A model generated the notes under the pieces. That model did no database searches. It was given only the letters and a program-made list of their open reading frames with translations, and was not told where the DNA came from. Positions 1-64,000 of a DNA stretch of 64,000 bases are shown here, piece after piece. Made by a program: the position numbers and the translations under genes. Location of the stretch: positions 47,039,867 through 47,103,866 of the forward strand of contig NC_057716.1 in the NCBI RefSeq assembly GCF_004010195.1, in the 5' to 3' direction. Origin of the DNA: Chiloscyllium plagiosum. Taxonomy: Eukaryota. How positions within the stretch are numbered: position 1 is the stretch's first letter; each line of letters opens with the position of its first letter.

Positions 1-300
1 GGACCCGTGGACACAGCCTTAGAATTAGAGGGGGTAAATTCAGAACAGAAATGCAGAGACATTTTTTCAGCCAGAGAGTGGTGGACCTGTGGAATTCATT
101 GCCACAGTGCAGTGGAGGCTGGGACGCTAAATGTCTTCAAGGCAGAAATTGATAAATTCTTGATGTCACAAGGAATTAAGGGCTACGGGGAAAATGTGGG
201 TGAGTGGAGTTGAAATGCCCATCAGCCATGATTGAATGGCGGAGTGGACTCGATGGGCCGAATGGCCTTACTTCCGCTCCTATGTCTTATGGTCTTATTC
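1..300 (+). mobile_element. CR1 (HER1-like) LINE 3' end
   Basis: AVEAGTLNVFKAEIDKFL C-terminus and tail ctcctatgtcttatggtcttat. Confidence 0.85.
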
Positions 301-1949
301 CAATACAGCAACAGCATCGAGTGCTTGGGGAAAGATACTTGCATACAGTAAGATGAATATAAGCCAAAAGGCTGTTCCTCCTTATTGAGTATAACAAGTG
401 CCATCCGGCAGGCTCTGACTAGCATTTGAAGGAACATGGGAATAAAACAATACAGGAACATGGCAGATAAACATGCTTAGGTTCGTGTAGAAGATAAATA
501 GACATCATCTCAGCCAATTTCCATTTTGTAATTGCTGCCCAATTTTATGAAGAAGTATTGATCACTGATAAGCTAGTAATTGAGCTATGGTCTCTTTTAA
601 CGTAAGCCACATGATTAAGGAATGAGTATGTATGACCATGTGGGCTTCGTAGCATTTTCTACATTACAACATTTCAAAAGTGATTTTGAGATGTTTTCTC
701 ACTGTGGCGAATGCTATACAAACAAGCATTTTTGACCCATGAATAATCCAACCATTTATTTAAATTTCACATCCCCATAATATTAATGTTAGGTGTCTCG
801 ACTGGACCTTGTGAACTGACTTGCTTTAACAAAAAAGCATCAGTTATTTATCTTGTGCATCAGTGTCCTGCATTTCATCATGACAAGAAAATAAACTAGA
901 TTAGTTACACCTTATAATGTTTACAAAGCCATCAACCTGATTGATATGCCTCTGGACACTGTATTCAGTCCCTCTGCCATTAATTTACTGCAATATGCTG
1001 TACTTTCAGAATACACTGCAGCAACTCAGCTAGCTTATTTCCTCAGGCCCTCCCATTCTATGACCTTTACCACCACAAAAGAACAGCTGCAATTACATGG
1101 ATTTGCCATTGCCACGAAAACTATGGCATTTCAAGAAAATGGGCCATTGTCACTATTGTAGCAACACATTACTGGCAGCAAATTGGGCCAGTGCTGTGCA
1201 CATCCAATGAAGAAGTTAAAACAAAACTGTGTGGACAGATGGGCAGCAGTGTTAGATGCCTGGAGTGAGTATGGCAATGAAATACAGTATGGTGATTACC
1301 TTAATAATGGGTAGTGCATGTGTTGGAGGCAGTCTGCAGTTTGCACTGAGACGTCACATGGTTATGAAAAACTTCCAATGTTTTTCAATGCAGAATGTGG
1401 CACAAATCATAGAATACTCACCATGCCCAACTCTTTGGTAAGTTTTATATGTGAGGGAGATAGGACACATGGATCCTACTGATTGAGGATCACAGAGTGG
1501 CTGCATGTGCTGTGTAACAGCTTTTGTTTTCCTCCTGCACTACTACATGCAAAACAATAAAAGGGCTATCATTAATGGAAATAGCATGATAAGCAGGGGG
1601 AGTCAGTGAACAGCTTTTAATATTCAAAAACAAGTCAAATGTAATTTGATCTTCAAGCATAAGTTACACAAGAAACGAACAAGTAAATTGTTGCACTGCA
1701 ATCAAGTATCTGCCCCAATAGTATAGTACTTACAGCCTTTGGGACATTAGTAATGATTATACTTTGAGTCTTTTGGCCTAGCATTAGGAATATTTATGCA
1801 TGCACACATGCCAATGTTCCACATTTCAGGCACAAATTGAAGTGAAATATGGAAAATTAGGTCCACTATGAAACTGTTATATCTTTTTAAGCCAGCAGGT
1901 AGGCAGTTTATTGCACCTTAAAATAATAACAGGCAGCATAAGTACTTGT

Positions 1950-4440
1950 GTAGCAGAAGTAGGCCATCCAGTCCATTGGTAATATTCCACCATTCAGTAA
2001 GATCATGCTTGACCTGAGAATTCAAGTTCGCTTTCCTGCCTTTACCCTTAATCCTTGATTCCGTTACGGTTTAAAAATCTGTTCCTGTCAGTCTTGAATA
2101 TACTTAATCACATAGCGTCTATAACATTCTACAGTAAAGAATTCCATAGACTTACGACCCTCTGAAAAGAAAGTTGTCCTCCTCTGCCTTAAATGGACAA
2201 CCGTCTGGCCTTGTAATGTCTGACAAGAGGAAAATGACTTGCCCCCTTGCATCTACCATGCAAGTTCCCTAAGAAACTTTATATGTCTCATTAAGGGCAC
2301 TTCTCATTCTTCTAATTTCCAATATATACAGGCTCAACAAATGCAACTTCTCCTCGTAAAGAAACACTCCATATCGAGGATCAACTACGTGAAACTTTAG
2401 GCAGTATATCAGTGGTGGGGGATCGTCTAGAAACAGTTATTTGGGATGGAATTATTAGTCACACAGAAATAGGTTGATAAGGAAGAGTCAGCATGCATTT
2501 TTAAAGGGAAATCATGTTTAACTAACTTGCTATAATTTTTTGAAGAGGTGACTGTCTCAATCAGGGCAAAACTGATGTAGCTTTAAAGTTTTAAATATAA
2601 CACACACAACATTCTTGTGTGTCGAATTATAGGTCATGGCATAAAAGCGACAGTATTAACACGAACACAAAGTTGGCTGAGAGACAGGACACAAAGTAAT
2701 GGTCAATGGATATTTTTCAGGCTGGAGGAAGGTTTGTAGTGGAGTTCCCCAGGGTTAGCATCGGGATTCTTGATTTTTCTGATATAAATTAATGATTTGA
2801 ATCTTGGTGTACAATGCACAAATTCAAAATTTGCGCATGATGCACAACTTTGAAGAACTGTATACTGAGAGGTGGACAGTGTGGAACTCCAAAAAGATAT
2901 TTACAAGTTGGTGGATTTGGCAGATAGGTGACAGATTATATTCAATGCAGAGAAGTGGGAAGTGATGCACGTTTGCAGAGAGAACTTTGAAAGACAAACA
3001 AATAGGGGATACAATTCTAAAGTGGATGCAGGATCAAAGGGACCTGGGTGTATATGTGCATGGATCTTTGAAGGTGGCAGGACAGATGGAGGGAGCAGTT
3101 ATTAAAGCATGTAATGTTATTGGCTTTATTAATGGGATAGAGAGTGCAAGAGCAAGGAGATGCTGAAATTTATATAACATACTTATTAGCTCTCAGCTGG
3201 AGTATTATGTACAGTTGTGAATGCTGCATTATAGGCCTCCTTTGGTGTTGTAACAATTCTCTGCTCTTTCCTTAGATAAGGAGACAAAAAAAGCATTTCA
3301 CAGTATTCTGGATGTGGTAGAACTAATGCCTTGATTAAATCAGCAAGACTATTTCAATACTCCATTCCCTTTTTTAAAAATGTTTTCCAGTCTTCTGGTG
3401 CTTTCCAAAAATCAAAGGATTCTTGAAAGATTAGTGGTATAGCATCCACTATCTCTGTGGTTGCTTCCATTAATATCTGCTGATGCAACCCATCAGGTCC
3501 CGGGTGCTTACTAACCTTTAGCCCCACAAGTTTCCCTAAAACATTTTGCTATTGATAATTATTGTATTTAATACTATCTATGTGTTCTACCCTGTGACTG
3601 AAAAGTATTTATTCAACTTTCCCCCTTATCTGCCATTTCCACTTCGGCTGCAAAAGCCAAAGTATGCCTTGAGGTCTTAACATGACCCGGCACAAGTTTT
3701 GAGCAAGTACTGTATTCCTTTTGCTTTTGCAATGCAATTCTACATCTCAGCAGATTTTACTGGATGTGTTTTGAGAAACAGCACATTCTTAAAACTAACT
3801 TAAGAAAGAGAATTTGTTGATATGGTTAATTTTGTTTCTCTTCATCCAAAGCTCTCTCTTTGTATGTCCATCTAACATGGAGTACCATGACTTAACAATC
3901 CTCCATAGTATTTCTTCTGCAATCTATGTAAAATCATAACATTTGAGATTGATACCACTTGCTTTATCCAACACCTGCCAAGTTGGTTTTAATTTACCTG
4001 GCATCTGCTAACCTTGTTTGAATTCAGCCTTTAAAGTCCCCTTATTCCTGGTGAAGCTGTTCCTTCTCTAACTGACCCATCAGATTGATTCCAGAGATGA
4101 GGAGTTTGTCTTATGAAAAGAGGTTCGGTTTAAGTCCATATTCTCTACCATTTAGAACAATGAGAGGCATCTAATTGAGATGTACAAGGTTTTAAAGGTG
4201 GACGGAGAGCATATGTTTTCCCCTTGTGTACAATCTAATTTTAGAGATCATGGTTTAGGGCAAGAGGTAGCTGATTTAAAAGAGAGGAGGAAGAATTGCT
4301 TCTCTCAAAGGGTTGTGAATCTGTGGAATTCAGTATCCCAGAGTCCAGTAGATTCCGAGACATTGAGTAAAATTAAGGAGAGCTGGAAGGATGTGATGTT
4401 GAGGCTGAGATGAGATGAGATCAGCTATGTTTATATTGAA
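1950..4440. mobile_element. Cluster of decayed CR1 fragments: about 1950-2400 (-), 2400-3235 (+), 3240-3640 (-), 4070-4440 (+)
   Basis: RT-like motifs (agtcagcatgcattttt, ggagttccccaggg, aaatttgcgcatga) and the FSQRVVNLWNS C-terminus (ORF 4180). Confidence 0.75.
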
Positions 4441-4548
4441 GATTGTATTGAGAGATCACAGTTTAGGATTAGAGGTAGCAGATTTGAAATAGAAGTCATG
4501 TGTCCTCCATTAATATTTCATACCAAGCTTGGATATTCTTTTAACCAT

Positions 4549-4588
4549 AATGGCTAAAAGATCATACTCAATGGCTAAAAGATCATAC
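4549..4588 (+). repeat. 19-bp direct repeat with 2-nt spacer
   Basis: aatggctaaaagatcatac-tc-aatggctaaaagatcatac. Confidence 0.9.
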
Positions 4589-4699
4589 ATTTATTTTATT
4601 ATGAATACTATGTGCATTCAAGTAAAGAGCTATTAGTTTTGCTTTTTTATAATTTTTTTGCCTTTGATTCATATTTTCTGCTTTTAATTATCTTTGTAC

Positions 4700-5700
4700 A
4701 TTCTGTCTCTTTTCGTCCCAACCTGGATATCATACCAAATAACTGCCCAACAATGCTGTCTTTCTTTACAAGTCAATTTTTTCTCCTTCCAGAACCGTCT
4801 CCCTGCTATTCAGCCCTCTCTACTACCCTGGATATTCATTTAATCAGGGTTCAAGTATGATTCAAGTGAATCCTAATCCATCGTAACAACACCCTTCTGC
4901 ACCAATACTGGTGCCAGTCTAGTGAATTGAAACCCATTCTTTTCACACTAACCTTTGAGCCACACATTTAATTCCTTGACTTTATTGACCTGAGTCAGTT
5001 TCCCCGGGGCTGAAGAAGTATTTCTAAAATCTTGGAGATTTTGCTTTCTAACTTAAGTTCTAATTGTTCACATTTTTTCAACAGAACCTCTTGGAAAAAG
5101 ACTTATCAATGTCATTGTTACCAATGTGGATGATGACTGCTGGATCCTTCTCTGCCCACTCCAAGTTCCTCCTCAGCTCTGAGAAGATGTCCTTAACCCT
5201 GATACTGGTTAGGAATACAGATTTCAGGACGTGCACTCATGGTTGCAGAGAACAGTATCTATCACACTAATTCTGCTATTCCCTGCCACTTCTATGTTCC
5301 TGTTTCCTTGAATGGCTCCATGTCCATAGTGCTGTGGTCAATTCTCTCATTATTCTGCATTCCCCTCTCTCTCGTCTACATAGCTCGCAAGGAACTCATA
5401 ACTGTTATCAATTGCTGGGGCTGAAACTCCTTGAACTTTACCCCTGAATCCACATATATGCTTCATCTGCCATCACCCACCCATGTTCCTGATCACAGAC
5501 CAAATTTGATGGCCTAATTTTGAGGGGTGTAACCATTACCTGATGTGGTGTAGTGTCTGCAGCTTGAATTCCAACTCCTCAACTCTGATCTGAAGTTTCT
5601 TGAGCTGCACACTTTGTATAGATGTGTTTTACCTGGATCACTCTGGTGTCCAGCAGCAACACATCACCTGTCCTGCCATCACTATCGGACTTTATTTATC
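4700..5700 (-). mobile_element. Decayed CR1 5'/ORF1-region fragment
   Basis: Visible similarity to the 5' part of the long CR1 at 54350-55200 (e.g. ggatccttctctgcccactccaagttc vs ggatccttctcctcccaatccaagttg). Confidence 0.55.
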
Positions 5701-6179
5701 AGTTAAATATTCTAGGATCCCTACTGTTTACACGTGAAGAATCCCCTGACTCTTTACACTTTATTTTACTCAATTCTTATCATACTGTACTTAACCATTC
5801 TTACCTGTAAGAAAAGGAAGGAAAAGAAAATGTGAGACACCTAAGCACAAACGAAAGACCTTACATTAACTTTAAAGACTAGAAATACTCAGCAGTCACC
5901 TGCTTTCCCTGCACTTGTGTTACGTTGTGGTTCATGATGTCATTCTGCAGCTGTTCTCTCTGTAGGTAGGCCTCTCGATACAGATCTTTTATCTTCTTTT
6001 GCTCGCTTCTTGCTCTATTCACAGGTCTCTTGATCCACACCTTTTAACCTCTCCTGCTCCCCCTCACTCTGGAGACTCCCTGCTTTAAACCTTACTTTGA
6101 GCCAAATTCCCAGATATACTCTCAGCCTCTGTCTCATTCAGATATATCATTTTACATTCGAGGCCTACAGGCCAGCATT

Positions 6180-7200
6180 GAGGATTAATTCTCTTATTTG
6201 TTGCCATATTTAATCTGAACTGACCCTGATGCAATTATCTGTAAGCCATCCATGGATGTAGTTATTTTTGATCGGCTTTATATTTGTATGATACACTGAC
6301 AATTTGTTATATAGTTGAAGTCATAGCAATATTTTTTGAAGATAGTGTAGAGAATACAATTAAATACAAAGACCAGCTCATGTACACCCATACAAATATC
6401 TAGCAACAGATTATTTGCTCGCTTTCAATCAAACTTCTATCTCTGCATCTCCAGCAACTTCATCCTTTTAAATGGCCGCTTTGTTCCATGAAAAAGACTC
6501 TAGATTTTTTTTTCTTTGAAAAATTGAGATAAAAAGTAATTTTGATTTCATTCTTCTTGTACACTTTTAACATGGCATCAAAATCCCCTTAATAGGATAT
6601 TTTATTGTACTTTTCAAGTGGCAACATTGTTTTGATCTATTTGAACAACAGTGGGTGGGATCAGTTAACTTCTCATGCTACAAATCCAGTTATTTTATCC
6701 TATCATCAGGACGTCTCTTATTTTCTGTTACATCAGTTCCATGCATAAAATGAACTTGAGATTTGGTAGATAAAACTACCTCGAATGCAACCATTATGCA
6801 TCAAATCTGTAGAAATCAATTGATTACTGAATAGGTAAATTAATTGTTCTGTTTTCAATTCCATAATTTGAGTCTTTTCCCTCAAAAGAACATAGACCAG
6901 GCATTTTTTTCTTAATTTTTGACATGTCAATTTTAACAGATAATAAAATCACTTAATGTGCGGATTGCAGTACCAAATTTCAATTGCCAGTAGCTTCTTA
7001 CGTACTACTAGACTTTTTTTTAATATGCAACTTAAGCTGCATATAATGTTGTAAAGTTTTGAATTTGACTTTTTAAATACTGAAACCATGCACAGATGCA
7101 ACAAATAATAACCTCAAAGGAAATCTCTTTGTGCAGTGTGAAATGAGTTCCTGCTGAATGTCTTAATGCATCTTATTGTGAATCTTCTACAAATAAAACT
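6180..7200. promoter_or_regulatory. Candidate conserved non-coding block; second candidate at about 7690-7860
   Basis: TE-free, high-complexity AT-rich sequence with homeobox- and Sox-like motifs. Inference only. Confidence 0.3.
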
Positions 7201-8204
7201 GCATCTATGAGCTCATGATGTGAAGTGGCAGTAGAAAGTCAAAGGCACTGTGGGAAGCTTTTTATCTTCCCAGCAGTCAGATTTCTAGGAACGTCAGTGC
7301 AGCCACCGTAGTTACCTGTAGATTACTTGTATATTCCTCCTTCTGAGTCCTGCAATCTAAGTCACGATGAAGCATCATTAGGGGGCTGAGAAGAGAATGG
7401 GAAGGATTGGACAATTTGGTCAGGAAAGCTACATGTTGTGAACTCCCAACACATCATTTCAAACTGTATGAATACATTCTTATACAGTAACAATTACCCG
7501 CTGAAGAGTATATTCATAGAATATAATAATGGAAGAATGTAATTGAAAAAGCTACAGTTCTGCATATTTGGTACATAAGAAAAAACTATTTTTCTGTTAT
7601 TTCACAATGTTTGTAAGTTATAAGTAAACTGAGCAATTTTTTTTATACCCATTTCCCCTCTCTTGGAGGACGTAATACAACCTCATATAATTTAAATGAT
7701 CTGTTCACACTCACAGGTCAAAATATGCCAAAATCGACAGAAATTACCAGTGTAATTGCAACTAGGTGACAATAAAGCTACCTCCCTAGGGAACCTTGAC
7801 AGACTGTTGACAACTGTGCAGTTGATCTTGGTTAGCTGTACTGTTGAAACTAGTTTGTTCCAATATGATGATATGGACTGGTCTAAGCCAACAATGGCGA
7901 TTTGCATGTTGTTTTATATATTTAGAAAATACTCAGAATTTGGCATTGATCAAGTTCTTAAAGGAAGTTATAAAACTAAAATTATTATAGTTCTAATGCA
8001 ATGTGTATAATTTAATAAAATGGCAAAGCTTACGCACACACATAATTTCTTTACATAGGAGAACATGACTAGGAGATGTTAGATATGTTGAGCAAAAGTA
8101 CTTAATTGTTGCTCGGTTATCCTTCATGGATTGCATTCTTTTGAGTTTACTTTTAAAAGTTTTTTTTATAAGCGGTGCACTTTAAAGATAACTATCAGGT
8201 AAGT

Positions 8205-9640
8205 ACATAGAGCATAAGATATAGGAGCAGGAATATGACATTTGATCCCTCAAGCCTGCCTTGCCAATCCATAAGATTATGGCTAATCTACTCAGACCTC
8301 AACTCTCTTCTTATGTGCCAGCTCCTCATAGCCTTCTACTGCTTTATATTTCAAAACTCTGATTCCCAGCTCTTTAAATCCTTTGTGATCTAGCCCTCAC
8401 AACTCAGTGGAGTAGAGAATTTCACAGACATTCACTATCATCTGAGAAAAGAAAATCCTTCGCGCCTCCATTTTAAATGAGTGCCCCTTTATTCTGAAAA
8501 AACTTCCCCAAGTTTGATATTCTCCCCTTTGTGGGAGCGTCTTCTAAACATCTAGCCTGTGAATCCCCTCAAAGTTTTGAATGTTTCAATAAGGTAACCC
8601 TTCATTGTTCTAAATTTTAATGAATAAAGATTAAACATTTTGGTCAATCTTGATAAGTCAATCCATTCATCTGAGGAATCATCCTATTGAATCTCTTCAA
8701 CTGCCTTCAGTGCCATTGTATCCTTCATTATATACAGGAACCAAAACTGCACACACTACTTGAGATGTGGCCTTGCCAGCACCATGCTCAGTTGTAACAA
8801 GGTTATTATAATTTTAGATTCCAATCCCTTCACAATATAGGCCAAAGTTCCATTGCTTTCTTAATTACTTGTCGCACCTGGATGAACATATTTTGTTACA
8901 GCACAAGGACTCATAGACACCTGTGGTAGTTCTTGCTGTTTGTTTTTGTATGTTGCCAATTTACACTCACATTGATCTTCTCCCTTTTTCTTGGCTTTTT
9001 GGTCTTCTGCTGGTCGTTCCTCAAATAGAAATTCCAATCTTTTAGATCATCACTAGGTTTTGTCACTTCTTGTGCCTTAAACTTTGATTAGATACCCTTC
9101 TTGACCACCCTTGTTAGCATTAGGTTGTTCATTGATCTTAATGTGTTCTTTTTGACCAGAATAAATTATTGCTGGTTGTTAGGAAATATCTGCTTAAATA
9201 TATGCCACTATTCATCTACTGACCTTCTGTTAATTTTACTTCTCAGTTTGTTTTAAACAATCATTCTTCATATTTTGTAATTGCCCTTTTTTAAGCTGAG
9301 GACTTTGGCTTACAATTCAAATTGCTTTCTTTCACATTTGAAATTTCACTATGTGGTGATTGCTAGCCCTTAGAGGATCATTATCTACAAGATTCTTATT
9401 AATCCTACCTCATTACACATGACCAAATCTAAAATAGCCTGTGCCCAGACAGTTTGTGTAACATCATGTTCTAAGAAACAATTCCTGATGAATTATATAA
9501 ATTTGTCTACTTTATTAACTTTGTTCATCAGATTTGCCCAGTCAATCTGCAGGTTAAAATCCCCAATCACCTTTGTAGTGTCCTTCTTGCGTGTCTCTAT
9601 TACTTCCTGGTTTTTAGTTTGTTCTACAGTGGAGTAATTG
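8205..9640 (-). mobile_element. Decayed CR1 (3' end and endonuclease-region pieces)
   Basis: ORF 9493 (-) contains VIGDFNLQIDW (APE endonuclease); 3' tail at 8205-8280. Confidence 0.75.
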
Positions 9641-12600
9641 ACAGAGTTAATTCTATTAATGTTCAAATATCTGACGTATGTAGTAAAATGTACATATTTT
9701 ACTATGTATATAATGATGGTTGATTGGTTAATGAAAGGTAAAAACAAATTGTTCTTTTCTCTCATTCTGCATGAACGTAACCAAACATGTCCTTATTTGT
9801 TATCTCACAATCAAATTTCAATAAGAATTTACAGATTAAGAAGACCTGAATTTTTGACATACTTTATCTCATACTTTTCATGTTAACGAGAAGTGGTTCA
9901 ATGGCTATGCTGTTTGAAGTGGAGATTAGCCAGGATATTTAACCCATGCCACCAAATTTGAAAAATATGCAATAGACGACGACAACTTTAACACGAACAT
10001 TCAAGGAAATTTTTTTAGTTCTTTGTAAGCATTGTTGTGAGTGATAACTTAATATGTTCCACATGAAATATTTATTCCTTTTCCACGTCAGACTGTCTTG
10101 GATGCTGAGAGTGTACCAAAACCATCATTTAAGATGAAAGCAAAAGCAAAGAGATGAAGGGCACATGTAACGTGAAGCAAGGATGTTCTCTTGCAACATT
10201 CATTTTCATTCATCAAAATATAGGAACTTCATTGACACTGGTAACTATTCTGATAAAACAGTATGAACTCAAAGTAATAGTAGTCATTTTGTTTGGGTTT
10301 TCTGTTGTATGTTTTGTTGTCAGGTTCCTTTCTATTTATATTTATGATCCACTTTTTTGTATAAAGGTGAAAAAATGTATATTTATTTTAACATTAAAGT
10401 AGTCTAATTTAATGAAACGGGAAAAATAATTAATTAAAGATGCCCAATTTATGGAAATAGATCCAGGTACAGGGTGAAGAATAAAGAGGGGCAGTTTATG
10501 TAAAATAAATAATTGAATGTCAAATATTCAATGGATACTTAATTTTAATAATTAATTAATTTTAGAAACTTTAAATTAACTGTTGCTGATCTCATACCAG
10601 CACCATGACTGCCACCGCTGACAAACTAATTAACCCCAATTTATTTGTTTTCTATTATTTTTTTGTGTCTGCCTCTTATTTTTCTCAATTACCTTTCTAT
10701 TTTCATCTTGCTCTATTTTAAGATTTTCTTATCTTTTCATCTTTATGCTTGCTATATACATACCCAGGTGATGGATAGTCATTGTCCATTGGACCAATGT
10801 GAATACAACATAATCCTGTCATGGTCTGAGGTTTTGATAGCCCTTAGTTATCCTTTGACTTAATGCTTAGACTCTCAGGGAACGAAAGACATCAGATATC
10901 AGTGGAAAAAAAGTAGCTCCATGTGTTGTTTTTGACATGAGGATTATGGAGATTGTGGGAGGTTGTGTGTTATATTTCATGGAAATATCACTGTGGCACT
11001 AAAGAGGAAGTGGTGGGTCTTAACGCAGTATCAAGAACCCTTAGAATGGTGGTCCCACCCACTGAAACTTGAAGACCATTTGGAACTGGCAGATTTTCAT
11101 GGAGTCACAGCTGAGGTTGATGCTTGTCGATTGCCCCAAGCCTAAGTGAGTATTGGGAGGCTGACTGTGGAGTGGATTTTGCAGGGAAGATTGGTTGGCA
11201 GCAAAGGAAGGACATATCTTTGTGAGCCTCTCGTTTGCTGCTGCTGCACCCCTAAATCAGGAAGGAATGTCTTTGAATGAGGACACCTCCATCACCAGGC
11301 ACTTGTAACTTTGATTATTTGGCCCTCTGTGATATTTCCACTGTTCTTTACAGCTGGCATAACAGTGGCAGTGAAATGAGGCCCTTAAATGAGTAGTAAT
11401 GCCTTCCTACCATAGACTTAATTGGTATGGAGCAAGGAAGGTGATGGGGACCCGACAGCATGCCTCCTCTCTGATTGATTTAATGCCGCCACCACCACCA
11501 AATTTACTACTGTGAAAAGGATGAAGTTCCCTCTCCATCTTCCTGTTTGATATAATTGCTGGATGCTTTCTTTTTAAGTAATAGGTTTTTTTTGTTGAAT
11601 TGGAATCAACATCTGTATTAGCATTTTAATGGACAGGTTATGAAGTTAAAATGTTTCTTCTAGAAACTGGACATTTCAATGAAATCCCCTGCCCCACCTC
11701 CATTTGCTATCCACTTTCTTATTCATTCTGCTGTCCAATAATGGGATATTGACTATCATGAAATACACTCAGTTATATTAAAAAAAAGACTTTTTTAAAA
11801 AAAATTGTTATTTGAAATAGCATTTGAGAACTGTGTGCAAGTTGTCTGAATAAAATTCCCAATTGGACCTGGTGTGACTGTAACCTGATCACAGAAAGCT
11901 AATAAGACTGCTCTATTCTGTAATCTAATAAATAAAACCATGGTTTGGAGTGGGGTGGTTGACAGTAGAAATACCTAGAAATACATAGTCAGTGGGTGGA
12001 GTCACCCCCAAAATCTCCAAATTGCTCACATAAAGTCATTCGTGAAGCTGACCCTTGGACAAAATGTTGCACCCTTAAATGGAATGGACAGAAGTGGTGA
12101 GGAGCCACACTCTAGGAAGGAAGCAGTTTGTGATTGGAGGAGCAAAGAATCTTTAGCAAAGCCAGGGCTGATGTTGAGGGAATTGGCATGAGAGCTGTGA
12201 GATGAGAAACAACTGAGTGGGTCAAGACCCTGGTGATGGATGGCAGCCAAAAGCCACCTGATGTGATATCTCACCATGATGAGATGTGGCAAGATATTAC
12301 TAATGCTCTGCCACGATCATGCTGTGATACTTATAATTAGCTCCTGTTATGTATGGGAAAGGTGTAGGTCATGTGAGAAAGAAAAACTTAGTGGACTTCC
12401 ATTATCTCATCTGGTGTCTACTTAGGTAAACTGCAGTTCCAAGCTTTTGAGCCTGGCTCAAGCTCCATAGTCCGGATGTACTGTGGTATGCTCCTTTCAG
12501 TGTCTAATGCTTCAGGAGAACAGAACTCGGTAAGATGGACACTGCGAACTGTGTACTATTAGGCCCCACACATTAATGCCCTGATAACATCATCAATATG

Positions 12601-14149
12601 CTGCTTGAAGATATATTGCATATCAGCTGCAGGACATAAAACAATGGTGTCGTTGATTGGGATGTGCGGTCTTTTGTTTGGCCTTTTTCTACATTTGGGC
12701 ATTCCACCTTTAGGTTCCAGGGTGGAAACATCAACCAGATGAGGGCAGGGATAGGAGCACAGGCAGTTATAGGATGCTGTGGGAAGTGCAAAGGTGTCTG
12801 TAAGAATGGCATGGTGCGGGTGTGCAAATATCTGCAGGAGAGTGGGGGTGAAACAATGCCGCAGGAGGGTGGAGCTGACAGGGATTCTGGAAAGGGAGAA
12901 CAGTTTGAAAGCTGTCAACACAAGTACTGAACAAACTGGGATCCAAGAAAACTTCATATCACTGAGATAATGAATTCATTGCAAATGAATTTGAAATGGA
13001 ATTTTAGGGTTATGAAGGTTTAGGAGCTAATATATTTATGTAAAAGAAGTGGATCTGACTATAATGGACACCATCACTTGTGTTTAAATCTGAGATTGAG
13101 ATCCAGTATGCACTAAATAAGGTTGTAACTGCCTGAATAAAATGTTCCAGTTCTGTGCTTGTGAAATGGAAATGCATTAAGTTGTGACCTCACCAGCGTT
13201 CAGATTTTGTATTCAGAGCGATGTCTTTGTGTGTAGGAAAATGAGTAGTTATTTTGGAGAAGTTATTTACTAACTTGCATACTTTTTATACAATACCAAT
13301 TTAAATATAGTGGTGTCAAGGAATTTACTGTTTTCCTTGTGTGCTGTAGTTTTAAGTTCAATAATTATCAACTCTCCATGAAAGATATTGATTCTGTGAA
13401 CATAAGATATGTGAACATAAATTCAGAGGAGTAGACATTATGTGACACCGTTACCTAGTGACTAAATTAGTGAGAGTGAAAAGTTGTTAACCCTCGAGCA
13501 AATCTCAAGAGGAGCTCTTGACAAAGAAAAAGTGTTTTGAGCTCTTAAGATGGGCTATTCACTGAGTGCCAGAATATGTCGTTTGTAAATTGTACTTTTT
13601 GTACGCTCTGCTAGCTGAGAGAGAACTGCAATGAAAATCAAGAAAAGCTTTTACATGTAGCAGTGAATAAAAGTAGCTTTTGTCTTAGTATGAAACACCA
13701 AGGCAAGCTTTTCAGCACTGAGTTAATTATATTCAAGAGTTTGCTTATGCAAGTGCAGCCATTATTTGCAGAGATTTATTTATTAATCTAAAAGATATTG
13801 TGGGATGGTACATTATCTGAATACATTAGATAACAGAAACATGACTTTTGAAAAGATTAAAAATAATTTTGTTTCCAAATTTGATAGGATTGTGTTCTCT
13901 TTTTCTACTCCATCTCTTCCCAACAACAGTGTTGCTTTCACTTCATCTGGTATGACATCACGGTGGAAGAGAAATATTCTTGGTATTTTGTTTCTTAATT
14001 TTTTTTTCAATAAATGACATTCTGATTGCATTATGAGAATGTAGTGCATAATTGAAATGTTATGAATAACTAAAAATAAACTTTCCTTTATCTTTAAGCA
14101 AGTTTTTCCATAACCTTATACTTTTTAAAAAAATCAAGCTGAACAAAGA

Positions 14150-14370
14150 TGTTACGACTCACCTCTAGAGCAAGGTGAGACTTGAAAACACACCTTCTGG
14201 CTCAGAGGTAGGTATGCTACCTCTGCACCACAGAACAGCTTTTGCTTTTTCTATATTTTTTAATCTACCTGTTCAGAAATATTGCTGAACACATCTCGAG
14301 CAGATGGGACTTGAACCCAGGCCTCCTGGCTCAGAGGTAGGAGTGCTGTCAATGCATGACAAGAACCCTC
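14150..14370 (-). mobile_element. Tandem pair of tRNA-derived SINE heads; a third copy at about 58435-58505
   Basis: Two units of about 90 nt share ctggctcagaggtagg; reverse complement contains B-box gggttcaagtccc. Confidence 0.6.
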
Positions 14371-14959
14371 TCTTTATTTTTTTTTTCAAAAACCTAATGT
14401 AAATAGAAGTAACTGTGGGCCACTTGCCCTTTGAAGCAGTTCTGCAATTTGATAAGATTATACTTCATCTCAGCCTCATCTTTCTACATTGTTGCCATAT
14501 GTATTGATTCTCATAGTTTCTTAGATAACGTCAGTTTCAGCTTGAACATATTCAACGACAGCTTCAAAGTCCTCTGATGCAGACAATTCCAAAAATTCAA
14601 TGACTGGCTCTTATTAGAGAAGAAATTTGCCCTAATCCCAGTCCTGAATGGTGGACACCTTAGCTGTGATTACTTCTCTGGTTTTAGTCTCCCCAATCAG
14701 GGGGAGCATCCTCCCAATGTCTAGTCTGTGATGCTGCTAAGAATTTACATGCTTCGATGAGATCTACTCTTTCATTTAAACTCTAGAAGATGTAGTAATG
14801 GTATGAACTTTACTATAAATGATTGAGGGATAAGTAATTCTTTGGTGTGAATTATTTCTAAACCTATCAACATATACTTTACTTTTTAATAGTAAAGCAG
14901 CTGTAAATTTATTTATGTAATTTTTAACCTAAACACACAAGTATTTCCCTTTATCTGCA

Positions 14960-15750
14960 AAATCTGTGAAATTACAAGGCTGTTGACTTTCCTGTATTTG
15001 GGTATTGTCATGGCAAGAAATTGAACTTACGATCCAAGTCAATGTCATTCAGTTTATGTACATTGATACATTCATTGTAGCGTTGAGATTTTCTAACTCA
15101 TAATAGTGAAAATTACTGATTACTGGATGAATTCTGCCAGTCACATGAAATTTAATGGACAGACAGACTCTGAAATTAAGTGAATTAAATGTCTTTTTCA
15201 TGCAAAAATAATTATTTATTCAACCTACCAACAATTTATGCACCTTAAGCAGTGTAACAATTGTGTAGTGTGTTTGTCACCACCAAAAGGAAATGTTAAT
15301 TTGCCATTTCAGGTCTATTGAAAAGGTTTAACAAAAGCCATGATAAACTAATTACTGGAAATTGATTTATAGGAGCATATTGGAGTTATTTAAAATAAAA
15401 GCCATTGGTGTTTTGCATTGGAGTAGTGTGTTTTCTCTCTGCATGGATAATTAATTCTGGCAATCAAAGCAAAAATAATTTATATCACATACTGTCAAAG
15501 GATGGCTGTGCATTACTTTGATAGTTACTATGTTTTAGTTTACATTGTACTCATTTCAATTTCTTACTCAATGTTGGTTACCATTTGTTTAAGTGTTTTA
15601 AACTGATAAATGATTAGCAGAAATAATGATCTCATTTGCCATAATTGCATTAAAATGTGGTTAACATTTAATTTTTGTACTTAATATGCAAAACTTTCCA
15701 CTAGATTTGCAATAGAAGCCATTGAGGTGCCATCATTACAAGAATAAAAA
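14960..15750. promoter_or_regulatory. Candidate conserved non-coding element / developmental enhancer
   Basis: TE-free block dense in TAAT/ATTA, TTTAT and ACAAT/ATTGT motifs (e.g. ctaattactggaaattgatttatagg, ggataattaattctgg). Vertebrate OLA1 introns are known to host highly conserved elements. Conservation not tested. Confidence 0.4.
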
Positions 15751-16449
15751 TTGCAAGCACCATTTATTCAGGGAAGAAAAGGACCTGGTATAGATCACAA
15801 CTTAGTATGTTTTTGAATAATGGGACATCAGGCCTCACTATGCCATTCACCATTAGTGTCTTTGTCTGAATAATTATTGCAGTCAACTACAAATTTAAAT
15901 GTTGAATTATAAGGCCTTGGATGCTCTTGCAAAGTGATTTATGAGAAATGTTAGACTTCAGAATGTGATGGGAAGTTGTCTAAGGATAATGCAGTTACAA
16001 ACATCTTTGAATAAATTATGTGCATATTAGAAGATGTTTTCCCAATGGTACAGTGTGAAGATTTAGCCTGCTGACTTCTACCTTTTTCACAGTCCAAGTT
16101 CAACAGAAGGATGTAAAAACTGTTAAAGAATTACCACAATGCAGGGCCATAATCAGGGAGTTCATATTACATAATGAAAAATGATACACATCATTTGAAT
16201 CTACCTATTCCATAGTTGAGCCCAAGAATCCAGAGGATTATGAATGGAGTATGCATTATACTTGCTTTGCAGTGAATTGAAGAGTCAAATTAAATTTTAT
16301 TAGAGTATTGTGGAAGATTGGTTAAAGTTGATGTGAGAAATATGCAAAAACTGCCTTTTACAATTACATGTTAGTTCCACTATACACTTTAAAGCTTTCA
16401 TAGATTTTTTTACCATTTTATACCACAGAAAACAAAACAAGTTGATGGA

Positions 16450-17290
16450 ATGTATGTTCAGTGAACAGATCGGTAGGAAGTAGGTTCGAACTGAAAGTTG
16501 CAGTAGTGATGTGTTGAGGGTTTGTAGCTGTTAGGAAGATTGTCAGAAAGTTTGAGAATGGTAGCAATGGATTAGACATCAAAATTTGAAGAGTAGTAGG
16601 GATATGGGAGCTCTGAGGGTTAATCAAGATATTTAAGAAGACTTGGGAAAAGTGTGGACAGGAATTTGAAGGACTGGTAAAGATACTTTTAGTAAAGACA
16701 CACAAAAGATTAGCATGAAAGTATAGAAAGTAATTATGGAGAGAAATGGCCCTTAGCCTTTATTGCAGGTTATTGGAACATAAGAGTAAGTTATATTTTG
16801 TTGCAACATATAGGATTTTCATTTCCAAACCTAAGGGAGGATACATTTACCTTGGAGGCAGAACAGTGAAGATTCACGAAATTGGATCTCAGCGTGAGAG
16901 CATTGTCCTTTTGAGAGGCTAAGTTAATGGAGTCTGTTGTTATTTAAGAGGGTTATTAGGAAATAATTTCATTGAAACATACAAAGTCTGAAGGGGTTTT
17001 GTCAGAGTAGGTAAGAGAGGTTGTATCTCCTGCCTGGGGATTTCAGAGTACAATTAGAGCCTCAGATTAAGGGTTGATCGCTTAGGACTGGAAAGAGAAA
17101 TATCTCTTCCAAGAAAGGTTGTGCATGTTCCACTGCTCAGTATATTTAAAGCTGCAATTGTCGAATTTTTGGGTGTCTTCAAATCGAATGATTTGGCGAA
17201 GTGGACAGAAAAGTGAAGTGAAGTGTAGTTGAAATATCCAACATGAGCAATTGACTAGTGGAGCAAGTTCAAGAGGCCATATGAACTAAT
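16450..17290 (+). mobile_element. Highly decayed CR1 3' part
   Basis: Collinear with better-preserved CR1 copies at 26830-27780 and 46630-47770. Confidence 0.6.
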
Positions 17291-17859
17291 ATGATATCAA
17301 GTGGTCTGCTATGATCTGCAACATCCATATGATCTACTGTCGCAACTGACCTGATGATTTGGAGTTCAACCTAAAATCATAGAATGATTGCAGCATAGAA
17401 GGAGGTAATTTGCAATATTGAATCATAAAGACTGTCCACAAAAGCACCTTCACTAATCTGCTCCCTGCCCATTCTCCAGAATACTAACTTTTTTAACCTG
17501 GAGGGGTTAGCCATTTTTTCTTCTCTTTTCAAAACAGTGAGTGATTTCAAGTTTCTACTTTTTTTACATAATTTTTGGTTCTTTGGCAGGTACCCTCCCA
17601 CAAGAATGAAAGATGGGACAAACCAATCCAAAGCCATTTCAGTGATGACTGTGATAGGAAAAAAGATAGAAAAAAATGGTGCACATGACAGATGTTGGGT
17701 AGACAGTAAGTTCAGAGAAAATGTGGAAAAAGAACTTAAGTGAGTTACGAGAAGAGACAGGTAGCTAACATGAAAGAAATCCAGTACTCTTTTATCGGCA
17801 TATAAATAGTAAAAAGAATGGGGTTGATTAGGGATCGAAGCAGGGACATTGCACTGTCA

Positions 17860-18015
17860 GAGATGTTGTATTTTGGATGAGACATTAGATTGGGGACCCA
17901 TCTACCTGCTGTACTGATGTAAATGATCCCCAGTACATGATCAGTTATAAAGCGCTTTGAGACATCTAGCGGCCTTGAAAAGGGCTACATAAGTGCAAAT
18001 ATTTTGCTTTGTTTT
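17860..18015 (+). mobile_element. Old SINE remnant with L2-like tail (DeuSINE/SacSINE-like); similar remnant at about 640-732
   Basis: aaagcgctttgagacat...ctacataagtgcaa resembles the L2-type 3' tail of these SINEs. Recalled similarity, not searched. Confidence 0.45.
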
Positions 18016-19016
18016 GTATGACGATGATTCCTGAGTGTAAGATTCTTAGCGAAGCATTGCAGTAGGCCTTTGGATAAAACTGGAATAAAAAAGTGTAAAG
18101 GAAAGAATATTTTGTAGATGACCATGTGTCTTGGTAGTTTGCTGAAGACATTAACTTCAAGATTTACAATAAATGGGCATGAATTATTCTTGAAGTCAGC
18201 TGAAGTGTGCCTGAGAAAATTACAATTGCATTTCAGTTGAAAAAGCTAAGGCACCATTACATTAATGTATATACCACATTTTGCAATAATTTTGAATGGA
18301 GGAATTAACAGTAATAATGTATTTGTAAGAATCTTTATTAAAATATTTAATTGTTTGAAAATTATTGTAGGTTGAGAATACTGTGCATTGCTATGGTGTT
18401 TAGTATAGCATCAAAGAAAATCTTATCTATTAATACTTGGACATTTTGAATGTATATCCAGTACATTGCACATTTGGACACACTTCATTTATGACTATTT
18501 TGTCACTCCTCAATTACTAACTATCACCTAACCTTCTCATAGTCAGACAGCACAGAAGAGGTCCTTTGGTATATTGAATCTGTGCCGACCTATTTGCATC
18601 ACTCAACAGGTTAGCCTTGAATGTCGTGACATTTCAAATGCTCATCCACATACTTTTTCAAGATTGTGTGGTTTCCAGCATAAATTATCCTCCTAGATAG
18701 TGCATTCCAGATCCTTACCATCCTCTGGGCGAAAAGTGTTTTCTTCAGATCTTCTCCAAAGCTTTTTGTGAAGATCTGTAGCTCACGTTATGTTTGAAGT
18801 TGTTGGTCGGTTTGCCGAACGGGTTGATTTTTTTTATTTTTGCAAACATTTTGTCTCCCTCCTGAGTGACGTCTTCAGTGCTGTGTAGCCTCTGGATGAA
18901 GTGCTGTCATTGTGATCTGCCCTGAATTTATACAGTTCTTTGCAAGGTTTGTGAAGGTTTGTAGCTCAGGTTGAGGTTTAGGTGTAGGTTTGCTCGCTGA
19001 GCTGTAGGTCTGATAT

Positions 19017-19056
19017 CCAGACATTTCTTTACCTGGCTAGGTAACATCATCAGTGG
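19017..19056 (-). ncRNA. Hammerhead ribozyme copy (family D), mutated
   Basis: Reverse complement is CCA-CUGAUGA-U-GUUACCUAGCCAGGUAAA-GAAAU-GUC-UGG, two substitutions relative to 20002-20041. Confidence 0.7.
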
Positions 19057-20001
19057 CGACTTCCAAGTGAAGTAAAGCTGTTGTCTCCTGCTTTCTATTT
19101 ATATGTTTGTCCTGGATGGGGTTCCTGGGGTTTGTGGTGATGTCATTTCCTGTTCATTTTCTGAGGGGTTGATAGATGGTATTTTGATCTATGTGTTTGT
19201 TTATGGCGTTGTGGTTGGAGTACCAGGCCTCTAGGAATTCTCTGGCATGTCTTTGCTTAGCCTGTCCCAGGATAGATGTGTGGTCCCAGTCAAATTGGTT
19301 GTTTTTTTCATCCATGTGTAGGACTATGAGGGAGAGAGGGTCATGTCTTTTTGTGGCTAGCTGGTGTTCGTGTATCCTGGTGGCTAACTTTCTTCCTGTT
19401 TGTCCTACGTAGTGTTTGTGGCAGTCCTTGCATGGAATTTTGTAGATGACCTTGGTTTTGTCTATGAGTTGTACTGGGTCTTCTAAGTTTGTTAGTTTTT
19501 GTTTGAGAGTGTTGATGGGTTTGTGTGCTACTAGGATTCCTGGCTGTCATTTCTGAGACTTCTTTGATGTATGGTAAGGTGGTTAGGGTTTCTGGCTGTG
19601 TTAGGTCTGCTTGTTGTGGTTTGTTCCTGAGGAATCTGCGGATTGTATTTTTTGAGTATCCGTTCTTCTTGAATACATCGTATAGGTGGTTCTCCTCTGT
19701 TTTCTGAAGTTCGTCTGTGCTGCAGTGTGTGGTGGCTTGTTGGAATAGTGTTCTGATACAGCTTCATTTGTGTGTGTGTGTTGGGATGGTTGCTCGTGTA
19801 GTTAAGTATTTGCCAGAGAATTTTTAGAGGCCTGGCACTCCAACCACAACGCCATAAACAAACACATAGATCTAGATACCATCTATCAACCCCTCAGAAA
19901 ACGAACAGGAAATGACATCACCACAAACCCCAGGAACCCCATCCAGGACAAATATGTAAATAAAAAGCAGGAGACAACAGCTTCGCTTCACCTGGAGGTC
20001 G

Positions 20002-20041
20002 CCACTGATGATGTTACCTAGCCAGGTAATGAAACGTCTGG
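20002..20041 (+). ncRNA. Minimal type I hammerhead ribozyme (PLE family D), intact core
   Basis: CCA-CUGAUGA-U-[GUUACCU AGCC AGGUAAU]-GAAAC-GUC-UGG: core boxes, 7-bp stem II, 3-bp stem I and palindromic ACGU stem III. Confidence 0.85.
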
Positions 20042-21159
20042 ATATCAAACCTACAGCTCAACGAGCAAACCTACACCCTTATACAGTTCTATCTGTTGTG
20101 ATGGGTTGTTCTACTTCCGGTTTTGTATTTCGTGGTCTGTAGGTGGCGTCTATTTCAATGTGTTGATTTATGGAGCCAGTGGATGAATAACAGGCCTTTG
20201 TCTTTGTTTAGCCTGTCCCAGTATCATAATGGTACCAGTTGAATTGGTGTCCTTCATTGTCAATGTGTATTGATATGAGGGAGGACTGGTCCTGTCATTA
20301 TATTGTAAACTGATGGTCTTGTATTCAGGTGGTGAGTTTCCTACCCGTTTGTCCTATGTAATGTTTCTTGCAGTTGCTGCATGCTATTTTATGTATCACA
20401 TTCATCCTGCGTGCTGTGGGAATGGGGTCTTTTGTCCTGGTTAGTAGCTGGTGAAGTGTGGCTGTTGGTTTGTGTGCTGTTATTATTCCCAGACGACATG
20501 GAAGTCTCGTTGTTAGTTCTGAGACATTTCTAATATAGAGTAGGGTGGCCAGTGTGTTGGGGAGCACAGTGTTTTCCTGTTGTTGTTTGTAAGTTAGACA
20601 TTGGCGAATGAAGCTGATAGGGTACTTTTTATTGATAAAGACTTTGCATAAGTGTTCTTTATTGCGGAGTTCTGGGGTGTTCGTGTGCTATGGTTCGTTT
20701 AAACAGGGTCTTGACACAGTGTCAGCGCTTCACCCAGAGGCAACACAGCATGGAAGATGTCACCCAGGAGTGAGCCGAAGCGTTTACAAGAAAATCAATC
20801 AACCAACAGTTTCTTCTCTAAAGTTCCTGTCTTTCACCATAAAACTATACCTCCTCATCACTGCCCCTTCAACTAAGGGGAACAACTGCTTCCTATCCAT
20901 CCTGTCCATGTCCTTCATAATCTTATCCACCTCAGTCAGGGTCCCCTAGTTTTTTGTGCAAGAAAATAATTGGAGCCCATCCAGCCTCTCTTCATAGCTA
21001 AAATATTCTGTCCTATGCAGTATCCTGATGAGTCTTCTCTGCACCCTGACTAATACAATCACTTTCTTCTTATTCTGCATCTGTTTACCACACTTATTCA
21101 ATTTTGCCACTTTTGTAAATCCTGACTTGTGAACAAGATATTCTTTAACTTCATGACAT

Positions 21160-22165
21160 AAATGATTTTGAGGAAGGTATAGGTGGTTTGATTAGCAAGC
21201 TTGCAGATTATGCTAAGATTGGTGAAGTGGCAGATAGTGAAGGAGACTGTCAGAGAATACAGCAGAATATAGATAGATAGATTGGAGAGTTGGGCAGAGA
21301 AATGGCAGGTGGAGTTCAATCCAGGCAAATGCAAGGTGATGCATTTTGGAAGATCGAATTCATGAATGAACTATACAGTAAATGGAAAGGTCCTGGGGAA
21401 AATTGATGTACAGAGGGATCTGGGTGTTCAGGTCCATTGTACCCTGAATATGGCAACGCAGGTCAATAGAGTGGTCAAAAAGGCGTGCTTTCCTTCATTG
21501 GACGTGGCACTGAGTTCAACAGTTGGCAGGTCATCTTACAGTTGTATAAGACTTTGGTTCAGCCACATGTGGAATACTGCGTACAGTTCTGGTCACCACA
21601 TTACCAAAAGGATGCTGATGCTTTGGAGAGGGTGCAGAGGAGGTTCACCAGGATGTCGCCTGGTATGGAGGGTGCTAGCTATGAAAAGAGTTTGAGTAGA
21701 TTAGGATTATTGTCATTAGAAAAACAGAGGTTGAGTTGGGACCTGATTGAAGTCAACAAAATCATGAGAGGTATAGACAGGGTGGATAACAAACTTTTTC
21801 CCAAAGTGGGGGACTCCATTACTAGGGGTCACAATTACTAGGGATCACGAGTTCCAAATGAGAGGGGAAAAGTTTTGGGGCGATATGCATGGAAAGTTCT
21901 TTACGTAGAGGGTGGTGGGTGCCTGGGACGCGCTGCTAGCGGAGGTGGTAGAGGCGGGTACAATAGCATCATTTAAGACGTATCTAGACAAATATGTGAA
22001 TGGGCAGGGAGCAGAGGGATCAAGGCCTTTAGAAAATAGGCAACAGGTTTAGATAGAGGATCTGGATTGGTACAGACTTGGAGGGCCGAAGGGCCTGTTC
22101 CTGTGCTGTAATTTCTTTTTGCCGAAGGGCCTGTTCCTGTGCTGTAATTTCTTTTTGTTCTTTAC
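21160..22165 (+). mobile_element. CR1 LINE 3' kilobase
   Basis: ORF 21485 reads LQLYKTLVQPHVEYCVQFWSPHYQKDADALERVQRRFTRM; typical 3' tail. Confidence 0.92.
22085..22156 (+). repeat. 36-bp perfect tandem duplication of the CR1 3' terminus
   Basis: gccgaagggcctgttcctgtgctgtaatttcttttt x2. Confidence 0.95.
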
Positions 22166-23046
22166 AACTCTCAACTTGATTCAAGCTTGACTTTGGCCAA
22201 CTGAGCAGTAAACAAAAATGTGACCCACCTCTGATTCTAACTAATGAGCCAAATATCTTAATAAATGAATTGTTCTGTTATTTTTCTTTTTAGTTTGTTC
22301 CTACTTTACCATATTGTAATTCTGCAGCTGATGATCTAAATCATCTATAATATTCTGAGTGCCTTTTCTCCCTTTGCTTTATGTTCTTGTTATTTCCTTC
22401 ACGATGAGTATTATTTTCTTCCTTTTCTTGTCCATCAATTCTCTGTAGCTAATGAAAATTGTATTATGTAACATACAAACAAATATGACGTTATAAAATT
22501 TAAGATTTAATTTTCCACAATAATATTAGGAAACCTATTTAAAATTATCTTTGCAATCATTTTGTTACTCAGTCAGCCTTCTGTAAATATGAGCTATGGT
22601 TTGATATCTTTGTCTGGAATAGTCAATAATCTTAAGCGAAGATTAATCTGTGATCTGAGCACTTGTATATAGTTTCTGTAGGTGCATCAGTAGCATTTAA
22701 TTACCCAGAGCTGTCAGGATATTATTTTCTTCGGTGTCTCACTTTACTTGGATTGTGCTTGTTTTTAAACATGATATGGAAATAGAAGTAAGTGAATAAA
22801 TTTTAAAAGTTTTTTAATTTATTAAATCTTGTGTTTTTATACAAATATTTAAGCAACGGCTTACTGTATGAAGATGTAAAAATTGTAGAAGCTATCAGAT
22901 CCACTTTAAATGTTTTCAAAACTGTAGTAGCTTTTTTGCATGAATTATAAATATTTTCTTTAGAAACATACAATATAGGAGTAGGCCATTTGGCCCCATG
23001 ACCCTGCTCCGCCATTTGTTTTGATAATGGCTGATCCTCCAACTCA

Positions 23047-23180
23047 AAAGCCCTTCCAGATGAAGGGCTTTTGCCCGAAACGTCGATTTTACTGCTCCTC
23101 GGATGCTGCCTGAACTGCTGTGCTCTTCCAGCACCACTAATCCAGAATCTGGTATCCAGCATCTGCAATCATTGTTTTTA
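23047..23180 (+). mobile_element. Short PLE 3' end (family A) with mutated HHR and a tiny local inversion, inserted in a CR1 3' end
   Basis: C(A)GAUGA-A-GGGC UUUU GCCC-GAAAC-GUC at 23057-23084; 3' end ttgtttttacct; TSD cctccaactca (23036-23046 / 23181-23191). Confidence 0.85.
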
Positions 23181-26100
23181 CCTCCAACTCAGTAGCCTGT
23201 TCCTGTTTTTCCCTCATTCTTTGATCCCTCTAGTCCAAGGTGTTATGTCCAACTCTGTTTTGAAATCATACAATGTTTTAATTTTGACTGCTTTCTGGCG
23301 AATTCTGTAGGCCTCACCACTGGGTGAAGAAATTTCACCTTGTCTCAATCCTAAATGGTTGACCATGTATCCTTAGACTGTGGTCCTTGGTTCTGTATTT
23401 CTCTGCCATCAGGGATATCTTTTCTGCATCTACCCTTTCTGGTCCGGTTAGAATTTTATAGGTTGCTAAGAAATCCACTCTCATTCTTCTGAACTCCAGC
23501 AAACATAATCCTAACAGTCTCAACCACTCCTCACATGTCAGTCCTGCCATCCCAGGAAGCAGTCTGGTAAAGCTTTGTTGCACTCCTGCTATAGAAAGAA
23601 CATCCATCCTTAGATAAGGAGACCAAAACTGCACACATTATTCCAGGTGTGGTCTCAGAAGACCTTGTATAATTGCAGCAAGACATCCCTGCTCCTGTGC
23701 TCGAATCTTCTTGCTATGAAGGCCAACATACCAATTTGCTGCCTTGATGATCTACTTACCATCAACAACTGGTGTATGAGGACCCCCAGGTCTAATTGCA
23801 TATTATTCGCTTTGAACTTACCTGCCGCCTTGCTTTTTCCCCAAAGTGGATAACTTCACATTCATCCACATTATGCTGCATCTGCCATGCGTTTGTCCAC
23901 TCACTCAGCTTGCCCAAATTACATTGAAGTGTCTCTGTACCTTCCTCAAATATCACCCTCACACATAGATCTGTATTATTTGCAGATCTAAAACAGTAAA
24001 ATTGAACAGAGAATACTTCAGAACAGTACAGGCCGTTCAGTCCTCGATGTTGTGCTGACCTTTTATCCTACTCTAAGATGAAACTAATCTACACATCCAA
24101 CATGTGCCTATCCAAGAGTCACTTAGATGTCCTTAATGTATCTGACTCTACTACCACTGCTGGCAGTGCATTCCACGCATCCACCACTCTGTGTAAAGAA
24201 CTTACCTGTGACATTTCCCCTAAACCTTCATCCAATCAGCTTAAAATTATGCCCCTTCATGATAGCCATTTCTGCCCTGGAAAGAACTGTCTGGCTATCC
24301 ACTCCATCTATGCCTCTCATCATCTTGTACACCTCTATCAAGTCACTTCGCATCCTTCTTTGCACTAGTGAGAAAAGCCCTAGCTCCTTCAACCTTTCTT
24401 CATAAGGCATGCCCTCCAGTCCAGGCAGCATCCTGGTAAATCTCCTCTGCACCCTCTCGAAACCTTCCACATCCTTCCTATAATGAGGCAACCAGAAGTG
24501 GACACAATATTCCAAGTGTGGTCTAAACAGAGCTTTGCAGAACTGCAGCATAACCTAGCGGCTTTAAACTCAATCCCCCTGCTAATGAAAACCAATACAC
24601 CATATGCCGCCCTAACAACCCTATCAACTTGGGTGGCAACTTTGAGGGATCTACGGGCATGGACATGTTCTTCCATACTGCCAAGAATCCTGCCTTTAAC
24701 CCTATATTCTGCATTCAAATTCGACCTTCCAAAATGAATTACTTCACACTTTTCCAGGTTGAACTCCATCTGCCACTTCTCAGCCCAACTCTGCATCCTG
24801 TTAATATCCCGTTGCAACCTACCGCAGCCCTCTATACTACCCACAACAACACCAACCTTCGTGTCATCAGCAAACTTACTAACCCACCGTTCCACTTCCT
24901 CACCAAGTCATTTATAAAAATCACAAGGAGAAATATATATTGTGTAAATCTGGGGTCCCTGCTCTGATCCATGCAGTACCCCAATAGTCAATGCCTACCA
25001 TTTGGAGAAAGACCCATTCACTTCCTACCTGCCAACCTGCTTTCTATCCATCTCAAAATACTACCCCAATTCCATGTGTTCTAATTTTACCCACTAACAT
25101 CTTATTTGTCCATACCCTTCTGTAAATCCAAATAAGCCACGTTCACTCATTCCTCCACCTTAACTTTACGAATTACCATCCTCAAAATTACAGCAGATTT
25201 GTCAAGCTTGATTTCCCTTCTCTAAAGCCATGTCTGTCTGATTCTGTCATTGTCTTCCAAGTGCTCAGCTGTTAAATCTTAACTTTTTCCTCACCCTGAT
25301 GTCAAGCTGGTCTCTTTGTGTCCCTTTTCAAATTTAGAGATTACATTAGCTACCCTCCAGTCTGTAAGAACTGGTTCAGAACTTTAGAATCTTGGAAGAT
25401 GACCACCAATGCATCCACTAGTTCTTGGTCCACTTCCTTAAGTTTTCTGATTATTGAGTCATGAGGTTTCACTCTCCTTCAATCCTATCAATCTCCCCCA
25501 ATAGCATTTCTGTATTTATACTGGTAACCTTCCTTTCAGTGAACCATATATTGCTCAACATTTCTGCTATGTTATTTGTGTCCTCATTTGTAAGCACCAA
25601 ACAAAGATATGCATTTAGTTGGTCAGTAATTTCTTTGTTCCTCATTATAAGCTTTCTTGTTCCTGACTGGATGGGATCTACTTTTGTCTTCTTCATTTTC
25701 CTCTTCATATCTATACAGAAGGTTTTAGTCAGTTTTTTTGTTGTTTCCTACAAGCTTACTCTATTTTTTTTCTTTCTTAATCAATCCTTTTGTCCTCCTT
25801 TGCTGAATTCTAACTGCTCCCACCCCTCGGGTCTGTTGCTTCTTTCTGGCCAATTTGTATGCCTCTTCCTTGGATATAATGCTATCTCTAATTTCCTTTG
25901 TAAGCCATTAGTATGGCCACCTTTTCCATTTACTTTTGCACCAGACAATGTCCCCCAGTGTCATGCCTCCTTTCGCGTCATGTAATCTTCTCTATTTGGA
26001 TCCAGGATCCTAGTCTCAATCAGCTATGCCACTCTCCACTTTAAAGAGGAATTCTATCATACGATGGTTGTTCATCCCCAAGGGGTCCCATGTGACTTGA

Positions 26101-26285
26101 TTGGCAAATATACCTTTCTAATTACATGATACCTCGTCTGGGATGGCCAGTTCTCTAATTGGTTCCTCAACGCATTGGTCCAGAAAACCATCCCGTGTAC
26201 ACTCCAGAAATTCCGCCTTGATGGTATTGTTGTGAATTTGATTTGCTAAATCAATATGCAGATTAAAGCCACCTATAATTACAGA

Positions 26286-26466
26286 CATGATTCGGAGATG
26301 CCGGTGTTAGACTGGGGTGTACAAAGTTAAAAATCACACAACACCCGGTTATAGTCCAGTAGGTTTAATTGGAAACACACTAGCTTTCGGAGATACGCTC
26401 CGAAAGCTAGTGTGCTTCCAATTAAACCTGTTGGACTATAACCTGGTGTTGTGTGATTTTTAACTT
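26286..26466 (-). mobile_element. Short fold-back PLE insertion (family C)
   Basis: Arms 26324-26392 and 26398-26466; unpaired tail 26286-26323; TSD tataattacaga (26274-26285 / 26467-26478). Same sequence as the 3' end of the element at 49734-50653. Confidence 0.88.
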
Positions 26467-26829
26467 TATAATTACAGATGTTTCTTTATTTCAGTTTGGG
26501 GAGAGGAATCTGTCCAACCCCCCACTATTATTTCTTTTCCCTTGGAGTTTCTTAGTTCTGCTCATACAGATTCAACAACATCAGAACTAATATCCTTCCT
26601 CACTATTGAGTTAATTTCCTCCTTAACCAGCAATGTAACTCTACTGCCTTCTCATTTTTGTCTGTCATTACCAAATACTGAACATCTCTGGATATTTAGT
26701 TCCCATCCTTTATCACGCTGCATCCATGCCTCTGTAATCATAACCTGTTTGATCCTGGCCTTTGATTTCTCTGCCTATCACTTTTCGTGTTATAATTCTG
26801 AATTTTATTCTTTCCTCTTACTCCTTGCA

Positions 26830-27780
26830 GTGTATATTTACAATAAGTTGTAATGACTTGGAAGAAGGAAGGGAATGTACTGTAGCCAAATTTGCAGATG
26901 ACACAAAAATAGATGGAAAGCCAAGTGGTGAGAGGGATGCAAATGGTTTAGAGAGATAGTGACATTTAAGGCAGCAAAAAGTTGGAAAATGGACTGTAAT
27001 GAAGGAAAATGTGAAGTTGTTCATTTTGGAAGGAAGAACAAAAGAACAGTATCATTTAAATGGAGAGAAGCTGCAGATAGCTGAACGCAAAGGGATTTGG
27101 GCATGCTTGTGCATGAAACACAAAGTTAGCAGACAGGTGCAGCAGGTAATCAGGAAGGCCAATGGAATGCTGGCCTTCATTTCAAGGAGATTGGAGTATA
27201 ACAGCAGGGAAGTCTTACTGCAACAAGTTAAGATGCTGATGACACCACATCTAGAGTACTGTGAGTTTTGGGCTCCTTTTTAAGGAAAGATATTTAATTG
27301 GACACCATTCTGAGAAAGTTCACTAGAATTATCTCTGGTATAGTGGGATAATCGGTTGAGACTCCACTGATTGGAATGTAGAAAAATGGGGGGTGATCTC
27401 ATTGAAATATATAGGATTCTAAGGGGTTTGACAAGATAAACGCTGAAATGATGTTTCCCCTCATGAGAGAGTCTAGGACCAGAGGGCATAGCCTTAGAAA
27501 AAAAGGGGTACCAAATTAAGACTGAGATCAGAATTTTCTTCTGAGGGTTGAGTGTCTTTCGAACTTCTTGCCACAAGAGCTATGGGGACAGAATCCTTGT
27601 TTATTTGAAGGCTGAGTTAGATTCTTGATTACTAGAGGAATTAAGGGTTATATGGAAAGGCAGGAAATTGGGCATGAGTGTTGGATTAGCCATGATCCTT
27701 TTGCATGGTGGAGCAGACTTGAGGGGCCAAAAGGCCTACTCCTGTTTCTATTCCTTATGGTAATATGATCTTATGTGTAG
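26830..27780 (+). mobile_element. CR1 LINE 3' part
   Basis: AKFADDTKI and KANGMLAFISR...PHLEYC motifs; 3' tail. Confidence 0.9.
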
Positions 27781-30679
27781 GTTTCTGTCCCTCTGCTATT
27801 TTAGTTTAAAGGTTCCTCAACCACTCCAGCAAATGCTCCCCATTGGACATCAGTCCTTCATTGCATTAGGCAATATTTACCTTGTTGAAGTTGAAGGTAA
27901 ACTTAAGTAAGTTGAAATGAAATCTATTTATATGAATTAGTCTTTCCATTCTGAAAAAGATCTTGTAAGGGTAATCTTCTGTTGAGGAAAATATTTCCTC
28001 CTGGCCCGGGAATCCCTTGGGCTCTGAGGAGTACACACATCTTACACAGAGGTGTGGACAAGTTAAGTGAGTCTGAGACTAATGATAATATTCCCTGTCC
28101 TTCATATTCTCCTTTTGTGTTGCATTCCTCATTCAGCTTCCCATACCTCCATTTCTGTGTTTCTGTTCATCCACTTCAAGTTAATTTTCTCAATTTGCTC
28201 TTAAGCCCGAGGCTTGGTGATTTGTCATGCCCTTGTTGAACATGTAATCTCATGTGAGGCCAGAGTGATGGTGATTTGTGAGAATCCCCCGTCTTGCAGC
28301 TTCCTGACCCCTCAAGTTTCACAAACCCTACTGTTCGATCATGAATTGCTCCCTTTCACTACAGTCGTTCCCTCAGCAACCCAAACCAGTTAATCTCATG
28401 CCCAAATTTGAGCTGCTTGATTTCTGCTGGATTCTTGACCCCAAATGTTCAAACTCCCAGGACTGAATGTGGCTCACTCCGTGGGCTAACTTCACAGAAC
28501 ATCCCAACCCTCAGACGTTTGGCCCCACATGCTTGACATATTCAACACCCAACTAACGTATTGGACCTGATCCTGAGAAGCTTATCGTACCTGATCCCGA
28601 GATGCAAGCAGTGAGTTTTTGCTGTGAGGAACTCCTCCTGACTACCATGACAGAAATAGGGACCACCTAGTTTTTTAGTGAATGAGGGGAGGTATGTAGA
28701 AATGAGGTGAGATTAGCTAATAACGAGATGCAAATGCATGGACTTATGGTAGTCATCGCAGATTAGTGAGATTCACAACTTTGCTTTGACCTTCAGGAGA
28801 AAATTAGAAATTTTTTTGATGTTGGGGGTCTGATTTTTTAAATTCTTAGTGAAATTTCTTGATGTTATTGCTGTTATCCACATCGCTCAAGCAGTGGAAA
28901 ATTCCACCTCTTATCTCTCTAAGAATACAGTATTTTAGTTGAAAGCTGAAGTTTTTAAAATGAAGATTGTAAATTGGATAATAAATTTGAATATATTTTA
29001 AGTTGGAAATTTAAATAAAAGCCCTTCAATTTAATTTAATTGGCTGAACTGAAATTAATATTTTCTTCAGTTTTGCTGCAATGCTAGAAGACAAATCTCT
29101 ATTTTTTCTCTCTTAAGGAAAAATCTTGCTTCATCTAAACCCATCATATACCCCCTTCTGCATAGCACTGTTAAAAGCTGGTACACTTTTTAAATATCCT
29201 CAACTGTAAGAATTATGAGTGATGCAAAATAATTATATTTAAGTATAGTAACGGTGGCTACTCAGTTGCCATTGTGTGAATAATAGATTTTCAGAATTGA
29301 AAAGACAGCGCTAATAGTTTATTTTAATACTGCGGATTAAGAACCATATTTTATTTATTTTGGTACCAATGTATTTTGTAAGATGTACTGAATTAACCTT
29401 GAGGTAGATTGGATTAATTCCTGCAGGAATGCAATAATTGATGTAAAAGGCATTTTGTGAAAAGCTATTACTGGGGTAATGTGGTATAATTCATGTCAAC
29501 TAGATTTTAAATGTAGATTTTTGGTGATTTGGTTCAATTAATTACATTTTAGGTAGCATTTCACTGACAAATTGTATGATTTTTCCCAACACGTTTCTGA
29601 ATCCTTCTGCACTATTTTTGCTATCAGTGTACAGTTTCAACCCTCTAGTCCATTCCCCAAATAGTCAGTATTCATGTATGAGCCTCATTATTGAGTTTTG
29701 GCTCATTATTTGTTTGCAAAAGGTACCATTGTGACTCCTGATTCTATCCTCACTCATTGTCTACATAGATAACTATTAAAGCTGATTTCTGTATTGTTTC
29801 TTCAATGGTTTTTTTTTGCCAAAGTAATGGAAATCTTGTGTGTGATGATGCCATTAGCAGATCCATAGCAATAAATGATAATTACGTAAAGTGTGTTAAC
29901 ATAGGTTTCTATGACATGCTCAGGTATGCTTTGTAGAACAGTGAATTTTTAGTCCAACCAGAAGTCATAAATTTAAACAAAAACTAGGGGGACATGGGAA
30001 ATTTTCTGAATTATTAAGATCAGAGACATTATCTGAAAAGCTAGTAGAAGCTGATTTCAGAAATAAGTTTAATAGCTGGTTGTACAGGTAGTTGAGGATG
30101 AGGGTCCTATAAGGTTATGGACAAAAAACAGGGATGTGGGTCTAAGCACAATAGCTCTTTCAAAGAGCCTTTGCAGGCACAATGGGCCTTTTGTGTATCT
30201 TTCTCTCCCTTTTAAAGGAAAAGCTATTGCTGGATTTAGTTTTAGAAAATGAAGTTGGAAGAGAAGATAATATACAGGCAAGTAATTCAGAAAATAATGA
30301 CAATGCTGCAATTAGGTTCAAAATAAAACTCAAAAGTGGAATGAATAGGTAATTTTTGTTTTAAAAATGGATCAAGAGCTGACCCCCAATGAAAGAAAAA
30401 ATGAAAATTAAAGCAAAATTTGCACAAGCAAATATAAAAATAATCAAGAAATTCAGCATTATGCAGGTGATAGTAGCCTCCTTGATCAGGACCCTGCTGC
30501 TATTTTAAATGCTCACTTCTTTTACCACTGGCTGCAGTGTGCACAATCTAAATAATGCGCAGCAGAAACTTGCAAAGCCTCCTGCTGTACCATCTACTAA
30601 TATACTTATATGGTGACTTATAATGCTTAGAAGGACAAAACATCGCAAGTCTTGGTAACATTGCCACTGTCAAATCTTT

Positions 30680-30831
30680 CTGGAATAGTGGTGCTGGAAA
30701 AGCACAGCAGTTCAGGCAGTATCCGAGGAGCAGATTTTACTGCTCCTCGGATGCTGCCTGAACTGCTGTGCTTTTCCAGCACCACTAGTCCAGAATCTGG
30801 TTTCCAGCATCTGTAGTCATTGTTTTTACCT
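30680..30831 (+). mobile_element. Short fold-back PLE insertion (family A)
   Basis: Arm 30680-30733 is inverted against 30740-30793; tail 30794-30831; TSD actgtcaaatcttt (30666-30679 / 30832-30845). Confidence 0.9.
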
Positions 30832-31579
30832 ACTGTCAAATCTTTAACAATATTAACTTGTAGATATAGTGCAGTTCCTTCATTGTTGCTGGGTCAAATT
30901 CCTGGAATGCAGAATAAAAGTACCGTCACATCACAAACTGCAGCAATTCAAAAAGGCAGTGCATCATTACCTTCTGACAACCAGTTAAAGACCACGAAAT
31001 GCTGACATTGCCAGTAATGTTTGCAGCAAATAAATTAATCACAAGACTAGTCGGATGACTGATTGAACGTATGGTCACTCTTTTCTGAAATCAAAAAGGA
31101 GCAGATTGGATCCCATGTTTTACGAAAGCATTGCAGTAACGCTTAACCTTTATACCCTTTTTTAAGTTGTGTATGCATTTTCCACATTTTTGAGGAAATG
31201 TACCATATTAAACCAGAATAGTGTTGTAAAACATGCAGCAATGCTCTTGCTTCTTCTGGCTTTACGTCAAGTAATTTTGATTTTAATTACTCGGGTTGTT
31301 CTTGGCGAACTCCATTGATGCCTTTCTAGGTTAGGCTGGAGGAGACCTGGTTCATGTTTAGCACCTCTGGACTGACCATTTTCCAGTGGGGGACCTTAAA
31401 CAAGTATTGGCTCCCACATCAGAATATTAAGAAGCTTTGAGTGTTTCAGACAATGCATCCTATGAATGAATGAATAAAAAAAAAAACAGATTATAAATGA
31501 ACAATATTAAAAAAAAATTGCAAGTTCTGAACCATAGCTCCCACCTACTATAAAAGTTAAATGAAATAGAAGAGATATG

Positions 31580-32420
31580 TAGGCAACTTTCAAAGAACTG
31601 TAAAAGGGAACAGGGTAGTGCAGGATTTCAACTTGTCCAATATTTACTGGGGTAGTCATTGTGTAAAAGGTTTAGAGAGAGCAGAATTCTTAATTTGCAT
31701 CAGGAGAGTTTTTAAAGCCACAGAAAGGTGCCAGAAAATTGGAGGACAGCTGTCTGATATTTTGTTGAAGGAAGACCAGTCAGTCTAACCTCTGTGGTGG
31801 GGGAACTGTTAAAAGCAATTCTGAGGGGCAGAATTAATCAGCACTTGGAGATGGAGGGATTAATCAAGAACAGTCAGCATGGTTTTGTTAAGGGGAGGTT
31901 ATGTCTGATCAACTTGATTAAAAAAAAAATTTTAAAGAGGTAGCCAGTTGCATCGATGAGAGCAATGCATTCAACATAGTCTACTTGGACTTCAGCAAGG
32001 CTTTTGCTAAGGTAAGAGCCCTTGGGGATTCAAAGAAATTTAGCAAATTGAATCCAGAATTGGCTATGTGGCAGGGTGATGGTTGAGGGTTTTTTTTTTA
32101 CTTTTGTATTCAGTGAAGTTTCACAGGGATCCGTGTTGGAGTCCTTGCTGTTTGTGGTACATATAAATGATTTAGACTTGAATGTAGGAGGGCTGTGGAT
32201 AATTTGTGGATGATGTGAAAATTTAGTGTAGGGTAAATAATGAAGAGGAATAGTCTTAGACTATAGGAGGATATAAGTGGGCTGATCAGTGGTGAATGGA
32301 ATTCAGTCCAGATAAGTATGAGGTGATGCTCTTGTGTAGGGCAAACAAAACAAGGGAATACACAACAAATGGCCGTATCCTGGGAAGCATCGAGGATCGG
32401 CGGGACCTTGCTGTGCATAT
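31580..32420 (+). mobile_element. CR1 RT fragments
   Basis: agtcagcatggttttgtta and ttggacttcagcaaggctttt (DFSKAF); ORF 32296. Confidence 0.8.
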
Positions 32421-33195
32421 TGTCACGGACATTGAATTAATCACCCAGGCAAACACAAAGTGTAGCCACAGTTCTGTAACATGATGAAACTTTTGTGAAG
32501 TTATCACAATAACTGCACCTAAATGTCGTGTCCATCAGTTTACAGCCCCCAAGTTATTCATATCGTGAAGACTTCTGACACTGTTTTATGTAAAACAGAA
32601 ATAACTATTTATTACTAACGAAAGTACTTTAGAAAATTCTGGGAATGGAAACAATGCATGTTTTTGAAACCACTGCTAAATAACCCCGATTATTATCGCA
32701 AAACCCTCTAAACTGGCATTTAAACCTGACGAACAACATAAAAGGTTAGAATTAGAGGTAGATATTGGGTGAAAGAGAGGAGGATGATATCCATGTGGCT
32801 GGGCTCAGAGTATTTGAATCTCAGGCTAGCAGTTCTGATTTCTGAATATGCTAAATTCCTGTGAGCAGCTGTATGAAGTTCAGTGAGAAAAGAACTTCAA
32901 AAGAGTTGAGTTGGTTTCTTCTGGGCAATATGTTCATGGTATCCCACCAATCAGACAGTCATGATATGGCTCCTCACTGAAAATAGTCTTCCAATTTGAA
33001 CTTTACTGTTCCAGTCAGTTTTCTGTTCTTTGCTTCAGTGAATATCCCTGTGGTTCCCTCCCAAGCAGGCATTCATGGTGTGGCTTCTCTCTGGGAGCAA
33101 TCCTTTTTCAGATCTCGCTGATCAAGTTCTAGCTATCAATTAAAAGCATTGGATTTTGCTTTACAACTGTAACCCATGATTTTTCCCTCCAGATT

Positions 33196-33542
33196 GGGTC
33201 GTCACAGTGGCTCAGTTGTTAGCACTGCTGCCTCACAATGCCAGGGACCTGGGTTCAGTTCCACCCTCTGGGGACTATCTGTGTGGAGTTTGCACATTTT
33301 CCCAGTGTCTGCGTGGGTTTTCTCTGGGTGCTCCGGTTTCCTCAAGTCCAAAGATGTGCAAGTTAGGTGGATTGGCAATACTAAATTACCCATAGTGTCC
33401 AGGGATGTGCAGGCTATTTAGATTAGCAATGGGAAAGGCAGGGTTGCAGGGATAGAATAAGTCTGAGTGGAATGCTCTTCGGAGGGTCAGTGTGGACACG
33501 ATCGACCAAATAGCCTGCTTTCGCATTGTCAGGATTCTATGG
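33196..33542 (+). mobile_element. tRNA-derived V-SINE (HE1-like)
   Basis: A/B-box head (tggctcagttgtt...ggttcagttcc), V-domain tgtgtggagtttgcacattttcccagtgtctgcgtgggttt and CR1-like tail. Confidence 0.88.
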
Positions 33543-34096
33543 TTGTAACTTGTTTGACCGATTGCTTTTGCAGACTTGCTGCTGGGTCATAGGGTTAAAG
33601 TTCTTCTTTGCTTTAGTTAACTTTCTGCAGTGTGGAGGTGACCAATCCTAATCCATGCTGATTTGTGCTATCTCCATGGTTGATTCTATACCGTATCCTA
33701 GTCTTGTTTGCTAAATTTTTAAAATTAACATTAGAAGTTAATTATAGAAGGAAAAGGTGTAACAGATAGGGTTACAACTAAGTCTGCTGAATCCTGTGAT
33801 CTTAATTCTAAAACTCACTTTACAAACAAGATGATACAAGTTCAAATTTTCAAACTGAGATTCCATAATGAGCAGTGTTTGTTTCATACAACTGTTTAAA
33901 TTGTTAATCTATGGACTATTTGAAAATTAATTTTATATTATTTCTTAGTAATTATAAATGCAAGTTACTTGTATTTATCAGAAGAAATACCATTGTGTAA
34001 CTTTGTAAGGTTCAAGTTGATTGTAGATAATGAATTTTCTATGTGCACTGTAGACAACTGATTTTTACATTTGTGTTCAATTGTGTGTTATCTATA

Positions 34097-34274
34097 GGAG
34101 AAAGTGAGGACTGCAGATGCTGGAGATCAGAGGTGAAAAATGTGTTGCTGGAAAAGCGCAGCAGGTCAGGCAGCATCCAATTCCTGAAGAAGGGATTATG
34201 CCCGAAACATCGATTCTCCTGCTCCTTGGATGCTGCCTGACCTGCTGCGCTTTTCCAGGAACACATTTTTCAGC
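34097..34274 (-). mobile_element. Short fold-back PLE insertion (family B) with HHR in the + strand arm (34180-34215)
   Basis: TSD tgtgttatctata (34084-34096 / 34275-34287). HHR reads CUGAAGA-A-GGGA UUAU GCCC-GAAAC-AUC, two substitutions relative to 36982-37017. Confidence 0.88.
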
Positions 34275-36482
34275 TGTGTTATCTATAAGCTATTAATATA
34301 TTGGCCTTTCTACAAATAAATTGTTCCTGACACCTGTATGGCATTTGAAAATTTGTATTTGTGTGCATTAGTGCTTAAAGTGACTTTCTTGTCACTATTA
34401 TCATTGTTGGCATCATTTGGAATATTTGCCATTGACATATCCATCTATGTTTTCAATATTGCCTGCAGACTTTAGATTAATTCAATGCAGCAATTATGTA
34501 ATTTACAAAGCTATTGATTCCTATAGACCCTATTATTGTTTTAAATTTTAATCTTATTTTCTTTGCCTTCATTACATCGATCTGTTGGCTTTTTAAAAAA
34601 AAGTTTCAAGAATCAAGATTTCATATTAGTTCTGAAACAAATTAAATAACTATTACTAACAATAATCAATGAAGTCAACAGAATAGTTAATAAGACAGTT
34701 AATAATATTTTACAATGATTCTGATATGATTTCTTACTTATGTCTAACTCAATGGTAATAGTCACCTAAGAGATGATGTCAAATCAGCCAGAAGGTATTT
34801 TCCATCTCACTTGAAAGCTGGAGACACGAGTATGACACTATGCCTGTGGAATTGACTGTTTGCACCCAACACAGTGCCTCTTAATAGTTTTTTCTCTAAG
34901 TCAGTCTTTGTCAGATTTGATGTCACTCATTGAAGGGACCTTGAGACCTTAATGCTCATTTACTGGGTAAAATGTATCTGCTCTGCTTCTGCATTATGAA
35001 GATGGGCTGTCGACAGTTTGAAATGCCGTCTTTTGTTGCTCACCTTGTGATACTCAACATTGTCATGGTTGCACCAATTATGGTTTACAGTGAAGTAGCA
35101 TGTTCACTGATCAAAGTCTTGCATTTGTACAGGAAAGATTGATTCTATAAATTTATATTCATAGGAACAGTTACATAAAAATCTTAAGGAACTCAAGTCT
35201 GTGCAGTGAAGGGTGTTCATAAAGCCCCTAAAGTGAAAGTATATTAAAGTCATTATACAGAATTTGAACTCTAGCCAAAAATTGAAGTAATTATATTCTT
35301 TCCTGTGTCAAAAGTTATTGACTGAAGTCACAGCAAGATCCTTCCCTAATTAATGTAGCTCTTCAAAAATGCTGTAGAGTAATTAGGAAAAGTGAACACT
35401 GTATCATGAATGATTTTTGAGGGCTAGGTTGCCACTTCAAAAGTTTACACAGTGAAATTCAACAATATCAGATGGTGACCTCTGCTCCCTTTTCGCAGGA
35501 TGGCAGCTATTAATTCTTCTATTTTCATTTACACCTCCTTTGACTCATTCTTTGTTGCTTTACTTGTCCCAATGCCTTTTGCCTAACATCACAATTCCTT
35601 TTGCCTTCGTATCTTTTCTTTGTCTCCCATCCCTTTACTCTGCCTCTGTACTTGTTAAATCCTGTTATAAATCATTCATCTGTTCCTGTTCTAATGAGAG
35701 ATTCTCAAACTGAAAATTCAACACTTTTGTGTGCAAGCATACTCCCATCTATCTGTCGTGATGAACAGTTAGCTTGTGCATCGCTTTTACAAAATTGGAA
35801 AGTGCTTTTCATTGCAGTTTCAATCAGAGTATTAACATTTGTGCAATGAGAAAAATAAAACAGTGCAGCAATTGATCCAATAAACTCCTTGTTTGTAAAA
35901 GTAGGAGCCACCACTGACCAGTTCGCACATAGTCGAGTAATGTGCTTCTCATGTGTACTCAGAGGTTGAAAGAAAGACTTCATGACAAGCTGATGAAATG
36001 CATGAATAATACAACTGGTCAGTTACTAAGCAGAATACAGTTTTCACTCCCTTTTGAAATATGAGGTTTTAAGCAAGCAAAATTGACTTAGTTCTGTAGT
36101 TCACTCAACTTTATCCAGCACACAGTAACGATACAAAAAGAACCTAATATCTGTTGTCTTAATACCTACATTTTGGTGCTCCTCTTAATTGAGTGCTGAT
36201 ATGCAATGGTGGTAGCATGGCTGGTGGAGCCTGCTGAGTAGCTTCAGACTTTGAGGACCCAGCTGCAGACTGCATCGTCTTAGCATGTGTGGTGACAGTT
36301 TTAGCTGGCTGATTCAAAGGCACTGCTGGCATGATAGTGGCAGGAACTCAAATGCTGTCATCCTGAGAGGATAATGGATATCTGTGGTCTGTATTACCAC
36401 TGTCATTCCCATGGCACAACACCTCAACTCTTTCAGTCATCTGCTGCAGAGCATATTGCAGAACTGCTGTGACAATCTGTGT

Positions 36483-37116
36483 TGGAAATGTGTTGCTGGA
36501 AAAGCGCAGCAGGTCAGGCAGCATCCAGGGAACAGGAGAATCGACATTTCGGGCATAAGCCCTTCTTCAGGAATGAGGAAAGTTTGTCCAGCAGGCTAAG
36601 ATAAAAGGTAGGGAGGAGGGACTGGGGGGAGGGGCGTCGGAAATGTGATAGGTGGAAAGAGGTCAAGGTGAGGGTGATAGGTCAGACGGGAGTGGGGGCG
36701 GAGAGGTCGGGAAGAAGATTGCAGGTTAGGAAGGCGGTGCTGAATTCGATGGATTTGACTGAGACAAGGTGGGGGGAGGGGAAATACCTTGTCTCAGTCA
36801 AATCCATCGAACTCAGCACCGCCTTCCTAACCTGCAATCTTCTTCCCGACCTCTCCGCCCCCACCACAGTCTGACCTATCACCCTCACCTTGACCTCTTT
36901 CCACCTATCACATTTCCAACGCCCCTCCCCCAAGTCCCTCCTCCCTACCTTTTATCTTAGCCTGCTGGACAAACTTTCCTCATTCCTGAAGAAGGGCTTA
37001 TGCCCGAAACGTCGATTCTCCTGTTCCCTGGATGCTGCCTGACCTGCTGCGCTTTTCCAGCAACACATTTCCAGCTCTGATCTCCAGCATCTGCAGACCT
37101 CACTTTCTCCTCAAAG
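36483..37116 (+). mobile_element. Fold-back PLE insertion (family B) with 288-bp arms
   Basis: 36483-36770 and 36786-37073 are reverse complements (7 mismatches by my count), separated by a 15-nt spacer; tail 37074-37116; TSD gtgacaatctgtgt (36469-36482 / 37117-37130). Confidence 0.93.
36982..37017 (+). ncRNA. Minimal hammerhead ribozyme (family B), intact core
   Basis: AUUC-CUGAAGA-A-[GGGC UUAU GCCC]-GAAAC-GUC-GAUU. The mirrored copy at 36539-36574 (-) has GAAAU. Confidence 0.8.
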
Positions 37117-38341
37117 GTGACAATCTGTGTGTCCAGATGAGCACTGAAATCTGCACCCATCATGGCAACTGATGGTAACAGCCTGCATGGCAGCAACCAG
37201 AGATCTCCTTATCTCTGTCTAAGCTTTCATTGCAGCAATCAGCAGGCCTCTGTGGGGAAGTGGCTGTCAGACACTGCATATGTTTGTTGGTGCCCACCAC
37301 ATTTTCCACAGAATTCCCTGTGACATGCTGAAACTGGATTCCTTCATGCACCTAGCCAGAGACTGAAGACCATCTCTTAGCCTTGCCAGTGTCCAAGCAT
37401 CATGGGTGTATGTTCATTAGTGGTCTGTAGTCTGCCCCCAGTATGATTTTCATCTGAGTCAACTGCAGCTGAACTAGTGTGCGAGCTTTTCCCTCGGGCG
37501 TTTGCAGATGAGATGTTTAATCCTCCTGTCCTGGCAGCAGCTCCATCATTCTGGTGAATCATCTCATGCATATCTCGACTTTCAACCAAAACAATTCATG
37601 CATGGCAGTGTGAGAGCTGTTTGTTGCAAGTATTGGGTAAAATGATGGTGTTTCTTCCAAGATATCATCTTCCTTGTGCCATTTTGCGTATGGTTTCTGG
37701 TTATCTTGCAGCACAGAAGATTTATGAACAACTAAATGAAGTAGGGTGGGTAGTAAATTAAGAGGCCCCGAGACTCACCATTTGTGGCTTCTATTTCATG
37801 GCACTTTCCAGGATGACAATCAAGGGATGGCACAGAAAGCTGCAATTTACTATTATCTGGGATGGCCTCCATTGGACCAGATACTACTAGTTCTCTGCCA
37901 CTGCTGTCTATTATTACATGGACCATTTCCACCACAGCATTCAGAATTAGAGAAGGATCAGGTCCTCTGGCTTTCTCTTCTGCTGTGTGATGCTTTTTTC
38001 AAGAGACAGCACAGATTATTTTTGACTAGGTGTTTGGATGATGCCTATCGTATGGAACCACTGTGTGGAACCAGTGAGTTGTAGTTGTGTTCTGGAATGG
38101 CTTGAAGATTTGTGATGCAAATAAAAAGCAGGGTGAACACAATTGAAGCAATAAACCATTGATTCTTTATTAACTGCAGTGCAGAGTAGTCAACAAACGT
38201 CAGTGTAAAGGTGAGCTTCTGGATGAGAACAAAAAGCAATACATTTTCAACAGGAAAATTCAGTGAACTAAATAGAGTTTTATAGGTAGTGCAAAGATTT
38301 TACTTGACCTTAGTTAGAAATATAACTAACGGGGGGGATCT

Positions 38342-38351
38342 AAGATGGCGG
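38342..38351 (+). promoter_or_regulatory. YY1-type motif at the L1 5' end (internal promoter)
   Basis: aagatggcgg lies 11 nt inside the element start, the position typical of vertebrate L1 5' UTRs. Confidence 0.55.
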
Positions 38352-38517
38352 TGATCTGAGAAGATCACACTGCAGAGCTTCGCATTGCAGCAGGAGCAGG
38401 ACAGTCCTTTAACCCACCCGACAGGTCATCCGGATTTCTTGGGATGTTGGAAAGATTGTGGAGCCCCAAGAAACATTTAAAAAAAATTGACTTACCTATA
38501 TTTTCAGCTGTCCAGAA

Positions 38518-39322
38518 ATGCCTAAAAAGGGAGGAGGAGCATCTGAGGCCAGGCCTGCAGCAGCCTCCGAGCAGATTATTCTCCAGGACCTGGTGAACCA
38601 GCTCTCGAAATCTCGCGCGATGTTGGGGGAAACAGATTGAAGAGAAGCTGGCTCCAGTCTCTCTCATGCTGCAGAAGCACGAGCAGCAGCTGGGAGACCT
38701 GGAGAAGAGGATGGATGAGGTGGAGCACAGGATCACCATCGTGGAAGCTGATGCCAGTTCATTCAAGGAAGAGATTCAAGCCCTGAAGACGCAGGTTCAT
38801 AATTTGCGTGACCAAGTGGATGATCTTGAAAACAGGGGCAGGAGAAAAAACATTCGGATCATCGATCTGCCTGAGGGTAAGGAAGGTGAGCGGCCTGCGG
38901 AATTTGTTAAAGATTGGCTTCCGAAATTCCTTGACTTGGAGACTGGCATGAGAGGATTGAAGATAGAGAGAGCTCACCGGGTCGCAGCACGGAGGTCGGG
39001 TCTGGGTCAACGCCCTCGTCCTTTCCTGGTGCGGTTCCATCATTACCGGGATAAGGAGAGAGTCACGGAGGCTTCCAGACTCCAGGGGAAGGATCCAAAG
39101 GCCTTAATTTACGAGGGGTCTAAGATCATGTTTTTTCAGGACTTTTCAGCGGCGGTGATCCAGAAACGAAAATCGTATGATGGTGTCAAGAGAAGATTGA
39201 AGGAGCTTGGGATTCAATACTCCCCGAGATATCCGGCAGTGCTTCGGATCACCTTAGATGGATCCATGCATCTCTTTGACACATCGGAGAAGGCAAGAGA
39301 CTTTGTGGACAAACTAACCTAA
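38518..39322 (+). pseudogene. L1 ORF1p (coiled coil + RRM + CTD) with one +1 frameshift near 38625-38630
   Basis: Track ORF 38666-39322 has LENRGRRKNIRIIDLPEG, IERAHRV, RPRPFLVRF and IMFFQDFS motifs. An upstream ATG at 38518 (MPKKGGGAS...) is one base out of frame. Confidence 0.85.
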
Positions 39323-39899
39323 TTTAAACAATTGTAGTATGTATAAATATTGTTGCTTGGGTATGCGTTTATCATTCTGTAAAAGAAATGGAGGAAATCG
39401 GTTGGAGTTTTGTTTTTCCCCTTTTTATTTACCTCTATTGATGATAATTTGGTTCAAACTATGTCTGGCGGTGGTTAAGATGTACATTTTAAATTTCTAA
39501 GTTAGGACATTCCAAAGGATGGGTGGAGTATTTATTCCCTTTTTAATAAAAGAATGTTTTTTTTTATTCATATTGATATTCTATGGGGTGTTTATTCTTT
39601 TTAGCTTCTGCTTGCAATGCGGCTCTAGCTGGGAGAAGTGAAGGTGGATGAGATGGTTAGATGCCTATTTATGAGCAGTTCGGGAAGGGTAGTTGCCCCC
39701 TCCGAGCAGGGGGTGAGTTCCCCTACTCGGCTCTATTGGTGCTTTATATGTTGGTTTGTTTTCTGTTTTTTGTTTTTTATTTTTAATAATTTTGTATGTT
39801 TGTTTAAATGCAGTGGTTTTAGTTTATGTAGTTTTTGTATTTGGCGGATCATGCGACACAAAGGCTCAGCAATTTGTGGTTCAGGTTCCTCCTCTCTGG

Positions 39900-42465
39900 A
39901 ATTTATCAGAGCAAGAAGTGCAGGAAGCTGTGAGGCAGCTTCAGAGTGGAAAGGCACCCGGTCCTGATAGAATTCACTGGGAAGTCCATCAGGAATTTAT
40001 AAGTATACTGCCAGGACCGATGCTGAATATGTTTAATGATTCATACAGTCACGCTTGTCTCCCACCATCTCTGAGAGAGGCCAATATTTCACTTATCCTT
40101 AAAAAAGGGAAGGATCCGGAAGACTGTGCTTAATACAGGCCCATCTCGCTCTTAAATGTGGACTTTAAGATCCTTTCTAAGGCTGTTGCGTTAAGGCTGG
40201 AGACTGTGTTACCTTCTATTATTAAAGAGGATCAGACGGGCTTCATAAAGGGTCGCAGATCCTCCAATAACGTTAGGAGGCTGCTTAACGTAATTCAAGC
40301 ATGCCGACAGCATTCAATACAGGGACTGGTCATTTCTTTTGATGCAGAGAAGGCATTTGACCGAGTTGAGTGGCCGTACCTTTTCTATACTCTAGACCGG
40401 TTTGGTCTGGGCGAAGTTTTCATAAGATGGGTAAAGGTTCTCTACAGTGTACCTCTCGCTGCGGTCATTACCAACGGGGTACGATCAAACAATTTTAATA
40501 TTTCTAGGGGCAGCCGGCAGGGCTATCCCCTTTCATCATTACTTTTTACGTTGGTGATTGAACCGTTGGCAGAGGCCATTCGTGGGGATCTCAATATATC
40601 AGCTCCGCAAGTGGGGTCAAAATTACATAAGATCTCGCTGTATGCAGATGATGTTCTAATTTTCTTGACAAATCCAGCAGTTTCAGTGCCTTGCCTGATA
40701 GAATGCATTCACGTGTTTGGCACTTTTTCAGGGTATAAGACTAATTTTGCTAAATCAGAGGCTATGCCTATAGGTGGTCTTACGAAAGAGTTGGCTCTGG
40801 AGAGTGCCTCGCCTGATACAATGCATTCACGTGTTTGGCACTTTTTCAGGGTATAAGACTAATTTTGCTAAATCAGAGGCTATGCCTATAGGTGGTCTTA
40901 CGAAAGAGTTGGCTCTGGAGAGTGACTATAGATTCCCATTTAGGTGGTCACATGGGGGGTTTTGTGTATTTGGGCATATTCATTACTCCAGTTCTGGATT
41001 GGCTGTTCAAAGCCAATTTTACTCAATTATTTGAAAAAAATTAAACAAGATCTCCAAAGATGGGAGGCACTTCCAGTCTCATGGTTGGGTCGGATAGCGC
41101 TTATTAAGATGAATATTCTCCCTCGTTTGCTATACCCTATACGGATGCTCCCCCTGATTTTCAATAAACAAACACTCAGGAGACTGAAGAGTTGGTTCAG
41201 CTCCTTTATCTGGCACCATAAACGGCCCCTCATTAAATTAGCCAAACTGCAGTTGTCTCACAGATTGGGGGGGAGTAGAACTTCTGGGCATTAAAAATTA
41301 CCAATTAAGCTCGCTTTTGACCTACATAAGTGATTGGGTTTGTGGGGACCCTCTTTCAATATTGCTAGATATCGAAGTCGCCCAGGCAAGGTGCCCCCTT
41401 ACCAGTTTGCTGTTTTTGGACAAGGTGAGGACAGTTAGGGAATATTGCCATAACCCAATAGTCATCAATACTGTTAAATCATGGAGGCAATTCAGCAGAG
41501 GGAATGTAATATTGGCAAAACATCTTTGATTACACCTTTAGTGGGTATGCCGAGTTTTCAACCAGGTATGATAGATTCAGGATATAAACGTTGGGCAGCT
41601 AGGGGTATATCTTGTATGGGTGATTTATTTGAAGGAGATGGAATGATGTCCTTTGATCAGTTAGTACGGAAGTACGAGTTTCCTAATAGAGACCTCTTTC
41701 GTTTTTTTCAAGTTAGGGATTTTATTCAAAAAAGGATCACACTTTTGACTGATCCCTACAAATCTGACATAGAAAGAGGGGTACTAAGGGCTAAGCATAC
41801 ACTCTCTGTCAGTACTCTTATATCACCAATTGGGGGGTGCCACCTCAGATGAGTCTGATCGACTCTGCAAGATGTGGGAAAGAGAGCTGGGTGTTGAAGT
41901 TTCTTCAGAGGCATGGGAGGATATTTGGGAGAATGCAAGGAAGATATCAATTTGCAATAGGACCCATGTTTTACAGTTGAAGATTCTCCACAGGGTCCAC
42001 TTAGCCCCAGACCGTTTGTCAAAATTTAAACCAGGGGTATCTTCAGCATGCCCCAAGTGCAAGGTCTGTACGGGTATCTTACCCATTGTCTTTGGTCTTG
42101 TGACAGGCTTCAAACATATTGGAGCGCTGTGGTTGGTGCAATGGAAAGGATTTAGGTGTAGGGTGGAGAAGGACCCTATTTCGCTCCTTTTGGGCCTACC
42201 CATTGTATTTCCTGCAGACTCGCATAAGGCAAAACTTTTCAATATTCTTATATTCTGTACAAGGAAGAATATCTTGCTAGGTTGGACATCAGAAAACCCC
42301 CCAGGCCTGTTGGGTTGGCGGAAGATTGTTATGGAGCATATTCCCTTGGATTTTCTCAGAAATATGGTACACCACAAAACTGAGAATTTTTACAAGACAG
42401 GACAACCCTTTTTGAAATACCTGGACACAGATTTATCTGCCACACTAATAAGTGCTTTTATATAG
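39900..42465 (+). pseudogene. L1 ORF2 remnant (RT and C-terminal Cys-rich part only)
   Basis: Track ORFs 39756, 40158, 40774, 40944, 41481 and 41830 are consecutive pieces of ORF2, broken by stops, frameshifts and a 118-bp duplication. Confidence 0.9.
40689..40924 (+). repeat. 118-bp tandem duplication in L1 ORF2
   Basis: 40689-40806 and 40807-40924 differ at 2 positions; agtg microhomology at all three junctions. Confidence 0.95.
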
Positions 42466-42873
42466 CCCTAACGATTGTGTTTCATGAGTCCAATATCCAG
42501 GGAGGAGGAACTGTGAACGTATGAGTGTTTTGTTTGGCTGTGCTGAGTTATTACTATTTATTTGTTTATTGTTAGGTATTTATTTAGTGAGTTAAGTAGC
42601 TAGTTTAGGTTTTTTAAAATTTTATACTTTATATATGTTTATACATTCATATAGGATGGTGGGTTGGGGAATTTTTTTTTATTATTTGGGTTTAGTTTTG
42701 TACTATTTTTGTACTGTTTTGAATTGCATTGTTTTGTATTTGTTGTAATATTTAAAAATCTATTTTTTCTTAATAAAAATGTTATTAAACAAAATGTAAC
42801 TAACAGTACTAAGTATTTACGACATTGTTGAGGATAGTTAAGTTGAGGATAGACCACAAGATAATTTGTAAGG

Positions 42874-42996
42874 TGTACCAATTGAGAAGTGTTGAATGAG
42901 TTTGGGCTTAAGTTGCACTGTTTTATCCAATGGAATTTGTCTGAAATCAGACAAATCAGTGCAAAGAATTTAGCTCAAAAAATCGCAACTGGTACA
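42874..42996. repeat. Second imperfect inverted repeat next to the first
   Basis: tgtaccaattgaga / tcgcaactggtaca and ttgcactgttttatc / gacaaatcagtgcaa. Confidence 0.65.
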
Positions 42997-43075
42997 GAGA
43001 GTTTCTGTAATCTTTTGTATTGGTTTGATCAACTTCAGATAAATCACATTGACAAAAGCTGAAATTTAATGCTTA

Positions 43076-43274
43076 TTAACTTAATTTGGACTGTGGCCAA
43101 TTTTGGGAGCAGTGCCAATATCTAGCGCAATGTTTCTACAACAGCACAAAAGACTGTAGGGTAAAAATGATCTCCAACACAAATAGAGTTTGAGATCTTT
43201 TGCACTGGTTTAGAAGCAGTGTGTTGAATAATGGTGCTATCCCCCAAAATTGGCCACAGTCCAAATCAAATTAA
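43076..43274. repeat. Imperfect inverted repeat (MITE-like hairpin), arms about 78 bp
   Basis: atttggactgtggccaattttggg (43084-43107) pairs perfectly with cccaaaattggccacagtccaaat (43243-43266); pairing continues with mismatches to caaaaga / tcttttg. Confidence 0.8.
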
Positions 43275-43982
43275 TTGCCATTATGGGTTCCACTAATTGC
43301 ACTCAAATGAGAGATTTCAAGGAGGTTCTTAAAATTAAGCTGGTTCTTTTGGCTGCACACAATTGGACATGCTTTAAAAGCTTTTGAACTTTAATTTATG
43401 AACAAACTGATTTTATCATTTTATCTTGATCATTCAGGAATTATTTTCAGTTCTTTCATGGATGTTGGGCAGGGCTGGCTAGGTCAGCGTTTATTCACAC
43501 TCTAAGTGTCCTTGAGAAGTTGGTGGTGAGTTGCCTTCTTGAACCACTGCAGTCCACGGAGAAGTAGATGCACTCTGTTGTTTGGAAAGGAATTCCAGGA
43601 TTGTTATCATATGTGCTCAGTAGTTTATTATTAGTTCTATTCTAGCCACTTTACTTTTTTGGTCCCCTATCTATTCATTTCTGGTTTAATATTTTAAATT
43701 AGCAAAGTTACAGTATGTTGGACAAGAGGTGTACACCGGGGCAAGATTATGTCAAAAGGAAATCAAGACTAATTCTGTTGAGGATAGAAGGGTGGAACAG
43801 CTGGACTAAAGTAGTGAAATGCTGGGAAGGAAAAATGACAGACAGGATGGGTCAGAGGATAAGGCAAAGGATATGAACAGAAGGATACTGGGAAAAATTA
43901 AAAAAGAAAAATCTTTGCAAAGGTAGAAAGAAGTCTAAAGCAATGCCATCAGTTGCAAATAATACCTATAAGAGACATTAAC

Positions 43983-44602
43983 TGTTATGGCCCGGTCTAA
44001 ATCCCCTCAAAAGATATTTGGAAATATTAGACTAAATCCCCTCAAAAAATATTAGACCCAATGTATTCTTACTTTAAAGGTAAGTGTAGGGTGTTGTGTT
44101 CCAGATGCAATTAAATTGCTCAAACTACAGTTAAAATACAGACAATATAGAAAGAAAAGAATTGGCTTAACTGTAACTATTGAAATGCTTAGCAAAATAA
44201 TATATTAACTGCTACTAATTAACCATTCCAATATAATAACATCCTATAAACACACTTGGCAAATTCAATAAACTAGATTGTCTCACATGCAATTCTGGCA
44301 GTAGGAAGAGAGCCCCAGCTTTAAGCTAGAAGAATAAAAGTTTCCACATCTAGCTTTAAGACCCCAGCAACTGAAGAAAGCTGAAACTAAAAATCTGTGT
44401 TCTGTGGAAGTTTTACCCCACCCATTGCAGGCTGCTTCTATTGTTCCAATGTTTTTTTAAAAAGCCTCAGAAGCTGTTTATTTTATTGTCTTGAACAAAC
44501 TGCTCAGTACCTCTCTCTCTCTCTCTCTCTCTCTGTGTCTCAACCTTCCTTCATTAAGTGAAAAGGGCAAAATACACCTCTTAAAGCCATAGTATCATCA
44601 CA
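43983..44602 (-). mobile_element. Solo LTR (Gypsy/ERV-type), 620 bp
   Basis: TGTTA...TCACA termini, 4-bp TSD taac (43979-43982 / 44603-44606) and an internal (CT)n. Strand is inferred from the ccataaca end shared with 61047-61639. Confidence 0.7.
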
Positions 44603-45399
44603 TAACATAATGGTGATGAATTCAATGCCATAAAAGAGTCTTCCTTGCTGTGTTTTCATTTTGTCATTTGGTTGTGTTGGAATCTCCTCCTGTGAGTTGG
44701 AATTCTGGTCTTTGGGGATGCTTCTAGTATGTGAAAATGCACCTTTATGGGCGAGGCCTTCAAAGGGTCCTTCAGTAGACCTGGATGAGACCTAAAATGT
44801 CTTTCAGTAAAGGATTGGGCTGGTCTGAAAAATGCTTCTGTATGAAACGCAAGACTGTGGGTACCAAAATTGTAGCAGTATTGGTAAAAAGTTGGTTAGA
44901 CTGGAAGTTGAGGCTGACTCATGCCTCAGCGTATAAATTGCTTTCTGGACATTTGTCTTGCTGTCAAGTGACATAGACAGACATTTTATTATTCACTGCC
45001 ACCTAGTGGAACAATAGCAGAGTTGCTTGCTGATTGAAAATTCAGTTCCAGTGCTAGGTTTGGAGCTAATGTTACATTCCTTTCCAAATATTATCAGTTC
45101 TAATTTATTCTGTTATCTACAAGTGCAATGAGCAAGTGATCCTTTTAAGATCTACTTTTCCCATTGGCATGAATTTTCAGTTATATTGCAGAGTCTTGCC
45201 TCCCCCTGCTACCATCTCGTTTCTTGCATTAATTTTCCCTCTTTCCTGCCTGCTTGCATTTACATGAGATGCACAGGCACCGAATCAGCCCATTTGCACC
45301 AACGTTCAGAATTACTGGCAACTCCTCAGATATTGAAGCAGTCCCTTTACATTCCACCTGGACAATATCTAAATTTGGGCTGATGTGTGGCACTGAGTT

Positions 45400-46062
45400 T
45401 ACTTGCCGTTAAGTGCCAGGAGAGAATCTGAGAATTTCTACTTGACAATCAAAGGCATTACCATCACTAAATCTGCCACAACTAACATAACATTCATCAA
45501 ATACTGAACCAGACCAGCCATATAAATACATTGGCTACAAGATCAGATCAGGCCAGGAATTTTGCGGTAAGTTCTTGACTCAGTACCATCTACAAAATAC
45601 AGGTCAGTAGTGTGATATCTCAACGAATGGAGAGTTTTCTGAGTGCAGTTCTAACAATATTCTTGAGGCATGACATCATCCAGGACAAAAGAACCTGCAT
45701 GATTGGCACCCCGTCCACCATTCATTCCTTCAGTAGTGATTTGCAGAACCTACATTGTGTACTATCTACAAGATACAATGTAGCAGTTCACCAAGATGCA
45801 TTTAGAACCTAGGACCTCTAATACCTATAGGGACAGGTATAGCAAATGCATGGGTGCACCATCACCTGCAAGTTCCCCTTACACCATCCTGACTTGGAAT
45901 TATGTTGCTTTGCTTTCTCTTCACTTCTGGCTGAATCAAAATCCTGATAATCCCTTCCTATGGTGTACTACCCACCATGGAATTCAACAGTTTAAGAAAC
46001 CTGTGCATCATTACCTTTTCAAGGGCAATTAGGGATGGCCAATAAATGTCCACACCTTGTAA
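45400..46062 (+). mobile_element. CR1/L2-group LINE 3' end; related pieces at about 1040-1220 (+), 30860-31020 (+) and 43470-43600 (-)
   Basis: Shared 3' sequence accttttcaagggcaattagggatggccaataaatg and RT C-terminal remnants. The family cannot be resolved by eye. Confidence 0.6.
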
Positions 46063-46629
46063 ATAAGTAAGTTTATGCTGTACTGGTTTTCTTCCTTTCA
46101 AATTTCTTCCTCTAAATTATCATCATAGCCCTTTTATTTCTTTCTTGCTCTTAGCATCTGTTTAACAGTTGGAACTTCCACTCATTTTTTCCTCTAAACT
46201 ATCATTGTAATCCTCTATATCCTTCTCTCTCATATGTTTGTCTCGTTCCGTTCAAATGTATCAATACTATTTACTTCAACTCTTACCTATCAGAACCATT
46301 TACACTTACCCACCACACTCTTTTTGGGTAAAGAAGTTTCTTCTGAATTCTGTATTAGAATTATTGGTGACTATTTTGTGTTGATAGCATCTGGTTGCAT
46401 CTTTCCCATGAGTGGAAGTATTCTGTGCATGTTCCATCAAAACCTTTCAAATATTTGAAGACATCTAATAGGTCATTTGTTCAAACTCAGCCTGTTGATC
46501 CTTCCCTTTTGTTTATGCTGTGCATTTTTTTTTGTCTCATCCTCATAATTCTTGTTTTTGTGTCCTTTTCTGTGCCTCTATTTTTTTTATGTGGTATGAA
46601 GACCATTATGGAATGCAGTACTAAATATC

Positions 46630-49600
46630 GTTTCAAATCAGTACTTGGGGTCCAGCTGCTCACATTATGCATCAATGATTTGGATATGGAGATAAAGTAT
46701 AATATTTCTGAATTTGTGGAAGTTAAAAAGCTAAGTGGAAATGTATGTTTTGAGGATGATGTAAAGCAGCTTCAGAGGGCAGCATGGTGACACAGTGGTT
46801 AGCACTGCTGTCTCTGTGCTAGAGACCCGGTTCAATTCCCGCCTCAGGCAACTGTCTGTGTGGAGTTTGCACATTCTCCCCGTGTCTGCGTGGGTTTCCT
46901 CTGGGTGCTCTGGTTTCCTCCTACAGTCCAAAGATGTGCAAGTTAAGCCATGCTAAATTGCCCGTAGTGTTAGGTGAAAGGGTAAATGTAGGGGAATGGG
47001 TCTGGTTGGGGTGGACTTGTTGGGTCAAAGGGCCTGTTTCCACATTGTAAGTAATCTAATCTAGTATTGGGCAGGTGCAGTGGGTGGGCAAGAACATGAC
47101 AAATAAAATGTATAGGAAAATGAGAAGTTATCTGCATTGGAAGAAGGAACAGATATGTCGAGTGTTCCTTAAATTTAAAAGGTTGGAAAGACTGTAGATG
47201 TACAAAAGACATCTAGGTGCCGTTGTTGATTAATCACTGAAGGATAAGATGCAGTTGCTGCAAGTTACTCGGAAGTCTCATGGAATGACAGCTTTTATTG
47301 CAAGAGGATTTCAGTACAGGAGTAGTGAAATGTTGCTTCAATTGTAAAGGTGCTTGGTTGGACCACACATAGAGGAATGTAACCTCCGAAAGATTACTAT
47401 TGTCAGAGAGAGAGTGCAATGAAGGTTCTTCAGATTTGATCTCAGGATGATGGGACTGTCCTCTGAAGAAAGGTTGGGCAAACTGGGCCTGTAGTCTCGA
47501 GGGTTTTGAGGAATGAGAAGTGATCTCAGTTAAATTCACAAAATGTCTAAATAAATAGGCACAATAAATGCAGGTAAGACATTTCCTCTAGTTGTAGTGC
47601 CCAGAACCAAGGGGCACAATTTAAAAATAAGGTGAGGACTACTTAGGATCGAGACGAGGAGTATCTTTTACTCAGGTGGTTGTAGGTGTTTGGAATTCTC
47701 TATCACAAAGGCCTGTGGAAGCTCAGTCTTTCGAGTATGCTTAAGGTAGAAATTGATAGATAAGGAAAGAAAAATATTGCTCGAGTACTAGGAACCCTGT
47801 GTGTCGGAGGAATATTCATGATTGGCTGAGGAAAAGAAGGGAGATATCAAGGGCTAAAGACAAAGACTTGGATGAGTATAGAAAATACATGGGAGGAAAC
47901 TAGGAGAGTGTAGAGGGGGCATAAATATACATTTCTGGGTAAAATAAAGGAAAATTGGAAGGTACTTTGAGTAGATTTGGGGAAAGAGGTAAACAGGGAA
48001 AGAGCAGGGATGATTAGGGACCAAAATGGGAATCTGTGCGTGAAAGCAGAAGATGTAGGTGATGTTTTGAATGAGCGCTCGCATTTGTATTCGCAAGTGC
48101 AAAAGTAGATGTGGAAATTAGGGAAGGAGGCTGTGATAAACTTGAATAAATTGGCTTTGGGAGGAAGGTATTAATAACCGTTTTAGTGGGTGAAAATTCC
48201 CCAGATTTGTATGTTATCTATCTCAGGCTTCTCTGGGAGGCAAGGAAGATGATTACATGGGGCCTGAAGTAATTTTCAAATCATCTCTGACTGCAGAGGA
48301 CTGTAAAGTAACTATTGTTGTATCGTTATTCCATAAGCTGTTGGGGATAAGTCGGGGCCAGTGAGCCCAACATAAGAAGTTGGGAAACTTTTGGCAAAAA
48401 CATTCTGACAGACAAGCGAGGCAAGGATTAATCAAGGATAGTCAGCATGATTTTGTCAGGCACATATCATGTCTAACAAATTTAATTGAATTTTCTGAGG
48501 AGATGACTAGATGCGTGGATGAGGGTGGTGCAGTTGATGTATGGCTTACTCTTTAGTAAGGCCTTTGACAAGGTCCTGTATGGGAGACTGGTCAAAAAGG
48601 TAAAAGCCCAGGAATTTGACAAATTGTGTCCAAAATTGACTTAGTGGCTGGAGACACAAGGGAATAATCAAAAGTTGTTTCAGTGACTGGAAGACTTGTC
48701 TAGTGTTGTACCCCCAAGGTTTAATGCTGGCTTCCCTGCTGTTTGTAGTGTACTTTAAATATCTTGACACAAATACAGGAGACTTGATGAGTAAATTTGA
48801 CAGTATGTTAAGTATTGAGGAGGAAAGCCTTAGGCTAGAAGATGATGCTGATGTGCTAGTCAGAAAGATGCTTGGAGTTTAACCCTGAGAAGTGAGGGAT
48901 GATATGTTTTGGGAGGACTAACAAGAAAAGAGGTACGTAATGAATGGTAGAGCATTAGGATGTACAGAGTATCAGAGTGACCTTGATATGCATGTGCAGA
49001 GATCTCTGAAGGCAACAGGCAGGTTATTGCATAGTTCAGGCATATGGGATATCTGCATTTATCAATTGAAGCACTAAGTACAAGAGCAAGAAGATTGTGA
49101 TGGAGCTATATGAAATGTTAGTTAGGTCACAGCAAGAAAATTGTGTAGTTCTGACTATTGCATGAAAAGGAAGCACATGATTGCACTTGAGAAGGTGTAG
49201 AGAAGATGCTTCAGGATGTTGCCCGGGCTGGAACATTTCACCTAAAGAGAGGCTGAGGTTAATTGCCTTGGAGCAGAGAAGGCTGAGAGTGTACAAAATC
49301 ATGAGTGGCATAGATGGTTTAGATATGAAGAAGCTTTCCCCCTTGATGAAATGTTATTACTGAGGGCTTAGATTTAGGTAAGAGGCACAGGTTTAGAGGG
49401 GATTTAAAGGATCCAGTGTGTCATGGACATGTGGAACTTATTGCCTGAAAGGATGATAGAACTGGGAATCATCATAACATTCAAGTCGCATTTGGATGTA
49501 CACTTTGAAACATCACACCCACAATACTGAGCTAAGTGCTGTGAAATGGAATTAAAGTAGATAAATGTTTGATAACCAGTGTTAACATGATGTAGAAAAA

Positions 49601-49630
49601 TGCCTTTTTCTGTGCGTCATTCTCTGACTG
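46630..49630 (+). mobile_element. Two adjacent decayed CR1 copies (about 46630-47770 and 47770-49630)
   Basis: RT motifs (agtcagcatgattttgtc, taaggcctttgacaaggtcc) and C-terminal region. Confidence 0.82.
46778..47063 (+). mobile_element. tRNA-derived V-SINE (HE1-like) inserted in a CR1 RT region
   Basis: Same head and V-domain; tail ends taatctaatcta; CR1 RT sequence continues on both sides. Confidence 0.9.
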
Positions 49631-49733
49631 TATGATGTACATGAATGGTAAACCTAGTTCCATGTGCAGAATTCTCTTTGCATCCAAAACTATGTGGTAG
49701 AAGATGGTGTAAGTGACAGCAAGCACTGACGAC

Positions 49734-50653
49734 AGACAGGAGTGTTCGCTCCCAGTTGGGGAACACTTCAGCGGTCCAGGACATTCGACCTCGGACCTTC
49801 GGGTGACCATCCTTCAAGGTGGACTTGCATCAGTGAAAAGTGGCCGAGCAGAGGCTGATAGCTAAGTTACATACCCATAGGGAGGGCCTCAACCGGGACC
49901 TTGGGTTCATGTCACACTACAGGTGACCACCATTACACTATATACACACACACAGACGCTCATACACACCCTTACAGACAGACACACACACACTCTCACA
50001 GGCATCCTCTCAGAGACTTAGACTGCTCTACACTCATGCACACACACATACACTCTTTCTCACAGACACTCACAACCCCCCACCCCAGACACACAATACA
50101 CTCAACCCCCAACCCAGACAGACACACATACACACCCACATGCACACACATATTCTGTGGGGTGAATTTATACTTAACAGAGTTACATTGTATTTTGGTC
50201 AAAAACTGCACAAATTCATGTAAAACTCTGTTATCTCACTTTTTAGATTAGAATCAATCTAAACACCATAGCACAGACAGAGAACACGGGGGCTAACACT
50301 TTCAATATATCGTCTAGCTAGCACCAATTGTTACAGTTAACCTGAGAATGCAGCTTTTTAAAAAAAAAGGTTTTGTGATTTACACATGAAAGAAATGAAA
50401 CTATCATGGTATTCGAACAGATGAAAGACTCAACAGACAGTAAAGGTATTTTTCGATGTATAATTTCAGTTACATCACATGGTAAATTTTTGCTATAAAT
50501 TCTGTGCCTTACAATTGTCCTCCACAACCACCTGATGAAGGAGCGTCACTCCGAAAGCTAGTGTGCTTCCAATTAAACCTGTTGGACGATAACCTGGTGT
50601 TGTGATTTTTAACTTTGCACACTCCAGTCCAACACCGGCATCTCCAAATAATG
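49734..50653 (+). mobile_element. 5'-truncated Penelope-like element (family C): GIY-YIG C-terminus, CA-rich 3' UTR and HHR
   Basis: Translates RQECSLPVGEHFSGPGHSTSDLRVTILQGGL...KVAEQRLIAKLHTHREGLNRDLGFMSHYR* (stop 49924-49926). Probable TSD actgacgac (49725-49733) / actgacaac (50654-50662). Confidence 0.88.
50529..50563 (+). ncRNA. Minimal hammerhead ribozyme (family C), intact core
   Basis: CAC-CUGAUGA-A-[GGAG CGUCA CUCC]-GAAAG-CUA-GUG, with palindromic AGCU stem III and 3-bp stem I. Confidence 0.8.
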
Positions 50654-50884
50654 ACTGACAACCAGTGTATACTTGCACAGTATTCTGGGATATTGTGCTT
50701 TGTTCCTAATACACATGATAATCTGACTGGAGAGCTCTGATAATTCTGTTGACCATTTGAAGTCAACAAAGAGATCCTGCAGGAGGTATTCAACAGAAGA
50801 TTGGAAAGCAAATCAAAAGGTTTGCAGAGTTTCTTTCACACTGAATTATATTAGTTACCATGTAGATTTTATATATATAAATTT

Positions 50885-51014
50885 GCAAGATATAAATAGA
50901 AAGCAGGAGACAACCGTTTCGCTTCACTTGGAGGTCGCCACTGATGATGTTACCTAGCCAGGTAATGAAACGTCTGGATATCAAACCTACAGCTCAGCGA
51001 GCAAACCTACACCC
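50885..51014 (+). mobile_element. Short PLE insertion (family D): 5-7 nt of primary tail plus 125-nt inverted arm
   Basis: TSD tatatataaattt (50872-50884 / 51015-51027). ttgcaag matches the terminus at 18940, and the arm ends at ctacaccc exactly as at 20078. Confidence 0.88.
50938..50977 (+). ncRNA. Minimal hammerhead ribozyme (family D), intact, identical to 20002-20041
   Basis: ccactgatgatgttacctagccaggtaatgaaacgtctgg. Confidence 0.85.
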
Positions 51015-51304
51015 TATATATAAATTTAAAAACCCTTTTCCAAGTCACTTATCACATTGCAGGAATCCAACAAGATAGGCATCGGTTTATTCTGTGGTAG
51101 TTTATGCTTGTCAAATATAGTTAATCCAAGAAAGACTTTACAGAAAATAAAGACTGTCGTACAAAATAGTTAGCAAAAACTCCACCCTTGTGTTGGCACT
51201 GTGTTGACTCAGTTATTCAGGTTTGGAGAAAGGAAACAAGTCCTCAGGACTTTATTCAACTTTATTTGAACCAACATCCCATTATCAAACCTCAGCTTAT
51301 ACAA

Positions 51305-54300
51305 AGAACATAAAAACATAGGAGTAAGCCATTTGGCTATGAAGCCTGCCTGGTAGTTAGTAATATCATGGCCGATTTGCCCCAGGCTTTAACTCCTCCT
51401 TTACGCTAGCTTCTCATAGCCTGAACTTCCTGAGATTTCAAAAATGTATCTTACCACCTCTTTAAATACATTCATTGATTTAGCCTCCACAACTCTGGGA
51501 TAGAATATTCCAGCCATTCACTACTCTCTGCAAGAAGTACTTTTTACATATGTCAGTTTTAAATGAGTATTCCCTTATTCGGTAACTATGACCCACTGTT
51601 AGAGTTCATTACAAGTGAAAACATTCTTTTAACATCTAACCGGTCAAGCCCCTTCAGAATCTTATGTCTTAGTAAGATCACCGCTCATTCTTCTAAACTC
51701 TAATGCTTAATCATCTAATTTGTTTAGCCATTCTTGATGAGTCTACCTCATCATCAAAAGAATCAGTCTGAATCCAATGCCACTATATCCTTCCTTAAAT
51801 TCAGGGACCAAAATTCTACACAGTACTCCGGGTGCAGTCTCATCAGTACCCTGTAGTGACATATTTAATTTTAAGTTTCACCCCCTAACACTACATGTTA
51901 GAAGTCAGACGACACCAGGTTATAATCCAACAGGTTCATTCGAAATCGCAAGCTTTGGAATGCTGTTTCTTTGTCAGGTGAAGGAGCAGTTCTCTGAAAA
52001 CTTGGGGTTTCAAATAAAACTGTTGGACTATAACCTAGTGTCTTGTGACTTCTAGCCTTGTTCACCCTAGTCCAACACCGGCACCTCCACATTATCCCTA
52101 ACAATAAAGGCCAAAATTGCATTTGCCTTAATTATGTGCTATACCTGCATGCTAACTTTTGTGTTTAGTGCATAAGAAGACCCAGAATGCTCTGTTCATT
52201 GTTGATTTTTTTTTTTCCCCTCCACATCTCACTTTCCTACATTAAACTCCATTTGCCAGGTTTGTGCTCAGCCGTTCAACCTATCTATACCTTACAGATT
52301 CTTTTTTCCTCATAACAGTATACCGTCCCACCTATTTTTCTATCCTTAGCAAATGTGTAGATTTTATACTCTACCTTCCTCGAAATCGATAATATAGACA
52401 GTAAATAATCGAGGCCCTAGCACTGATCTTTGTGGCATTCCACTAGATACACCTTTACGACCTGAAAAAGAGCTTTTAATCCTGACTCTTGTCTTCAATG
52501 TATTAAACAATTTCAATTTATACTAATACATTACCCCCAATACGACGAGCTCCTATCTTGTGCAAAGCTTTTTGTATGGCGCCTTATTGAATGCCATCCA
52601 GAAATCCAAATACATGACATTTACAGATTTTAGCTTTATCAATTCTGCATATTATATCCTCAGAGTTCTCACAAATTTGATAAATTTGCTTTTCACAAGC
52701 CACGTTGACTCTGTTTGAGTTAATTTCTTCTAAATGTGCTGCTATTTCTTAATAATCAACTCGAGCAGTTTTATAACAACAGATGTTAGGCTAATTGGCC
52801 CATGGCTTACAGTTTTCTATATCCTTTCCTTCTTGAGCAGGTGTCTGTCATTTCTCCAATTGGTGAGAACCCTGTAGTATATTATGATCAATGCCTCCAC
52901 TGTCTCTATAGCCACTTCCTTTAAATTTGCTGGATGCAGGTCATCAGGTGTTGGTGACGTATCTACCTTTCATTCCATTCATCAAATATTTTTGTCCCTT
53001 AAGATAGATACTGTTATATGATCTTTCCTCCATGAGCACCTTGCTTATCTATTATCTTTGGGATTTAGTGTCCTCCACTGTAAAGACCAATAAAAAATAT
53101 TGTTATAAGTTATTTGACATTTCCCTGCACAGTTATTATTTTCCCAGTTGCATCCTCTGAGTTCCACATTTACTTTAGCTACTCTCTTTTTATATACTCA
53201 TAGAAGTTCTTGCTGTTTGTTTTTATATTTATTGCTTTTTTTTACTTTCATGATCACTTCTTTCCCCCCTCTTAGCTTATTCATTCATCTGCTGGTTTCT
53301 AAAATGGAAAATAATTTGGTGGCCTACCATTAGTTTTCGCTTCTTCACAATTATTAGTTTTTGATCAGATACTCTCCTTCAAGCCTTAGGTAACCAAGTG
53401 ATTCATCCTTTATTTTGCCTGGAATACATTCTTGTGAACATTATGAACTATCTGCTTCAATGTCTGCCACTGCTCATCCACTAACTATCCACTTGGTCTC
53501 ATTCCCAGCCTGCTTTGGACAATTTTTGGACATACGTCTGTAATTGCCCTTATTTAAGTTGAGGATACTGCTTTAAGACCTAGTTTCTGTCCCTCAAACT
53601 GAATTTAAAGTTCCATCATGTTTGATTGCCACCCTCTAGAGGATCGTTAATCTAGTAATGTGTAGATTCATTACACATTACTAAATCTATAGCAGCTGAT
53701 CTAAAATAGGTAGGTTGAGTATCATACTGCTCCAAGAAGTAATCCCTGGCTGCATTCTACAATTCATCTTCCACGTTATTCTTGTCCATCTGATTTGACC
53801 AGTCAATATACAGATTAAAACCATGCATAACAATTGTAGTACCCTTATGTGTCTCCATTATTTCTCAATTTATACCTTGCCCTATAGGGAGACAGCTCTT
53901 TGTGGTCCTATTGATGATTTCCACCCATGACTTCTTGCCCCCGATTACTTAGTTCCATTTTTGTGGCATCTATATCACTACTCACTACTGTACTGAAACC
54001 TTCCTTTATTAATACTACTACCCACCTCCTTTTCCTTTATTACCAATTTTTCCACAGCGTCAAATATCCTTGAATGTTGAATTTTAGTGTTGGTCTCCCT
54101 AAATGCATGTCTTTACAATAGTATCAAGTCATATTCATTTTATTTGTGTCATCAAGTCCTCTACCTTCTTAAAAATGCAGTGTGCATTCAGATAGAGAGC
54201 CTTTAGCCTTGACTTCTATTATTTCTGATTTCTGCTACACTACTGTGTGTATTCTCTGCCCCTTCTTGTCACACATTGATTATTGTTCATATCTTGACAA

Positions 54301-55200
54301 CCCTGCACCCATACCCTTCCTTTTCTTTTTGATCATTTTTATTTTGATTATCTTCAATTGAACTGTCCTGTCCACTAATTAGTTTGAGGCCTAGTTATAC
54401 AATCCATCAACACATCAGACCCAGTATGGTTCAAATGAAGCCCATCCAAACAGAACTGATCTGTCTTTTCCCCAGATCTGGCGCCAATGCCCCATGAATT
54501 GGAGTCCATTTCTCCACAACAGTATCTGAGTGATGCAATGACCTTTGCTCTTTTCTACCAATTTGCACATGATCTGGTAATAATTCAGAAGTTATTATAT
54601 TTGTGGTTCTGCGCTTTAAATGAACCCCAAGCTGCTTGTAATCCCATGTCAGAACCTCTTCCCTATTCCACCTTGTTATGTAGCACACAAGTGGATCCTT
54701 CTCCTCCCAATCCAAGTTGCCCTACAGCCCAGCAAGATATCCTGAACGTTGGCATCAAGTTGACAATATCACTACCTTTGAGACATTTTGTCTTTGCTGC
54801 AGAGAGCTATATCCATTGCTCCAACTATGCTATCCTCTGATACTGCTAAATTTTACCTCCCCCAACTTGGATGGACCTCTGGACCACTGTGCTGTGGTCA
54901 GTTCACTCATCTTCCCTGCAGTCTGTCTGTCTCATCCATACCAGGAGCAAGAACCTCATACCTATTTTACACAAGGGCACTGGCTGAGACTTCTCTGAAA
55001 CTAAATACTGGATATCTATACCTGTCTCATGAAACAGTGTCCAGGTTTCTTTTCCCCCCCTCTAATGTGTCACAGTGTCTGTTGCTCTCACACTAGCTCA
55101 TCAACTCCATTCCAAAGTTCCTCAAACAGCCAGCAGTTACTGCAGATGAGAACACTGTGTCATCATACTGGCATCTACCAGCTCTGAACTGCTACAGGAG
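51305..55200 (-). mobile_element. Long decayed CR1 (3' tail through ORF2 into the ORF1 region)
   Basis: Collinear with 8205-9640, 22960-26810 and 4700-5700; interrupted by a PLE at 51894. Confidence 0.8.
51894..52095 (+). mobile_element. Old fold-back PLE insertion related to family C, inserted in a CR1
   Basis: Diverged inverted arms (about 51899-51980 and 51979-52054), tail of about 41 nt ending caccggcacctccacattat, TSD ccctaacacta / ccctaacaata, degenerate HHR remnants. Confidence 0.75.
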
Positions 55201-56849
55201 CTACTATTTCTGTTCTCCCCTGCACGTTACAAACTTGTGCTGTTTCAGAAGCTGCTCAAGTAGGACATAGTTCTGAGAACTAAAGGTGGAGAAAACGGGA
55301 ACAGGGTACTGAATTGAATGACCTCCTGTGATTATGTTGAATAACAGAGCAGTCCTGAAGGGCTGAATGGCCTATTCCTACTCCTATTTTTCCTGTTATC
55401 TATGCTAAGTGCTAAATTGTTCTGAGCAAGAAAACAAAGAATCTGACTTCAAAATTTAAAAACTGGTACTTTCATGGTACAGATGACTTTGGTGAGGTTG
55501 TGGGAACTTGACATTCAAAGCAGTAGTCTTGAATTGATGTTGAGCATGTGGACATTTTCAACTAAGCTTGACTGGAATTTCTCAGCAGAAAAGAAATAAT
55601 ATCCTCTTAGTTTGAAAGTAGTTATATACTTATGAAGCAGACTGGCTGGTTAATGATAACAGTTAATTTCAAACAATTTTGCATTTGCCATAATTAAAGA
55701 CCTACAGATCATTTAGCTTTCTGTCCTTTGAAAAGTAGTAATGTTATTTTTGCTGTGCTATGAATACAATTTCATGAAACTTATCTGACAGTTGATAATC
55801 AGTAAAATTAAACTCTGCACTTGTGATTTATGAGGGTTTTAGTAGTTTATTCCTTCCTCATGCATCATGGTGTATTTCTCAATTACATCACAAGCACAAT
55901 GCTTTGCTTGGTTGCCAAATCTTTCAAAGGACCTTAGCAAGCAGTTCACCACCAGCTTTTGCTTCCAGCAAATCATAGTGCTACTCTTCAATCCTTTGAC
56001 TTCAAGCCTCTCATTTCTACCTCCATGATCAAAATACCTGTCATGTGGCTTGCAATGTTACATGTTTTAATTCACTAGTGGAAAGCATAGTTGAAATAAA
56101 TCGACAGCCGTAGGTTGAAAAGAAGCTCTCAGTTCAGTGTATGTTGAGCCAATCACAAATATGCTTGCAAACCAAGGTTGATTCATTAAGAACCTCCAAA
56201 AATGGAGGATGCCTCTTAGACTTTGTACTGCTCGTAAATAATTTGAAATTCAACAATAGTGACACAAAGTCAGAAATTTCAAAGGGTATTGATACGATGG
56301 AAAAACCAATCAATCCACTGAAGATACCATTTAACAACTCATGAGTCTAGCTCACACGCAAAAAGATGTTTAGCTGTTTTTACTGCAGTCATGCAGTGGT
56401 TGGGAGCTGCATTATCTATTATCTCCATGCTGTAAATTGGTTTCAGGTCAAGATATCAAAGCTGTCTGCTCGAAAGACAGAACTCCTAACTGGGGTAATG
56501 ATTTAAATTCTGCAACTATACAAGTTGATTCACTGCATTTTCTTTGCATTCTGATAGCTGGCTACCTACACATTTGAATAAAGAACTTGCATTGTTGCCA
56601 ACTGATTCCCTCTTGATTGGCTTTGCTATATCCTCCGTTGCCCTTGCTGTTTCATGTCCTCTTCCCCTGTATCTATGTAGCTAACATCAACCTATATATA
56701 TGTGCATTGACCTTAACAAGCTGGCAGATTTGCAAACAGAATGCCGTGTACTGTGTTGGCAAGACAAATGGCATTGAATAATTTATTTGTGTTGTGCATC
56801 CTTTCCAATTTAAATCCAGATTTTTAAAAATATTAGTAATGGTTCCATA

Positions 56850-56895
56850 TAAAGAACATAATGTGTAACTGCTAAAGAACATAATGTGTAACTGC
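56850..56895 (+). repeat. 23-bp perfect tandem duplication
   Basis: taaagaacataatgtgtaactgc x2. Confidence 0.95.
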
Positions 56896-57109
56896 AACTT
56901 GAGATTAAGTAAAAGCTAACTGCAACTTCAGTAGTATTTCAGATTATTAGCATAACATTAGTTGACAACTTGACCATGGTAGGCACATACAGAAAAACAA
57001 CATCTAAAAACCACACATTGCTAATGAATATGAATGTTGTACTGGATAATGAATGTGATACAATGATGCATGCAGCTCATGATAATGTTTTTGTGCCTTT
57101 TGTGTACAG

Positions 57110-57250
57110 GTTGGTAAAAATTAAAGAATGGGTAGACAAGCATGACCCAAGAGCAATGGTCATACCTTTCAGTGGAGCACTTGAACTAAAGTTACAGGAA
57201 ATGGGTGAAGAAGAAATGAAGAAATACCTGGAAGAAAACAAAACACAAAG
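57110..57250 (+). CDS. OLA1: OLA1 (Obg-like ATPase 1) internal coding exon, 141 bp
   Basis: Pyrimidine tract plus acceptor tgtgtacag|G and donor AAG|gttaat. Translates (W)[46 protein letters not shown](S), recognisable as vertebrate OLA1. Phase matches the next exon. Confidence 0.95.
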
Positions 57251-57326
57251 GTTAATAGACATACTTCTTCTGCAAACTTCTGTTTTTAAACCATGAATGG
57301 CAGAACTTGTTTTTAAACTAAATACT

Positions 57327-58280
57327 TGTGAAAACAAACATTATTTGCATCCATCTGTGCTATGTAAGGCAGCAGCCGATGAATATTGTAACATTCAATG
57401 CACAGTCTTCCAGTTGCTACATTTGATTTCACTTTGGAACAGTGGGGCTGTTTTGGAATGTGTTAAGAGGGTATACTTACAGTAATCGTTTGGACAGTTT
57501 GTCAGAGAAGGTGGCTCCATGTTGCTAGAATACTGCAGGTAGCTGAATGTGAAGCCCAATGGGATTCAGTCTTGGAATAAAAATTGGAATGCTGAGAAGT
57601 GAACGTTTCTGGTCCTGAGGAGCAATTGGTACCTGAGTGAGAGTGAAAAAAGCTCTTAAGTACTATTTGTTTAGTGTAACTGAGAAAAAAATGAGGCTTA
57701 GAGAAACTCAGGGACAGCAGCAAGTCAACGAAGTCTAGTGAAAAGCTCAAATTGTGGTAGTAATTGAGTGTTTGTCAGCAGTCTTACAAATTCTGAGGAT
57801 TGTTATCTTAAGACAAAATATTGAGCTATCAGGACGTAGTCCGTGGCAGAGTGACCTGGAAGGACTGTCAGAGGTAAATCTTCAAATGTGAAGAATTGGG
57901 ATCCTTCGTAAAGGAGGCAAAGCTTTAATAAGATTGGTGACCCATAGCATCAGTAATATCTGGGGGTGGATTGCAGAAACTTTTGGGGGATCTGTCTCAA
58001 CTGCATCTGATATTTAGGGTGCTGCATGGTGTATTATAAATATGTTCACCCATATTTATCTCATATTAAATCTGAATGTTAAAGTATAACTTCTATGTGT
58101 ATATTTGTGTTTGTAGCAAGTTGTTTCATTTTTCTAATGATGTAAAGTTTATTTTGTTCAAAATTGTGAAATCTTACAGTTTTATTTACTTTGCATATAC
58201 CTAGAATTTCTAGTGTTGCCTACTTTAAACAAAACAAGCTATTGTTGCTAAATTTGGTGGTCTCGCCTGGAATGAGAACA
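57327..58280 (+). mobile_element. Possible older solo LTR
   Basis: TGTGA...AACA termini with tact on both sides (57323-57326 / 58281-58284) and an LTR-like GT-rich 3' part. The left boundary is uncertain. Confidence 0.4.
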
Positions 58281-59059
58281 TACTTTACAGAAGTATTGGG
58301 CATTTTGTTTTCTTGGTGCTTGTTAGAGGAGTACACAGTTGAACTTGTTTGTTTGGTCTGGAAACTTTGTATATAAAGCAGAGGTATACGTAATTTGTTA
58401 TAGACATTCCTAACCAATCTCTGTTCAGAGCTGATATTCTGGAACAGGTGAGACTTCATCCAGGCCTCCTGGTCCAGAGGCAGAGATAATGCCATTTGTA
58501 TCACTGAATTAGTTTGCTTTTTTTTTTAAAAAGTGATTTTCTTTTAAGTTCATAGAGTTCAGATGAATTGGATGTGGTTCTAAGCCATTCATGCTCTTAT
58601 TTATGGGCTCGCTCCTTGTAAATAAGTTGTTGTTGACTCATTCCCCTCCTAAGCGGATCCATTTTCTGCTCTTAAGAAGTGTTTAGGCATTCGGAAATAA
58701 GAGATAAGTTGTATTCAGTAAGTTTTCAATGATGGGGTCAAATTGTTTGGTATTCCCTTGTTTGGTCATTCTACCTTTGTACATCTTTTCTTCCCACTTC
58801 CTCAACGCATATAATCCTACTCTTCTAAGAAGCCGTACAGAAGCTATTTCTTAAATTATGAAATATTGAACTGAAAACTGAAGTCAACTTTCATCACGAG
58901 AAGCTTCTACATGTTGTTTGCGTCTTCACTATTTTAAAATGAAATATTTCTTGCAACAATGATATTTGGTGAATTCGGAGCAGCAGAAGTCTGCTACACC
59001 TCCTCAAAAAGTAGTAATGTGCCTCATCAAATTGTGGTAATAATGGTGCAGACTTGTAA

Positions 59060-60263
59060 TTGAGTTTGATTTATTGTTGTCACATGTACCAAGTACAGGT
59101 TTGCATGCATCAGGGTAGCTGAACAGAGTGCTGAACACAATGTTATAGCTGTAGAGAGAGTGTGATCAGAATTAACATTTTGAGAGTTCTGTTCAAAAAT
59201 CTGATAACAGCAGGGAAGAAACTGCTCTTGAATATGTTTGAACATGTATTCAAACTTCTGTATCTTCTGCCTGATAGAAGAAGGTGGAAGAGAGTTTAAC
59301 CAGAGTGGAAGTGAACTTTGATTATTTTGGTTGCTTTCCTAAGGCAGTGGGAAGCATAGATGGAGCCAGTAGATTGAAGGCTGGTTTGTGTGATGAACTG
59401 GGTCAAGTTCACGGCTGTCAGTAGTTCCTTGTAGTGTTGGGAAGAGCATAGAAAGCTTTCTATGGTGCATCTATAAAAATTGGTAAGAGTCCTTGTCAAC
59501 AAGCTGAATTTCCTTAGCCTCCTGAAGAAGTAGAGACGTTGTGCTTTCTTGACTGTCATGTTGATATGGTGGATCAGGATAGATTGTTGGTGATCATCAC
59601 TCCCAGGAACTTGACAGTCTCAACCATCTCCACCTTCGCCATTTTTGCAGAAAGCGGCGTACCCTCCACTCCACTTCCTGAAGTCAATGACCACTCCTTT
59701 GTTTTGCATGCTGCTAAGCACTAAATCTCTTTCCTGTATTCTGTGGCATTGTAGGTCGGATCTCAAACAAGAATAGTGATGTCGTCAGCAAGCTTGTAAA
59801 CGGAGTTGGGGTGGTATGTGGCTATACAGTTGTGAGGGAATAACAAGTATAGTAGGGGGCTGAGTATATAGCCTTGCAGGGCACTGGTGCAAAGGAGGTG
59901 TTGTCGCCTATTCTTACTGATTGTGGTCTATGGGTCAGGTAGTCGAGGATCCAGTTACAGAAGGGAAGCCGAGACTTAGGTCTCAGAGTTTAGAGATGAG
60001 TTTGTTTGGAATTTAGGTGTTGAAGGCAGTGCTGCACTCAATAAGTGAAGACTGACATAGGTATCCTTGTTACCCAGATGTGCCAGAGATGAGTGTAGGC
60101 TTGGGGAGATGTTGTCTACTGTGGACCTGTTGCTCCAATTGGCAAGTTGCAAAGAATCGAGACAATTTCGTAGGCTGGAATTGATGTGAGCCATCTCTAA
60201 CCTCTCGAAGGACCTCATAATTATGAAGGTCAGAGCCACTAGGTGATAGTCATTGAAGCACAA
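59060..60263 (-). mobile_element. Rex1/Babar-type LINE fragment (RT and 3' end)
   Basis: ORFs read CFNDYHLVALTFIIMRSFERL...DSLQLANWSNRSTVDNIS...NKDTYV and VKKAQRLYFFRRLRKF...LTNFYRCTIES. Confidence 0.85.
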
Positions 60264-60489
60264 GGTGTGATTTTTCTTTTTCTAACTAAGGCAGTGTTGA
60301 AGTGTGCATTTCTGTTGGTATAACCCATATGATATATAGTTGTACTATGCATTGCTCAAGCTCATATTAATTTTATTAAATCTTATTTGTGTTGGTACCC
60401 GATTCAGTTCTTATTTAGAAATATTGTGTAAGCCTGCAATTATATTTCTTATCACCAAGTGATTGGTAGTTGATGATCAGGTTAGAGAT

Positions 60490-60506
60490 TCGCAAGGTTT
60501 GTGAAT
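60490..60506 (-). mobile_element. 17-nt PLE (family D) terminal micro-insertion
   Basis: tcgcaaggtttgtgaat matches ttgcaaggtttgtgaag at 18940 and is flanked by the direct repeat gttagagat (60481-60489 / 60507-60515). Confidence 0.7.
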
Positions 60507-60542
60507 GTTAGAGATGTTGGGTGGTTCAAATCAGATCATGTG

Positions 60543-60888
60543 TAGAATCCCTACAGTTTGGAAATAGGCCCTTTGGCGCAACAGGTCCACACCGGCCCTC
60601 CAAAGAGTAGCCCACCCAGACACTTACCCAACCTATTGTCCCACATTAACCCTGGCTAATGTACCTCACCTACACACCCCTGAAGACTATGGGCAATTTA
60701 GCATGGTCAGTTCACCTAAGCTGCACATCTTTGGAATGGGAGGAAACTGGAGCACCTGGAGGAAACCCACGTAGACATGGGAAGAATGTGCAAATTCCAC
60801 ACAGACAGTCGCCCAAGGTTGGAATTGAACCCATGTCCCTGGTGCTGCGAGGCAGCAGTGCTAACCACTGAGCCACCATGCCGTGCCC
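60543..60888 (-). mobile_element. tRNA-derived V-SINE (HE1-like)
   Basis: Reverse complement of the same SINE: head gggcacggcatggtggctcagtggttagc, tail ...gtagggattctac. Confidence 0.9.
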
Positions 60889-61046
60889 TACCATAACGTA
60901 CCACCCAGGACCGTTACCCTTGCAAAATTTTTTTTTTATATTGTATATGCTGTGACATGGAAGAGGGTCTTTAGAGAATCAAACATTAAAACAAAAACTG
61001 ATGGAGGTACTCAAGCCAAATGAATTCTTCAGAACTCTTTAGAGTA

Positions 61047-61639
61047 TGTCACAAAACTGGTCCTTTTTCTCAAAGTTACTATGTCTTTGATTTTTTTTCA
61101 GAGAGGTTGTAAAACAGCCCAAGCTCCAAAACAGCTGAGTTGGTGCAGAGATGGGAGGTTTATTGGGCCCTTTTTGTTTATCCCGAAACAGATGATACCT
61201 CAGTCAAAAGGCTTTCATGTTTTAGAAGTAACTTGTATAATGAAAGGGGAGTAGCCAGTCCTTCCAGATGAGGTTTTTTGGTTCAGTTCAGCAGTTTTGT
61301 GTGTGTAAAGAAAGGCTGGGTACTCTCTCTCATCTGCCCTTCTGATTTCGAACTGAGAGTTGCCTGTGCATGTCTTACTGTTTGTGCTAAGGGATGTATG
61401 TGTTTTCGGAACAGCATTAAGTCGGATTTGGAAAGGATAACTTATCGGGTTTTCTATTTTCTGTTCTGTGTGTTTCATTTTGTAACTTTGTAAATAAATT
61501 TTGTTTGTTTAAAATTTGGCAGTCAACCCAGCTAATTTACACCGGGAATATCTACTATACATCTAGCTCAACAAATAGCAAAGTTACAGTTTGGGCTACC
61601 TGCTTAGAGGTTTTGAAGGGTCTGGCCTAGTCCATAACA
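61047..61639 (+). mobile_element. Solo LTR, 593 bp
   Basis: TGTCAC...CATAACA termini, 4-bp TSD agta (61043-61046 / 61640-61643), aataaa at about 61494. Confidence 0.72.
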
Positions 61640-61950
61640 AGTATCATGTGTGTTCATGGTATAACTTCAAATGCACGCTACTTGAAGAATTTCAGTATGT
61701 ATGTTTTCTGACAATATATGAATTTATGGTTACTATACCCATGCCTTGATAATAGACAATGAAACATTTGGAAAATACAATTTGGCATTTGATAGCTTTA
61801 TGAAAGACAATATTTGTTTTTTATTATATGAAATTAGTTTTTAGGAATACACATTTACACAATGCCAAAATGTTAAATAGCTTTAAACTATTTGCAATGA
61901 AATAACTTTGATATACTTTGAAAGAAACACTAGTATGCTTGTGATTTCAG

Positions 61951-62047
61951 TGCGTTGCCCAAGATCATCAAGACTGGATTCTCATCTCTGCTGCTTGAAT
62001 ATTTTTTTACTGCAGGGCCAGATGAAGTGCGAGCATGGACCATAAAG
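61951..62047 (+). CDS. OLA1: OLA1 internal coding exon, 97 bp (start of TGS-domain region)
   Basis: Acceptor gatttcag|T and donor AAG|gtatgt. Translates (S)[32 protein letters not shown], the conserved OLA1/Ych[15 protein letters not shown] motif. AG+T across the junction gives Ser in frame. Confidence 0.96.
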
Positions 62048-64000
62048 GTATGTTTCACAGTCTGTTGTCAGCTGTACACAGTTCCACACTGTTGAATTCA
62101 GATTGATATCATCGACTTTTAAGTTTGTCATGGCAGTGGTTAGCTAGTCATTATAGATGGGGTTTTGTTCGTGTTAACTTTAATTATTTGTGAGCTGTTG
62201 AACAGTGAAAGTGGGGTGCATTGATTGAGGCAGGTAGCAATTGATTCTGCCTATTACATAGTATGAATTTCTTCATCCTGCAGAATCTATCTTCCCTCCT
62301 CCTGTGGTCAGAGATAAGGCACCTCAGTATTGTGCTTGCTTAATCTGTGTGACTGGGTTTGTCGCCAGTGAAATTGATGTTGCTTTTCATTTGGTATTTG
62401 CTAAGTTTGTTTGGGTTGTCCGTGGCCTCTTCTCTTGCTTGAGTAACATGAAGTTTTTAAGCAATGTATTATGTAATCTGTTGTTAGTATGTAAAGTGAT
62501 TTCTTTTCAGCCATATTCATGAATGTACTTTGAATTTCTAATTTTTAATGCTGATCTCTTGCAGGTTAATGTTTGTAGCACACAATTGAGCTTTGTGACA
62601 TTTTAGTTCTGAATGTTAACAGTATACAATACAAAATTGTTTTTTTTCTCTATTTGATTATTGTCTCAATTTGTTTGCAAAATTTGAAATATACAGATTA
62701 AAATTTAACGAAGACTGGCAATTTGACCTAAGTTGTTTACCTAGGTAGTTGAATTTATATACGTGATTGACTACATTAAATTATTTGAGTATATGGCAGC
62801 TGTTAGATTGTTACAAATTTTCTACTTTGAAACTTGCATTGTAATCATGAGTTGCTCTCTGCTTAATGATGCAGCTTGCAAAAGTAAAGATTCCAAATTA
62901 CTTGGCAAGCTGTTCTACTCTCACTAAATGTGAACATAAAAGCTCGATGACGCTTGTTATAAATTGTGATGTTGGGAACTCTATAAAGTGAATTGTGATT
63001 CGGACTTCTTCCTGGTTTTATATCTGATATGATAGTGATTAAAAATTTCTTATCCGTTAGAAGTATTTATTTGTGAATTTTTTATTTCTGAAATGAAGCC
63101 CCAATTTGTATTAGAAAGAGTCCTTCACAATTATCGTGCACTTCATAATTGTGCTGTGGAAAAAAGGATTGACATCTGTTTAATTGTTATTTATTTCTCA
63201 AAAGCTGAAATTTAGTTTTCAGCCCATTAGAGGCTAATGATATGGACAGCAGCTGATGTTAACAGAGCACATTCTTTTCATGAGAAGAAAAACAAAATGC
63301 TAAATTTCTTTGGATGTTCCATGCACACACCTTTTAAAGGAAATGGCGTTGAAAGGGAATTAGTTGAAGGGCAAGAACAGGAGAATGCCATTCAGTTCCT
63401 TGAGCTATTTCTGCCTGTTTGATTTGCCACAGTTTTACCAAATCAGGAGTGCAAAATTTTTAAAGCATTAAAGATGACTTTGGTAATTTAATTATATACT
63501 GTGATATTAAGTTAGTATTTATCTCTAGTTTAATGTAAAAACTTGTATTTAAATTACATTTTGAGTAACCACATATTTTGTGGTAAGAAAATATAATTTT
63601 TACATGAAGAAGTTAATTTATTTAACTATAGTAATCTTTCACTCTCCCCAGGATGTTTGAAGTGCAATGTAATATTGACTCTGTTGTCCATTTATTGTAT
63701 ATATGCTGATTGAAAAGTCAAGTTAGATGGTGAGAAATGAGTTACCTTGGAGATGCATGGTAGCATGCAGTGAACAAAGTTTGTTTTTTTGTTTGAGACA
63801 ATTCTGAGTAGGATCATAATGTTAAAGCATATAGCTATAAGGTGGTAAAAGTACTGTATATTAGTTTTTTCTGAAATCTTGAAGGTCTGATACAATGTAG
63901 CTGCTGTTTGGAGCTGTAACTTTGTGTCTGGTGACTAAAATCCAATGCAAATAGTAATTTTCTGTTCAACCGAATAATAATAGATAAAAAGCTCCCATAT

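Follow-up and report, generated by a model that had tools for sequence, protein, structure and literature searches.

The window analyzed here, a stretch of 64,000 nucleotides from Chiloscyllium plagiosum, carries 11 insertions of Penelope-like elements (PLEs), all of which lie within 18762..60506. The inserts likely sit in introns of an OLA1/GTP-binding protein 9 homolog gene, one exon of which is found on the plus strand at 57111..57248 (E 2.8e-17 to 2ohf_A). Eight of the 11 comprise two arms in head-to-head inverted orientation, and three (A1, the long C copy, and D3) hold the tail end only; thus, an earlier note that described insertion as fold-backs is borne out for the former and not for the latter. 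A BLAST search of the window, in which each family was represented by a single query copy, revealed no additional copy. All copies are short remnants in which the RT core is absent, and no full ORF, direct pLTR, or full-length copy is present. Although the same note distinguished about five families, these collapse to only three lineages: A-B (83%), C-C2 (76%), and D-E (80% in the tails).

As judged from their homologs, families D and E are of the Penelope/Poseidon type and family C is of the Neptune/Nematis type. The old E insert (18762..20811) has its tail arm on the minus strand and a short plus-strand arm (20715-20811), is flanked by a 12-bp target site duplication (TSD; 18750-18761 / 20812-20823, one mismatch), and is interrupted by the two-armed insert D1 (18940..20078; 12-bp TSD, 18928-18939 / 20079-20090). 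D1 consists of a tail (18940-18980), a tail arm that extends to 19812 and contains an RT-thumb and GIY-YIG remnant, and a tail-less arm (19811-20078); a predicted minimal hammerhead core on the minus strand of the tail arm (19020..19053) has a plus-strand mirror core at 20005-20038. In D2 (50885..51014; 13-bp TSD, 50872-50884 / 51015-51027), a 5-7 nt inverted tail-end piece accompanies a 125-nt tail-less arm with a hammerhead core (50941-50974), and D3 (60490..60506, minus strand; 9-bp TSD, 60481-60489 / 60507-60515) is a 17-nt insert. Within the second lineage, the two-armed C1 (26286..26466; 12-bp TSD, 26274-26285 / 26467-26478) has a minus-strand tail (26286-26323), an arm junction at the stem II palindrome (about 26389-26401), and the plus-strand family C poly(A) cassette (26421..26441), with ATTAAA at 26421-26426. 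The long C copy (about 49734..50653, plus strand) contains the end of the GIY-YIG domain, the 3' region, a hammerhead core (50532-50560), and the tail, without an inverted arm; its TSD (49725-49733 / 50654-50662; 9 bp, one mismatch) is weak. C2 (51894..52095), a two-armed insert of a diverged subfamily, has an 11-bp TSD with one mismatch (51883-51893 / 52096-52106). The A-B lineage includes A1 (23047..23180, plus strand; 11-bp TSD, 23036-23046 / 23181-23191), a 5'-truncated copy that retains the tail and has 10 nt of ribozyme stem II inverted at its 5' junction, and three two-armed inserts. A2 (30680..30831; 14-bp TSD, 30666-30679 / 30832-30845) is composed of a tail-less arm (30680-30733) and a tail arm (30733-30831); B1 (34097..34274; 13-bp TSD, 34084-34096 / 34275-34287) has a tail (34097-34131), a 49-nt tail-arm body, and a 95-nt tail-less arm with a hammerhead core (34184-34211); and B2 (36483..37116; 14-bp TSD, 36469-36482 / 37117-37130) has a tail-less arm (36483-36785), a tail arm (36786-37073), and a tail (37074-37116), with one hammerhead core in each arm.

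The D remnant matches RT+GIY-YIG proteins at 40-88%, and its match to GIY-YIG (E 6e-4) is under the Pfam cut-off. RT/GIY-YIG homology of the E and C coding remnants was detected by tblastn, and Pfam searches of the E, C, and host-exon fragments gave no matches. PMC8557442 gives a linker and cysteine criterion that separates the Penelope/Poseidon clade. The D remnant and its homologs P0001, P0003, P0006, and P0012 have no CX2-5CxxC linker before GIY-YIG and carry two cysteines within the GIY-YIG motif; the family C copy in the window ends below the linker, which is found in homologs at 75-86% identity (P0038, as CX4CxxC, and P0040). Families A and B are represented by 3' non-coding ends without a usable coding remnant, and the hammerhead core and insertion architecture are what suggest that they are PLEs. 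Taken across the lineages, the traits of canonical EN+ PLEs that were found are GIY-YIG after RT, a pLTR hammerhead, 5' truncation, an inverted copy, a tail on one end, and a TSD. Canonical members are also characterized by partial tandems, in which direct pLTRs surround a full ORF, and by an RT that is sister to telomerase RT in phylogenies. In particular, minimal hammerhead cores were predicted in families A, B, C, and D (seven strict with stem II and one relaxed); none was recognized in E or C2, to which the earlier label of hammerhead-bearing families does not extend, and an Rfam search gave 0 hits. According to the accessible text of a survey of metazoan PLEs, minimal hammerheads combine a conserved core with a long stem II and a palindromic minimal stem III, and opposite-strand pairs separated by 100-700 bp had already been noted (Cervera and de la Pena 2014, PMC4209133). 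The shark hammerheads, predicted from sequence alone, match this layout; that text contains no shark data.

The earlier report of 11 insertions with TSDs of 9-14 bp was confirmed throughout: direct repeats surround all of them (9, 9, 11, 11, 12, 12, 12, 13, 13, 14, and 14 bp), ten clearly and one, the long C copy, weakly. Mismatches across the ten amount to 2 of 121 positions. When boundaries fixed by homology (±4 nt) were compared with 2000 random pairs per insert, 10 of the 11 TSD scores were equalled by ≤0.3% of pairs; that of the long C copy was equalled by 1.75%. A rival 13-bp repeat for this copy at 49570, 150 nt further left, was provisionally set aside because homology begins near 49734. 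No empty sites were seen among the contigs listed, in which those of organism B, a second species label, do not reach C1.

The tails are near-constant in length, as the earlier note had claimed for six fold-backs. Re-measured by alignment, they span 35 to 43 nt: 40-41 nt in D (18940), 37-38 nt in C (26286), 36-38 nt in A (30831), 35 and 43 nt in B (34097 and 37116), and about 37-41 nt in C2 (52095); lengths are given as ranges because 1-3 nt are common to tail and TSD. The tails of A/B, C/C2, and D/E are unrelated, also as previously claimed, in that cross-lineage alignments are no better than shuffles, with one borderline exception among 26 pairs (B37-E, p 0.04). The distance from the ribozyme to the inner end, at which the tail-less arm stops, ranges from 40 to 62 nt, versus 35-43 nt for the tails in these three unrelated lineages. 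Moreover, both tail-less D arms do terminate at the same base, in CTACACCC (20078 and 51014). The E inner end is too degraded to place, its arms being gapped and 20% diverged, and the 10-nt inverted piece of A1 begins far from the inner site and thus is an exception to a fixed inner start. All eight two-armed inserts pair one outer end with one inner end, which has a probability of 0.004 under independent 50:50 choice.

What can be read directly at this locus are TSDs, head-to-head arms with outward 3' ends, a tail on one arm, GIY-YIG/RT homology (D, E, and C), and hammerhead cores. We consider it fairly probable that these are truncated EN+ PLE insertions in which both nicked target strands primed RT at different fixed sites of the RNA, the inner start likely lying 35-43 nt upstream of the outer start at the tail end. 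The evidence base for such two-site priming is 11 inserts in one window. The earlier proposal of two primings on opposite target strands is thus supported by the outward 3' ends, the TSD around the whole unit, the constant pairing of outer and inner ends, the longer tail-less arms described below, and in vitro work on Poseidon of Anolis carolinensis (PAc), in which both strands are cut and extended (Frangieh et al. 2024, PMC11167929). Its placement of one start at the RNA 3' end is not: in PAc, the two RT start sites are both internal to the RNA and bound the tail (PMC11167929), the two B outer ends are 6-7 nt apart, and family C polyadenylation lies upstream of the inner end. The two-priming idea is therefore likely right, with an outer start other than the RNA 3' end.

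Earlier PLE papers favored self-priming or EN resolution (PMC3846280). A cDNA or antisense RNA would fold on a palindrome and copy itself, and the endonuclease would then resolve the hairpin at a constant offset so that only one arm retains the tail. Consistent with this, the C1 junction is the stem II palindrome, the A1 inversion resembles a true fold-back, and arms of the same insert carry common variant letters: all four columns that split the four B arms 2:2 do so by locus, and the C2 arms are united against C in eight columns (the two D1 arms resemble D2 at least as closely as one another). Such variant sharing fits two-site priming as well. However, if a target-primed cDNA folded back, the arm with the tail would have to be the longer one, and the opposite is observed in B1 (95 versus 49 nt) and D2 (125 nt versus the 5-7 nt tail piece) and probably in B2 (303 versus 288 nt), the third of eight. 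In B1 and D2, the tail-less arms hold sequence missing from their tail arms, so simple cDNA fold-back cannot produce them. Furthermore, the junctions of A2, B1, B2, and D1 share just 1-2 nt, and in the PAc in vitro work the RT start sites fall at the tail ends (PMC11167929); self-priming is accordingly rated unlikely. Outer-inner pairing and longer tail-less arms are what discriminate between it and two-site priming, and the shark assembly would make that test one of large n.

The arms overlap in seven of the eight two-armed inserts (those of D2 do not), so a site on a single RNA would otherwise have been copied twice. This favors the use of two templates, either separate RNAs or successive pLTR-tail copies within a tandem transcript; the two halves of a dimer, which hold RNA differently, would each prime one of them a single time. 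The chemistry would be the same and only the template count would change. A dimer is indeed predicted for the PAc protein (PMC11167929), and arm-to-arm divergence (2.4-20%) exceeds that of the TSDs. Nevertheless, this alternative is improbable, since the arms of B1, B2, and C2 are of the same variant, the 2-6% arm divergence of five inserts is near that of the flanks when the two species labels among the contigs listed are compared (3-4%), so that age can account for it, and TSD mismatches are under-counted owing to TSD calling. Comparison of arm with TSD divergence as a two-template test did not discriminate. A post-insertion rearrangement or assembly artefact as the source of the inverted arms is very improbable. 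Inverted repeats do assemble poorly (PMC8557442), and no single contig among those listed spans a whole insert; however, the TSDs enclose entire two-armed units, the arms differ by 2-20%, and independent D inserts reuse the same inner-end base. In addition, contigs of both species labels cross from the flank into the A2 and B1 elements (22-28 letters on the element side, under a 31-letter rule), and organism B appears to share both inserts among the contigs listed.

The architecture of an inverted arm plus a tail has already been published for PLEs, and the shark case is mostly confirmation in a new host; since both the tail and its connection with two RT start sites have been described before, its novelty is lower than the earlier note judged. 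As described in PMC3846280 and PMC8557442, the canonical EN+ unit has an inverted 5'-truncated copy, a 30-40 bp tail on one end that falls within the first ORF codons, and an 8-10 bp TSD; Pen2a, Pen2, and Pen3a of Adineta are examples (PMC3846280), and a 34-37 bp repeat occurs in D. virilis (PMC2377424). The shark units differ in their longer TSDs (9-14 bp), in tails of up to 43 nt, and in being only short remnants. PAc belongs, like D and E, to the Penelope/Poseidon clade, and it has a pLTR hammerhead that overlaps the ORF start. Counted from the ATGs inside the D ribozyme core, the D outer end is at a distance of 108-111 nt, close to +111-118 in PAc. The steps from PLE priming to the final inverted insertion are called unvalidated (PMC11167929), and the accessible text of that paper leaves the inverted arm and TSD unexplained and reports no strand difference in start site. 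In the shark, like spacing is found also in the Neptune/Nematis-type C and in A/B, beyond the PAc clade. New here are the outer-inner pairing in eight of eight inserts, the longer tail-less arms, the tail helix, the family C poly(A) site, and a weak GC target motif.

In L1 twin priming, both nicked target strands prime cDNA, which results in a head-to-head inversion within one TSD; annealing of the second primer varies in position, and there is hardly any overlap between the arms. D2, with its non-overlapping arms, and A1 resemble this process. The shark PLEs differ from L1 in that the second site is fixed, the arms mostly overlap, and there is no poly(A) tail.

Under two-site priming, staggered nicks 9-14 bp apart would leave two 3'-OH ends, and both start sites would be used by a single RNP, likely dimeric and bound to one RNA, such that the product would always pair outer with inner. 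Termination of the two cDNAs would vary in position, often falling close to the ribozyme, and 1-4 complementary nt would mediate their joining; overlapping arms would require that one cDNA displace the other or that a second RNA of the same variant be used, and failure of the second priming would yield a tail-only copy (3 of 11). The two starts are likely internal to a read-through RNA rather than at its 3' end. As a separate candidate, ribozyme-cut RNA as the template was rejected: only the A2 tail arm begins at the predicted cleavage site, which is chance level for so many ends.

The spacing is likely set by protein on an RNA helix of 7-10 bp with its 3' strand inside the tail. Such a helix spans the inner end and closes at a like position in the tail of each lineage; its 3' strand begins 9-12 nt past the inner end in seven of nine tail arms (A/B, C, and D), a position that E and C1 do not fit. 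Statistical support for it is weak: p ranges from 0.005 to 0.36 per arm, an ensemble test of pairing across the inner end reached significance in one of nine arms, z-scores for folding of the whole 3' unit are -0.17 to -2.03, and no compensatory change was found among three C sequences. By eye, PAc RNA has a perfect 7-bp helix (about +50-56 with +94-100) whose position with respect to the outer end matches that in the shark tails. A search of sequencing runs listed no RNA run; in one raw-read RNA run chosen by species label, family C reads switch to poly(A) after 26438 and 26441 (at least 367 and at least 469 reads), about 25-29 nt upstream of the inner end and hence upstream of both starts. 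As for the target, families A/B/C show a weak motif, GC at 14-16 nt from either junction. A preference for nicking at 5'-ATT-3', as published, was not evident, since 1 of 20 reconstructed nick contexts starts with ATT. The helix, the poly(A) site, and the target motif offer starting points for work in the established in vitro system. A more speculative reading, which we regard as possible but doubtful, is that every two-armed PLE insertion is made by an asymmetric dimeric RNP that nicks a loosely symmetric GC target, that the tail helix, independent of its sequence, is a ruler which, in Poseidon- and Neptune-type elements alike, spaces two RT active sites by ~38 nt on a single read-through RNA, and that family C polyadenylation just past the 5' strand of the helix removes both starts, splitting mRNA from insertion template. 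If so, the very many shark PLE copies would make each step of the asymmetric RNP countable.

Pattern scans for other copies gave 0 matches in viral contigs and 17 in metagenomes, all due to chance (≤26 nt, to family A/B queries). The D tail is an open frame, as are 7.7% of shuffles, and a weak protein search for the frame start of the D pLTR plus tail gave no match. Among the matches listed, copies with and without a tail are intermixed in the rows for the C inner end (26464-26467), and the begin/end table listed no place. Within the 24 listed of about 9,830 loose-end rows, which do not amount to a histogram, outer ends of family B copies located elsewhere in the genome concentrate at 34095-34097 with unrelated flanks in contigs of sequencing runs (at least 1018, 1129, and 981 contigs in X1, at least 801 in X5, and at least 1209 and 1030 in X13).

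Eleven insertions of Penelope-like element (PLE) families lie in the window, and self-BLAST and family-wise BLAST of the window recovered no further copies. All are flanked by direct repeats of 9-14 bp (target duplications, TSDs), as the earlier note had claimed; with boundaries set by homology, no more than 0.3% of 2000 random pairs scored as high as the TSD for each of 10 inserts, against 1.75% for the weakest case, a long one-armed family C copy at about 49734-50653 (in a looser repeat search, 4 of 300 random pairs scored 9 or higher). Eight of the 11 are head-to-head pairs with outward 3' ends, in which one arm alone carries an unpaired 3' extension, the tail. The tail-bearing terminus is here called the outer end, and the point 35-43 nt upstream, where the tail-less inverted arm starts, the inner end. 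Six tails could be measured, at 40-41, 37-38, 36-38, 35, 43, and approx. 37-41 nt, in agreement with the lengths and other measurements reported before. Both tail-less D arms indeed stop at one common base, and the three D outer ends coincide within 1-2 nt that overlap the TSD. About five families had been proposed; the unrelated tails were borne out, but the families group into three lineages, A/B, C/C2, and D/E, between which the tails are unrelated. One D insert, D1, sits in the pseudo-LTR (pLTR) region of the older related element E (18762-20811), approx. 165 nt from the E outer end.

D and E retain RT-thumb and GIY-YIG remnants that match RT+GIY-YIG proteins without the extra Cys linker, a mark of the Penelope/Poseidon clade. 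C matches linker-bearing proteins of the Neptune/Nematis type, and no usable coding remnant is present in A and B. Cores of the minimal hammerhead ribozyme (defined in PMC4209133) are found in A, B, C, and D; Rfam found no hammerhead in the window. In the available text of published descriptions, such inserts have inverted pLTRs, a 31-bp tail on one arm, TSDs of 8-10 bp, and an empty site, and self-priming was proposed (PMC3846280); a repeat of 34-37 bp (PMC2377424) and a tail of 30-40 bp as a general PLE feature, attributed to endonuclease resolution (PMC8557442), are also described. The architecture is alike in the window, whose inserts are the known insertion unit of endonuclease-bearing PLEs in new shark families. 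The literature searched held no description of shark PLE insertion structure and no report of a pLTR poly(A) site or of the pairing of two start sites with two strands; since subscription papers, including the 2004-2006 PLE papers, lay outside its scope, these negatives are weak.

The earlier note proposed two priming events on opposite target strands, and this is probably the best reading of how the arms form. An outer end is present in 11/11 inserts and an inner end on the opposite side in 8 (its position in E being uncertain); none of the 11 has two outer or two inner ends, and under independent equal choice the outer-plus-inner combination in 8/8 two-armed inserts has a probability of 0.004. 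If instead a target-primed cDNA folded back to give the inverted arm, that cDNA must be the longer arm and retain the tail; however, the tail-less arm is the longer one in B1 (95 vs. 49 nt, the surplus being ribozyme region) and in D2 (125 nt vs. a tail piece of 5-7 nt). B2 is probably a third case (303 vs. 288 nt), its 15 surplus nt being without a second confirming copy. A longer tail arm, as in D1, C1, A2, C2, and E, fits both models. In A1, 10 nt of ribozyme stem II are inverted at a position far from the inner site, and the C1 junction is the stem II palindrome; thus, the inner-site rule is not strict, and fold-back or variable-site priming also operates. Two-site priming is likewise preferred over its two-RNA variant. 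Variant letters are common to both arms within B1, B2, and C2, but the two D1 arms resemble D2 at least as much as they resemble one another. The architecture is ordinary, but a few observations discriminate between the models, and a full assembly could test them. At the A1 5' junction (23047-23072), an inverted piece of stem II forms an 11-bp hairpin. The A2 tail arm, a single case, starts at the predicted hammerhead cleavage site (30733). Shorter A/B fold-back junctions occur in single contigs of high word depth (joints 30705-30758 and 34157-34203); they may reflect either the amplification of fold-back subfamilies or an artefact of depth.

One priming event had been placed at the RNA 3' end. 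However, the outer start likely lies elsewhere, as four observations indicate. In the available text of PMC11167929, a lizard Poseidon protein, a predicted dimer, cuts and extends both strands in vitro, starting at two sites that bound the tail and are both internal to the RNA. The B1 and B2 outer ends lie 6-7 nt apart. The D pLTR and tail can be read as 37 open codons, starting at an ATG within the ribozyme core and ending at +111, as in the lizard element; 7.7% of shuffles are open too, and a search found no protein matching this frame. Finally, in one raw RNA run at least 367 and at least 469 family C reads continue as poly(A) beyond 26438 and 26441, upstream of both outer and inner ends, 12-15 nt beyond ATTAAA and ahead of a GU-rich stretch. 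These reads could originate in few loci or in host transcripts ending in PLE copies; none of the 11 inserts contains poly(A). The cassette (hexamer, cleavage, GU-rich stretch; 26421-26441, + strand) looks functional from its sequence and immediately follows the tail-closing helix's 5' strand; its hexamer recurs at 50572 and 52013 in the other C copies.

The families are very abundant, with at least about 240,000-260,000 contigs per DNA run on 25900-34400; a short unrelated repeat near 33.2 kb contributes to this count. Among the matches listed, family B contigs exit into unrelated flanks at 34095-34097 (approx. 800-1200 contigs per row, three runs), and contigs leave family C at 26464-26467. 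The listing covers 24 of about 9,830 loose-end rows, so these exits support a sharp outer end, while for a sharp inner end they are merely compatible. The contigs listed for 25900-34400 included no empty site. Those of a second species label, 3-4% diverged, cross from the flanks into A2 and B1 by 22-28 letters, suggesting older insertions common to both labels. Loose ends at 34132 and 30785 point to an abundant further A/B-type subfamily outside the window, with an A-like body joined to a B-like tail.

A helix across the inner end is a candidate for what sets the start-site spacing. The longest perfect helix has 7-10 bp, and in 7/9 tail arms, representing all three lineages, its 3' strand begins 9-12 nt past the inner end and ends 18-25 nt before the outer end; C1 and E are off position. 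Helix length gave p values of 0.005-0.36 per arm, an ensemble pairing test was passed in 1/9, and no covariation was seen in 3 sequences. A 7-bp helix can be read by eye at the corresponding place in the lizard Poseidon RNA, as printed in the part of PMC11167929 available. Moreover, among the matches listed, B outer-end flanks show majority letters GGC approx. 14-17 nt out in 5/6 DNA rows; the predicted GCC occurs at 2/7 A/B/C outer ends in the window (p 0.005), and GC lies 14-16 nt from the junction, a range chosen after looking, at 7/14 A/B/C ends vs. 0/8 D/E ends (p 0.0004). In A/B/C the target preference may be symmetric, with GC(C) 14-16 nt away at either junction; D/E show no such preference.

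Other repeats include a 217-bp element at 43067-43283 that has 41-bp inverted repeats (88%) at its ends, unrelated to the PLE families and possibly a small DNA transposon, and, by self-BLAST, a short interspersed repeat in three copies 76-79% alike (33207-33539, 46776-47058, and 60543-60889). A GC-richer long stretch at 38346-40500 and beyond holds what we take, by eye, to be LINE-like ORF1- and RT-like sequence. The nearest named relatives of the window's retroelement remnants are from carpet sharks, and a host exon at 57111-57248 is homologous to OLA1/GTP-binding protein 9. A predicted zebra shark protein, P0001, has a C-terminus that reads through a D-like pLTR, with similarity stopping near the D inner-end position. 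PLE GIY-YIG fragments also lie inside four predicted shark host proteins (P0005, P0018, P0034, and P0039), where they are likely exonised or mis-annotated PLE copies.
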